Shown: positions 1 to 64,000 of the stretch, in pieces
Layout of the letters: the number at the start of each line of letters is the position of its first letter
How positions within the stretch are numbered: the first letter of the stretch is position 1
Notes under the pieces: generated by a model
Databases searched by the model: none
Told to the model about the DNA's origin: nothing
What the model saw: only the letters and a program-made list of their open reading frames with translations
Assembly (NCBI GenBank): GCA_964016885.1
Contig: OZ024749.1
Span: 9,672,001 to 9,736,000 of the forward strand
Reading direction: 5' to 3'
Origin: Eledone cirrhosa
Taxonomy: Eukaryota
Length of the DNA: 64,000 nucleotides
Program-made: the position numbers and the translations under genes

Positions 1-8
1 TATATATA

Positions 9-599
9 TTGTTATACTTTGGGAGGGTCATGTTGCCAATAAGAAACACATGCACCAGTTGCTTTCACTTCAATTTATTATAATAAATTTATAAATTTAG
101 TTGGTTCCACAACCAGATGGTTGTTTATATATTGTCAAAGTTCTTTCGTCACACATTCTGTGACCTCTTCAGTGACTGGGGATTCCTTTCTTTGTTTTTG
201 TGCTTCTCCTTTGTTCTGTCCTACGCCATTTTGTTTCTGTGTGTGTGTTGTGTGCTCAGTCTGCGCATGCGCCACATCCGGGTGTCTGTGTGTGTTTATA
301 TTCGTTTATTTATTTGTTTACTTACATGTTACAGGTTGGTTGTTTGTTCTATGTGCGTGTGTGTTTTCATTTTGTCCTTAATTGTAAGTTGTGATGTTGC
401 TGTTCCACTCATGTTTTCTATTTAATTTTGGTTGTAATTCTTTTATGTTTATTGCCTCTGTGATTTGTCTAAACATTGCGTCTTTTCTGTGTGTGGATTC
501 TATTTTTATTTCTATGTTCTCTAATTTAGAACATAATTTTATTCTAATTTTTATTTCTATGTTCTCTAATATAGAACATAAGGGTAAATTATTCTGTTT
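9..599 (-). mobile_element. 5'-truncated Penelope-like element: GIY-YIG C-terminus, 3' UTR and hammerhead
   Basis: Minus frame 599-378 reads ...IESTHRKDAMFRQITEAINIKELQPKLNRKHEWNSNITTYN*, fitting the R-x-I-x-EA-x-x-I...P-x-LNR motif of Penelope GIY-YIG endonucleases. It includes a 45-bp in-frame duplication, is followed by a hammerhead motif and ends in (TA)n. Confidence 0.85.
134..176 (-). ncRNA. Type I hammerhead ribozyme motif (family 1)
   Basis: gtca-CTGAAGA-g-GTCACA gaatg TGTGAC-GAAA-gaac-TT-tgac: stems I and II pair and the core is intact; stem III is minimal. Confidence 0.7.
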
Positions 600-878
600 T
601 CAGCATCATCATCATCATCGTCATTATCATCATCAACAACAACAACAACATCGTCATCATCATTATCATCACCATCATCATCACCATTGTCATCATCATC
701 ATCATCATCATACATCTGTTTCCCCATACTCTCGTGGGTTTGATAGGTTACTACAACTCAACACTGCTCAGAGAATCATGTCTTGCTCCAGTCTTCTCAA
801 TTCTACAGTTGTACACCCTTCCTAATTACTTGTGTGTCTCTCTATGTGTGTATATCTGGGTGTGTATATATATATATA

Positions 879-1318
879 TATTGTTATACTTTGGGAGGGT
901 CATGTTGCCAATAAGAAACACACGCACCAGTTGCTTTCACTTCAATTTATTATAATAAATTTATAATAAATTTATAAATTTCTGGTTGGTTGGTTGGTTG
1001 CCTCTCCTTTGTTCAGGACAGAACAAAGGAGAGGCACAGAAACAAAGAAAGGAATCCCCAGTCACTGAAGAGGTCACAGAGTGTGTGTGACGAAAGAACT
1101 ATGACAATATATAAACAACTATCTGGTTGTGGAACCAACCAACCAACCAGAAATTTATAAATTTATAAATTTATTATAAATTTATTATAATAAATTGAAG
1201 TGAAAGCAACTGGTGCGTGTGTTTCTTATTGGCAACATTACCCTCCCAAAGTATAACAATATCGGTTTCAACACACGATTTCAGATAAAGAATCTTGCTA
1301 AACAAATTCAGAAACGAA

Positions 1319-1323
<5 letters not shown>
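879..1323. mobile_element. Fold-back pseudo-LTR cassette of the same Penelope family
   Basis: 879-990 is the reverse complement of ~1133-1262; inner hairpin 1000-1035; the right arm matches 9-222 inverted and has a ~60 bp extra tail; (TA)n on both sides. Confidence 0.8.
1061..1105 (+). ncRNA. Type I hammerhead ribozyme motif (family 1)
   Basis: gtca-CTGAAGA-g-GTCACA..TGTGAC-GAAA-gaac-TA-tgac. Confidence 0.7.
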
Positions 1324-1382
<59 letters not shown>

Positions 1383-1629
1383 TATATTATCTTCCTTTTA
1401 CTTTTTTATTATGTTTTAACCATTGTTTGTATTTTTTTATTTTGTGTGCCATCAATTGTATCTGCATCTTGTGAGATCTGCTTGTGCCCTAGCATTTAGC
1501 TTAACAACCCCAGCATGTACTCTCTCCTTATTCGCCATCTCCGATCTCCCTATCTTTACCCTCTATTGTATTCCGATTGTTCGTGTGACTAAGCTTGGTA
1601 GAGCTTATACTCAGCACTGTGTTTATTAA

Positions 1630-1670
1630 GCTCTGATGATTCCCAACGGTATGGATGAAACATTGTAAGC
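1630..1670 (+). ncRNA. Type I hammerhead ribozyme motif (family 2)
   Basis: gct-CTGATGA-tTCC caacggtat GGA t-GAAA-CATTG-TA-agc; predicted GUA cleavage site; ~45 bp before a (TA)n run. Confidence 0.7.
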
Positions 1671-1713
1671 AAATAAAAACTGTTTGAGTATGTAAGCGTT
1701 CTTTGGTTTCTTT

Positions 1714-1760
<47 letters not shown>

Positions 1761-1807
1761 ATGTGTGTGTGTGTGTGTGTGTATGTCTCTGTTTGTGGGT
1801 ATATACA

Positions 1808-1844
<37 letters not shown>

Positions 1845-2201
1845 TTATATGTCTTTGTGTGCATATATGTGTGTGTGTCTGTACACCATTATACCATTCT
1901 TTTGCCTCTTTATCTCTCCTACTTTTTGCCTGCTACTCTGTTCAGTATGTATACTCCTCCTTCCACCTATATATTAATTCTCTCTTTCCTTTCTCATTTA
2001 CTCTCTCTCTCACTCTTTCTTTCTATATATATATATGATATATATATATATATATATATATTTGTTATAGCGCTGGTTCATCTGAATCATTGAGCACTTG
2101 CCACACATCTCGGAGGTTGTTTTTCGTTATTTTGTGGGCCGAAATGCGATTCTCGATAATTTATGTTTGTTTTTATATATATATATACACACACACATAA
2201 T

Positions 2202-2544
2202 GGAGTCGCATGTCTTAGTGGTTAGAGCATTGGCCTTGCAATCGAAAGGTTGTGAGTTCAATTCTCAGACCGGGGGATGTGTTGTTTCCTTGAGCAAGAC
2301 ACTTTATTTCACATTGCTCCAGTTTACTCAGCTGTAGAAATGAGATGATAGGACTGGGGTCCATATCATTCCACTGTAAAGTAGTCGTGGAAGTACTACG
2401 GTAAAAAAGCACCCAGCATTTACTGTAAATGAGGTTGGTGTTAGGAAGGGCATCCAGCTGTAGAAATCAAGCCAGAATCAGTTCCCGTCTCACCCTTGAA
2501 AGCAGGGAAAGCGGACGTAAAATGATGATGATGATGATGATGAT
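2202..2544 (+). mobile_element. tRNA-derived SINE, family A
   Basis: A/B box-like head (tagtggttagagc...gagttcaattc), ccttgagcaagacact core, RTE-like tail ending in (ATG)n; near-identical copies elsewhere in the window. Confidence 0.9.
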
Positions 2545-2552
2545 ATATATAT

Positions 2553-2601
<49 letters not shown>

Positions 2602-3087
2602 TATATATATGTATATGATCAAATATACCGTCAAACCAACAGCCCAACACACGCCAGTATTACAGTATTACATATTCGTGATGTAGATGCCATCGTAATC
2701 ACATCCTTCTTCCATTCCTTAGACACAGCTGTAAAACCCCTCCAACTCTATATCAACCATGTTGAAACATCAATCATGTGGAAACATGACTCCAATACAA
2801 CTTACACACTTGAACTACGTGTGTAATACACAGTTTCTTTTAGGAAAAAACCTGCTTGTGTGATTTGCTGAATATTGTCTTCACAGCATGTGCACTTTCA
2901 CAGCTGACAGCGGTGAAGTTCAAAGGGCAGTTTTGGATTTGTTTTTTGTTTCATTTAGAATACAAGAAATTTTTTTAATATTTCATTACAGCAATTATAA
3001 TAAATCTGACTGGTAAACTTACTTTCCCTTCCATGTATTGTAATACTAAAAGTCGGTACATGTCCCCTTTAAGTTTTAGTTATCAAT

Positions 3088-3480
3088 TGTCATCATCATC
3101 ATCATTTAATGTCCATTTTCCACGTTTCCATGGGTTAGACGAGTTGTCACATTATGAGACCAGACAGGTCAGGTGTTCTTGCTCATATGATCAGATTTTG
3201 GCTTGGTGTTTTATGTATGGATGACCTTCGTTGCAGTGTTTACTGGGAACATTTTTCATGGCAGCAGCCTTACCACTTTACAGGGTGGATCAGGTGTATG
3301 GATGATGAGAGTTTGGTAAAAAGGTGCCAGGTCATCCAAGTGGAAGGAAGAGATGGGCAAAAGTGGTGAAAGCTGATGTCATAACAAAGGGATGCAACAT
3401 GGCGTGAGATACTGTTTTGGAGAAGGCCCATCGAGCCCTTGTATACATGGAAAAAAACATAAAAGATAAGGAAAATGATG
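3088..3480. mobile_element. Decayed RTE LINE 3' fragments in both orientations
   Basis: RCMDDESLVKRCQVIQVEGR resembles the RTE C-terminus at 50531-50965; (CAT)n/(ATG)n tails. Confidence 0.55.
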
Positions 3481-3722
3481 ACGGTGATGATGATGGTGAT
3501 GGTGATGATGATGAAGGAGATGATGATGATGGTGATGGTGATGATGATGGTGATAGTGGTCATGATGATGATGATGATGATGGTCATAGTGGTGATGATG
3601 ATGAGGGAGATGATGATGATGGAGATGGTGGTGGTGATGATGGTGGTAGTGGTGATGATGATGGTGATCAAGATGATGATGGTGGTGGACATGATGACGT
3701 TGATGATGATGATGATGATGAT
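3475..3722. repeat. (GAT/GGT)n degenerate microsatellite
   Basis: Direct inspection. Confidence 0.95.
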
Positions 3723-4118
3723 AGTATTGCACCAAGACCAATATTACTCCATGTATCTTTCATTTTCTTTAAGGCAATAGGGTTCAATTTAAAGAAATTT
3801 GATTGCTATTTCTAGCAAGTTCAGTAACCACATAGAGGTTTCCTTTTTTTTTTTTTATTCATTATTAATTTTAAAACTTTTTTTTTTAAATTTGTTTTTG
3901 TAAGTTGTGAAGTTGTGATGGAAGATGGTAAGATAGGACATGAGAAGAGAGCTGAAGTAGAGTGGCTTGTTATTTCAAATGGGATGTAAATTGGATGGAA
4001 CTCAAGAAAGTCTGGATGAGAGTAGCTTTGGTAAATACGTTCCTCAGTTAAGATTTGAAGATTCTAGTTCAGAAAAAATGTTGAAGCCTTCATGCAGAAA
4101 ATATTTCATACTTTCCTC

Positions 4119-5609
4119 CCTCACAACCACTACCACCACTACCTGCCCCCACAACCACCACTACCACCACAACCACCACTACCACCACTACCTACCCCCA
4201 CAACCACAACCACCACCTCCATCACCACCACTACCTGCCCCCACAACCACCACCTCCATCACCACCACTACCTGCCCCCACTACCACCATCTCCATCACC
4301 ACCACTACCTGCCCCCACAACCACCATCTCCATCACCACCACTACCTGTCCCCCACAACCACCACCTCCATCACCACCACTACCTGCCCCCACTACCACC
4401 ATCTCCATCACCACCACTACCACCACTACCTGCCCCCACAACCACAACCTCCATCACCACCACTACCTGTCCCCCACAACCACCATCTCCATCACCACCA
4501 CTACCTGTCCCCCACAACCACCATCTCCATCACCACCACTACCTGCCCCCACTACCACCATCTCCATCACCACCACTACCACCACTACCTGCCCCCACAA
4601 CCACAACCTCCATCACCACCACTACCACCACTACCTGTCCCCCACAACCACCACCTCCATCACCACCACTACCTGCCCCCACTACCACCATCTCCATCAC
4701 CACCACTACCTGTCCCCCACAACCACCACCTCCATCACCACCACTACCTGCCCCCACTACCACCATCTCCATCACCACCACTACCTGCCCCCACAACCAC
4801 CACCTCCATCACCACCACTACCACCACTACCTCCCCCACAACCACTACCTCCCCCACAACCACCACCACCACCTCCATCACCACCACTACCACTACTACC
4901 TGCCCCCACAACCACCACCTCCATCACCACCACTACCACCACTACCTGCCCCCACAACCACCACCTCCATCACCACCACTACCTCCCTCACAACCACCAC
5001 CTCCATCACCACCACTACCACCACTACCTGCCCCCACAACCACCACCTCCATCACCACCACTACCTCCCCCACAACCACCACCTCCATCACCACCACTAC
5101 CTGCCCCCACTACCACCATCTCCATCACCACCACTACCACCACTACCTGCCCCCACAACCACAACCTCCATCACCACCACTACCACCACTACCTGTCCCC
5201 CACAACCACCACCTCCATCACCACCACTACCTGCCCCCACTACCACCATCTCCATCACCACCACTACCTGCCCCCACAACCACCACCTCCATCACCACCA
5301 CTACCACCACTACCTCCCCCACAACCACTACCTCCCCCACAACCACCACCACCACCTCCATCACCACCACTACCACTACTACCTGCCCCCACAACCACCA
5401 CCTCCATCACCACCACTACCACCACTACCTGCCCCCACAACCACCACCTCCATCACCACCACTACCTCCCTCACAACCACCACCTCCATCACAACCACTA
5501 CCCCCCCCCCACAACCACCACCTCCATCACAACCACTACCCCCCCCACAACCACCACCTCCATCACAACCACTACCTCCCCCCACAGCCACCACCTCCAT
5601 CACCACCAA
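4119..5609. repeat. ACC-rich compound minisatellite
   Basis: Repeated ccacctccatcaccaccactacctgcccccacaa units with larger internal duplications; explains the Pro/Thr/His ORFs. Confidence 0.95.
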
Positions 5610-5783
5610 ATTCTCAAAATATAAATTCTTTAAGAGCCAAACATCCAGAAAGTATGTATTTACTTTTTGTCCTTAACCAATAACTCCATCTGATGTTTCT
5701 TCCTCTTCCAAATGGTTTCTCTCTCAAGTACCATGCCATACTATCTTCAAAGTTAACACATCTTTATTGCTCACATCTCAATT

Positions 5784-5798
5784 GTATATATATAGATA

Positions 5799-5857
<59 letters not shown>

Positions 5858-6039
5858 ATGTATATTTATGTATGCATCTATATATATGTATGTATACATA
5901 TATATATGTGTATGTATACATATATATATATGTATATATATGTATATATATATATATGTATATATATGTATATGTATGTATGTATATTTATGTATGCATC
6001 TATATATATGTATGTATACATATATATGTGTATGTATAC

Positions 6040-6071
<32 letters not shown>

Positions 6072-6257
6072 GGTTGTATGTATGTATATATATGTATGTA
6101 TGAATGTATGTATGTATGTATATATGTATGTATATGAATGTATGTATATATATATGTATTATGTATGTATGTATGTATGTATGTATGTATGTATGTATGT
6201 ATATGTATGTATGTATGTATGTATATATGTATGTATGTATGTATGTATGAATGTATG

Positions 6258-6310
<53 letters not shown>
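5784..6310. repeat. (TA)n/(TATG)n microsatellite
   Basis: Direct inspection. Confidence 0.95.
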
Positions 6311-6312
<2 letters not shown>

Positions 6313-6611
6313 TATTGTAATGTATTGAAGTTATCTCAGACATCATTATTGCTGCGATGAAAACTACACACACACTCACACACATGTATGTATGTGTATA
6401 CATATATATTCTTGTATGTATCTATGTATGTATACATGTATGTATATTTGTATGTATGTATAACAGGCTATTTATAGAATTTATCAATATACTTAATACT
6501 TAATTATGTTGGTTTTTGCTTCTTCGGAGAAGTTAAGCGATTTTTGTTTGATTCACAAACAATATATTTCAGCAATTTAAGCTGTAATTGGTAGATGAGA
6601 GAATATTGAAG

Positions 6612-6884
6612 GTAGGACACCAAACCTGGATATTGTAGAAGACTGTAGGAGGACACTAAACCTGGATATTGTAGAAGACAGTTGTAGGACACCAAACCTG
6701 GATATTGTAGAAGACAGTTGTAGGACTCAAACCTGAATATTGTAGAAGACAGTTGTAGGACACCAAACCTGGATATTGTAGAAGACAGTTGTAGGACACC
6801 AAACCTGGATATTGTAGAAGACAGTAGGTGGACCCTGAAGATGGATATTGTAGAGGACAGTAGTAGGACCTTGAAGATAGATAT
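6612..6884. repeat. 36-bp minisatellite
   Basis: gtaggacaccaaacctggatattgtagaagacagtt, about 7 copies. Confidence 0.9.
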
Positions 6885-7178
6885 CTCTTGGCTCTGAATT
6901 CAAATCCTGTTGAAGTAAAGTTTGTCTTTCATCAAAATAAGGATCAGTATATTGAATACTTCAATAAAATATTTGGGGGGGGGGGGGGGCTAACTTGACA
7001 AAATATAAGACCAAGGGCCAGGTGGCTATCTTTATCGATTGTAAGACCAGTAGTTGGGTGGCTAACTTAATAGTATTTTAAATACAGAGAAGCCATATCA
7101 TTGCCAAACAAACATCTTAACCACACAAATCATACAGCCATGTCTGCCACATAAACTAGAGTTGAGAACCAGACTTAA

Positions 7179-7426
7179 CCTTTTCATTACCATAGTTCTA
7201 ATGAAAAACACTGCCTATGATTTTCAAATCAACTTGAAAATAAACAAGAATTTGAAGGGACTTATGCATAGTAAAATCACTAATTTCCTCATTATTAAGC
7301 TGATGCTTGGAATGTAACATAACAAAGGTCCATACATGAAATTATGATGGAGTTGTGTAAGATAAATATAAACACTTTTGTATCATAGAACCAGAAATGG
7401 TTTCAGATGGTTTGGTATTAAAAGGG
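7179..7426. mobile_element. piggyBac-type MITE (old)
   Basis: TTAA-cctttt...aaaggg-TTAG termini. Confidence 0.55.
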
Positions 7427-7621
7427 TTAGTGATTCTTGCAACTCCAAAACGATTAGTGTTTCACCATAATTCAATCAACTTGGTGTATGTATGGTCCCA
7501 TAACTTCTGAGGGAGTTGAAAGGGTGCTATATTGAGATATGGTGTTTCTAGGCCAATTTTTTTACCTGGCAGCGGCCATCTTCTCTCCAGGTCTGAATAC
7601 AGTAGATTTCTTCCAGAGAAG

Positions 7622-7890
7622 GAGAGAGAGAGTGAGAGAATGGAAGTGAGAGAGAGTGAGAGAATGGAAATGAGAGAGAGTGAGAGAATGGAAGTGAGAG
7701 AGAGTGAGAGAATGGAAATGAGAGAGAGTGAGAGAATGGAAGTGAGAGAGAGTGAGAGAATGGAAGTGAGAGAGAGTGAGAGAATGGAAGTGAGAGAGAG
7801 TGAGAGAATGGAAGTGAGAGAGAGTGAGAGAATGGAAGAGAGAGAGAGTGAGAGAATGGAAGAGAGAGAGAGTGAGAGAATGGAAGAGAG
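7622..7890. repeat. 24-bp purine-rich minisatellite
   Basis: gagagagagtgagagaatggaagt, about 11 copies. Confidence 0.95.
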
Positions 7891-8392
7891 AAAGATATAT
7901 AGAGAGAATCAACTCCAGTACTTGGCTGATACTTTTTTTTATCGACCTTGAAAATTGACCTCGACAGTATTGGAACTCAGAGAGTAGAGAGCCCGAAACA
8001 AATACCTCAAAGCATTCTGTCTGACATTCTAATGACTCTGTCAATTCACACCCTTTAACTTATTGGATACGTCCAGAAAAGAAATCCTATTTGACAAAAG
8101 ATCTGATTACTTTAATTTTGTAAATTCTAAATATTACATGTATTACAAAGCATTGTTTGAACTGTCAGTGTACCTACATTAGATTTTAAATGATCCAATA
8201 TTTATTGTGTTGGACATTATCGATTGATGAGATCTAACTTCATTCTCTTACTAAGTGATGTAGAACTCATCAAATTGGACCAAGGAAACCATGTTTCCAA
8301 GGGTCTTTCCATTTGCTGATACTACCAGTCGCAACTCCTGGCATAATTAATTCATTCATTCATTAACCAAATTGCCAACAAATGCAAAGCTA

Positions 8393-8468
8393 CTGTATTT
8401 CCTGGTGTTGAAGACACTACTTTTTTCCTAAAATAAGTCTCAAAAATCTTTGATGCCGGGAAATACAG
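8393..8468. mobile_element. Tiny pogo/Tc1-type MITE
   Basis: TA-ctgtatttcctggtgt...atgccgggaaatacag-TA. Confidence 0.65.
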
Positions 8469-8844
8469 TATTTATTATGTATTACTACATAATATATATA
8501 TATGCTGAATAAGACCCGTCCCACCCTTGCAAGCAGGGAAAAGCGGACGTAAAATGATGATGATGATGGGGTTATATTGTCTCAGTTCACTATTTTCATT
8601 GGTAAGATAAATTAAGCTGAATGCCTCTTTTACCCTTTGTTCTTTGGGAGCAAATAGTTATAGTGGCAGAGCATTTATCTTCCTGAAGAGACACGGTCTG
8701 AGGTAAAGTGCCTATATGGAGTTCATTAACTGAAAATCTTTTGGTTTTCTCCCCTATTGGTGTATAATTTCTGGCTGTATTGAAACGTTCATAGATGTGT
8801 AAATAAACAACAATAATTATAATCCTTCGTTTTACTGAATTTTG

Positions 8845-8896
<52 letters not shown>

Positions 8897-8930
8897 GGAT
8901 TTTAATGGATACAGTTTAGTTAAAAGGAAT

Positions 8931-9051
8931 TTATTGACACGTGTTTCTATAACAGTTACATAACCTGAAAACAGCTGCTATCTACAAAGTATTAGTTATG
9001 CAGACATTCAATATTTCAATGTTATTATCAACTGTCATTTCATCGGAATAA
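8931..9051 (-). ncRNA. Type I hammerhead motif with CCGATGA core and 92-nt stem II domain (family 3)
   Basis: ttatt-CCGATGA-a atgacagtt...aactgttat a-GAAA-CACGTG-TC-aataa; palindromic stem III, GUC site; (TA)n ~40 bp downstream. Confidence 0.7.
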
Positions 9052-9622
9052 TTTTACTGAGGACCTGTTTGGTTTTTATAGAGAATATTATGAGGGAGGG
9101 GTGAAGTTGTTAGAAGAATAGTTGAGGGAGTGGTTTTTTGATAGCAGTGAGAATTTTTGGTGGCAGTGAGTAATTAGATTCCCATCTGTTGTTTTGACAT
9201 TTTTATAGAATATATTATTGGTTATTTTTCTAAATCTATAGAAGGATTAGAGATAGTAAAGATATGCGTGGTTGGTTTTGTGTTTGCACTTAATTAACAT
9301 TCAGACTTAAATTTTTCTTTCAAGTGTACGTATCCTTTCGCCCACGCATTCACACACAAACATATTTGCACACCTCTACAAAATACATATACTCACATAC
9401 ACATACTTACATGCTCATACTTACATACTCATACTTACATACATATACACATGCATACATATATCATCATCATCGTTTAACGTCCGTGTTCCATGCTTGC
9501 ATGGGTATATACACATATATACATGTACATACATACGCGTTCATGTGTATACATTTTCATACTCAACTTATCTTTATATACACACGTATAGACACACACA
9601 TATATACACACATACTCCAGTC

Positions 9623-9671
<49 letters not shown>

Positions 9672-9857
9672 ACTTTAATATATATATATGCTAATTTTAG
9701 GTTTAACAATGCATATAAAATACAGGGTGACCATAAATCTTTCACATGGCATGAATATCACTTAGATGTTCTCTGAGTGATGAGTGGAGCCCATGTTGAA
9801 TTCACTGAAGTTCATGGGGAAATGAAAACAAACTGCTAGACATATGCTATAAGTGGG

Positions 9858-11095
9858 CCAAAAGGATGAAAGGCAAAGTTGAGATTGGTGGGATTTGAAC
9901 TCAGAACGTAAAAACGGAAGAAGTATCGCTAAGCATTTCACCAGCTCACCGCCTTATTTTCACCAGTTATAATGCAATATGAAATATTGGTTCTACCACG
10001 GGCCATAGAAAAGTAGTTCGCGGGCCACATGTTTGAGCCCCCTGTTGGAGATAGATAGATAGACGTGTACCAAACACACACACTCACATCTCTGACTCTC
10101 TCTGTCTCTCCCTCTTTCTCTCTTCATTTATATATATATATTTTTTGCATCTTTGGTATTTTGACTGTATAGTTTGAATTGTTGCAACAGCTAACAGTGA
10201 AATATAAAATATAAAAAAAAAGCTTTTCAGACTGAGATCAAGTCTTTCAGAACATTCATGTCTATTTTTCAAAAATATATAATTTGAAATAGTTTGCTTT
10301 TGTTTTGGACTGAAAATTGTTTGTATTTAATTTGTACGAGTATTTTTTAAAGATTCTAACATAACTTAATTTGAAATGGATATTCGTGGATATTTTAAAT
10401 GTAGTCGTGAAAATGATACTGTTCTTTCTCAGGAAAGCTCCAAAATACAGAAAAATACAGAAAAATCAAGCCAAGATCTTGTGTCGCTCTCAACTTCCAT
10501 CATTTCTTATGAACCTTCTGAACGTAATGAAAGCTTCCCTATACCAATTGATCATGAAAATGATAATGTTCTTTCTCAGGAAAGTTAAAAAACAAATGCT
10601 AAAACAAAATCCAGCCAAGATACTGTATCTCCCTCAACTTCCACCGTAATTGAACCTGCTGAACGTTATGAAAGCTGCCTTATACCGATGGAACCTTATC
10701 ATCCAGATGTGACTGTGATACCTCTTCAAAAATTGCCAAATAAGACACTGAAGTTTCAATCAAAATGGTTCCAGGCTTATAATTGGCTGCATTATGATGC
10801 TAGATTGAAAGGAGTTTGTCACACGTGTTCATATGCACATCAAGATAAACTAATAAACTTGGCTAAATGCTCTGATAATGCTTTCATTTTAAGAGGCTTC
10901 AAAACTGGAAGGGGGCTCAAACATGTGGCCCGCGAACTTCTTTTCTATGGCCCGTGGTAGAACCAATATTTCATATTGCATTATAACTGGTGAAAATAAG
11001 GCGGTGAGCTGGTGAAATGCTTAGCGATACTTCTTCCGTTTTTACGTTCTGAGTTCAAATCCCACCAATCTCAACTTTGCCTTTCATCCTTTTGG
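9858..11095. mobile_element. 186-bp near-perfect inverted repeats enclosing a hAT/TTF zinc-finger relic
   Basis: 9858-10043 is the reverse complement of 10910-11095 (one mismatch seen). Each arm is part of a family B SINE plus a hAT-like end (agggggctcaaacatgtggcccgcg). Confidence 0.85.
10376..10908 (+). pseudogene. hAT transposase/ZMYM1-like N-terminal fragment (TTF-type zinc finger)
   Basis: MDIRGYFK start and KFQSKWFQAYNWLHYDARLKGVCHTC...AFILRGFK; interrupted by stops, an internal duplication and truncation. Confidence 0.7.
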
Positions 11096-11167
11096 TTGCA
11101 AGACATTTCAGAGCATTGGCTGGGCTAAAAAGCCACATTCAATCGTAGCACTGTTAATTGTTATCGC

Positions 11168-11211
<44 letters not shown>

Positions 11212-11260
11212 GTGTGTGTGTGTGTAGATATGTATGTGTGTGTGTGTGTGTGTGTAGATA

Positions 11261-11309
<49 letters not shown>

Positions 11310-11336
11310 GTGTGTGTGTGTGTGTAGATATGTATA

Positions 11337-11374
<38 letters not shown>

Positions 11375-11377
<3 letters not shown>

Positions 11378-11720
11378 TCATCATCATTATCATCATCACC
11401 GTTTTACGTCAGTTCTTCCACACTTGCATGGGTTAGACGGGTTGTCCTGTTGTGGGCAGTGTCCGGTCAGCTGACCTTCTCTTGCTCATACAGTAACTGA
11501 GTCTGGCTTGATTTCTACAGCTGGATGCCCTTCCTAACACCAACCTCATTTACAGTGAGTGCTGGGTGCTTTTTTTCCGTGGTGCCTACACGTCCACTTT
11601 ACAATGGAGGGGGGGGATCGTATTGCCTATATTCTTCAGCTTCGGCTTGTTCCTGTGGGAAGTCAGGTCTTCTGTATTACTGCGTAACACCAGAGGTCAC
11701 GGTCGTGTGTCATTGCCCTT
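11375..11720 (-). mobile_element. 3' UTR fragment of RTE LINE family B
   Basis: Colinear with 63135-63516, which follows the RTE ORF; (ATG)n tail. Confidence 0.8.
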
Positions 11721-11941
11721 GACAATGTAAATATATATATTATTATTATTGTTATTATTATTGTCGTTATTGGGTTTTTGGGGGGTTTTTTCATGCAATG
11801 GCCATACTCGATAACAAGGGGGCAGCCATCATGTATATGTATATATGTATGTATATATATATATGTATATATGTATGCATATATATGTATATGTATATAT
11901 GAATATATATATATATGTGTATATGTATATATGTGTGTGTG

Positions 11942-11985
<44 letters not shown>

Positions 11986-12074
11986 TGTGTGTGTGTATAT
12001 ATGGATATGTATATATATATGTATATATATAAATGTATAATATAAGATCAAAAGATGGTTAAAGGAGTTCAATA

Positions 12075-12145
12075 TATTTTATTATGCGCATTTCAAAAAC
12101 AAACATCATCAAACAATAATATTTGTGTTTTCATCAGATAAAACA
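12075..12145 (-). ncRNA. Type I hammerhead motif (family 4, diverged copy)
   Basis: tgttttat-CTGATGA-stem II-GAAA-TGCGCA-TA-ataaaata; flanks 12045-12180 are homologous to 33695-33840. Confidence 0.75.
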
Positions 12146-12498
12146 GGAGAACATGATATGAAGGCTAAAAAAACACTTGTTGATAGTGCAGTTTTAAATC
12201 AACAAATGTATATATATATATGTATGTGTTTGTATATATGTATGCATGTATGTATATGTGTATGCATGTATGAATATATATATGTGTGTGTTTGTATGTG
12301 TATAAAATAGGGAGACACAAAGCAGGTTTTATTTACAAACGGCTAGCAAATTTAAAAATTAGGTTGTAACATGTGCTTATGCCATATTTGACTAAATAGA
12401 ATTAGTCTGTTAGTTGTGATTTTATATATGGAATTTTATATATATTTTTTGTAACAGTTTCTGAAGATCTGATCGAGCTAGCATCGTATTTAATATTG

Positions 12499-12878
12499 AG
12501 TGGCACATGGCTTAGTGGTTAGAGCATTGGCCTTGCAATCGAAAGGTTGTGAGTTCAATTCTCAGACCGGGTGATGTGTTGTTTCCTTGAGCAAGACACT
12601 TTATTTCACATTGCTCCAGTTTACTCAGCTGTAGAAATGAGATGATAGGGACTGGGGTCCCTATCATTCCACTGTAAAGTGGCAAAAAAGCACCCAGCCC
12701 ACACTGTAAAGTGGTTGTGGAGGCGCCACAGAAAAAAAAGCACCCAGCACTCACTGTAAATGAGGTTGGTGTTAGGAAGGGCATCCAGCTGTAGAAATCA
12801 AGCCAGAATCAGTTCCCGTCCCACCCTTGCAAGCAGGGAAAAAGCGGACGTAAAATCATGATGATGATGATGATGATG
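12499..12878 (+). mobile_element. tRNA-derived SINE, family A
   Basis: Near-identical to 2202-2544, with a duplicated aaaagcacccagc unit. Confidence 0.9.
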
Positions 12879-13092
12879 GCACTGCTTCTAGTGTTCAGCA
12901 ATGTTTAGACAACTTTATCAGAGAAACAATTGTTAGACTGTAAATAAATCCCCTTTTTTGTGCTGTTGACCATTTTATTCTCCACATTTTTTAAATTATA
13001 TATATATAACTAAGGAATTGTGGTAAGGAACCAGATGGACCATAACGCACCAGAGTACTCAATACTTAGGGTAGTAGAGTGGGTAATAGGAA

Positions 13093-13237
13093 AAGGTATG
13101 ACCCCGACGGCAGAGCTCAAACCGTTTCGACGGCTATTTCTGGGCTAAATTAGAATTTTTAGCCTGGCTAAAAATTCTAATTTAGTCCAGAAATAGCCGT
13201 CGAAACGGCTTGAGCTCTGCCGTCGGGGTCATACCTT
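13093..13237. repeat. 145-bp near-perfect palindrome (fold-back cassette)
   Basis: 72-bp arms, 1-nt centre at 13165, 2 mismatches seen; each arm carries GAAACGG(T/C)TT; left tail has GAGTACTC; TA runs on both sides. Confidence 0.9.
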
Positions 13238-13369
13238 GTCCTATATGTATATATATATTTGTGTGTGTATAACAAGTGTGTTGAACATTCTCTTGATATA
13301 TAAAGATATTTTTTTTAAACCATTATCTTCCACAACTTTATATAATGTTTTAAACCATTTCAATCTCTA

Positions 13370-13655
13370 CTCTCTCCCTTCCTCCCTCCTCCTCTCTCTC
13401 GCTCTCCCTCTCTCTACCTCCTCTTTCTCTCTCCTTAAAATGTCCCTCTCTCTCTCCTCCTCCCTCACTCTCTCTCAACTCCCTCTTTCACCCTCTTTCT
13501 CCTCCTCTCTCACCCCCCTCTCTCACCCTCTCCCTCACTCTCCTCCTCCCTCACTCTCTCAATCCACTCGCTCTCACCCCTCTCTCACTCTCTCTCTCCT
13601 CCTCCTCCCTCACTCTCTCACCCTCTCACCCCCTCTCTCTCACCCTCTCACCCAG
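13370..13655. repeat. CT-rich polypyrimidine low-complexity tract
   Basis: Direct inspection. Confidence 0.9.
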
Positions 13656-13994
13656 ATATTCCCCCAACTTTCCTCTCTTCTAATCTTATTCTCCAGTAAT
13701 TAACTGCCTCACATTACTTCATCTCCACCCAACTTTAATATATTATTCCTGCCAATGGTTTCATCTCTCTCACTTATATCAGAAATGAAAGATTCACAAC
13801 ACTGACTTTCATAATTGATAAATTCCTTTACCAAAATATTCTCTCAGCTTTGTCAAAATTATCTGTGGACAATGTTGTTGTTGCTGTTATGATGTTGTTG
13901 TTTTAATTACAGGATATTTTAGGGGGTGGAGGGGGGTAGGGGGGGTTTACTTTTGAAAATTCTAGAATCAAAAAGTCAAAGGACAGTGAAAGAT

Positions 13995-16900
13995 TATAGT
14001 AAGACTGTGTAGGGTACAGTAAGACTGTGTAGGGTACAGTAAGACTGTGTAGGGTACAGTAACACTGTGTAGGGTATAGTAACACTGTGTAGGGTACAGT
14101 AACACTGTGTAGAGTATAGTAACACTGCGTAGAGTATAGTAACACTGTGTAGGGTGTAGTAAAATTGTGTAGGGTACAGTAACACTGTGTAGGGTACAGT
14201 AAGACTGTGTAGGGTATAATAAGACTGTGTAGGGTACAGTAAGACTGTGTAGGGTATAGTAAGACTGTGTAGGGTATAGTAAGACTGTGTAGGCTACAGT
14301 AAGACTCTGTAGGGTATAGTAACACTGTGTAGGGTACAGTAAGACTGTGTAGGGTATAGTAACACTGTGTAGGGTATAGTAACACTGTGTAGGGTATAGT
14401 AACACTGTGTAGGGTATAGTAACACTGTGTAGTGTATAGTAACACTGTGTGGGGTACAGTAAGACTGTGTTGGGTACAGTAAGACTGTGTAGGGTATAGT
14501 AACACGGTGTAGGGTACAGTAAGACAGTGTAGGGTACAGTAAGACTGTGTAGGGTATAGTAAGACTGTGTAGGGTACAGTAAGACTGTGTAGGGTATAGT
14601 AAGACTGTGTAGGGTACAGAAAGACTGTGTAGGGTACAGTAAGACTGTGTGGGGTACAGTAAGACTTGTAGGGTATAGTAAGACTGTGTAGGGTACAGTA
14701 AGACTGTGCAGGGTATAGTCAGACTGTATAGGGTATAGTAACACTATGTAGGGTAGAGTAACACTGTGTAGGGTACAGTAAGACTGTGTAGGGTGCAGTA
14801 AGACTGTGTAGGGTATAGTAACACTGTGTAGGGTACAGTAACACTGTGTAGGGTACAGTAAGACTGTGTAGGGTACAGTAAGACTGTGTAGGGTATAGTA
14901 ACACTGTGTAGGGTATAGTAACACTGTGTAGGGTATAGTAACACTGTGTAGGGTATAGTAACACTGTGTAGAGTATAGTAAGACTGTGTAGGGTACAGTA
15001 ACACTGTGTAGGGTATAGTAACACTTTGTAGGGTATAGTAACATTGTGTGGGGTATAGTAAGACTGTGTAGGGTATAGTAAAACTGTGTAGAGTATAGTA
15101 AGACTGTGTAGGGTACAGTAAGTCTGTGTAGGGTATAGTAAGACTGTGTAGGGTACAGTAACACTGTGTAGGGAATAGTAACACTGTGTAGGGTATAGTA
15201 ACACTGTGTAGGGTATAGTAACACTGTGTGGGGTATAGTAAGACTGTGTAGGGTACAGTAACACTGTGTAGGGTATAGTAACACTGTGTAGGGTACAGTA
15301 ACACTGCGTAGAGTATAATAACACTATGTAGGGTGTAGTAAAATTGTGTAGGGTACAGTAACACTGTGTAGGGTACAGTAAGATTGTATAGGGTATAGTA
15401 AGACTGTGTATGGTATAGTAACACTATGATAGTAAGACTGTGTAGGGTGTAGTAAGACTGTGTAGGGTACAGTAAGACTGTGTAGGGTATAGTAACACTG
15501 TATAGGGTATAGTAACACTGTGTAGGGTACAGTAAGACTGTGTAGGGTATAGTAACACTGTGTAGGGTACAGTAAGACTGTGTAGGGTACAGTAAGACTG
15601 TGTAGGGTATAGTAAGACTGTGTAGGGTATAGTAAGACTGTGTAGGGTACAGTAAGACTGTGTAGGGTATAGTAACACTGTGTAGGGTACAGTAAGACTG
15701 TGTAGGGTATAGTAACACTGTGTAGAGTACAGTAATACTGTGTAGGGTACAGTAACACTGTGTAGGGTATAGTAAGACTATGTAGGGTATAGTAACACTG
15801 TGTAGGGTATAGTAACACAGTGTAGAGTATAGTAAGACTGTGTAGGGTATAGTAAGACTGTGTAGGGTATAGTAAGAATGAGTAGGGTACAGTAAGACTG
15901 TGTAGGGTACAGTAAGACTGTGTAGGGTACAGTAAGAATGTGTAGGGTATAGTAACACTGTGTAGGGTATAGTAACACTGTGTAGGATACAGTAAGACTG
16001 TGTCGGGTACAGTAAAACTGTGTAGGGTACAGTAAGACTGTGTAGGGTACAGTAACACTGTGTAGGGTATAATAAGACTGTGTAGGGTACAGTAAGACTG
16101 TGTAGGGTATAGTAAGACTGTGTAGGGTATAGTAACACTGTGATAGTAAGACTGTGTAGGGTGTAGTAAGACTGTGTAGGGTACAGTTAGACTGTGTAGG
16201 GTATAGTAAGACTGTGTAGGGTATAGTAAGACTGTGTAGGCTACAGTAAGACTGTGTAGGGTATAGTAACACTGTGTAGGGTACAGTAAGACAGTGTAGG
16301 GTATAGTAACACTGTGTAGGGTATAGTAACACTGTGTAGGGTATAGTAACACTGTGTAGGGTATAGTAACACTGTGTAGGGTATAGTAACACTGTGTAGT
16401 GTATAGTAACACTGTGTGGGGTACAGTAAGACTGTGTTGGGTACAGTAAGACTGTATAGGGTATAGTAACACTGTGTAGGGTACAGTAAAACTGTGTAGG
16501 GTATAGTAACACGGTGTAGGGTACAGTAAGACTGTGTAGGGTACAGTAAGACAGTGTAGGGTACAGTAAGACTGTGTAGGGTATAGTAAGACTGTGTAGG
16601 GTACAGTAAGACTGTGTAGGGTATAGTAAGACTGTGTAGGGTACAGAAAGACTGTGTAGGGTACAGTAAGACTGTGTGGGGTACAGTAAGACTTGTAGGG
16701 TATAGTAAGACTGTGTAGGGTACAGTAAGACTGTGCAGGGTATAGTCAGACTGTATAGGGTATAGTAACACTATGTAGGGTAGAGTAACACTGTGTAGGG
16801 TACAGTAAGACTGTGTAGGGTGCAGTAAGACTGTGTAGGGTATAGTAACACTGTGTAGGGTACAGTAACACTGTGTAGGGTACAGTAACACTGTGTAGGG

Positions 16901-19900
16901 TACAGTAAGACTGTGTAGGGTATAGTAACACTGTGTAGGGTATAGTAACACTGTGTAGGGTATAGTAACACTGTGTAGAGTATAGTAAGACTGTGTAGGG
17001 TACAGTAACACTGTGTAGGGTATAGTAACACTTTGTAGGGTATAGTAACATTGTGTGGGGTATAGTAAGACTGTGTAGGGTATAGTAAAACTGTGTAGAG
17101 TAGAGTAAGACTGTGTAGGGTACAGTAAGTCTGTGTAGGGTATAGTAAGACTGTGTAGGGTACAGTAACACTGTGTAGGGAATAGTAACACTGTGTAGGG
17201 TATAGTAACACTGTGTAGGGTATAGTAACACTGTGTGGGGTATAGTAAGACTGTGTAGGGTACAGTAACACTGTGTAGGGTATAGTAACACTGTGTAGGG
17301 TACAGTAACACTGCGTAGAGTATAATAACACTGTGTAGGGTGTAGTAAAATTGTGTAGGGTACAGTAACACTGTGTAGGGTACAGTAAGATTGTATAGGG
17401 TATAGTAAGACTGTGTATGGTATAGTAACACTATGATAGTAAGACTGTGTAGGGTGTAATAAGACTGTGTAGGGTACAGTAAGACTGTGTAGGGTATAGT
17501 AACACTGTATAGGGTATAGTAACACTGTGTAGGGTACAGTAAGACTGTGTAGGGTATAGTAACACTGTGTAGGGTACAGTAAGACTGTGTAGGGTACAGT
17601 AAGACTGTGTAGGGTATAGTAAGACTGTGTAGGGTATAGTAAGACTGTGTAGGGTACAGTAAGACTGTGTAGGGTATAGTAACACTGTGTAGGGTACAGT
17701 AAGACTGTGTAGGGTACAGTAAGACTGTGTAGGGTATAGTAACACTGTGTAGAGTACAGTAACACTGTGTAGGGTACAGTAACACTGTGTAGGGTATAGT
17801 AAGACTATGTAGGGTATAGTAACACTGTGTGGGGTATAGTAACACAGTGTAGAGTATAGTAAGACTGTGTAGGGTATAGTAAGACTGTGTAGGGTATAGT
17901 AAGAATGAGTAGGGTACAGTAAGACTGTGTAGGGTACAGTAAGACTGTGTAGGGTATAGTAACACTGTGTAGGGTATAGTAAGACTGTGTAGGGTACAGT
18001 AAGACTGTGTAGGGTGCAGTAAGACTGTGTAGGGTATAGTAACACTGTGTAGGGTACAGTAAAACTGTGTAGGGTACAGTAAGACTGTGTAGGGTACAGT
18101 AAGACTGTGTAGGGTATAGTAACACTGTGTAGGGTATAGTAACACTGTGTAGGATACAGTAAGACTGTGTCGGGTACAGTAAAACTGTGTAGGGTACAGT
18201 AAGACTGTGTAGGGTACAGTAAGACTGTGTAGGGTATAGTAACACTGTGTAGGGTATAGTAACACTGTGTAGGGTATAGTAACACTGTGTAGGGTATAGT
18301 AACACTGTGTAGGAGTATAGTAACACTGTGTAGTGTATAGTAACACTGTGTGGGGTACAGTAAGTCTGTGTAGGGTACAGGAAGACTGTAGAGGGTATAG
18401 TAACACTGTGTAGGGTACAGTAAGACTGTGTAGGGTATAGTAACACTGTGTAGGGTACAGTAAGACTGTGTAGGGTACAGTAAGACTGTGTAGGGTACAG
18501 TAAGACTGTGTAGGGTATAGTAAGACTGTGTAGGGTATAGTAACACTGTGTAGGGTATAGTAATACTGTGTAGGGTACAGTAAGACTGTGTGGGGTATAG
18601 TAACACTGTGTAGGGTATAGTAACACTGTGTAGGGTATAGTAACACTGTGTAGGGTATAGTAACACTGTGTAGGGTATAGTAACACTGTGTAGGGTACAG
18701 TAACACTATGTAGGGTACAGTAACACTGTGTAGGGTACAGTAACACTGTGTAGGGTACAGTAAGACTGTGTAGGGTATAGTAACACTCTGTAGTGTAATG
18801 TAACACTGTGTAGGGTACAGTAAGACTGTGTAGGGTATAGTAAGACTGTGTAGGGTATAATAACACTGTGTAGGGTACAGTAAGATTGTGTAGGGTATAG
18901 TAAGACTGTGTATGGTATAGTAACACTATGATAGTAAGACTGTGTAGGGTGTAGTAAGACTGTGTAGGGTACAGTAAGACTGTGTAGGGTACAGTAACAC
19001 TGTGTAGGGTACAGTAAGACTGTGTAGGGTACAGTATCACTGTGTAGGGTACAGTAAGACTGTGTAGGGTACAGTAACACTGTGTAGGGTACAGTAGCAC
19101 TGTGTAGGGTATAGTAACACTGTGTAGGGTATAGTAACACTGTGTAGGGTATAGTAATACTGTGTAGGGTATAGTAACACTGTGTAGGGTACAGTAAGAC
19201 TGTGTAGGGTATAGTAACACTGTGTAGGGTATAGTAAGACTCTGTAGGGTACCGTAACACTGTGTAGGGTATAGTAACACTCTGTAGGGTATAGTAACAC
19301 TGTGTAGGGTACAGTAACACTGTGTAGGGTACAGTAAGACTGTGTAGGGTATAGTAACACTGTGTAGGGTACAGTAACACTGTGTAGGGTACAGTAAGAC
19401 TGTGTAGGGTACAGTAAGACTGTGTAGGGTATAGTAACACTGTGTAGGGTATAGTAACACTGTGTAGGGTATAGTAAGACTGTGTAGGGTACAGTAAGAC
19501 TGTGTAGGGTATAGTAACACTGTGTAGGGTATAGTAACACTGTGTAGGGTACAGTAACACTGTGTAGGGTATAGTAACACTGTGTAGGGTATAGTAACAC
19601 TGTGTAGGGTATAGTAACACTGTGTGGGGTATAGTAAGACTGTGTAGGGTATAGTAATACTGTGTAGAGTATAGTAAGAATGTGTAGGATACAGTCAGAC
19701 TATGTAGTGTACAGTAACACTGTGTAGGGTATAGTAAGACTGTGTAGGGTATAGTAACACTGTGTAGGGTATAGTAACACAGTGTAGGGTATAGTAAGAC
19801 TGTGTAGGGTACAGTAACACTGTGTAGGGTACAGTAAGACTGTGTAGGGTACAGTAAGACTGTGTAGGGTATAGTAACACTGTGTAGGGTATAGTAACAC

Positions 19901-22900
19901 TGTGTAGGGTATATTAACACTGTGTAGAGTATAGTAACACTGTGTAGGTTATAGTAACACTGTGTAGTGTATAGTAACACTGTGTGGGGTACAGTAAGTC
20001 TGTGTACGGTACAGTAAGACTGTATAGGGTATAGTAACACTGTGTAGGGTATAGTAATACTCTACACAGTGTGAATGTGTAGGGTATAGTAACACTGTGT
20101 AGGGTATAGTAAGACTTGTAGGGTATAGTAACACTGTGTAGGGTATAGTAACACTGTGTAGGGTACAGTAAGACTGTGTAGGGTATAGTAACACTGTGTA
20201 GGGTATAGTAACACTGTGTAGGGTATAGTAACACTGTGTAGAGTATAGTAACACTGTGTAGGGTACAGTAACACTGTGTAGGGTACAGTAACACTGTGTA
20301 GGGTACAGTAAGACTGTGTAGGGTATAGTAAGAATGAGTAGGGTACAGTAAGACTGTGTAGGGTATAGTAACACTGTGTAGGGTATAGTAAGACTGTGTA
20401 GGGTACAGTAAGACTGTGTAGGGTACAGTAAGACTGTGTAGGGTATAGTAACACTGTGTAGGGTATAGTAACACTGTGTAGGGTATAGTAACACTGTGTA
20501 GGGTACAGTAACACTGTGTAGGGTATAGTAAGACTGTGTAGGGTATAGTAACACTGTGTAGGGTATAGTAACACAGTGTAGAGTATAGTAAGACTGTGTA
20601 GGGTATAGTAAGACTGTGTAGGGTATAGTAAGAATGAGTAGGGTACAATAAGATTGTGTAGGGTATAGTAACACTGTGTAGGGTATAGTAAGACTGTGTA
20701 GGGTACAGTAAGACTGTGTAGGGTACAGTAAGACTGTGTAGGGTATAGTAACACTGTGTAGGGTATATTAACACACTGTAGAGTATAGTAACACTGTGTA
20801 GGTTATAGTAACACTGTGTAGTGTATAGTAACACTGTGTGGGGTACAGTAAGTCTGTGTACGGTACAGTAAGACTGTATAGGGTATAGTAACACTGTAGG
20901 GTATAGTAATACTGTGTAGGGTACAGTAAGACTGTGTAGGGTATAGTAACACTGTGTAGGGTATAGTAAGACTTGTAGGGTATAGTAACACTGTGTAGGG
21001 TATAGTAATACTGTGTAGGGTACAGTAAGACTGTGTAGGGTATAGTAACACTGTGTAGGGTATAGTAACACTGTGTAGGGTATAGTAACACTGTGTAGGG
21101 TACAGTAACACTGTGTAGGGTACAGTAACACTGTGTAGGGTACAGTAAGACTGTGTAGGGTATAGTAACACTGTGTAGGTTATAGTTAGACTGTGTAGGG
21201 TACAGTAAGACTGTGTAGGGTACAGTAACACTGTGTAGGGTACAGTAAGACTGTGTAGGGTATAGTAACACTGTGTAGGGTACAGAACACTGTGTAGGGT
21301 ACAGTAAGATTGTGTAGGGTATAGTAAGACTGTGTAGCGTACAGTAAGACTGTGTAGGGTATAGTAACACTGTGTAGGGTACAGTAACACTGTGTAGGGT
21401 ACAGTAAGACTGTGTAGGGTATAGTAACACTGTGTAGGGTACAGTAACACTGGGTAGGGTACAGTAAGACTGTGTAGGGTATAGTAAGACTGTGTAGGGT
21501 ATAGTAACACTGTGTAGGGTACAGTAACACTGTGTAGGGTACAGTAAGACTGTGTAGGCTACAGTAACACTGTGTAGGGTACAGTAACACTGTGTAGGGT
21601 ACAGTAATACTGTGTAGGGTATAGTAACACTGTGTAGGGTATAGTAACATTGTGTAGAGTATAGTAAGACTGTGTAGGGTACAGTAACACTGTGTAGGGT
21701 ACAGTAAGACTGTGTAGGGTATAGTAACACTGTGTAGGGTACAGTAACACTGTGTAGGGTACAGTAAAACTGTGTAGGGTATAGTAACACTGTGTAGGGT
21801 ACAGTAAGACTGTGTAGGGTATAGTAACACTGTGTAGGGTATAGTAACACTGTGTAGGGTATAGTAACACTGTGTAGGGTATAGTAACACTGTGTAGGGT
21901 ACAGTAAGACTGTGTAGGGTATAGTAACACTGTGTAGGGTATAGTAAGACTCTGTAGGGTACCGTAACACTGTGTAGGGTATAGTAACACTCTGTAGGGT
22001 ATAGTAACACTGTGTAGGGTATAGTAACACTGTGTAGGGTATAGTAACACTGTGTAGGGTATAGTAACACTGTGTAGGGTACAGTAAGACTGTGTAGGGT
22101 ATAGTAAGACTGTGTAGGGTATAGTAAGACTGTGTAGGGTATAGTAACACTGTGTAGGGTATAGTAAGACTGTGTAGGGTGCAGTAAGACTGTGTAGGGT
22201 ACAGTAAGACTGTGTAGGGTATAGTAACACTGTGTAGGGTACAGTAACACTGTGTAGGGTAAAGTAAGACTGTGTAGGTTACAGTAACTCTGTGTAGGGT
22301 ACAGTAATACTGTGTAGGGTACAGTAACACTGTGTAGGGTACAGTAACACTGTGTAGGGTATAGTAACACTGTGTGGGGTACAGTAAGTCTGTGTACGGT
22401 ACAGTAAGACTGTATAGGGTATAGTAACACTGTAGGGTATAGTAATACTGTGTAGGGTACAGTAAGACTGTGTAGGGTATAGTAACACTGTGTAGGGTAT
22501 AGTAAGACTTGTAGGGTATAGTAACACTGTGTAGGGTATAGTAATACTGTGTAGGGTACAGTAAGACTGTGTAGGGTATAGTAACACTGTGTAGGGTATA
22601 GTAACACTGTGTAGGGTATAGTAACACTGTGTAGGGTACAGTAACACTGTGTAGGGTACAGTAACACTGTGTAGGGTACAGTAAGACTGTGTAGGGTATA
22701 GTAACACTGTGTAGGTTATAGTTAGACTGTGTAGGGTACAGTAAGACTGTGTAGGGTACAGTAACACTGTGTAGGGTATAGTAAGACTGTGTAGGGTATA
22801 GTAACACTGTGTAGGGTACAGAACACTGTGTAGGGTACAGTAAGATTGTGTAGGGTATAGTAAGACTGTGTAGCGTACAGTAAGACTGTGTAGGGTATAG

Positions 22901-25900
22901 TAACACTGTGTAGGGTACAGTAACACTGTGTAGGGTACAGTAAGACTGTGTAGGGTATAGTAACACTGTGTAGGGTACAGTAACACTGGGTAGGGTACAG
23001 TAAGACTGTGTAGGGTATAGTAAGACTGTGTAGGGTATAGTAACACTGTGTAGGGTACAGTAACACTGTGTAGGGTACAGTAAGACTGTGTAGGGTACAG
23101 TAACACTGTGTAGGGTACAGTAACACTGTGTAAGGTACAGTAACACTGTGTAGGGTATAGTAACACTGTGTAGGGTATAGTAACACTGTGTAGGGTATAG
23201 TAACACTGTGTAGGGTATAGTAACATTGTGTAGAGTATAGTAAGACTGTGTAGGGTACAGTAACACTGTGTAGGGTACAGTAACACTGTGTAGGGTACAG
23301 TAAGACTGTGTAGGGTATGTTAACACTGTGTAGGGTACAGTAACACTGTGTAGGGTACAGTAAAACTGTGTAGGGTATAGTAACACTGTGTAGGGTACAG
23401 TAAGACTGTGTAGGGTATAGTAACACTGTGTAGGGTATAGTAACACTGTGTAGGGTATAGTAATACTGTGTAGGGTATAGTAACACTGTGTAGGGTACAG
23501 TAAGACTGTGTAGGGTATAGTAACACTGTGTAGGGTATAGTAAGACTCTGTAGGGTACCGTAACACTGTGTAGGGTATAGTAACACTCTGTAGGGTATAG
23601 TAACACTGTGTAGGGTATAGTAACACTGTGTAGGGTATAGTAACACTGTGTAGGGTATAGTAACACTGTGTAGGGTACAGTAAGACTGTGTAGGGTATAG
23701 TAAGACTGTGTAGAGTATAGTAAGACTGTGTAGGGTATAGTAACACTGTGTAGGGTATAGTAAGACTGTGTAGGGTGCAGTAAGACTGTGTAGGGTACAG
23801 TAAGACTGTGTAGGGTATAGTAACACTGTGTAGGGTACAGTAACACTGTGTAGGGTAAAGTAAGACTGTGTAGGGTACAGTAACACTGTGTAGGGTACAG
23901 TAACACTGTGTAGGGTACAGTAACACTGTGTAGGGTACAGTAACACTGTGTAGGGTACAGTAACACTGTGTAGGGTATAGTAACACTGTGTAGGGTATAG
24001 TAACACTGTGTAGGGTATAGTAACACTGTGTAGGGTACAGTAACACTGTGTAGGGTACAGTCAGACTCTGTAGAGTATAGTAACACTGTGTAGGGTACAG
24101 TAACACTGTGTAGGGTACAGTAACACTGTGTAGGGTATAGTAACACTGTGTAGGGTACAGTAACACTGTGTAGGGTACAGTAAGACTGTGTAGGGTATAG
24201 TAACACTGTGTAGGGTATAGTAAGACTGTGTAGGGTATAGTAACACTGTGTAGGATATAGTAACACTGTGTAGGGTACAGTAACACTGTGTAGGGTATAG
24301 TAACACTGTGTAGGGTATAGTAACACTGTGTAGGGTACAGTAACACTGTGTAGGGTATTTTAACACTCTGTAGGGTATAGTAACACTGTGTAGGGTATAG
24401 TAACACTGTGTAGGGTATAGTAACACTGTGTAGGGTATAGTAACACTGTGTAGGGTACAGTAAGACTGTGTGGGGTACAGTAAGACTTGTAGGGTATAGT
24501 AAGACTGTGTAGGGTACAGTAAGACTGTGTAGGGTATAGTAAGACTGTATAGGGTATAGTAACACTATGTAGGGTATAGTAACACTGTGTAGGGTACAGT
24601 AAGACTGTGTAGGGTACAGTAAGACTGTGTAGGGTATAGTAAGAATGAGTAGGGTACAGTAAGACTGTGTAGGGTATAGTAACACTGTGTAGGGTATAGT
24701 AAGACTGTGTAGGGTACAGTAAGACTGTGTAGGGTACAGTAAGACTGTGTAGGGTATAGTAACACTGTGTAGGGTATAGTAACACTGTGTAGGGTATAGT
24801 AACACTGTGTAGGGTATAGTAACACGGTGTGGGGTATAGTAAGACTGTGTAGTGTATAGTAACACTGTGTAGAGTATAGTAAGAATGTGTAGGATACAGT
24901 CAGACTATGTAGGGTACAGTAAGACTGTGTAGGGTACAGTAACACTGTGTAGGGTATAGTAACACTGTGTAGGGTACAGTAACACTGTGTAGGGTATAGT
25001 AAGACTGTGTAGGGTATAGTAACACTGTGTAGGGTATAGTAACACAGTGTAGAGTATAGTAACACTGTGTAGGGTATAGTAAGACTGTGTAGGGTATAGT
25101 AAGAATGAGTAGGGTACAGTAAGACTGTGTAGGGTATAGTAACACTGTGTAGTGTATAGTAAGACTGTGTAGGGTACAGTAAGACTGTGTAGGGTACAGT
25201 AAGACTGTGTAGGGTATAGTAACACTGTGTACGGTATATTAACACTGTGTAGAGTATAGTAACACTGTGTAGGTTATAGTAACACTGTGTAGTGTATAGT
25301 AACACTGTGTGGGGTACAGTAAGTCTGTGTACGGTACAGTAAGACTGTATAGGGTATAGTAACACTGTAGGGTATAGTAATACTGTGTAGGGTACAGTAA
25401 GACTGTGTAGGGTATAGTAACACTGTGTAGGGTATAGTAAGACTTGTAGGGTATAGTAACACTGTGTAGGGTATAGTAATACTGTGTAGGGTACAGTAAG
25501 ACTGTGTAGGGTATAGTAACACTGTGTAGGGTATAGTAACACTGTGTAGGGTATAGTAACACTGTGTAGGGTACAGTAACACTGTGTAGGGTACACTAAC
25601 ACTGTGTAGGGTACAGTAAGACTGTGTAGGGTATAGTAACACTGTGTAGGTTATAGTTAGACTGTGTAGGGTACAGTAAGACTGTGTAGGGTACAGTAAG
25701 ACTGTGTAGGGTATAGTAACACTGTGTAGGGTACAGAACACTGTGTAGGGTACAGTAAGATTGTGTAGGGTATAGTAAGACTGTGTAGCGTACAGTAAGA
25801 CTGTGTAGGGTATAGTAACACTGTGTAGGGTACAGTAAGACTGTGTAGGGTATAGTAACACTGTGTAGGGTACAGTAACACTGGGTAGGGTACAGTAAGA

Positions 25901-28900
25901 CTGTGTAGGGTATAGTAAGACTGTGTAGGGTATAGTAACACTGTGTAGGGTACAGTAACACTGTGTAGGGTACAGTAAGACTGTGTAGGCTACAGTAACA
26001 CTGTGTAGGGTACAGTAACACTGTGTAGGGTACAGTAACACTGTGTAGGGTACAGTAACACTGTGTAGGGTACAGTAACACTGTGTAGGGTATAGTAACA
26101 CTGTGTAGGGTATAGTAACACTGTGTAGGGTATAGTAACACTGTGTAGGGTATAGTAACATTGTGTAGAGTATAGTAAGACTGTGTAGGGTACAGTAACA
26201 CTGTGTAGGGTACAGTAACACTGTGTAGGGTACAGTAAGACTGTGTAGGGTGTAGTAACACTGTGTAGGGTACAGTAACACTGTGTAGGGTACAGTAAAA
26301 CTGTGTAGGGTATAGTAACACTGTGTAGGGTACAGTAAGACTGTGTAGGGTATAGTAACACTGTGTAGGGTATAGTAACACTGTGTAGGGTATAGTAACA
26401 CTGTGTAGGGTATAGTAACACTGTGTAGGGTACAGTAAGACTGTGTAGGGTATAGTAACACTGTGTAGGGTATAGTAAGACTCTGTAGGGTACCGTAACA
26501 CTGTGTAGGGTATAGTAACACTCTGTAAGGTATAGTAACACTGTGTAGGGTATAGTAACACTGTGTAGGGTATAGTAACACTGTGTAGGGTATAGTAACA
26601 CTGTGTAGGGTACAGTAAGACTGTGTAGGGTATAGTAAGACTGTGTAGGGTATAGTAAGACTGTGTAGGGTATAGTAACACTGTGTAGGGTATAGTAAGA
26701 CTGTGTAGGGTGCAGTAAGACTGTGTAGGGTACAGTAAGACTGTGTAGGGTATAGTAACACTGTGTAGGTACAGTAACACTGTGTAGGGTAAAGTAAGAC
26801 TGTGTAGGGTACAGTAACACTGTGTAGGGTACAGTAACACTGTGTAGGGTACAGTAACACTGTGTAGGGTACAGTAACACTGTGTAGGGTACAGTAACAC
26901 TGTGTAGGGTATAGTAACACTGTGTAGGGTATAGTAACACTGTGTAGGGTATAGTAACACTGTGTAGGGTACAGTAACACTGTGTAGGGTACAGTAAGAC
27001 TCTGTAGGGTATAGTAACACTGTGTAGGGTACAGTAACACTGTGTAGGGTACAGTAAGACTGTGTAGGGTATAGTAACACTGTGTAGGGTACAGTAACAC
27101 TGTGTAGGGTACAGTAAGACTGTAGGGTATAGTAACACTGTGTAGGGTATAGTAAGACTGTGTAGGGTATAGTAACACTGTGTAGGGTATAGTAACACTG
27201 TGTAGGGTACAGTAAGACTGTGTAGGGTATAGTAAGACTGTGTAGGGTATAGTAACACTGTGTAGGGTATAGTAACACTGTGTAGGGTATAGTAACACTG
27301 TGTAGGGTACAGTAACACTGTGTAGGGTATTTTAACACTCTGTAGGGTATAGTAACACTGTGTAGGGTATAGTAACACTGTGTAGGGTATAGTAACACTG
27401 TGTAGGGTATAGTAACACTGTGTAGGGTACAGTAAGACTGTGTAGGGTATAGTAAGACTGTGTAGGGTATAGTAACACTGTGTAGGGTATAGTAACACTG
27501 TGTAGGGTATAGTAACACTGTGTAGGGTACAGTAAGACTGTGTGGGGTACAGTAAGACTTGTAGGGTATAGTAAGACTGTGTAGGGTACAGTAAGACTGT
27601 GTAGGGTATAGTAAGACTGTATAGGGTATAGTAACACTATGTAGGGTATAGTAACACTGTGTAGGGTACAGTAAGACTGTGTAGGGTGCAGTAAGACTGT
27701 GTAGGGTATAGTAACACTGTGTAGGGTACAGTAACGCTGTGTAGGGTACAGTAAGACTGTGTAGGGTACAGTAAGACTGTGTAGGGTATAGTAACACTGT
27801 GTAGGGTATAGTAACACTGTGTAGGGTATAGTAACACTGTGTAGAGTATTGTAAGACTGTGTAGGGTACAGTAACACTGTGTAGGGTATAGTAACACTGT
27901 GTAGAGTATAGTAAGAATGTGTAGGATACAGTCAGACTATGTGGGGTACAGTAACACTGTGTAGGGTGCAGTAACACTGTGTAGGGTACAGTAAGACTGT
28001 GTAGGGTAGAGTAAGACTGTGTAGGGTACAGTAACACTGTGTAGGGTACAGTAACACTGTGTAGGGTATAGTAACACTGTGTAGGGTATAGTAAGACTGT
28101 GTAGGGTATAGTAACACTGTGTAGGGTATAGTAACACTGTGTAGGGTATAGTAACACTGTGTAGGGTATAGTAAGACTGTGTAGGGTATAGTAAGACTGT
28201 GTAGGGTATAGTAACACTGTGTAGGGTATAGTAACACTGTGAAGGGTATAGTAACACTGTGTAGGGTATAGTAACACTGTGTAGGGTATAGTAACACTGT
28301 GTAGGGTACAGTAAGACTGTGTAGGGTACAGTAACACTGTGTAGGGTATAGTAACACTGTGTAGGGTATAGTAACACTGTGTAGGGTATAGTAACACTGT
28401 GTAGGGTATAGTAAGACTGTGTAGGGTATAGTAAGACTGTGTAGGGTATAGTAACACTGTGAAGGGTATAGTAACACTGTGAAGGGTATAGTAACACTGT
28501 GTAGGGTATAGTAACACTGTGTAGGGTATAGTAACACTGTGTAGGGTACAGTAAGACTGTGTAGGGTACAGTAACACTGTGTAGGGTATAGTAACACTGT
28601 GTAGGGTATAGTAACACTGTGTAGGGTATAGTAACACTGTGTAGGGTATAGTAACACTGTGTAGGGTACAGTAAGACTGTGTAGGGTACAGTAACACTGT
28701 GTAGGGTATAGTAACACTGTGTAGGGTACAGTAACACTGTGTAGGGTATAGTAACACTGTGTAGGGTATAGTAAGACTGTGTAGGGTACAGTAACACTGT
28801 GTAGGGTATAGTAACACTGTGTAGGGTATAGTAACACTGTGTAGGGTATAGTAACACTGTGTAGGGTATAGTAACACTGTGTAGGGTATAGTAACACTGT

Positions 28901-29962
28901 GTAGGGTATAGTAACACTGTGTAGGGTATAGTAACACTGTGTAGGGTATAGTAACACTGTGTAGGGTATAGTAACACTGTGTAGGGTATAGTAACACTGT
29001 GTAGGGTATAGTAACACTGTGTAGGGTATAGTAACACTGTGTAGGGTATAGTAACACTGTGTAGGGTATAGTAACACTGTGTAGGGTATAGTAACACTGT
29101 GTAGGGTATAGTAACACTGTGTAGGGTATAGTAACACTGTGTAGGGTATAGTAACACTGTGTAGGGTATAGTAACACTGTGTAGGGTATAGTAACACTGT
29201 GTAGGGTATAGTAACACTGTGTAGGGTATAGTAACACTGTGTAGGGTATAGTAACACTGTGTAGGGTATAGTAACACTGTGTAGGGTATAGTAACACTGT
29301 GTAGGGTATAGTAACACTGTGTAGGGTATAGTAACACTGTGTAGGGTATAGTAACACTGTGTAGGGTATAGTAAGACTGTGTAGGGTACAGTAACACTGT
29401 GTAGGGTATAGTAACACTGTGTAGGGTATAGTAACACTGTGTAGGGTATAGTAACACTGTGTAGGGTATAGTAAGACTGTGTAGGGTATAGTAACACTGT
29501 GTAGGGTATAGTAACACTGTGTAGGGTATAGTAAGACTGTGTAGGGTACAGTAACACTGTGTAGTGTATAGTAACACTGTGTAGGGTATAGTAAGACTGT
29601 GTAGGGTACAGTAACACTGTGTAGGGTATAGTAACACTGTGTAGGGTATAGTAACACTGTGTAGGGTATAGTAACACTGTGTAGGGTATAGTAACACTGT
29701 GTAGGGTATAGTAACACTGTGTAGGGTATAGTAAGACTGTGTAGGGTACAGTAACACTGTGTAGGGTATAGTAACACTGTGTAGGGTATAGTAACACTGT
29801 GTAGGGTATAGTAACACTGTGTAGGGTACAGTAAGACTGTGTAGGGTACAGTAACACTGTGTAGGGTATAGTAACACTGTGTAGGGTACAGTAAGACTGT
29901 GTAGGGTACAGTAAGACTGTGTAGGGTACAGTAACTGTGTAGGGTATAGTAACACTGTGTAG
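13995..29962. repeat. ~16 kb satellite of a 20-bp unit TA(C/T)AGTAA(C/G)ACTGTGTAGGG
   Basis: About 800 tandem units with kb-scale internal duplications; source of all YTVLLYPTQ ORFs. Confidence 0.99.
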
Positions 29963-30087
29963 ATTATGGCAATAGAATGAAAAAATTAGATTTAATAGGA
30001 AAAAAAGTAAGAAAAGATAACATCGTTAATGTTCTCTTTGTGTAAATACTGTGGTTAATAAAGAAACCACTATTATTATTATTATTA

Positions 30088-30310
30088 GGCTGATAGATTG
30101 GCATTATTGTTAGGGCGTCGGACACCCTGCTTCAGGGCATAGAGTTACAGCCCTTTATATTCTAAGTTCAAATCCCACCGAGGTTGTCTTTTCCTTTCAT
30201 CCTTACCAGGTCAATAAAATGAAGTACCAGTAACACATTGGTGTCAATTTAATTGAGTTTCCCTTTCCTTTCAAATTGCTGGCCTTGTGCCAAATGAAGA
30301 AACAATTATC
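30088..30310 (+). mobile_element. SINE family B (diverged)
   Basis: gttcaaatcccaccgagg...cctttcatcc...aagtaccag...ggccttgtgcc block. Confidence 0.75.
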
Positions 30311-30387
30311 ATTATTATTAAATTAGTAGTTATAAATGCTCGCTCATCTATATTTTGTGTGTTTATGTGTATGTGTGTGTAAGAGTT

Positions 30388-30545
30388 CTTAGTATCAGAT
30401 AGAATGTTGTATAGTATATGTTTCAGTCCTTAGTATCAGATAGAATGTTGTATAGTATATGTTTCAGTCCTTAGTATCAGATAGAATGTTGTATAGTATA
30501 TGTTTCAGTCCTTAGTATCAGATAGAATGTTCTATAGTATTTCTT
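30388..30545. repeat. 41-bp tandem repeat, about 4 copies
   Basis: cttagtatcagatagaatgttgtatagtatatgtttcagtc; expanded inside a decayed family B SINE head. Confidence 0.9.
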
Positions 30546-30840
30546 TCAGCTCTCTGCTCTCACAGTTCAAATTCCGCTGAGATCAACTTTACCTTTCATT
30601 CATTCAAGGTCAAATAAAACAGTACCAGTCTAATACTGGGGTTGATTCTTCTTCTATATCTCTTTCTCACTTTTATTCTTTCAATCTCTATTCTTCTTTG
30701 GAAGAAATCTCTGTTGAAACATAAAGAGATCGGCTCTGTCAGGTTTAAAAGGCCTAAGAAACGCTTGTACAACTCCTGAAGGAGTTGCAGGACCACCGAT
30801 ACATACATGTGTATATGTATAATATATATATGAGCATATG

Positions 30841-31177
30841 GAGGCACATGGCTTAGTGGTTAGAGCATTGGCCTTGCAATCGAAAGGTTGTGAGTTCAAT
30901 TCTCAGACCGGGTGATGTGTTGTTTCCTTGAGCAAGACACTTTATTTCACATTGCTCCAGTTTACTCAGCTGTAGAAATGAGTTGATAGGGACTGGGGTC
31001 CCTATCATTCCACTGCAAAGTGGTCGTGGAGGTGCCACACCAAAAAAGCACCCAGCACTCACCGTGAATGAGGTTGGTGTTAGGAAGGGCATCCAGCTGT
31101 AGAAATCAAGCCAGAATCAGTTCCCGTCCCAGCCTTGCAAGCAGGGAAAAGCGGACGTAAAATGATAATGATGATGA
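30841..31177 (+). mobile_element. tRNA-derived SINE, family A
   Basis: Full head to (ATG)n tail. Confidence 0.9.
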
Positions 31178-31319
31178 TATGTGTAGGTGCATGTATATGT
31201 ATGTATATGTGTGTGTACATATGAGTATGTGTATGTATGTGTTACATATATGTATATTTGCGTATGTGTGTAATATGTGTGTATGAGTATATATATGTGT
31301 ATGTATGTGTGTGTATATA

Positions 31320-32626
31320 CAGGGTGTTGACGACATTTGTTCGCAATTTTCAACTGCTAATTTTATGCAAATTTTTTTTACTTCCGTTGTCACTCTTGTC
31401 TTCATAAAAACAGTGACTATATTTCCATTATTTATTTTCAGAATAATTGATTATGAATAATTTTGAACCTCCAAATTTGTGGAAGAGACACAGAGTTCTT
31501 CTTGGAATCCGCGCCGGGAGGACAAATAAGGAAATTTCAGACTTTCTCAGCATCAGCAGGAGAATGGTGGAAAAGGTCAGAAAGGAATTGGAAGATTCAG
31601 GATTCGACTACGAAGCAACATCAGAGAGGAAAACACATGACTGACGATCTGACGCCTTCAGAACGCCCGAGTTCATCGCTGAAGTTCAGGATATCATCAA
31701 CAATGAACCTAGCAAGTCAATGCGTGCCATTGCAGGGGAGAAAGGCGTGGATGAAAAGCTCATTAGGCTGGTGGTACATGAAGACATTCGCTACGTTTCA
31801 TACAAGATGAGGAAAGGACAATTTCTGTCAAAGGCGATGCAAGAAAAGCAACTGAAGCACGCAAAGAAGCTGATCAACAAGTTGAAACACCCACTGGAGC
31901 TAGACATGCTGTGGTTTTTCTCCGAGGAGAAAAACTTCTGCCAAGACCAGAAGATAAACTCCCAGAACAACAGGTGGCTCAATGTCTCATCCAAAGACGT
32001 GCCCAGAGTCAAGCAGACAAAGTTTCCAGTGACAACATTGGTCTTAGGTGTCGTTAGCAGTCAAGGTGACGTCATGCCACCTCACTTCTTCCCTGAAGGC
32101 CTCAAGCTGAACACCGATGACTACATCCGCATTCTGAGCGAGGTAGTAAAGCCCTGGATCAACCAGGTAGCTGCAGGTAGGCCGTACGTGTGACAGCAAG
32201 ACTCAGCACCCTGCCATACCAGCCGAAAGACCCAAGCCTGGCTGTCAGAGAACTTCGTCGACCACACTTCACCTGACATCTGGCCTCCCAGCTCGCCTGA
32301 CTGCAACCTCCTCGACTTCTTTGTGTGGAGCACAGTGGAACGAGACACCAACAGATCTAGCTGCAATACGAAAGACGATCTGAAGGCTAGGATCACAAGT
32401 GCCTTTAGGGGCCTAAGTCGGGGGACAGTGACGAAGGCCTGTAGCCGGTTCCGAGGCCGCCTTGAGGCCGTCATCAAAGCCAATGGCGGGTTTATCGAGT
32501 GAGATCGAAAGAACAAGTCATGAAGACAAACTGACCCAAGTTTGATAAATAAATCTTAAAAAATAAAACTACTGTGTTATTTTTTCATAGACAGTAATCT
32601 TGCGAACAAATATTGTCCGCACCCTG
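31320..32626 (+). mobile_element. Full-length Tc1/mariner-superfamily DD37D (maT) transposon
   Basis: TA-cagggtgttgacgacatttgttcgcaa ... ttgcgaacaaatattgtccgcaccctg-TA terminal inverted repeats around a transposase frame. Confidence 0.95.
31453..32502 (+). pseudogene. DD37D transposase pseudogene
   Basis: Single 350-codon frame with two in-frame TGA stops (31642, 32191). Motifs FSEEK (for FSDEK), QQDSAPCH and WPPSSPDCNLLD, with 37 residues between the 2nd and 3rd Asp. Confidence 0.93.
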
Positions 32627-32831
32627 TATGTATATGTGTATATCTGTATATGTGTATATCTGTATATGTGTATATATGTGTGTATCATCATCATCGTCAT
32701 TTAACATCCCCTTTCCACGCTAGTATGGCTAGTGTATGTGTATGTCTGTAGGTGTGTATATGTATACGTGTACATATGTTCTATGTATATCTGTGTATGT
32801 AAATATGTATGACCATTAATCAATATTATTC

Positions 32832-33470
32832 TCCACCACTATCACCACCTCCGCCACTATCACCATCACCACCATCACCATCACCACCAACACCATCACC
32901 ACCACTATCACCACCTCCGCCATCACCACCAACACCATCACCATCACCACCACTATCACCACCCCCACCACTACTATCACCACCACCTCCACCACTAATA
33001 TCACCACCACCACCAACACCACCGCCAACAACACCACCATCACAACCTCCACCACCACCACTATCACCACCTCCACCATCACACCTATCACCACCACCTC
33101 CACCACTATCACCTCCTCCACCACTATCATCACCACCACCATCACCACCAACACCATCACCACCTCCACCAGAACTATCACCACCTCCAACAGAACTATC
33201 ACCACCTCCACCACTACTATCACCACCACCACTACTATCACCACCACCTCCACCACTAATATCACCACCACCACCAAAACCACCAGCACAACCTCCACCA
33301 CCACCGCTATCACCACCTCCACCACCGCTATCACCACCTCCACCATCACACCTATCACCACCTCCACCACTATCACCACCTCCACCACCACCAACACCTC
33401 CACCAACCACCACCAACAACACCACCACTATCCCCACCACCACCACCACCAACCAACAACAACAACAACT
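32832..33470. repeat. (ACC/ATC)-rich low-complexity repeat
   Basis: Direct inspection; explains the SPPPP ORF. Confidence 0.9.
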
Positions 33471-33619
33471 AAGTCAATATAATTACACTAAAGCTATTAT
33501 CTGTCTTCTCTGTTGTTTGTTGATTATTTTCAAAAGTCTCTGACATATCCATGTCAAAGACTGTTGACTGATTAGCACTGTAGGGGGTCAGGCTGTGTGG
33601 AGAAGGGGTTCTTCTTTAG

Positions 33620-33663
<44 letters not shown>

Positions 33664-33730
33664 ACACATACACATTATATATATATATATATATAAGAAG
33701 AAATTAAAAGATGGTTAAAAAAGTTCCATG

Positions 33731-33801
33731 TATTTTATGATGCGCATTTCAAAAACAAATATCATCCAGGGACGATATTTGCATTCTCATCAGATAAAAT
33801 A
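33731..33801 (-). ncRNA. Type I hammerhead ribozyme (family 4)
   Basis: tattttat-CTGATGA-gaatgcaaatatcgtc cctg gatgatatttgttttt-GAAA-TGCGCA-TC-ataaaata; 8-bp stem I, palindromic stem III, AUC site. Confidence 0.88.
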
Positions 33802-33894
33802 GGGAGACATGATATGAAGCTTAAAAAAGACATTTGTGAGCAAGATAGTGTTTAGACATCAAGTGTCTTTTTTAAGCTTCATATCATGTCTCCC

Positions 33895-33965
33895 TATTTT
33901 ATCTGATGAGAACGCAAATATCGTCCCTAGATGATATTTGTTTTTGAAATGCACATAATAAAATA
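33895..33965 (+). ncRNA. Type I hammerhead ribozyme (family 4)
   Basis: Mirror copy with GAAA-TGCACA-TA. Confidence 0.8.
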
Positions 33966-34307
33966 CATGGAACTTTTTTAACCATCTTTTAATTTCTTCT
34001 TATATATACTCCAGTCCAATAAACTGTTGAGTGCTACTTATCCGATATTTGCATTGCTTTATTGTGCTACAATAAAACTCACCTCCTACATTTGCAAATT
34101 TTTGCAATAACTACACATGCTGAATTCACTGGCCAAAATAGGGGTTTCCTCCCCTTGGAATATCACGTGTGCTTTCACAACCTGAGAGATTCCAGCGAAA
34201 AATGAACAAAAACCCGTTGAGAAAGTGATGCCTTGTTCGATCATTATACCAAAAGCTTATTTTTATTTTTATAAGCAGACGGTATTATTGATTTAGGTGT
34301 TGGATTT

Positions 34308-34498
34308 AGGGTGGTGGATTGGCAGTATCGGTAGAGGGTCGGACGCCATGCTTTCCAGCATAGTTACGTCCCTTTACAATCTGAGTTCAAATCCCACCGA
34401 GGTTGACTTTGCCTTTCATCTTTACGGGGTCGATAAAATAAAGTACCAGTAATGTACTGGGTAATTGCTGGCCTTGTGCCTAAAGTAGAAACAATTAT
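34308..34498 (+). mobile_element. SINE family B
   Basis: Matches 42222-42410 and 50185-50372. Confidence 0.85.
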
Positions 34499-35089
34499 TG
34501 ATTTAGGTGTTGCAGAAACCCAAATTTCGGAGTATTACATCTTCCCCGAGTATCCGGGTAACTATTTCAATCATATCTCATTCTGTTTGACCCGTTTAGC
34601 TTGTTCGCTTTTTTGGTCATGGTGGCTATGGCTTCTTAACCATCGTCTCAGCGTGTATGACCATTTTAACTTATGTTTATAGCTCTGCTATCCTCTTCAT
34701 ATGCATGGAGCGCTTGTCTGCACATTATTGAAGTTGCGTTTCGCTAATTTCTACCCGCCGAAATGCGATTCTCGCTAAATTATATCTATCTATATATATA
34801 TATATATATATATATAAAGAGAGAGAGAGATGAAGGAACGACAAAACAGGTACAAAAAGTCTTATTAGTTTCGCGCTTTATATGGAAAAAGAGGAGAGAA
34901 AGTTTTATATATATTATATTATAATATATATACTAGCAGAAAAACCTCTCTACGGGCGGTTTTCTGCTAGCATATATAGTGTGCATATTGGTATTATACG
35001 CAAATATATATGCATATACATATATATATATGTAGATATATGTAAATTGAAAAGTAAATTGACAATATCTTCTTCTTCACCCACTTATT

Positions 35090-35730
35090 TCTGAGAGGGT
35101 CGTGGGGACAGAGTCCTTCTCAAACACTCCTTCCAGCGAGTCTGTCAGTAGCAAACATCTCTAACTGATCCAGCTGGATCCCCAAGCGAGAGAAGCCAAG
35201 CTCATGGATGTTATCCAACTATCTTGCTTAGGGTCTACCTCTGGGTCTCTTGCCAGTTGGTTTTGCCTGTAAAATGTGTCCAGCGATTCTTTACTGAGAC
35301 ATTCTTACCACATGCTCACAATATCAGAGTTGTGATCTCTCAATTCGGAGAAGTAGTGGCTCTACCAAGAGTGACCCTCTGGTCTCTTAGCTATGCACTT
35401 TATTGAGTAATCCCATTTCTGCCACTTTTAGTTGCAATTGTATTCTTTTGGTCATTACTCAAGATTCATGATCCTCGGTAAGAGTTGGCAGGAATACCAG
35501 GAAGATAGGGAGTTTGGCTTTTACACCTACCTCCCTTTCATCTGATTGCTGAATGCTGAGGCTGGCGCATTACTGCATCAGCTTTTGTAATTCTTTCACT
35601 TAATTCCCCCTCCTGCATTCCATCACTCATGAACACGGCTCCAAGATACTTGAACTTCTCTAATTGCTTCAGTAGAACTCCATTCACATGTATATAAATT
35701 TGAGGGACTTCTGTCCACCTGTCCATCACG
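35090..35730 (-). mobile_element. Decayed RTE-type LINE fragment
   Basis: NGVLLKQLEKFKYLGAVFMSDG...ELSERITKA reverse-transcriptase C-terminal motif. Confidence 0.75.
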
Positions 35731-35899
35731 CAATGTGTATGTGTGTTTGTGTGAATGTATGTGTGTGTAAAAGGAAGGAAAGGGATACACACATATATGT
35801 CTCTAACTTAAAAACAGTGACACACACACACATGTCTCTAATTTAAGAATGCCGACAAACTCACGCGCACACATACACACACTGTCCTACTACCACTGA

Positions 35900-36562
35900 A
35901 GAGCTTTGGCCCAGGCAAACATCCCCTCAATTTTGGAACTGTCTGGGTTGTCCAGAATTGATGGGAAAAGACTTGACGGTCTTGCTCTGTGCTCCTGGTC
36001 AAGAGGCAGGTGCCTTACCTGGGACGTCACAGTTAGTGACTCTTGCTTCTTCCCACATCCTAGATGCAGCGGTAAGGGCGAAAGCTACAGCATCCGTAGT
36101 TGAACGGAAAAAAATCTTAAAATACTGTGTTCTGTCAGCTAACTACATTATCCAACCTGTGGCGTTTGAGACGTTTGGGGGAGTCGGGCGACTACAGCGA
36201 GGTTCTTATCTTCACTGGCAGCTCACCAAACAGAGGTAACTGGTGATGCTCGTGAGGGCACTTGGTTATTCCAGCACCTCAGCCTCGCCATCACCCCAGG
36301 TAACGCTGCGAGCGTGTTGGCTTGCCTCAAAAATTATTAGAGAGGTTTCCCAGTGCTCCTTGCTATATTGCTATATTTTGCTCTGGTAGCGTCTCGTTTT
36401 TCCACCCCTTTCGCCTGCATTTTATTCTGTGGCCTAAGATGTGTGTATTACCTGCTTGTGTATTTTTCTCTTTCTTTTTTTCCTTTCCCTTTCCTTTGTA
36501 TATATTATATTTGTTAGTGTTTTCGTTCTGTAACCATTATGTTAAATGAGTTTTAAAAAAAA
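35900..36562 (+). mobile_element. CRE-clade non-LTR retrotransposon 3' end (restriction-like endonuclease)
   Basis: Frameshifted GLSRIDGKRLDG...WDVTVSD / TLASSH...ERKKILKY...PVAFETFG ... LSLAI..GNAASV, followed by a T-rich UTR and A tail. Confidence 0.8.
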
Positions 36563-37424
36563 GAGTTAACAAATAAATAAAACGTTATACTTGTTTTACC
36601 CTCCCATCTCCAATTAAACCGAACACTATCATGACTGTGTTTGTGTAAATGTATATGTGTGAATGTATGTATGTTTGTGAAAATGTATGTGTTTATGTAT
36701 GTATATATGTGTTAATGTATGTATGTTTGTGTGAATGTATGTGTGTGAATGTATGTGTATTTGTGTAAAAGTTTGTGTGTGAATGTATGTGTATTTGTGT
36801 GAAAGTATGTGTGTGAATGTATGTGTATTTGTGTGAAAGTATGTGTATTTGTGTGAATTATGTCCGTGAGAGTGTATTTTTATAAGTTTGTGTTTGCGCG
36901 ATTATAGTTATATACTCATAATAGTTATATACTCATACATATAGATGTATGAGCACAATCATACGTGTCAGCGTGTAGAAAATCATAATGTCTCTCATCA
37001 CAAACTCTCTCTTTCTATATATATGGTAGTTGAAGTGGTGGCGACGATATACCGGAAGTGCAACTTTGAAAAGAAGTCAATTTGAAATTATTATTTTTAC
37101 GAAATTGAAATTATTATTTTCGAAATTGAGTAGATAAATTATGTAATACTCATTCATTATTTATTCAAAGTAATCCAACTTATTTTACAAACGAGGTAAA
37201 AAAAATAAACCGTACGCAATCCCGCAGACCTTCCTTTAATATAGTTTAGATTATATATATTATAAATGGCATACAGAGAGAAAGATTTACATATGTTTAT
37301 ATATATAAATATATATATATATGTTTATATATATAAATATATATAGAGAGAGAGAGAGACACAGACACACATTCATATACAGAAACACCCACGAACACAC
37401 ATACATACACACATACATACACAC

Positions 37425-37775
37425 ATGATGGTTGCCCCCTCGTTATCGAGTCTGGCCATTGCACGATATACCATTATTAATAATTATTAATTAATTCTAT
37501 CTGGCAATGCCTGTGCGTGAAGATACTTTTTAAAGTGAGGAAAGACTGTGCACTGAGCCAATCCCACTCTCTGAGTGACAGTAGCTATAACCCGAAAAAA
37601 AGAAAAGATCAACATCATCGGTAACTACTGAGCTGCAGGTTTTATATCGGAGTTATCCCAGTTTCCTGAGTTGCCTTCTCCTAGAAGAATGCCCTGAGAA
37701 AGGCTAGGGGTCCTTCACTCCCAGTGGTTTAACCACGTGATCGGGTGTCCAGCCCGACTATTTCTATGTCCCCGT
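37425..37775 (-). mobile_element. Short internally deleted RTE-like element (5' UTR-like segment plus 3' tail)
   Basis: cagggcattcttctaggagaaggcaactc resembles RTE 5' UTRs (recalled); the terminal 40 bp match the tail at 11795-11832 and resemble the RTE tail near 45955-45997. Confidence 0.5.
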
Positions 37776-38176
37776 GCATATACATACACATGCACCCATG
37801 TATATACACATATACATATACATACATATGTACATGTGTATATACATTTTTACACACTTTTGGATGGCCGTTGACCCTTATGAGTTCTTCCGCCCTTTGT
37901 CAGGTTTTGGTTTTTGTCCTGCACGGTGTCCAAAATCACCCTCCTCACCAAGTAAACTTGGTGGGGTTGCCGGTTTAGTCGCCAACGACCCGACAGTGCG
38001 ATAGGTTGTACTGGGTTACATGTTACCAGTAGCACTCAAGAGTGACCCGACACACATACATACATACATACACACAGTCTTTTTTTAGAAGTCATAAAGT
38101 GGAGACATATTTTTTTTAGGTTAAGTTTGTTGAAAGACTTAAAGACTTTCTCAAAAAAGAATATGTGTGTGTATAT

Positions 38177-38484
38177 AAGCTGAAGCATATAGACAATATG
38201 CCTCCACACCCTCCCACTGCAAAGTGGTCGTGGAGGTGCCACTGCAAAAAAAGCACCCAGTCCACACTGTAAAGTGGACGTGTAGGCGCCACGGAAAAAA
38301 GCACCCAGCACTCACTGTAAATGAGGTTGGTGTTAGGAAGGGCATCCAGCTGTAGAAATCAAGCCAAATCAGTTCCTGTATGAGCAAGGCATGGTCAGCC
38401 GACCAGTCACTGCCCACAACAGGACAACCCGTCTAACCCATGCTAGCATGGAAGAACGGACATAAAACAGTGATGATGATGATG
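38177..38484 (+). mobile_element. 3' UTR fragment of RTE LINE family B
   Basis: Colinear with 63210-63516. Confidence 0.8.
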
Positions 38485-38573
38485 AGGAGATATATATATA
38501 TATATATATATACAGTATATATATATATATATAGATATGTGTGTTTGTGTGTGTGTCAATACATAAACACATA

Positions 38574-38913
38574 TCATCATCATCATCATCATTTTACGTC
38601 CACTTTTCCCTGCTTGCAAGGGTGGGACGGGACTGATTCTGGCTTGATTTCTACAGCTGGATGCCCTTCCTAACACCAACCTCATTTACAGTGAGTGCTG
38701 GGTGCTTTTTTTTCGTGGCAACTCCACGACCACTTTGCAGTGGAATGATAGGGACCCCAGCCCCTATCATCTCATTTCTACAGCTGAGTAAACTGGAGCA
38801 ATGTGAAATAAAGTGTCTTGCTCAAGGAAACAACACATTACTCGGTCTGAGAATTGAACTCACAACCTTTCGATTGCAAGGCCAATGCTCTAATCACTGA
38901 GCCATGTGCCTCC
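38574..38913 (-). mobile_element. tRNA-derived SINE, family A
   Basis: Reverse complement of 30841-31177. Confidence 0.9.
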
Positions 38914-38961
38914 ATATATATATAAATATATCTTTGGCATCCTTTTATGTCTACTTTTCCA

Positions 38962-39185
38962 TGCTTACATGGGTTAGATGGGTCTTCTCTTGACCAACAT
39001 CCCTCCTCTCCTTACATGGGTTAGATGGGTCCTCTCTAGACCAACATCCCTGGTTCCCTTACATGGGTTAGATGGGTCCTCTCTAGACCAACATCCCTGG
39101 TTCCCTTACATGGGTTAGATGGGTCCTCTCTAGACCAACATCCCTGTTTTCCTTACTTAGGTTAGATGGGTCCTCTCTAGACTAG
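38962..39185. repeat. 47-bp tandem repeat, about 5 copies
   Basis: cttacatgggttagatgggtcctctctagaccaacatccctggttcc; expanded from a LINE tail. Confidence 0.85.
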
Positions 39186-39414
39186 CATTCCTCTTCTGCA
39201 GCTCCCTTCCTCTGTCCACCATCCTGTGACTTTCATCCTTGCACATCACATGTCGACACCAGTGCATTCTTCTCTCTTACACATGACCTCTAATTCTATT
39301 TATACCCAGTTTTTCTCTCAGTCCATCTATGTCCTACCATTCATGTACATTAACATAACATATCTAATGGAGCATGCTCACTTCATTTCTCTCCAGCCTC
39401 CATTATATCTTATA

Positions 39415-39733
39415 GGGTCAAAGAGGCAATTAAGGAAATGAAAAGCGGTAAGGCCGCTGGACCGTCACGGATAGTTGCTGTGATACTGAAGGCATCAGGA
39501 AAAGTAGGAACTAAACTGGTTGCACGCATCGTCAATCAAGCTATATATGGTGGAGTAGAGGAAGACCACGAAAAACATGGGTGGAGGTGGTGAGAGCTGA
39601 CCACAGATCACTGAGGCTCACGGAGGGGATGACGAAGAGCCGTGATGAATGGAGAGATGCTGTGCTGAATAGGATTCATCGCTCCCTTGCAAGCAGGGAA
39701 AAGAGGACATAAAATGATGATGATGATGATAAT
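39415..39733 (+). mobile_element. Internally deleted RTE LINE family A
   Basis: VKEAIKEMKSGKAAGPSRIVAVILKASG (pre-RT motif) joined directly to the GRPRKTW 3' end and (ATG)n tail. Confidence 0.8.
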
Positions 39734-39784
39734 AGTTACCACCCATGTCTCATTGCCATGCACTTCTTCCCTCAACACTATTAC

Positions 39785-40260
39785 CTCCACTCCACCACCA
39801 CTATAATCAACACCAACACCATTACTTCCCTCGCCACCAGCACTACTGACACCAACACCACTACCAATACCACCAATACCACTTCTTCCCTCACCACTAC
39901 CACCACTAACACCATTACATACCTCACCACCACCACTCCATCATCACTACCACCATTATAACCACCACCACCATTACTCCACCACCACCATTATTCCACC
40001 ACCACCACCATTACACCACCACCATTACACCACAACCACCACTACCATTACTCCATCATCACCACCACCATTACACCACCACCATTACACCACCACCACC
40101 ATTACACCACCACCACCCCCATTACACCACCACCACCATTACACCACCACTACCACCACCATTACACCACCAGCACCACACCACCACCACCATTACACCA
40201 CCACCACACCACTCCATCGTCGCTACCACCATTACACCACCACCACCACCACCACCATCC
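39785..40260. repeat. (ACC)n/CCATTACA low-complexity repeat
   Basis: Direct inspection. Confidence 0.9.
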
Positions 40261-40449
40261 CTGTTTCCTATCAATACCCACATATCATCATCAATCATCT
40301 AATTCTACTTATTGACCTCTTCCACTTCAATTCTTTCAGTTCTTTTTTTTTTTTATTTATGACAGTTTCTTGTTTTTAATATAAAAATGATGAGTTTCTA
40401 AATTGTAATTATGATAGTTATTACCATAAGAAATACAGGAGTTATGATA

Positions 40450-40950
40450 ATGGCTTCTTATAGAGGCACAAGGCCAGCAATGTTGGCGGAAGGGGAAGTC
40501 AATTAAATCGACCCCACTGCGTTACTGGTACTTTATTTTATCAACCCTGTAAGGATGAAAGGCAAAGCTAGCCACAGTGGGATTTGAGCTCAGAACATAA
40601 AGAGCCATAACTCTATGCTACAAAGGGCCATAACTCTATGCTGCAAAGGGCCTTAACTCTATGCTGCAAAGCATGGTGTCTGATGCCCTACTGATACTGC
40701 CAATCCACCGCCCTGGTAATAATGATAATAATAATTATAATTGTTTCTACTTTAGGCACAAGGCCAGCAATTGGGGGTAGAGGGGAAAAGTCAATTAAAT
40801 CAATCCCAGTGTATTACTGGGATTGACTTTATTTTATTGACCCCGTAAGGATAAAAGACAAAGCTAACCGCAGCGGGATTTGAACCCAGAACGTAAAAGG
40901 AGGTAACTCTATGCCGCAAAGCATGCTGTCTGGCCGTCTACCAATACTCC
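40450..40950 (-). mobile_element. Two tandem SINE family B copies
   Basis: Two reverse-complement copies (about 40450-40712 and 40740-40950). Confidence 0.8.
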
Positions 40951-41038
40951 TAATGATAACAATAATAATAATACTGAGAACAATAATAGAATGTTTTAAA
41001 TAAAAATATGAAATTAGTTTGTAAAGAAATGATTTTAA

Positions 41039-41466
41039 CCCTTTAGCATTTACATTACTCTATATATACTATTGTATTTTCACAGTAAAGGCTTTACCTC
41101 ACATAATATCTCACATAACATTTACATTACTCTATATATACTATTGTATTTTCACAGTAAAGGCTTTACTTCACATAATATCTCACATAACATTTACATT
41201 ACTCTATATTTACTATTATATTTTCACAGTAAAGCTTTACCTCACAATATCTCACATAACATTTACATTATATATACTATTATATTTTCATGGTAAAGGC
41301 TTTACTTCACATAATTATCTCACATAATATCGAATCTATGAGATTTTGAAAGTATTTATTTTGAGAACAATACCTTAACATCAGTTTGAGCGACCAGTTA
41401 CAGCCAGTTTCAACAGAAAGAGGTAGAGAATTCTGGCAGGTTTTGGCCAGTTTGAACATTAAAGGG
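41039..41466. mobile_element. piggyBac-type MITE with an internal ~81-bp triplication
   Basis: TTAA-ccctttagcattta...aacattaaaggg-TTAA; related copy at 63581-63796. Confidence 0.85.
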
Positions 41467-41567
41467 TTAAATTATTTCAAATAGTTTGCTGTTGATTTAA
41501 CTATTTCAGTAAATACTTGGTGTGGTAATAAAGTCTTTAGAATAACCCTTTAAATGAAAATGCACAT

Positions 41568-41951
41568 TATCATCATCATCACCGTTTTACGTTCATTCTT
41601 CCACGCTAGCATGGATTGTCCTGTTGTGGGCAGTGTCCGGTTGGCTAACCATGTCTTGTTCATACGGGAACAGATTCTGGCTTGATTTCTACAGCTGGAT
41701 GCCCTTCATAACACAAACCTCATTTACAGTGTGGGCTGGGTGCTTTTTTGCCGTGGCACCTCCACGACCACTTTGTAGTGGAATGATTTGGACCCCAGTC
41801 CCTATCATCTCATTTCTACAGCTGAGTAAACTGGAGCAATGTGAAATAAAGTGTCTTGCTCAAGGAAACAACACATCACCCGGTCCGAGAATTGAACTCA
41901 CAACCTTTCGATTGCAAGCCCAATGCTCTAACCACTAAGCTATGCGCCTTC
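41568..41951 (-). mobile_element. SINE family A variant with a LINE-B tail
   Basis: Same head and body as the other copies, but the 3' end matches 63400-63516. Confidence 0.85.
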
Positions 41952-41994
41952 ATGTGCACAACATATTGAAACTAAAATTTATTTATTCTACAAA

Positions 41995-42150
41995 ACAAAA
42001 TCTCCATTGAATGAACATCTTTACAGTGCTTCTGCAAAGCATTTAATTCTTTCTGGAACTGTTCCATTGACAATTTCCGAAACCAACACAACGATTCATC
42101 TACCACCTCTTGACAGGAATGCACTTCTGTCAGAATTGTGTGGTGGTTTT
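41995..42150 (-). pseudogene. Mariner transposase C-terminal relic
   Basis: EVVDESLCWFRKLSMEQFQKELNALQKHCKDV resembles the mariner C-terminus. Confidence 0.4.
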
Positions 42151-42221
42151 TTTTTCAATTTAATGTTCCAGATCATGGTAATGATCATTATTATCATCAT
42201 CATCATTATTATCATCATCAA

Positions 42222-42410
42222 GGGCGGTGGATTGGCAGTGTCGGTGGAGGGTCGGACGCCATGCTTTCCAGCATAGTTACGTCCCTTTACGGTCTGAGTT
42301 CAAATCCCGCCGAGGTTAACTTTGCCTTTCATCCTTACGGGGTCGATAAAATAAAGTACCAGTAATGTACTGGTTAATTGCTGGCCTTGTGCCAAAAGTA
42401 GAAACAATTA
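42222..42410 (+). mobile_element. SINE family B
   Basis: ggcggtggattggcag...gagttcaaatcccgccgagg...ggggtcgataaaataaagtaccag. Confidence 0.88.
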
Positions 42411-42640
42411 TCATCATCATCATCATCACCATCACCTTACGTCCGCTTTTCCCTGCTTGCAAGGGTTGGACAGGTCCTATTCAGCACAGCATCTCTCCAC
42501 TTGTCACGATCCTTCGTCATCTCCTCCGTGAGTTTCAACAATCTGAGGTCTGCCCTCAACTCCTCCGCCCATGTTTTTCGTGGTCTTCCTCTACTGCGTC
42601 TTCCTTCCACTGGGATTTATTGGCACTTCTTTACCCTATC
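42411..42640 (-). mobile_element. RTE LINE family A 3' fragment
   Basis: Matches 50516-50730. Confidence 0.85.
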
Positions 42641-42644
42641 TTCA

Positions 42645-43160
42645 CCACCACGTGGAATACTACAACTCCACACTAGGAAGAGCTGGATACAAAGATAAGA
42701 TCACCTGCAATGACCAGACTGACAACACAAGGTTACACAATCAACAGAGGTCATTAGCAACATCTATTGATAAGAGCTTCCCCCTGCCTAGGATAACTAC
42801 CTCTCATTAGCCAATAGGACAGATAACGACACATACCACACCCAGGGAGGCAAAGCCATAGCCTCCTACCCCTTCTAAGGACAGGACACCCAGCACACAA
42901 ATACAAACTAATAGGAATGGAGGACTAAATGGTACAAACTACTCCAGATCACACTAGACAGTTTCACCTGACCACCAGACACCTACAAACACACCAAGCC
43001 ACAACAATCACACTAGATGTTGTAGGACCCGGAGTAGACCCATGACATGGTACAATGCCCTGTACTTGACACACGTTGCTACCAATGTCCCTGGAACATA
43101 CTTCAGGGGCCTCAACCAATCCTTTCCACCCACACACAAATACCACAAGTTCTTTAATTC
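42645..43160 (+). pseudogene. Decayed Penelope-like RT C-terminal/linker region
   Basis: HVEYYNSTLGRAGYKDKI and WYNALYLTHVATNVPGTYFRGLNQSFPPTHKYHKFFN resemble the PLE motifs Y-N-x-AL-x-x-SGY and WFNPPYS-x-NV-x-TNIG...HFP..H-x-LHKIFN (recalled). Confidence 0.65.
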
Positions 43161-44364
43161 ATTACCATTGTTTTTTCTCGTTAATATTATATTCTTTATC
43201 ATAATGACCATGTATTGACCACGCTCCCCCACATGAACAGACACACACCAGACACCACCAGCATCCTATTAATTACTTTCATTTGTATCATCAATTTTAT
43301 CATTGTTATTATTACTATTACATGAGCGGTGGATTGGCAGTATCGGTAGAGGGTCAGACGCCATGCTTTGACACATAGAGTTACGACCCTTGCCATTCTG
43401 AGTTCAAATCCTGCCGAGGTTAACTTTGCCTTTCATCCTTACGGGGTCAATAAAACAATTATTATTATTACATTTATTTCCTATTACTATCAACATTTTC
43501 ACCCTTCTTATACATATCCAACTAAATTTGTTTTACCACCATATATTCCTCTAGAGTATTTATCTAGGTGTACTGTTAGTGCATACATTTATACTTGTGT
43601 CTGTATATATATATATGGGTATACACTTGCAGACTGATATAGTTGTATGAATGTCTGGGAGTATGAGTACGTATATATCTGAGTGTGTGTATATATGCAG
43701 GGGTACAGACATGTATATGTGTATATGCGTGGGTGTGTGTCTATGGCTATGAATACTCTGTATATGAGTGTGTATGTGTACCGGTGTATAAGTTAGGCCA
43801 TATAGTTAGTATAGCAACTGTTTCATTTATTCATTCATCTATTTATTTATATTCATTTCACACACTAACCACAATCTTGATCACTGTTTCTCTAGTACAA
43901 AAAACCCCTTTAAGAATATAGATAGTTTACATACTAAGCACACCACAGAAAATGTGAGACCCCCTACCCACCACAGCAGTATCCTTATCCCTAACCTAGG
44001 TTTAATTTACTTTTATTTATTTTCTTTTATTCCTCTCAGACAAACCTCTGACCAACAGAAATCCCCTTAGTACAACACCACACTCTTTCATCTCCCATCA
44101 CGTATAACCCATAGCCACCACCACCACATATACACCATAATGTCTATGAAACAGCCAAAACACCACACCTTCGCAACTCACACCAACCATCGCTCCACAC
44201 CACCACCTCTTCACTATAATCCTTCCCCCCACCTATCACACACACCAAAACATTCCTTATAGCAAAACCACCAATCAAAACGAAATTAACTGACCACCAT
44301 AAATAAATGTGAACCGTTATAGACATTTCTACACCCTACAGGTTCATTCTGTCATTACCACAAC

Positions 44365-44455
44365 AGAGGTCTGATGAGCTTTTGATTCCATAGTCGGGCT
44401 AGATTGATACAGATCGAAACTTGAGCTGATCAATTGTGAAACACACGTCACTACT
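44365..44455 (+). ncRNA. Hammerhead motif with 60-nt stem II domain (family 5)
   Basis: agaggt-CTGATGA-...ttgatt..gatcaa..-GAAAC acac GTC-actact; imperfect stem I; downstream of the Penelope RT relic on the same strand. Confidence 0.5.
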
Positions 44456-44518
44456 CAATAAACGTAATGAAGGCTTAACAAATTGTCATTGTATTATTAT
44501 ATTATTATCTATATATGT

Positions 44519-44859
44519 GGAGGCACATGTCTTAGTGGTTAGAGCATTGGCCTTGCAATCGAAAGGTTGTGAGTTCAATTCTCAGACCGGGTGATGTGTT
44601 GTTTCCTTGAGCAAGACACTTTATTTCACATTACTCCAGTTTACTCAGCTGTAGAAATGAGATGATAGGGACTGAGGTCCAAATGATTCCACTGCAAAGT
44701 GGTTGTGGGGGTGCCACGGCAAAAAAGCACCCAGCACTCACTGTAAATGAGGTTGGTGTTAGGAAGGGCATCCAGCTGTAGAAATCAAGCCAGAATCAGT
44801 TCCCGTCCCACCCTTGCAAGCAGGGAAAAAGCGGACGTAAAATGAAATGATGAATGATG
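44519..44859 (+). mobile_element. tRNA-derived SINE, family A
   Basis: Full-length copy. Confidence 0.9.
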
Positions 44860-45384
44860 AAATGATATGTGTAGCCATAATTGTTCCAGTAAGTAAGCTT
44901 CATCCTTTTGATGACACCGTGTAAGAATGTGTTGAAAAGACTCTGTTGTAGTAGAGAAAATATTTCTTTATACTGCCATAGTAATAATCTTATCAGTGGT
45001 CGATATCCAATAAAATATCTCTTCTTTTCACACTGATTCAACTCAAATTTAAAACAATAAATATCTTTCTATCACAGATATTGTTATAAATATATATATA
45101 TTATCTGTGATGTGAAATAGGAAAAGGAATTTTAATTATTTCAATAAGGAAATCTATAGGCTAGATTTATGTCAACATTGGACACGTAAATGTTGCATAT
45201 ACAATATGTATATATGTATATATGTATATATGTATGTATGTATGTGTATATATATATATATATAAATGTGTGTATGAACAAATTTAAAACATCATCATCT
45301 AATATTCTCTGCTAATGTGTGAATGTATATGTATATATATGTACACATCTATGTATGCGTGAATGTATGCGTATGTATGTATGT

Positions 45385-45997
45385 TTGTTTGCAATGGACC
45401 TGACACTTCTGTTGAATGGAGGACAATCGACTCACAAAACAACTTTTGTATGGCGAGCTTTGTAAATGTAAGAGACCACCTCTCAAGTCAAACTTCAATT
45501 CAAAGATTGTTTAAAGGAGCCATTGAAAAGAACTTCTTCGATGGTGGCTGACTGGGAGATAGAAACTCTTGAAAGAGAAACTTGGCATGGAATGGTGAAT
45601 GATGGGGTCCATAAGTTTGATGAAGACAGACGCATTGATCACGAGAAGATCAAACAGGATGTGCATAAGTAATGCCCTGGTGTATCTCACGAAATGATCG
45701 GTGTCTCCATTGAATTGAAGTGCCCTGAGTGTGGAAAAATTTGCTTGAGCAAATCTGGTCTCAGGAGCCACAGTCACAGCCATGTTCAAAGAGAACCAGT
45801 GAACTATGATCTCCACGGTGTTGTGAAGGATCACAGGCAACCTGATGTAAGACCTGAGGCCAGGGAAATCCATAGTTGGCATCAATATGCGAAGGAATGC
45901 AAGTCTCTAGCAGGCTTGAAAAGCCATATCCGAGTGTCACACATCTGAATCTGACAAGCGATTGCTATACTCTTAGTGTGAGTTTGCAGCCATCATG
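45385..45997 (+). mobile_element. RTE-type LINE 3' end with C2H2 zinc fingers
   Basis: LKCPECGKICLSKSGLRSHSHSH and CKSLAGLKSHIRV after a W...G...F motif; stops present; tail ends gcagccatcatg. Confidence 0.65.
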
Positions 45998-46404
45998 TAT
46001 ATATGTATATAAGTATGTATGTGTGTATGTATGTATGAAGTTCCTCTATATGTCTTGTGTTACCATGGATCTGTACCTAGAAATTGATCCCGAAGACACA
46101 GGCTTGAAAAGTTTTTCTTGTTTTTTCTTATAAAAGACCAACAGTTGCCTATGTATGCCAGTCTCCCCACTCCATACCACTAATTCATCTAAGAGAAAAT
46201 CAAGACCTGATACAGCTTGGCACCAGTGACATTGCTTTCAGAATAGAAATGAGCTGGAAGAAATACTGCAATAAACCTGCTATAGACTGGCTAATTATAC
46301 TGATCCTAGTATTGTACTGCTACTTTATCTTGTCAACTGCAAACAATTGGAAAGAAAGTGTAGCTGGCCACATTACTCAGAACACAAAAGGCAGGAAAAA
46401 ATAA

Positions 46405-47320
46405 TGATTTCTACTAAAGGCACAAGGCCAGCAATTTGGGGAAAGGGGCAAGTTGATTAAATCGACCCCAGTGCATTACTGGTACTTTATTCAACCTTGT
46501 AAGGATGAAAGGCAAAGTTATCCTTGGCAGGATTTGAACACAGAACGTAAAGAACCATGACTATATGCCATAAAGCATGTTGTCCGGCGCTCTTCTAAGG
46601 CTGGAATAATTAATACGAAGCATTTGGCCTGTACTCTAAATAGTTCTGCCAAATTACAGCCTTTAGAAAGAAAAAAAGAATTGATCAACAAGAACCCAGA
46701 TCTTATTTACTGAGTGGGCTGGAACTCCTTAAATCGAACCAAGGAAACAATGTTTCCATTGGTCTTTCCATTGCTGATACTATCTACTGGTCACAACTCA
46801 TGGCAGAAGGAGCAATGTGAAATAAAGTCTCTTTCTCAAGGATAGAAGGCATCACCTGGTCTAGGAATCGAACTAGCAACCTCAGGATTGCGAATCCAAT
46901 TCTCTAACCACTAAACCAACAATAATATTTCTTTCTAGCATTCACACAAGACCAACAATTCGGAGTCAAGTTGACAGTTGATTATGTCCCCCCACCCTCA
47001 CTACTTAACTGGTACTTTATTTTATCAACACCAGAAGAAAGAAAGGCAAAGTTGTATTGAACTGAGAAATAGTCAGAATCAACAGTACAAGACATTTTGT
47101 CAAATGTTCTAATGACTCTGATATAATGTTGGTTTCTAATTTAGGCAGAAGGCCAGGAATTTGGTGAGGGGGGAGTCTATAACTGGTACTTTATTTTATC
47201 TACTCCAGAAGAATGAAAAGCAAAGTTGATCTTGGTGGGATTTGAACTCATAATTAGACATAACTATATGCCGCAAAGCTTGTCATCCTGTGCTCTACCG
47301 ATACTGCTAATCCACCGCCT
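46405..47320 (-). mobile_element. Cluster of old SINEs (family B and an older family A-like head)
   Basis: Repeated gaaaggcaaagtt/ctggtacttta blocks; tRNA-like head at about 46805-46917. Confidence 0.7.
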
Positions 47321-47353
<33 letters not shown>

Positions 47354-47373
47354 TGCAAGTATTTCTACTTCAG

Positions 47374-47473
47374 GAAAATCTTTGAATTGGAGAATGAAAT
47401 TTACAATCAAGAATACCTCACTGTGAAAGAAGAGTTTGAAAAACTTAAAGACAAAAGAAATCTGACAGATTGA
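47374..47473 (+). CDS. Candidate terminal coding exon of an unidentified gene
   Basis: Acceptor tatttctacttcag| followed by phase-2 KIFELENEIYNQEYLTVKEEFEKLKDKRNLTD*; non-repetitive and protein-like, but no partner exon was identified. Confidence 0.3.
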
Positions 47474-47489
47474 AAGGAATATATTCTAT

Positions 47490-48400
47490 CTATCATGATA
47501 TTATGTCATTAATTATATCATATCTATGGTGATATCATACCTATGGTGATATCATATCTATCGTGATATTATGTCATTAATTATATCTATGGTTATATCA
47601 TACCTATTTTGATATTGTCATTGATTATATCATATCTATGGTGATATTGTCATTGATTATATCATATCTATCGTGATATTATGTCATTAATTATATCATA
47701 TCTACGGTGATATTATGTCATTGATTATATCATATCTATGGTGATATATCTATAGTGATATCATACCTATGCTGATATCATATCTATGGTGATATTATAT
47801 CTATGGTAATATCATATCTATCGTGATATTATGTCATTGATTATATCATATCTATGGTGATATCATATCTATCGTGATATTATGTCATTGATTATATCAT
47901 ATCTATGGTGATATCATACCTATGCTGATATCATATCTATGGTGATATCATATCTATGGTGATATCATATCTATGGTGATATTACAAGGGTTGGCTGAAA
48001 AGGTCATATGCTGACCAAGATACTCTCATGGAATGACCAAATGTTGTTTGTTTTTAAACATCGTCCCTGGAAAGAAACAATGCAGTTAAAATTAATGCAT
48101 GCAAGATTTCACAGCTCTAACATCACTCCTTCAGAGTCAGCCTATGAACTTTTCAGACACCCTTGAACATATACCATAGACGGTATTATAATATAGAAGA
48201 TATTATATCAATGTTGATAATATATCATAGATTATATTATATCATATGATATACAAGTTGATATCATATCTATGATGACATATAATCTGTCATATATCAT
48301 AGATGATATTACATCGATGTTGATATTATATTATAGATGATATTATATCCATGTTGGTATTATATTATAGATGATATTATATGATAGATGATATATCCAT
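47490..48400. repeat. ATATC/GATAT-rich minisatellite
   Basis: tatcatatctatggtga units, interrupted by a MITE. Confidence 0.85.
47985..48165. mobile_element. Mariner-type MITE
   Basis: TA-caagggttggctgaaaaggtcatatgctgac...gtcagcctatgaacttttcagacacccttg. Confidence 0.75.
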
Positions 48401-48539
48401 GATAAGAATCATTCCTTTTTCCTCAGATATTTGCAGTTGTTTTATGTATTTATTTCTCTATTTTGTTTAATTTATATTTTATATTGTTTTATTGTTAACT
48501 TTTGTTTTGTTCTGCAGAAATTATTTCTCTAAAAGCCTT

Positions 48540-48600
<61 letters not shown>

Positions 48601-48604
<4 letters not shown>

Positions 48605-48805
48605 GTAGAACACTGGAAGGTAATATCTGTAGTGGTAGAGCACTCAGTCCATGGGACGAGTTAGGTAGAAGTGGTTACACAACAGTTAGTTCACCATACC
48701 GAGAACAATTGTTTCACCTTAGCAGATCCTCATTACGAGCTGAGGATCCGCTAAGGTGGAACAATTGTTCTCGGTATGGTGGACTAACTGTTGTGTAACC
48801 ACTTC

Positions 48806-48807
<2 letters not shown>
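48601..48807. mobile_element. Fold-back cassette with hammerhead (family 6)
   Basis: Arms 48666-48732 and 48741-48807. At 48736-48773(+): cgag-CTGAGGA-tcc gctaa ggt-GGAA-CAATTG-TT-ctcg; the other arm retains GAAA. Tail 48601-48665; (TA)n both sides. Confidence 0.85.
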
Positions 48808-48845
<38 letters not shown>

Positions 48846-48887
48846 TAGATAAATATACACGGGTGTGTATGATTGTGTATAGAAGAT

Positions 48888-49232
48888 TATATTAATAAGA
48901 GGAATTCCAACTTTGTCTGATTTACTCGTTTTATTTACAATCCTTTAAAATTTATAATGGTATTATAATGAAATAGTATGATAGAATATTAAATTTTAAG
49001 TGTTAATTGAACAAGTACTTTCATGCTTTTGCAATCTGTTGAAAATTGCAAACTTGACTGTCACCACATATTATGAACCTGAAGATTGCGAAAGCATGAA
49101 AGTACTTGTTCAATTAACACTTAGAATTTAATATTCTATCATACTATTTCATTATAATACCATTATAAATTTTAAAGGATTGTAAATAAAACGAGTAAAT
49201 CAGACAAAGTTGGAATTCCTCTTATTAATATA
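48888..49232. mobile_element. Fold-back cassette with hammerhead (family 7)
   Basis: 150-bp arms 48888-49037 and 49083-49232, 45-nt spacer. Confidence 0.9.
49074..49112 (+). ncRNA. Minimal type I hammerhead ribozyme (family 7)
   Basis: tgaac-CTGAAGA-tTGC gaaa GCAt-GAAA-GTAC-TT-gttca; palindromic stem III AAGTACTT. Confidence 0.85.
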
Positions 49233-49446
49233 TATATATATATATATATACATATATATATCATCATCATCATCATCATTTTACGTCCATTTTTGCCTGC
49301 TTGCAAGGGTATGTATGTATATATATATATGTATATATATATATATGTATGTACGTATGTGTGTGTGTGGTAGGTGGCTGAGAGAAAGGAGTACTCAATA
49401 CCAAAGCAGAGTTTTAATATTCATTTTATTAAGGCTAAATAGTGAG

Positions 49447-49496
49447 TCTTGTTTCTCTAGAATTTCACCTGTTCATCACATGGTCATCAGACAAGA
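49447..49496 (-). ncRNA. Degenerate hammerhead (family 8)
   Basis: tcttgt-CTGATGA-cc...ggt-GAAA-ttctagag-AA-acaaga; stem I and core present, but the NUH site lacks its U. Confidence 0.5.
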
Positions 49497-49662
49497 ACTC
49501 TTAATAAAATGAATATATATATATATATATAAACAAAGGGATATTTAATTTGTTGGTAATTCAACAAATATATTTATAACAGATTCGAAGCACTTGACAA
49601 GTTTTCTAGAGTATAATATCAATGATATTAATGAATGGAAACTATATTCATAAAACCATATT

Positions 49663-49723
49663 TATTCTATTATATATATTTCAAGGGTACCAAAACTTTG
49701 GTACGCACTCATCAGATAAAATA
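49663..49723 (-). ncRNA. Type I hammerhead ribozyme (family 9)
   Basis: Mirror of 49841-49901. Confidence 0.82.
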
Positions 49724-49840
49724 CAAAGTTTGTTTTATAAATATTGACATATCCAAGAATGAGACCTTAACTATCCAGGTGAAACTTGAACCGTTAAGGT
49801 CTCATTCCTGGATATGTCAATATTTATAAAACAAACTTTG

Positions 49841-49901
49841 TATTTTATCTGATGAGAGCGTACCAAAGTTTTGGTACCCTTGAAATATATATAATAGAAT
49901 A
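49841..49901 (+). ncRNA. Type I hammerhead ribozyme (family 9)
   Basis: tattttat-CTGATGA-gagc GTACCAA agtt TTGGTAC cctt-GAAA-TATATA-TA-atagaata. Confidence 0.85.
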
Positions 49902-49942
49902 AATATGGTTTTATAAATATAGTTTCCATTTATTAATATCAT

Positions 49943-49975
<33 letters not shown>

Positions 49976-50184
49976 CCCAAACACAGAAAATATCTGCAAC
50001 AGTCAATCACAATAAATAATAGCTTAGAAAAACAAGTAAAATATGCCTGGTGAGTTTAAATACCACTGAGGCACACTTTTCCTTTCATCCTTATAGGATC
50101 AATAAAATAAAGTACCAGTAATGCAACTTTCTCATCCCACCAAAATTATTGGCCTTGTGCCAAAATCAGAAGCCATTATTTAAA

Positions 50185-50372
50185 GGGCAGTGGATTGGCA
50201 GTATCGGTAGAGGGTCGGACGCCATTCTTTGCAGCAGTTACGTCCCTTTATGGCCCGAGTTCAAATCCCGCCGAGGTTAACTTTGCCTTTCATCCTTACG
50301 GGGTCGATAAAATAAAGTACCAGTAATACACTGGGATAATTGCTGGCCTTGTTCCTAAAGTAGAAACAATTA
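50185..50372 (+). mobile_element. SINE family B (preceded by a partial copy at 50050-50180)
   Basis: Matches 42222-42410. Confidence 0.85.
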
Positions 50373-50426
50373 TTTAAAGCAATTGACTGTTACAATTATT
50401 TTCCACATTTGGGATTACCAGATTTT

Positions 50427-50471
<45 letters not shown>

Positions 50472-50515
50472 GTGTGTCCATCATTCCATTGTTTTTTCCT
50501 TTTTTTCAAATATAT

Positions 50516-51265
50516 ATCATCATCATCATTTTACATCCGCTCTTCCCTGCTTGCAAGGGTGGGACGGGTCTTATTCAGCACAGCATCTCTCCACTCGTCA
50601 CGGTCCTTCGTCATCTCCACCGTGAGCTTCAGCGATCTGAGGTCTGTTCTCACCACCTCCGCCCATGTTTTTCGTGGTCTACCTCTACCACGTCTTCCTT
50701 CAACTGGCATTTCCTGGCACTTCTTCACCCATCGGTCATCCTCCATGCGCATCACATGTCCATACCACCTCAGTCTCCTCTCCCGTACACTACATTCTAT
50801 CCCTCTCAAACACAGTTTCTCTCTCAACACATTCATGCTGGGTCGTTCACGCACATTGACATTGCACATCCAACGGAGCATGCTTGCCTCATTTCTCTCC
50901 AGCTGTCGCATATCCTCTACAGTTGCTGCCCATGTCTCACTACCATGCAGCATCGCGCTCCTCACACAGGCATCATATAACCGGCCTTTCGTACGCAGGG
51001 AGAAACAGCTCCCTAAACTTCTTCCAACCCATCCTTATTCTAGATACTATGGCCTCGGAACACCCCCCTCCCATGCTAATCTGATCTCCTAGGTACCGGA
51101 AGCTATCCACCACTTCTATAGCACCCGCCTGCATTTGAAAATGTGTCTATCAATGCGACTTCTACTGTCTAATTTCCCTGTACATCTACTGCATACGTAT
51201 TTCTCCCTACCTGTTAGTTTGCCTGCTCTACTGCATACATATTTCTCCCTACCTGTTAGTTTGCC
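50516..51265 (-). mobile_element. 5'-truncated RTE LINE family A
   Basis: DSFRYLGD...GWKKFREL...MLHGSETW...RRLRWYGHVMRM...GRGRPRKTW and an (ATG)n tail. Confidence 0.93.
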
Positions 51266-51484
51266 TGCTATATACATATATAGTTTGCTTGCTATATATA
51301 TATATACATATATATGTGTATGTGTCCATCATTCCATTGTTTTTTTCCATTGTCTTATTGTCTTTGTCCTATGCAACACCAATTTTGAACATTTATATAT
51401 ATATATATATACACATATATATATATATACACATATGAGAATGTTCTAGTTTACTTGAAATATTGTGTAATGTGTAAAAAAAAA

Positions 51485-51861
51485 TAGTGTTTTGTCTGAA
51501 AGCTGCCACAATGTAAATTAAACAGTAAATGTCAAAAATCTAATAACAATGATGTTGGGGTGTTGCAGTTCTGTATAGATCCTTATATTGGGGGATAAAG
51601 CCCCTTCAAAAGATTAATAGAAAAAACTACTTCAGAACATTTTTCGTCTCTTTTGAAATTTCAAAAAATGACAACTTAAGAGTAACAAAAAAGGCTGTAC
51701 TGCCTGAAATATTTTCTTCAATCAATTTTTGAAAAGGGGATTTTATCACAAAATATAAGGACCTGTAGAGAACTGTAAGGTAACACTCTAACATCATTGT
51801 TATTAAATTTTTAACATTTACCATCCAATTCACATTATGGTAGCTTTCATACTAAACACTA
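51485..51861. mobile_element. Old long-TIR MITE
   Basis: Imperfect ~140-bp inverted arms: tagtgttttgtctgaaagctgcca...tggtagctttcatactaaacacta. Confidence 0.75.
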
Positions 51862-51879
51862 TATATATATATATATATA

Positions 51880-52090
51880 CAGGGTATCCCAAAAAATGTA
51901 TATACACTTTGATTACCTGTACAGGCAATATTTATTAGAATGAACAGCCTTTCCCAAAAATAAAATTATTTACAGACATAATTCAATTGTATGTAAACAC
52001 CCAAAAATATTTAAATAATTCATATAAAACAGAATTTATTTTATTACATTGTTTAAAGTTTTTTTTTTGTATACATTTTTGAGATTTCTG
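51880..52090. mobile_element. Tc1/mariner-type MITE
   Basis: TA-cagggtatcccaaaaaatgtata...tatacatttttgagatttctg-TA. Confidence 0.7.
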
Positions 52091-52886
52091 TATATATTTA
52101 TATAAAACCTTGGCAGTTGTTTGTTTCTGTTATTATATTCTGTTATTCTAAAATAATAATAAATATGAGACAGTTTCATGGCTCAGTGTTAAATTGGTTA
52201 CATCTTCTGTTTTATTTCCATGATGTGTGAGACTGTGCTGGTAAATAACCTATCTGACCCATGTATGAGTGGAAAAATGAACATATAAATGGTGATGTTG
52301 ATAATGATGATGATGAACACATTCAGTTGTTAGTCACATACTATAATACTACTTGTTGCATTATATATATATGAGGAAATAATAGACAAAAATAAACCTA
52401 TTTTTTCTTCAAAGTCTGACTGCAGTTTCACCAATTGGTCTGCAGCAATCATGCACCAGAAAAGTATATATAGATATATAGATAGATAGATAGATATAGA
52501 TATATATGCATATATTTCTCTTCAATCCCATAAGCCCTGATGGATCATAGAGGTACTGTAGTGACATATAGCATTTCTTGGGCATTTTAAGCCTGGCAGA
52601 GACCCTCCCTCTCCAGGCCTGAGTACAGTAGATATCTCCCAGGGAAGGATAGAAAGTGACAGGTAGGGTGTGAGAAAGATATAGAGGAAGAATCGACCCC
52701 AGTACTAGTCTGGTATTTTTTTTATTGACTTTTAAAGGATGAAAGGCAAAGTTGACCTCAGCAGGATTTGAGCTCAGGGTGCAGGGAGCTGGCAACATGA
52801 ATGGAACTGTTATTTTTCTCTAAATTCAGTTTCTGTTACTGTCCATCTCCTCAGTCTTTCTAATTCTTCATTAATTTTTCATTCTT

Positions 52887-52922
52887 TCTTCTGATGAAGG
52901 ACTTGCGTCCGAAACGTTAAGA
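52887..52922 (+). ncRNA. Minimal type I hammerhead ribozyme (family 10)
   Basis: tctt-CTGATGA-aGGAC ttgc GTCC-GAAA-CG-TT-aaga; palindromic AACGTT, GUU site. Confidence 0.85.
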
Positions 52923-53529
52923 CTCTTTTCCTACTATATCAGGCATAAAACTAATAATATATTTCTTCATTGTACTGTGTCGTTTGCTTTTGTTATTTCT
53001 ATTTGCCTTTTGCATATATATCTATGTATATATATGTGTGCGTGTGTTTATGTCATTACATATAGAAACAGAAATTCAAAAGAGATGTGGGTTTTTTTAA
53101 ATAGAAGAAATATTTTCACTAAAGATGTCGTCCTCCAAAGGTACAACCCTTCTTTTGGACATACTGAATCCCAGTTCATTGTATAATCATTTATATTACT
53201 TCTGAAGATGTACAAGATATTAAAATGCTTTGTTAAACTCAATATTTTTCTTCTTTAACTAAACTGAAATTACATAAGATTTAGTGAAACATTTGTCATC
53301 ATCATTATCATCAACATCATCATCAACATCATCACTATCATCCACACATAAACATACACATGTAAATGTACACTAACACATACATTGACAACCACTATAT
53401 AAACATACATACAAACGTATAACATACAAACACAGAAACACATTGGCACAAACACACATATAAACAGACACATCATCATCATCATCATTTAACGTCTGCT
53501 TTCCCTGCTAACATGGGTTGCACGGGTCT

Positions 53530-53925
53530 ACATAGGCCATATCAGTACTGAAGCAGGGCTACTGACCTCCCAGACAGGCCAAGTCAGTACCAGGGCTACT
53601 GACCTCCCAGACAGGCCAAGTCAGTACCAAGGCTACTGACCTCCCAGACAGGCCATGTCAGTACCAGAGCTACTGACCTCCCAGACAGGCCATGTCAGTA
53701 CCAGGGCTACTGACCTCCCAGACCGGCCAAATCAGTACTGAAGCAGGGCTACTGACCTCCCAGACAGGCCATGTCAGTACCAGGGCTACTGACCTCCCAG
53801 ACCGGCCATGTCAGTACCAGGGCTACTGACCTCCCAGACCGGCCAAATCAGTACTGAAGCAGGGCTACTGACCTCCCAGACAGGCCATGTCAGTACCAGG
53901 GCTACTGACCTCTCAGACAGACCAG
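53530..53925. repeat. 37/43-bp minisatellite inside a retroposon tail
   Basis: gggctactgacctcccagacaggccatgtcagtacca, about 10 copies. Confidence 0.9.
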
Positions 53926-54029
53926 GGATCTGGTTCCCATTTACATACGTCTTGCGTTCAACTGAGTGCACCATGACAAGAGAGGTTGTCATGTCTTTGA
54001 CACAACTGAAGGGTCCTCCCAACATAAAT

Positions 54030-57000
54030 ATATAACACAACACACAGGTTATGTAACACAGCACATATAACGCACATATTATATAACACAGCACATATAA
54101 CACACATATTATATAACACAACACACATATTATATAACACAACACATATAACACACATATTATATAACACAACACACATAGTATATAACACATCATATAT
54201 AACACACATATTATATAACACAACACATATAACACACATATTATATAACACAACACACATATTATATAACACAACACATATAACACACAGATTATATAAC
54301 ATAGCACATATAACACACATATTATATAACACATCACATATAACGCACAGATTATATAACACAGCACATATAACACACATAGTATATAACACAACACACA
54401 TATTATATAACACAACACATATAACACACAGATTATATAACATAGCACATATAACACACATATTATATAACACAGCACATACAACACACAGATTATATAA
54501 CACAGCACATATAACGCACATATTATATAACACAACACACATATTATATAACACAACACATATAACGCACAGATTATATAACACAGCACATATAACACAC
54601 ATATTATATAACACAACACACATATTATATAACACAACACATATAACACACAGATTATATAACATAGCACATATAACACACATATTATATAACACAGCAC
54701 ATACAACACACAGATTATATAACACAGCACATATAACGCACATATTATATAACACAACACACATATTATATAACACAACACATATAACACACAGATTATA
54801 TAACATAGCACATATAACACACATTATATAACACAGCACATATAACGCACAGATTATATAACACAGCACATATAACACACATATTATATAACACAACACA
54901 TATAACACACATATTATATAACACAACACATATAACACACATATTATATAACACAGCACATATAACACACAGATTATATAACACAGCACATATAACGCAC
55001 ATATTATATAACACAGCACATATAACGCACATATTATATAACACAGCACATATAACACACATATTATATAACACAACACATATAACACACATATTATATA
55101 ACACAACACATATAACACACATATTATATAACACAGCACATATAACGCACAGATTATATAACACAGCACATATAACACACATATTATATAACACAACACA
55201 TATAACACACATATTATATAACACAACACATATAACACACAGATTATATAACACAGCACATATAACGCACATATTATATAACACAGCACATATAACACAC
55301 AGATTATATAACACAACACATATAACACACAGATTATATAACACAGCACATATAACGCACAGATTATATAACACAATACATATAACACACATATTATATA
55401 ACACAATACATATAACACACAGATTATATAACACAGCACATATAACGCACATATTATATAACACAATACATATAACACACATTATATAACACAGAACATA
55501 TAACGCACAGATTATATAACACAACACATATAACACACAGATTATATAACACAATACATATAACACACGTATTATATAACACAACACATATAACACACAT
55601 GTTATATAACACAACACATATAACACAGAGATTATATAACACAATACATATAACACACATATTATATAACACAGCTTATATAACACAGCACATATAACAC
55701 ACAGATCATATAACACAGCACATATAACACACAGATTATATAACACAACAGATATAACACACATATTATATAACACAGCACATATAACACACATATTATA
55801 TAACACAGCACATATAACACACAGATTATATAACACAGCACATATAACACACATATTATATAACACTGCACATATAACACAGCACATATAACACAGCACA
55901 TATAACACAGCACATATAACACACATATTATATAACACAGCACATATAACACACAGGTTATATAACACAACACATATAACACACATATTATATAACACAG
56001 CACATATAACACAACACATGTAACACACATATTATATAACACAGTACATATAACACACAGATTATATAACACAGCACATATAACACACATATATAACACA
56101 GCACATATAACACACATATTATATAACACAGCACATATAACACACAGGTTATATAACACAACACATATAACACACATATTATATAACACAGCACATATAA
56201 CACACAGGTTATATAACACAACACATATAACACACATATTATATAACACAACACATATAACACACATATTATATAACACAGCACATATAACACAACACAT
56301 ATAACACACATATTATATAACACAGCACATATAACACACAGATTATATAACACAGCACATATAACACACGTATTATATAACACAGCACATATAACTCACA
56401 TATTATATAACACAGCACATATAACACACAGGTTATATAACACAGCACATATAACAACACATATAACACACATATTATATAACACAGCATATATAACACA
56501 ACACATATAACACACATATTATATAACACACCACATATAACACACAGCACATATAACACACAGATTATATAACACAGCACATATAACACACATATTATAT
56601 AACACAACACATATAACACACATATTATATAACACAACACATATAACACAGAGATTATATAACACAATACATATAACACACATATTATATAACACAGCTT
56701 ATATAACACAGCACATATAACACACAGATCATATAACACAGCACATATAACACACAGATTATATAACACAATACATATAACGCACATATTATATAACACA
56801 GCACATATAACACACAGATTATATAACACAGCACATATAACACACAGATTATATAACACAGCACATATAACACACAGATTATATAACACAACACATATAA
56901 CACACAGATTATATAACACAACACATATAACACACATATTATATAACACAGCACATATAACACACAGATTATATAACACAACACATATAACACACATATT

Positions 57001-57408
57001 ATATAACACAGCACATATAACACAACACATATAACACACATATTATATAACACAACACATATAACACACAGATTATATAACACAACACATATAACACACA
57101 TATTATATAACACAACACATATAACACACAGAGTATATAACACAGCACATATAACACACAGATTATATAACACAACACATATAACACACATATTATATAA
57201 CACAGCACATATAACACAACACATATAACACACATATTATATAACACAACACATATAACACACAGATTATATAACACAACACATATAACACACATATTAT
57301 ATAACACAACACATATAACACGCATATTATATAACACAACACATATAACACACAGAGTATATAACACAGCACATATAACACACAGGTTATATAACACAAC
57401 ACATATAA
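54030..57408. repeat. ~3.4 kb satellite of 30-bp (2x15) units
   Basis: attatataacaca(g/a)cacatataacacaca(t/g); source of the VLCYIIC ORFs. Confidence 0.98.
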
Positions 57409-57447
57409 TCACACACTAATTAATGCAGTAAACTACACTGTGGCAAT

Positions 57448-57634
57448 CTATTCTACTTCTTGATTGGGATAGAGATCATTGACCATAGTTTCATACGGCA
57501 CATCTTCCACCACCACCTTCTCCTTAGTTACACTCAACATATCTCCATCTACAGTCACCATCAGACGACTGATCTGCCAATCAATTTTGTTAACGAGATC
57601 TTCGTAATTGATGCATTTTTCTTCATTTGTCAAC
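57448..57634 (-). CDS. EFHC2: EF-hand domain-containing family member C2-like, last coding exon
   Basis: Acceptor ttttctag|G, then LTNEEKCINYEDLVNKIDWQ...EDVPYETMVNDLYPNQEVE*. Splices in frame (phase 2) to 58088-58180 and resembles the vertebrate EFHC2 C-terminus (recalled as FEDSEKQIDYKSFFSALNW...IDYWTFLKD). Confidence 0.75.
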
Positions 57635-58087
57635 CTAGAAAATTCGGAAGATAAAGCATGAGTAAGTTTGACATTACATATGTGTGTGTATATAGGTGTG
57701 TGTATGTGTGTATGTGTAGGTGTATGTACATATGTGTCTAAGCATGTGTATGTAAGTGTATGCCTGTATGTGTGTGTATGTTTGTATGTATGTGTGAGTG
57801 TATTTGAGTGTATGTGTGCATGTATATGTATAAGTCTATATGTGTATATGTATGTGTGTACATGTATATGTATGTGTATGTAAAGGTATATGTCTACATA
57901 TCTGTATGTGTCCGTGTGTGTCAGTAAAAATCTCAACTTTTCAGTAATATCTATTTAAGTTTTTCTGAGTTCAAATCACACTGGGTTCAACTTTGGTTTT
58001 AAAACCACAAGGTTTGATATCTCCTGCTAGTACCCTCAAAATACAACAAAACCCCTTTAAGAAACATCAGCTTTAAGGTCCACTTAC

Positions 58088-58180
58088 CTTTCTAAAAGTT
58101 GACACAGTAAATCTTTTGAGATTGGGATTTTATGAGCTAACATTATCTTCCTGACGTTAGAAGCTGGCAAGTGACCAATT
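58088..58180 (-). CDS. EFHC2: EFHC2-like penultimate coding exon
   Basis: tttctatctag| 93 nt |gtaagtg; encodes IGHLPASNVRKIMLAHKIPISKDLLCQLLE(R), compared with recalled EFHC2 VLPTKDIKRLCKSSRLPLSDDLLESLLSR. Confidence 0.78.
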
Positions 58181-58221
58181 CTAGATAGAAATAAAATTGA
58201 AAGATTAGAAATCTGATGAAT

Positions 58222-60033
58222 GTGTGGTTGTGGGTTGAGTGGTTGTGAGGCTGTGTGGTAGAGTGGTTGTGGGGGTGTGTGGTAGTGTGGTAGAGTGGTT
58301 GTGGGGTTGGGTGGTTGGGGGGTAGTGTGGTTGTGAGGCTGTGTGGTAGTGGTTGGGGGGGTAGAGTGGGGGGTAGTTGGGGTGTTGGGGGGTTGTGGAG
58401 TTGTGGGGTTGAGTGGTTGTGTGGTTGTGTGGTAGTGTCGTTGTGGAGTTGGGGGATTGTGGCTGTGTGGTAGTGTGGTTGTGGGGTTGTGCGGTAGTGT
58501 GGTTGTGGGGTTGTGTGGTGGGGGGATTGTGTGGTTGTGGGGTTGAGTGGTTGTGGGGGTTGAGTGGTTGTGCTGTTGTATGGTAGTGTGGTAGTGTGGT
58601 TGTGGGGTTGAGTGGTTGTGGGGTTGTGTGGTTGAGTGGTTGTGTGGTTATGGGATTGTGTGGTTGTGGGGTTGTGGGGTTGTGGGGTTGTGTTGTTGTG
58701 TGGTTGTGGGGTTGTGTGGTTGTGTGGTTGTGGGGTTGTGGGGTTGTGGGGTTGTGGGATTGTGTGGTTATGGGATTGTGTGGTTGTGTGGTTGTGGTTG
58801 TGGGGTTGTGGGGTTGTGTTGTTGTGTGGTTGTGGGGTTGTGTGGTTGTGTGGTTGTGGTTGTGGGGTTGTGGGGTTGTGTTGTTGTGTGGTTGTGGGAT
58901 TGTGTGGTTGTGTGGTTGTGGTTGTGGGGTTGTGGGGTTGTGTTGTTGTGTGGTTGTGGGGTTGTGTGGTTGTGTGGTTGTGGTTGTGGGGTTGTGTTGT
59001 GTGGTTGTGGGATTGTGTGGTTGTGTGGTTGTGGGGTTGTGGGGTTGTGTTGTTGTGTGGTTGTGGGGTTGTGTGGTTGTGTGGTTGTGGTTGTGGGGTT
59101 GTGGGGTTGTGGGGTTGTGGGATTGTGTGGTTATGGGATTGTGTGGTTGTGTGGTTGTGGTTGTGGGGTTGTGGGGTTGTGTTGTTGTGTGGTTGTGGGG
59201 TTGTGTGGTTGTGGTTGTGGGGTTGTGGGGTTGTGGGGTTGTGGGGTTGTGTTGTTGTGTGGTTGTGGGATTGTGTGGTTGTGTGGTTGTGGTTGTGGGG
59301 TTGTGGGGTTGTGGGGTTGTGGGATTGTGTGGTTGTGGGGTTGAGTGGTAGTGTGGTTGTGGGGTTGTGTCGTTGTGGGGTTGTGTTGTTGTGTGGTTGT
59401 GGGGTTGTGTGGTTGTGGGGTTGTGGGGTTGTGTTGTTGTGGGGTTGTGGGGTTGTGGGGTTGTGGGATTGTGTGGTTATGGGATTGTGTGGTTGTGTGG
59501 TTGGGGTTGTGGGGTTGTGTTGTTGTGTGGTTGTGGGGTTGTGTGGTTGTGTGGTTGTGGTTGTGGGGTTGTGGGGTTGTGGGGTTGTGTGGTTGTGGGA
59601 TTGTGTGGTTGTGTGGTTGTGGTTGTGGGGTTGTGGGGTTGTGGGATTGTGTGGTTGTGGGGTTGAGTGGTAGTGTGGTTGTGGGGTTGTGTCGTTGTGG
59701 GGTTGTGTTGTTGTGTGGTTGTGGGGTTGTGTGGTTGTGGGGTTGAGTGATAGTGTGGTTGTGTCGTTGTGGTTGTGTGGTTGCAGGGTTGTGGGGTTGA
59801 GTGATGTGGGGTTGTGTGATTGTGTGGTTGGGGGATTGTGGTTGTGTGGCTGAGGGGTTGTGGAGTTGTGTGGCTGAGGGGTTGTGGAGTTGTGTGGCTG
59901 AGGGGTTGTGGGGTAGTGTGGTTGTGGGGTTGTGTGGTTGTGTTGTTATGGGGTTGTGGGGTTGTGTGGTGGTGTAGTGGTGTGGTTGAATGGTTGTGAG
60001 GTTATGTAGTTGTGGTTGTGGGGTTGTGTGGTT
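58222..60033. repeat. G/T-rich TTGTGGGG/TTGTGTGG satellite (intronic)
   Basis: Direct inspection; many GGGG runs. Confidence 0.97.
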
Positions 60034-60224
60034 AAGAAGTTACATTACAAGCTGGTCCCACACCTGGTCCTACCCTGTATATAACACCCAACTAATGGTG
60101 TAATCCAATGTGATTATGAAATATATGAAAGAAGACCTGATATTGATATGGTTGACAAGGGGAGAAGACTGAGCTGGCTAACTGATGTAATGCTACCACA
60201 GGGTATGTGAGAAGAGACCACCGA

Positions 60225-60650
60225 GGGGTAACTGATATCACACCTCTGGAGGATAACAGGATATGTGAGATAGTTGATATCACACCATCAGGGGGTAACT
60301 GATATCACACCACCAGGGGGTAACTGATATCACACCACCAGGGGGTAACTGATATCACACCACTAGGGGGTAACTGATATCACACTACCAAGGAGTAACT
60401 GATATCACACTACCAAGGGGTAACTGATATCACACCACCAGGGGGCAACTGATACCACACCACCAGGGCGTAACTGATACCACACCACCAGGGGGCAACT
60501 GATATCACATAACACACCACCAGGGGGCAACTGATATCACACATCACACCGCCAGGGGGCAACTGATATCACACATCACACCGCCAGGGGGCAACTGATA
60601 TCACACATAACACTGCTAGGGGGTAATTGATATCACACCACCAGGGGTTA
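60225..60650. repeat. 25-bp minisatellite
   Basis: ggggg(t/c)aactgatatcacaccacca, about 14 copies. Confidence 0.92.
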
Positions 60651-60821
60651 ACAAACTGAGAATTAGTACCTAATATATATAAATCAAACAATACAACACA
60701 ATAAACACACCCCAGCAAGTGATGCCAGCTAAAGAGTCTTATACGGTATTGATATGTCAGCCGGGTGTTGGAGGGACAACATGAAAACCTGCCTAGGACA
60801 TATCACATGTTGAACATAAGA

Positions 60822-60881
60822 TAGCTGCTTGATGAGATCATATCTGTTACGTAACAGATACCACTGAAATATATATAACTA
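60822..60881 (+). ncRNA. Degenerate hammerhead-like motif
   Basis: TTGATGA...tatctgttac gtaacagata...GAAA-TATATA-TA-acta; C3 is lost and stem I is weak. Confidence 0.35.
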
Positions 60882-61090
60882 ATAAAATAAACAATAAAAC
60901 GATGTAACATTCAAGCACACTGACTTCTTTACACACACACACACAGATATATATATATATATAAATCTCTAATGGTAGCTAAGATGCTTCCATGGGCGGT
61001 AGGCCAGTTGAGCACTCTATGCTCCTACGGAGCAGAGTATTATAGAATGGAAAACGAAAAATTAGTGATGCATCGGAACTCAATTTATTG

Positions 61091-61181
61091 TGTGTTACAA
61101 TTGTTTCCCCGGCAAACAGCTTGAGGTGCGATCTGTGTGTGGATCTTACCTGACTCTAGTCTCGCAGGTTCCTCGGACACA
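61091..61181 (-). ncRNA. Hammerhead motif with CCGAGGA core (family 11)
   Basis: Mirror of 61224-61313. Confidence 0.65.
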
Positions 61182-61223
61182 TCTATTGATTTCGGAAAGA
61201 GGATATGATCTGAAATCAATAGA

Positions 61224-61313
61224 TGTGTCCGAGGAACCTGCGAGACTAGAGTCAGGTAGATCCACACACAGATCGCACCTCAAGCTGTTTGCCGGGGAAA
61301 CAATTGTAACACA
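61224..61313 (+). ncRNA. Hammerhead motif with CCGAGGA core and 61-nt stem II (family 11)
   Basis: tgtgt-CCGAGGA-[61 nt]-GAAA-CAATTG-TA-acaca; palindromic stem III, GUA site. Confidence 0.68.
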
Positions 61314-61371
61314 CAATAAATCGAGTTCCGATGCATCACTGATTTTTCGTTTTCCATTCTATATATATATA

Positions 61372-61525
61372 TATAACAAATTTAATATAGAAATGGCTTC
61401 TACAGGACTAGAACTGTTTCATGTGGTGTGGTAGCTGTTATAGTACTACCAGGAGATAACTGATATCTCCTGCTAGTACTATAACAGTCCTGTGGAATGC
61501 ATTTCTATATTAAATTTGTTGTATA
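61372..61525. repeat. Nested inverted repeat
   Basis: 61372-61409 pairs with ~61486-61525; inner hairpin 61435-61487. Confidence 0.8.
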
Positions 61526-61537
61526 CACTCTACTAAT

Positions 61538-61790
61538 CATCATCATCGTTTAACGTCCGTGTTCCACGCTTGCATGGGTTTGGATGGGAGTTTTCCCACT
61601 TGAGGCAAGAGTGATTGTCTTGCTCGCATAGGACTGTCTGGCGGGTTTTCTACAGCTGGATGCCCTTCCTAACACCAACCACATTTACAGTGTGGGGCTG
61701 GGAGGTTTTTACCGTGTTGCCTACACGGCCACATTACAGCGTGGACTGTGTGTTTTTTGTTGTGACACCTACACGATCTCATTTGTTTCG
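61538..61790 (-). mobile_element. RTE/SINE 3' tail related to LINE family B
   Basis: gttaggaagggcatccagctgtagaaa block and (ATG)n tail. Confidence 0.7.
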
Positions 61791-62004
61791 GTCTGGATGT
61801 TGTGGCACCAACATAACTTTACATTGAAAGGGGCGGTGTGGATGGGGTGGGGGTGGTGGGACGGGGGTGTATTGTTAGAGATGCCTATGTATTGGGTATC
61901 TTATTGTGGTTACCCCTGATTGAACCTGTGACTCATATATATATATATACACAGTATTGTAGTAAACACACACACACACACACACATGCACACACACATA
62001 TAGT

Positions 62005-63516
62005 AATGATAAATATGGTGGAACTAGAGAAGAAATTCCAAACATGGAAGCAGGGCCTAGAAACACTAAGGTCTTCATAAGTAGAAGAGAAAACAGAACC
62101 CAGATCCCCTCAGTGAAATGGCCTTGTTCCAGGGCCCTCATTTGCCTTTAAAATGTGAGGGGGACAAACCAACATTTGTTGATTCTTAAAGGAACATAAA
62201 TAGCTTATGGTGCCTTTCCTGGACCCTAACACATAAGTAAAATTTTACACTAATTAAATTTTATATATTCAAATGAATTTCAGATATAAAAAAATAAGCT
62301 TTAAAAGAATTTATTATATCAAATAAACAAAAAATAAAATATAGACATTTTAAAAAGAAGGAGGGGGGGGGGGGGCTTGTCCCCTGGTACCCCCCTGAAA
62401 CAAGGCCCTTGCCTTGCTCAATATGTATGAAGAGTGTAGGTAGAAATTCGATCCTCTGCCCCAAATGCAAACTATTGGTACACAAGAGATGTAGTGAGAT
62501 CTCAGGAAGTTTAGCTAAGAATGTAGGCTTTACATGTAGCAGTTGTACCGGGAAAGTAAGCAGCAAACGACCAAAAGAAACAAGCACTACCAAACTCTGG
62601 GAGGGCTCGGTAGAAACAGTAGATAGCTTTTGCTACTTAGGTGACCGAATTAGTAGCGGAGGTGGGTGTTCTGAAAGTACAGTTGCCAGGGTAACAACGG
62701 AATGGAAGAAGTTCAGGGAGCTATTGCCACAGCTAGCTGCAAAAGGCTTTTCCCTCAAAATGAAAGGCAGACTGTATGGTGTGTGCATACGAACAACAAT
62801 GTTGCATGGTAGTGAGACCAGGGCGTTGTTTGTAGAAGACTTGCGTAGATTAGAAAGAAACGAAGCCTGCATGCTCCGATGGATGTGTAATAGTAATATA
62901 CGAGAACGGCAAAGCATAAACAAATTGAGAGAGAGACTAAGCATAAGAGGAATCAAATGCTGTGTGTAGGAGAGGAGGTTGCATTGGTATGGACATGTGA
63001 TGCGTATGAAGGATGACAGCTGTATGAAAAGGTGCAGAGCACTAGAAGTCGATGAAAGCTGTGGAGTGGAGAGACCCAAGAAGACCTGGGATGAGGTGAT
63101 AAAAGCTGATCTTGCCCAATTTGCACCTCTCAAAGGCGATGACACAGGACTGAGACCTCTGGCGTCACGCAGTAATACAGAAGACCCAGCTTCCCACAGG
63201 TACAAGCCGAAGCTGAAGCATATAGACAGTATGCCCCCACCCCCTCCCACTGTAAAGTGGTTGTGTAGGTGTCACAACAAAAAGCACCCAGTCCACACTG
63301 TGAAGTGGTTGTGTAGGTGCCATGGTAAAAAAGCACCCAGTACTCACTGTAAATGAGGTTGGTGTTAGGAAGGGCATCCAGCTGTAGAAATCAAGACAAA
63401 ATTAGTTCTCTATGAGCAAGACATGGTCACCTGACCTGGCATTGCCCACAACAAGACAACCCATCTAACCCATGCTTGTATGGAAGAATGGACGTAAAAC
63501 AGTAATGATGATGATG
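62005..63516 (+). mobile_element. 5'-truncated RTE LINE family B with long 3' UTR
   Basis: ELEKKFQTWKQGLE...PCSICMKSVGRNSILC...DSFCYLGD...MLHGSET...WYGHVMRM...RPKKTW with stops; UTR ends in (ATG)n. Confidence 0.92.
62130..62411. mobile_element. hAT-type MITE inserted in the LINE
   Basis: cagggcc...ggcccttg ends with an 8-bp TSD ccttgttc/ccttgctc that splits the LINE WPCS motif. Confidence 0.75.
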
Positions 63517-63580
63517 AAAGACCAAAATCCGAAGAGGGCTCAATAAGGATTGTATATGTATATATAAAAGTATATATAAA

Positions 63581-63796
63581 CCCGTAGAGCAAATATTTAT
63601 TATTAGTATTGTATTTTGGTGGTAAAGGCTTTATCTTACATAATTATCTCACATAATATTGAATCTATGAGATTTTGATATTATTTATTTAGAAAACAAT
63701 ACCTTAACATCAGCATAAGTGGACAGTTACAACTGGTTTGAACAGGAAGAGGTGAGAGAATTCTGGCCAGATATGGCTGGTTTAAATGATAAAGGG
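63581..63796. mobile_element. piggyBac-type MITE
   Basis: Homologous to 41039-41466; ends aaaggg-TTAA. Confidence 0.75.
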
Positions 63797-64000
63797 TTAA
63801 ACTTTAATCTGTACTAATAATTAATATAGAGAGAGATTTAGATATATATAGCATGTATTAAATGTTGGAGAGAACAACCATGATCTTTTAATACATATAT
63901 ATTTAATGGCTGATAACTTGTTTCAAACACCAAACCATAAATATGCACGTTGAGCGTATGAAAGTCAATATCTGTTCAGTGAAAATAAATGGATGATTTA

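Follow-up and report, generated by a model that had tools for sequence, protein, structure and literature searches.

Inverted copies in Penelope-like and other elements

Insertion units of EN+ Penelope-like elements (PLEs) such as Pen2a_Av can contain an inverted, 5′-truncated pLTR in head-to-head arrangement (PMC3846280; PMC8557442, Fig. 2 legend), with a tail at one end only and a short or palindromic junction (PMC3846280; PMC8557442). In the Hydra clade of C-terminal EN+ PLEs (PMC8557442, section 11; Files S1, S2 and S7) the target is (TA)n, a type I hammerhead lies near the 3′ end and an inverted 5′-truncated copy has been noted for Penelope-13_HM (PMC8557442). Schistosoma mansoni has pairs of minimal hammerheads on opposite strands, 100-700 bp apart, that are short, ORF-less and have a palindromic helix III; in the excerpted text of PMC4209133, which describes type I hammerheads with short palindromic helix III for PLEs, they are read as truncated PLEs, and end structure and mechanism lie outside the analysis given there. 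Biochemical data are available for PAc, the Poseidon element of Anolis carolinensis, for which excerpts of PMC11167929 report that in vitro both target strands are cut and extended, that two RT start sites bound the tail, that the target is AT-rich and that ribozyme cleavage is dispensable. PAc differs from the elements described here in belonging to another clade, in having its start sites in an AC-rich stem-loop and in using them alike on both strands; inverted structures are left unexplained in these excerpts.

The window, a stretch of 64,000 nucleotides from Eledone cirrhosa (contig OZ024749.1, positions 9,672,001 to 9,736,000), contains seven fold-back cassettes that resemble EN+ units, the Hydra clade and the S. 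mansoni pairs in these respects. Their layout is already in print for PLEs (PMC3846280, PMC8557442, PMC4209133), and they are not a new class. Unlike the published EN+ units, however, they have no ORF between the arms, their tails are mostly 60-80 nt instead of 30-40 nt, and a short end is always paired with a long one, whereas the papers call the tail optional. A Hydra-type ORF is recognised by RWK and DKT motifs, a CxCX5C linker, the lack of CCHH and its place in the RT tree. The cassettes also differ from the Hydra clade in that no such ORF is attached, in the window, to the five families with a hairpin described below, and by-eye comparison revealed no cassette family similar to Hydra-1_Obim. 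Non-LTR retrozymes are tandem direct hammerhead repeats that form circular RNA (excerpts of PMC7229834); there are no tandem direct units at the cassettes.

Geometry, ribozymes and a shared hairpin

Inverted arms are present at all seven loci named by the original prediction (879, 12995, 33688, 48601, 48855, 49531 and 60963; cassettes 1 to 7). They are 67-160 bp long and 95-99% identical, with 1-5 substitutions between the arms of a cassette, and in six cassettes the spacer between them is 1-45 nt. Exact, non-simple inverted 20-mers within 400 bp were found at nine loci of the window and at none in 30 Markov shuffles. As had been claimed, no cassette contains an ORF and a single arm extends past the other in all seven, by 33-80 bp, if the probable long end of cassette 3 is accepted. 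TA runs had been expected at both ends. This holds for the short ends, which all lie in a run or at most 1 nt away, but for only five of the seven long ends: that of cassette 3 is without a TA run and that of cassette 5 is 34 nt from the nearest one. Positions no more than 5 nt from a TA run make up 3.7% of the window. One short and one longer end were paired in all eight non-SINE inverted loci of the window, the chance of which is at most 1 in 256 if ends are chosen independently.

In cassette 1 (arms 878-999/1133-1262; 121/122 aligned bases plus one gap) the short arm, on the minus strand, ends in (TA)n 865-881 and is continued inward by an inverted copy of 1021-1036, with the ribozyme region 1037-1132 skipped. 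Spacer and long-ended arm (1015-1262, plus strand) contain the hammerhead core to the cleavage site (1065-1101) and are followed by a 60-nt tail (1263-1322, plus strand) without a Hydra-type hairpin and by (TA)n 1323-1380. Cassette 2 (13086-13164/13166-13244; 76/79) has its long arm with a 77-nt tail on the minus strand (13009-13164; hairpin 13054-13080) and its short arm on the plus strand (13166-13247). The latter reaches (TA)n at 13248, which puts the right end at ~13247 and not at 13237 as first given. Cassette 3 (33688-33836/33860-34008; 144/149) has a short minus-strand arm that ends in (TA)n (33688-33836; hammerhead 33793-33739) and a plus-strand long arm with tail (33860 to probably ~34088; hammerhead 33903-33957, hairpin 34008-34035). 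Cassettes 4 to 6 lie side by side. In cassette 4 (48666-48732/48741-48807; 64/67) the long arm and its 64-nt tail are on the minus strand (48602-48732; hairpin 48639-48661), spacer and short arm on the plus strand (48733-48807; hammerhead 48740-48769, with GAAA read as GGAA). Cassette 5 (48888-49037/49083-49232; 148/150) has a longer minus-strand arm with a 33-nt extension (48855-49037), and its plus-strand spacer and short arm (49038-49232) contain a hammerhead at 49079-49107 that starts in the spacer. In cassette 6 (49612-49771/49793-49953; 156/160 plus one gap) the long arm and 80-nt tail (49532-49771, minus strand; hammerhead 49715-49671, weak hairpin 49589-49612) face a short arm that ends in (TA)n (49793-49953, plus strand; hammerhead 49849-49893). 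The long arm of cassette 7 (61041-61196/61209-61363; 152/155 plus one gap) has a 77-nt tail (60964-61196, minus strand; hairpin 61011-61038) and a hammerhead at 61176-61096 with a CCGAGGA core and a long helix II insert; its spacer and short arm (61197-61363, plus strand; hammerhead 61229-61308) end in (TA)n.

Two further fold-backs are absent from the original list. An eighth cassette (61370-61535; fold-back 61370-61525) adjoins cassette 7; its arms (61370-61458/61464-61525) match at 57/62 positions plus a 27-nt gap, and the start of its tail resembles the shared hairpin before a SINE-like repeat cuts the tail short. The ninth is old (51430-51862, inverted part 51484-51862; 124/151 identical), with one arm flush to (TA)n and the other 54 nt longer; a descriptor search found no hammerhead in it. 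An unfolded, decayed element between TA runs (49347-49512, minus strand) contains the shared hairpin motif (49390-49412) and, at 49490, a core resembling that of a hammerhead. Two other loci were excluded: 38265-38742 consists of two SINEs in inverted orientation, and 9858-11095 is another kind of repeat.

All hammerhead motifs found face outward from the cassette centre, in agreement with the original prediction. They belong to type I, and their helix III is short and palindromic. A ribozyme had been assigned to each cassette; a type I core is indeed present in six, on both arms in cassettes 3, 6 and 7 and on one side in cassettes 1, 4 and 5, but cassette 2 has the 3′ half only. The calls come from a custom descriptor, relaxed after the cassettes had been inspected, which gave 13 matches in the window and none in 30 shuffles. 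With Rfam, no hammerhead passed the gathering threshold anywhere in the window, and none reached E ≤ 10 in 48500-50000 and 1-1800. Matches to miRNA families in these two regions were rejected as palindrome effects; the cassette palindromes score below the gathering cut-off with many Rfam miRNA models.

The seven families had been called unrelated, and BLAST indeed gave no cross-hit among them, yet five (cassettes 2, 3, 4, 6 and 7) have in common a bulged hairpin at the start of the tail, 0-7 nt past the short end; it was not found in cassettes 1 and 5. The motif was defined after the cassettes were seen. It is unstable in cassette 6 (+2.0 kcal/mol), and in the solo, unfolded copy it would need an impossible 2-nt loop. 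By count the plain pattern is not enriched (six in the window against a shuffle mean of 3.1, with 12 of 100 shuffles reaching six). A sequence-only model returned nothing beyond its six training sites. By eye, four of six published Hydra-clade consensi show the same hairpin, either behind the hammerhead or at their 5′ end; Hydra-1_Obim and Hydra-1_Amil are the exceptions. The main text of PMC8557442 contains neither 'hairpin' nor 'stem-loop', and a literature search, with subscription journals mostly outside its reach, found neither twin priming nor a tail hairpin in PLEs beyond the papers cited.

Family copies and the tie to a coding element

A tie to an RT+GIY-YIG-type ORF was found for one of the seven families. 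The unfolded twin of cassette 1 (6-599, minus strand; hammerhead 172-138) has its short end at ~6, as in cassette 1, and its upstream part (380-599) runs into the end of an RT+GIY-YIG-type ORF, a 73-residue fragment (P0001). In a pairwise comparison P0001 matches P0011 at 45% over 44 amino acids (E 1e-10). Pfam gave no family for P0001 and scores below the cut-off for its full-length relatives, a word-index search found no longer relative among 30 candidates, and the ESM Atlas returned unnamed clusters at 0.92 and, as a lead only, a GIY-YIG cluster at 0.87. P0003, a TPR protein, also appeared among the phmmer matches and was discarded as a chance similarity. A tblastn search of the window with 23 related proteins detected no further significant piece of an ORF, and translations of 34009-34790 are without a clear ORF. 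The cassette 3 family also has an unfolded twin (12033-12182, minus strand, 81%; hammerhead 12137-12083) with the same short end beside (TA)n. Identity between cassettes and in-window twins is 81-85%, and both twins terminate at the short site; the two arms of cassette 1 share a base change and a repeat expansion missing in its twin.

Other copies were followed in short DNA reads that two studies had obtained from several samples and that may represent another population or species; the runs hold 40-43% of the cassette 7 words, and none of the listed pieces covers a whole cassette. Loose ends that enter (TA)n accumulate at 48666, 48888, ~49939 and 61353-61358 on the short side and at 60968 on the long side, that is, fixed short ends in three or four families and a fixed long end in one. 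The 15 listed of 28 joints of cassette 7 each have a different position pair and read depth drops ~100-fold toward its centre; cassettes 4 to 6 have additional distinct joints. Upstream of the fold point, copies extend into other sequence, as loose ends at 48731 and pieces starting at 61195 show. Thus, in the four families checked, the fold-back points vary and the outer ends are fixed, which argues for independent truncated insertions and against fixed hairpin elements or MITEs. The tails, considered unique in the original prediction, are covered at high depth by reads and contigs of other copies in cassettes 4, 6 and 7.

Five skip-type joints (61011>61195, 61017>61228, 61027>61193, 48655>48735 and 49574>49784), four of them inside the hairpin, connect body sequence, in head-to-head orientation, to a piece that consists of tail alone, and some family copies thus appear to be tail-only inversions; each joint is seen in one contig or 1-2 read starts, and three are flagged 'between: not known'. 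A later deletion inside a palindrome could produce similar joints. Joint 61038/61353 was dropped as a body-to-tail read that is no fold-back, and the opposite-strand joints 61026/61170 and 61029/61104 in the hairpin, from a table without direction, were not counted.

Spacer and tail are on opposite arms in three of the four assignable cassettes. In cassettes 4 and 5 the spacer is on the short-ended arm and supplies the 5′ strand of the ribozyme (in cassette 4, of helix I), and in cassette 7 it is also on the short-ended arm, with reads matching the plus strand from 61195. Since the short arm in these three holds 5′ sequence absent from the tailed arm, neither arm was copied from the other. Cassette 1 has its spacer on the long arm, as its tail, with an innermost loop of 6 nt.

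Origin of the head-to-head pairs

We consider it probable that the cassettes are head-to-head copies of PLE 3′ ends in a TA repeat, made when both ends of the cut target primed reverse transcription separately. Variable junctions, fixed ends and the ORF tie of the cassette 1 family speak for the first option of the original prediction, ultra-truncated PLE insertions. A GIY-YIG endonuclease would cleave both strands at (TA)n; such cutting is reported from in vitro work on another PLE, PAc (excerpts of PMC11167929). Synthesis would begin at the long site from one target end and at the short site from the opposite end, the fixed ends seen in the reads being the presumed start sites. In five families the hairpin just past the short site may well position the enzyme. 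Both cDNAs would proceed toward the RNA 5′ end, where long enough through an uncleaved hammerhead site, halt at variable points and presumably be joined head to head with ~0-2 nt of microhomology. Because PAc uses both start sites on both strands alike, this alone would not give the strict pairing of short with long ends. The products contain no ORF and are in all likelihood dead stubs; in families other than that of cassette 1 they may derive from coding elements or from non-coding passenger RNAs, in either case with variable junctions.

In L1 twin priming, two target ends prime on one RNA and an inversion results; its two pieces are non-overlapping, and the site where the second primer anneals varies. 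In the cassettes, by contrast, both start positions are constant and overlap of the arms is usually complete, but tail-only inversions would be a direct match. We offer more tentatively that a portable bulged RCTC/GAGY hairpin immediately beyond the start site in Hydra-type RNAs lets a dimeric RT-endonuclease prime both break ends from one RNA at two fixed sites; an occupied hairpin could then block the first cDNA and give rise to tail-only inversions.

Separate priming has to be weighed against other ways of making a palindrome with unequal ends. A hairpin self-primed on antisense RNA or cDNA, with both arms full, could be trimmed by the endonuclease to one short and one long arm. Such self-priming has been proposed from palindromic junctions (PMC3846280) and the tail ascribed to endonuclease resolution (PMC8557442); the short spacers, the short ends at TA-rich spots resembling cut sites and the spacer polarity are compatible with it, and one short and one long end would arise naturally. 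We regard it as rather unlikely: it offers no route to tail-only inversions without a duplicated arm (the five skip-type joints being each weakly supported), the tail boundaries are RT start sites in vitro (excerpts of PMC11167929), and unfolded copies terminate at the same short site. That last observation also counts against a snap-back, in which a single target-primed cDNA from the long end is copied on itself until it stalls before the hairpin. Cassette 1, with spacer and tail on one arm and its small innermost loop, fits a snap-back, as does the position of the short ends just before a hairpin able to stall a polymerase. In cassettes 4, 5 and 7, however, the opposite-arm spacer and tail contradict the fold-back of one cDNA put forward in the original prediction. 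A snap-back is improbable in our view, and two primers seem the likelier cause.

The second option of the original prediction, non-autonomous ribozyme hairpin elements whose junction is fixed and which are mobilised as complete palindromes, would explain cassettes without ORFs, six families without an ORF link in the window and the very many family relatives in the reads. It was unsupported in the four families compared with reads, where junctions differ by copy, coverage reaches its minimum at the centre and copies extend upstream into other sequence; with both in-window twins unfolded as well, it is very improbable. Chance insertion of two independent elements head to head in one TA run is still less credible, although TA runs are insertion hot spots and cassettes 4-6 and 7-8 adjoin: the arms are far more alike than cassette and twin, those of cassette 1 share changes that its twin lacks, no TA run separates the arms, and all eight loci pair short with long. 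In cassette 7 the two arms share variants that depart from the majority of reads; as the reads could stem from another species, these variants were not taken to prove a single template. Long inverted arms flanked by TA resemble Tc1/mariner-type MITEs, and palindromes are a known library artefact. We see hardly any chance for MITEs, foldback DNA transposons or assembly and library artefacts: the arms are unequal (33-80 nt extension) around a variable centre and not flush, fixed TIRs, ribozyme motifs are present on them, and one family includes the end of a retroelement ORF. Moreover, the 1-5 substitutions between arms mean that they are not read duplicates, and the same fixed ends recur in the short-read DNA of both studies.

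What makes the cassettes valuable is the mechanism that they record. Where the inverted repeats and tails of PLEs come from has been called unresolved (PMC8557442), and according to the excerpts of PMC11167929 the steps after initiation remain unvalidated. End pairing, spacer polarity, tail-only inversions and a hairpin common to several families lead to specific predictions for the existing in vitro assay. For annotation, such stubs should be classed as PLEs rather than as MITEs or microRNA hairpins. If the portable hairpin signal is true, it would supply the missing mechanism of PLE integration, and any RNA bearing the signal, ORF-less passengers included, could enter (TA)n.

Inverted arms with unequal ends

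Seven cassettes (879-1323, 12995-13237, 33688-34090, 48601-48807, 48855-49232, 49531-49948 and 60963-61363, named below by their starts) were predicted to consist of near-perfect inverted arms of 65-160 bp, and indeed all seven sites have arms of 67-160 bp with 95.5-99.2% identity, 1-5 substitutions and at most one gap block. When the window was scanned without bias for inverted 20-mers that are exact, non-simple and no more than 400 bp apart, nine loci emerged: the seven cassettes, an eighth one at 61370-61525 and, near 38502, two inverted SINEs. No such locus appeared in 30 Markov shuffles. In 8/8 non-SINE loci a short end is paired with a longer one, likewise in an old fold-back at 51484-51862. 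The expected 30-100 bp tail on one arm was also seen, the extensions being 60 nt (879), 77 (12995), ~80 (33688), 64 (48601), 33 (48855), 80 (49531) and 77 (60963). TA runs had been claimed on both sides: short ends touch one in all seven cassettes, but long ends in only five; as a baseline, positions no more than 5 nt from a TA run make up 3.7% of the window. The families were said to be unrelated; BLAST gave no cross-match among the seven, but five have a tail hairpin in common.

The surrounding DNA, an animal sequence rich in repeats, contains microsatellites, SINE-type repeats that resemble tRNA, and a 16-kb satellite (13995-29962; 20-bp unit, ~800 copies, 91% matches). A 186-bp inverted pair of partly SINE-like sequence (9858-10043/10910-11095, 99.5% identity) lies ~870 bp apart, and a broken ORF piece between its halves presumably resembles the start of a hAT-type transposase. 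ORF fragments at 31645-32193, 50531-51034 and 62298-63356 we take to resemble Tc1/mariner transposase and RTE-type LINE ends.

Hammerhead motifs and a coding element

The descriptor, a type I hammerhead with near-palindromic helix III, was loosened after the cassettes had been seen and admits CCGA (60963) and GGAA (48601). It predicts 13 hammerheads in the window and none in 30 shuffles: nine within six cassettes, two in unfolded family copies (6-599 (-), 879 family; 12033-12182 (-), 33688 family) and two elsewhere (9046, 52891). All are oriented outward, as originally proposed. A ribozyme in every cassette was too broad a claim, since 12995 has the 3' half only; judged from its sequence, it probably folds inside the would-be helix II. 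In 60963 the motif of either arm (61229-61308 and 61176-61096) contains CCGAGGA and has a helix II region of 60 nt, whereas other family copies in public reads have CTGAGG. Unfolded hammerhead-like motifs occur at 1633 (+), 44371 (+), 52891 (+), 9046 (-) and 49490 (-); TA runs lie downstream of 1633 and 9046, and the helix II region of 9046 is very long. Rfam gave no match to these hammerheads in the window. PMC4209133 describes low activity and dimer dependence of such motifs. In cassette 879 (999-1133) the inverted arm copies 16 nt and then skips 96 nt that include the entire hammerhead, with 1 nt of microhomology. Four of five arm mismatches in 48601 and 48855 (48666-48807, 48888-49232) are A/G, with G on the sense strand of the short-ended arm, one of them in the ribozyme GAAA; in these very small numbers they could reflect RNA editing copied into DNA.

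Cassette 879 is the 3' end of a coding Penelope-like element (PLE), because an unfolded family copy (6-222 (-)), whose short end is identical to that of the cassette, runs into a GIY-YIG-type ORF end. With these 73 residues upstream of the copy, phmmer gave eight matches at E<=0.001; a motif is common to seven, two of which have a clear GIY-YIG pattern by eye, and one match led to 16 longer proteins. Of the sought RT and GIY-YIG partners, an ORF end was traced for the 879 family; the other six cassettes gave no link to an ORF. The endonuclease-coding remnant of the 879-family copy has a 45-bp in-frame tandem duplication (497-581).

A tail hairpin in five families

In 12995, 33688, 48601, 49531 and 60963 the tail starts, 0-7 nt beyond the short end, with a hairpin in the order ACTC, inner stem, bulge of 1-2 nt, RAGT, RCT. 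The inner stems vary in sequence yet pair (TACT/AGTA, CAGT/ACTG, GTCC/GGAC, TGCTCC/GGAGCA; weak in 49531). A structure-aware pattern of this motif, defined post hoc, has seven matches in the window, where shuffles average 0.23 and reach at most 2: in the five cassettes, in an unfolded element (49347-49512) and at 34682. A plain sequence pattern was not enriched by count over the shuffles. The match at 34682-34790 lies ~100 nt before a TA run and has no hammerhead upstream; it may have arisen by chance or belong to an element that has decayed.

As an outside check, six consensi of Hydra, the (TA)n-targeting PLE clade, were compared by eye from File S7 of PMC8557442. Hydra-2_Amil, Hydra-2_Ajap and Hydra-1_Ajap have the hairpin with GCTC/GAGC, a two-sided change; it occurs twice in Hydra-1_Ajap, ~61 nt apart, is imperfect in Hydra-1_Crog and is absent from the Hydra-1_Amil and Hydra-1_Obim consensi. 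Hydra elements combine (TA)n targets with hammerheads, according to the same paper; the hairpin is present in 4/6 consensi, one imperfect. The five families are likely candidates for Hydra-clade members or Hydra passengers; an ORF decides membership.

Joints and the route of insertion

Family-level evidence comes from the two unfolded window copies and five public DNA runs compared with four cassettes. The region 48602-49944 was covered by two RAD-seq runs and, from one sample, two contig runs. In these, loose ends entering (TA)n cluster at the short ends, namely 48666, 48888 and ~49939. The fold point at 48731 is a truncation, since 1,937 and 1,421 reads run on upstream of it into different sequence. 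For 60963 (runs on 60964-61359), loose ends with (TA)n fall at the long end, 60968 (23 contigs per contig run as well as 488 and 402 reads), and at the short end, 61353-61358. Depth in run X1 is ~240,000 in the outer arm and drops to ~1,800 in the centre; these depths are not copy numbers, and the runs contain 40-43% of the words of cassette 60963. The 15 of 28 joints listed are all different position pairs, and no single piece among those listed spans a whole cassette. By the test that accompanied the original prediction, fixed outer ends with variable junctions indicate independent truncated insertions. They also argue against MITEs and against an assembly or library artefact.

The cassettes are almost certainly PLE insertions. 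Probably two separately primed cDNAs were joined head to head. A hairpin formed by self-priming and later trimmed by the endonuclease, as proposed in PMC3846280 and PMC8557442, also accounts for short-long pairing in all eight loci and for the spacer/tail polarity, but leaves five tail-only joints unexplained, and we regard it as unlikely. These joints are of the skip type and occur in other copies, where a piece consisting of tail alone adjoins sequence of the body (61011>61195, 61017>61228, 61027>61193, 48655>48735, 49574>49784), and four of the five stop within the hairpin; each is thinly supported and could stem from later deletion. A simple snap-back of one cDNA predicts spacer and tail on the same arm. 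Among the four cassettes with assignable polarity, three spacers being left out, 879 shows this arrangement. The spacers of 48601 and 48855 sit on the short-ended arm, to which they contribute the 5' strand of helix I and the first part of the core, and the spacer of 60963 is matched by reads of the short-ended strand, starting at 61195. Separate priming is favoured because of this polarity, the end pairing, the tail-only joints, the unfolded copies, which end at the short site, and PLE activity in vitro (PMC11167929), in which both target strands are cut and extended, with starts at the two tail boundaries and no requirement for ribozyme cleavage.

The cassettes are real and belong to a published layout of PLE insertions. 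Already described are an inverted 5'-truncated copy with a one-sided tail (PMC3846280, PMC8557442), a preference for (TA)n targets (PMC8557442) and short pairs of ribozymes on opposite strands, 100-700 bp apart and probably truncated PLEs (PMC4209133). The main text of a recent octopus repeat annotation (PMC13282606), as far as accessible, uses neither 'hairpin' nor 'ribozyme'. A literature search, with thin coverage of subscription journals and part of the PMC8557442 supplement, found no published account of strict end pairing or of the tail hairpin. The value of the cassettes is that of a testable clue to PLE integration.
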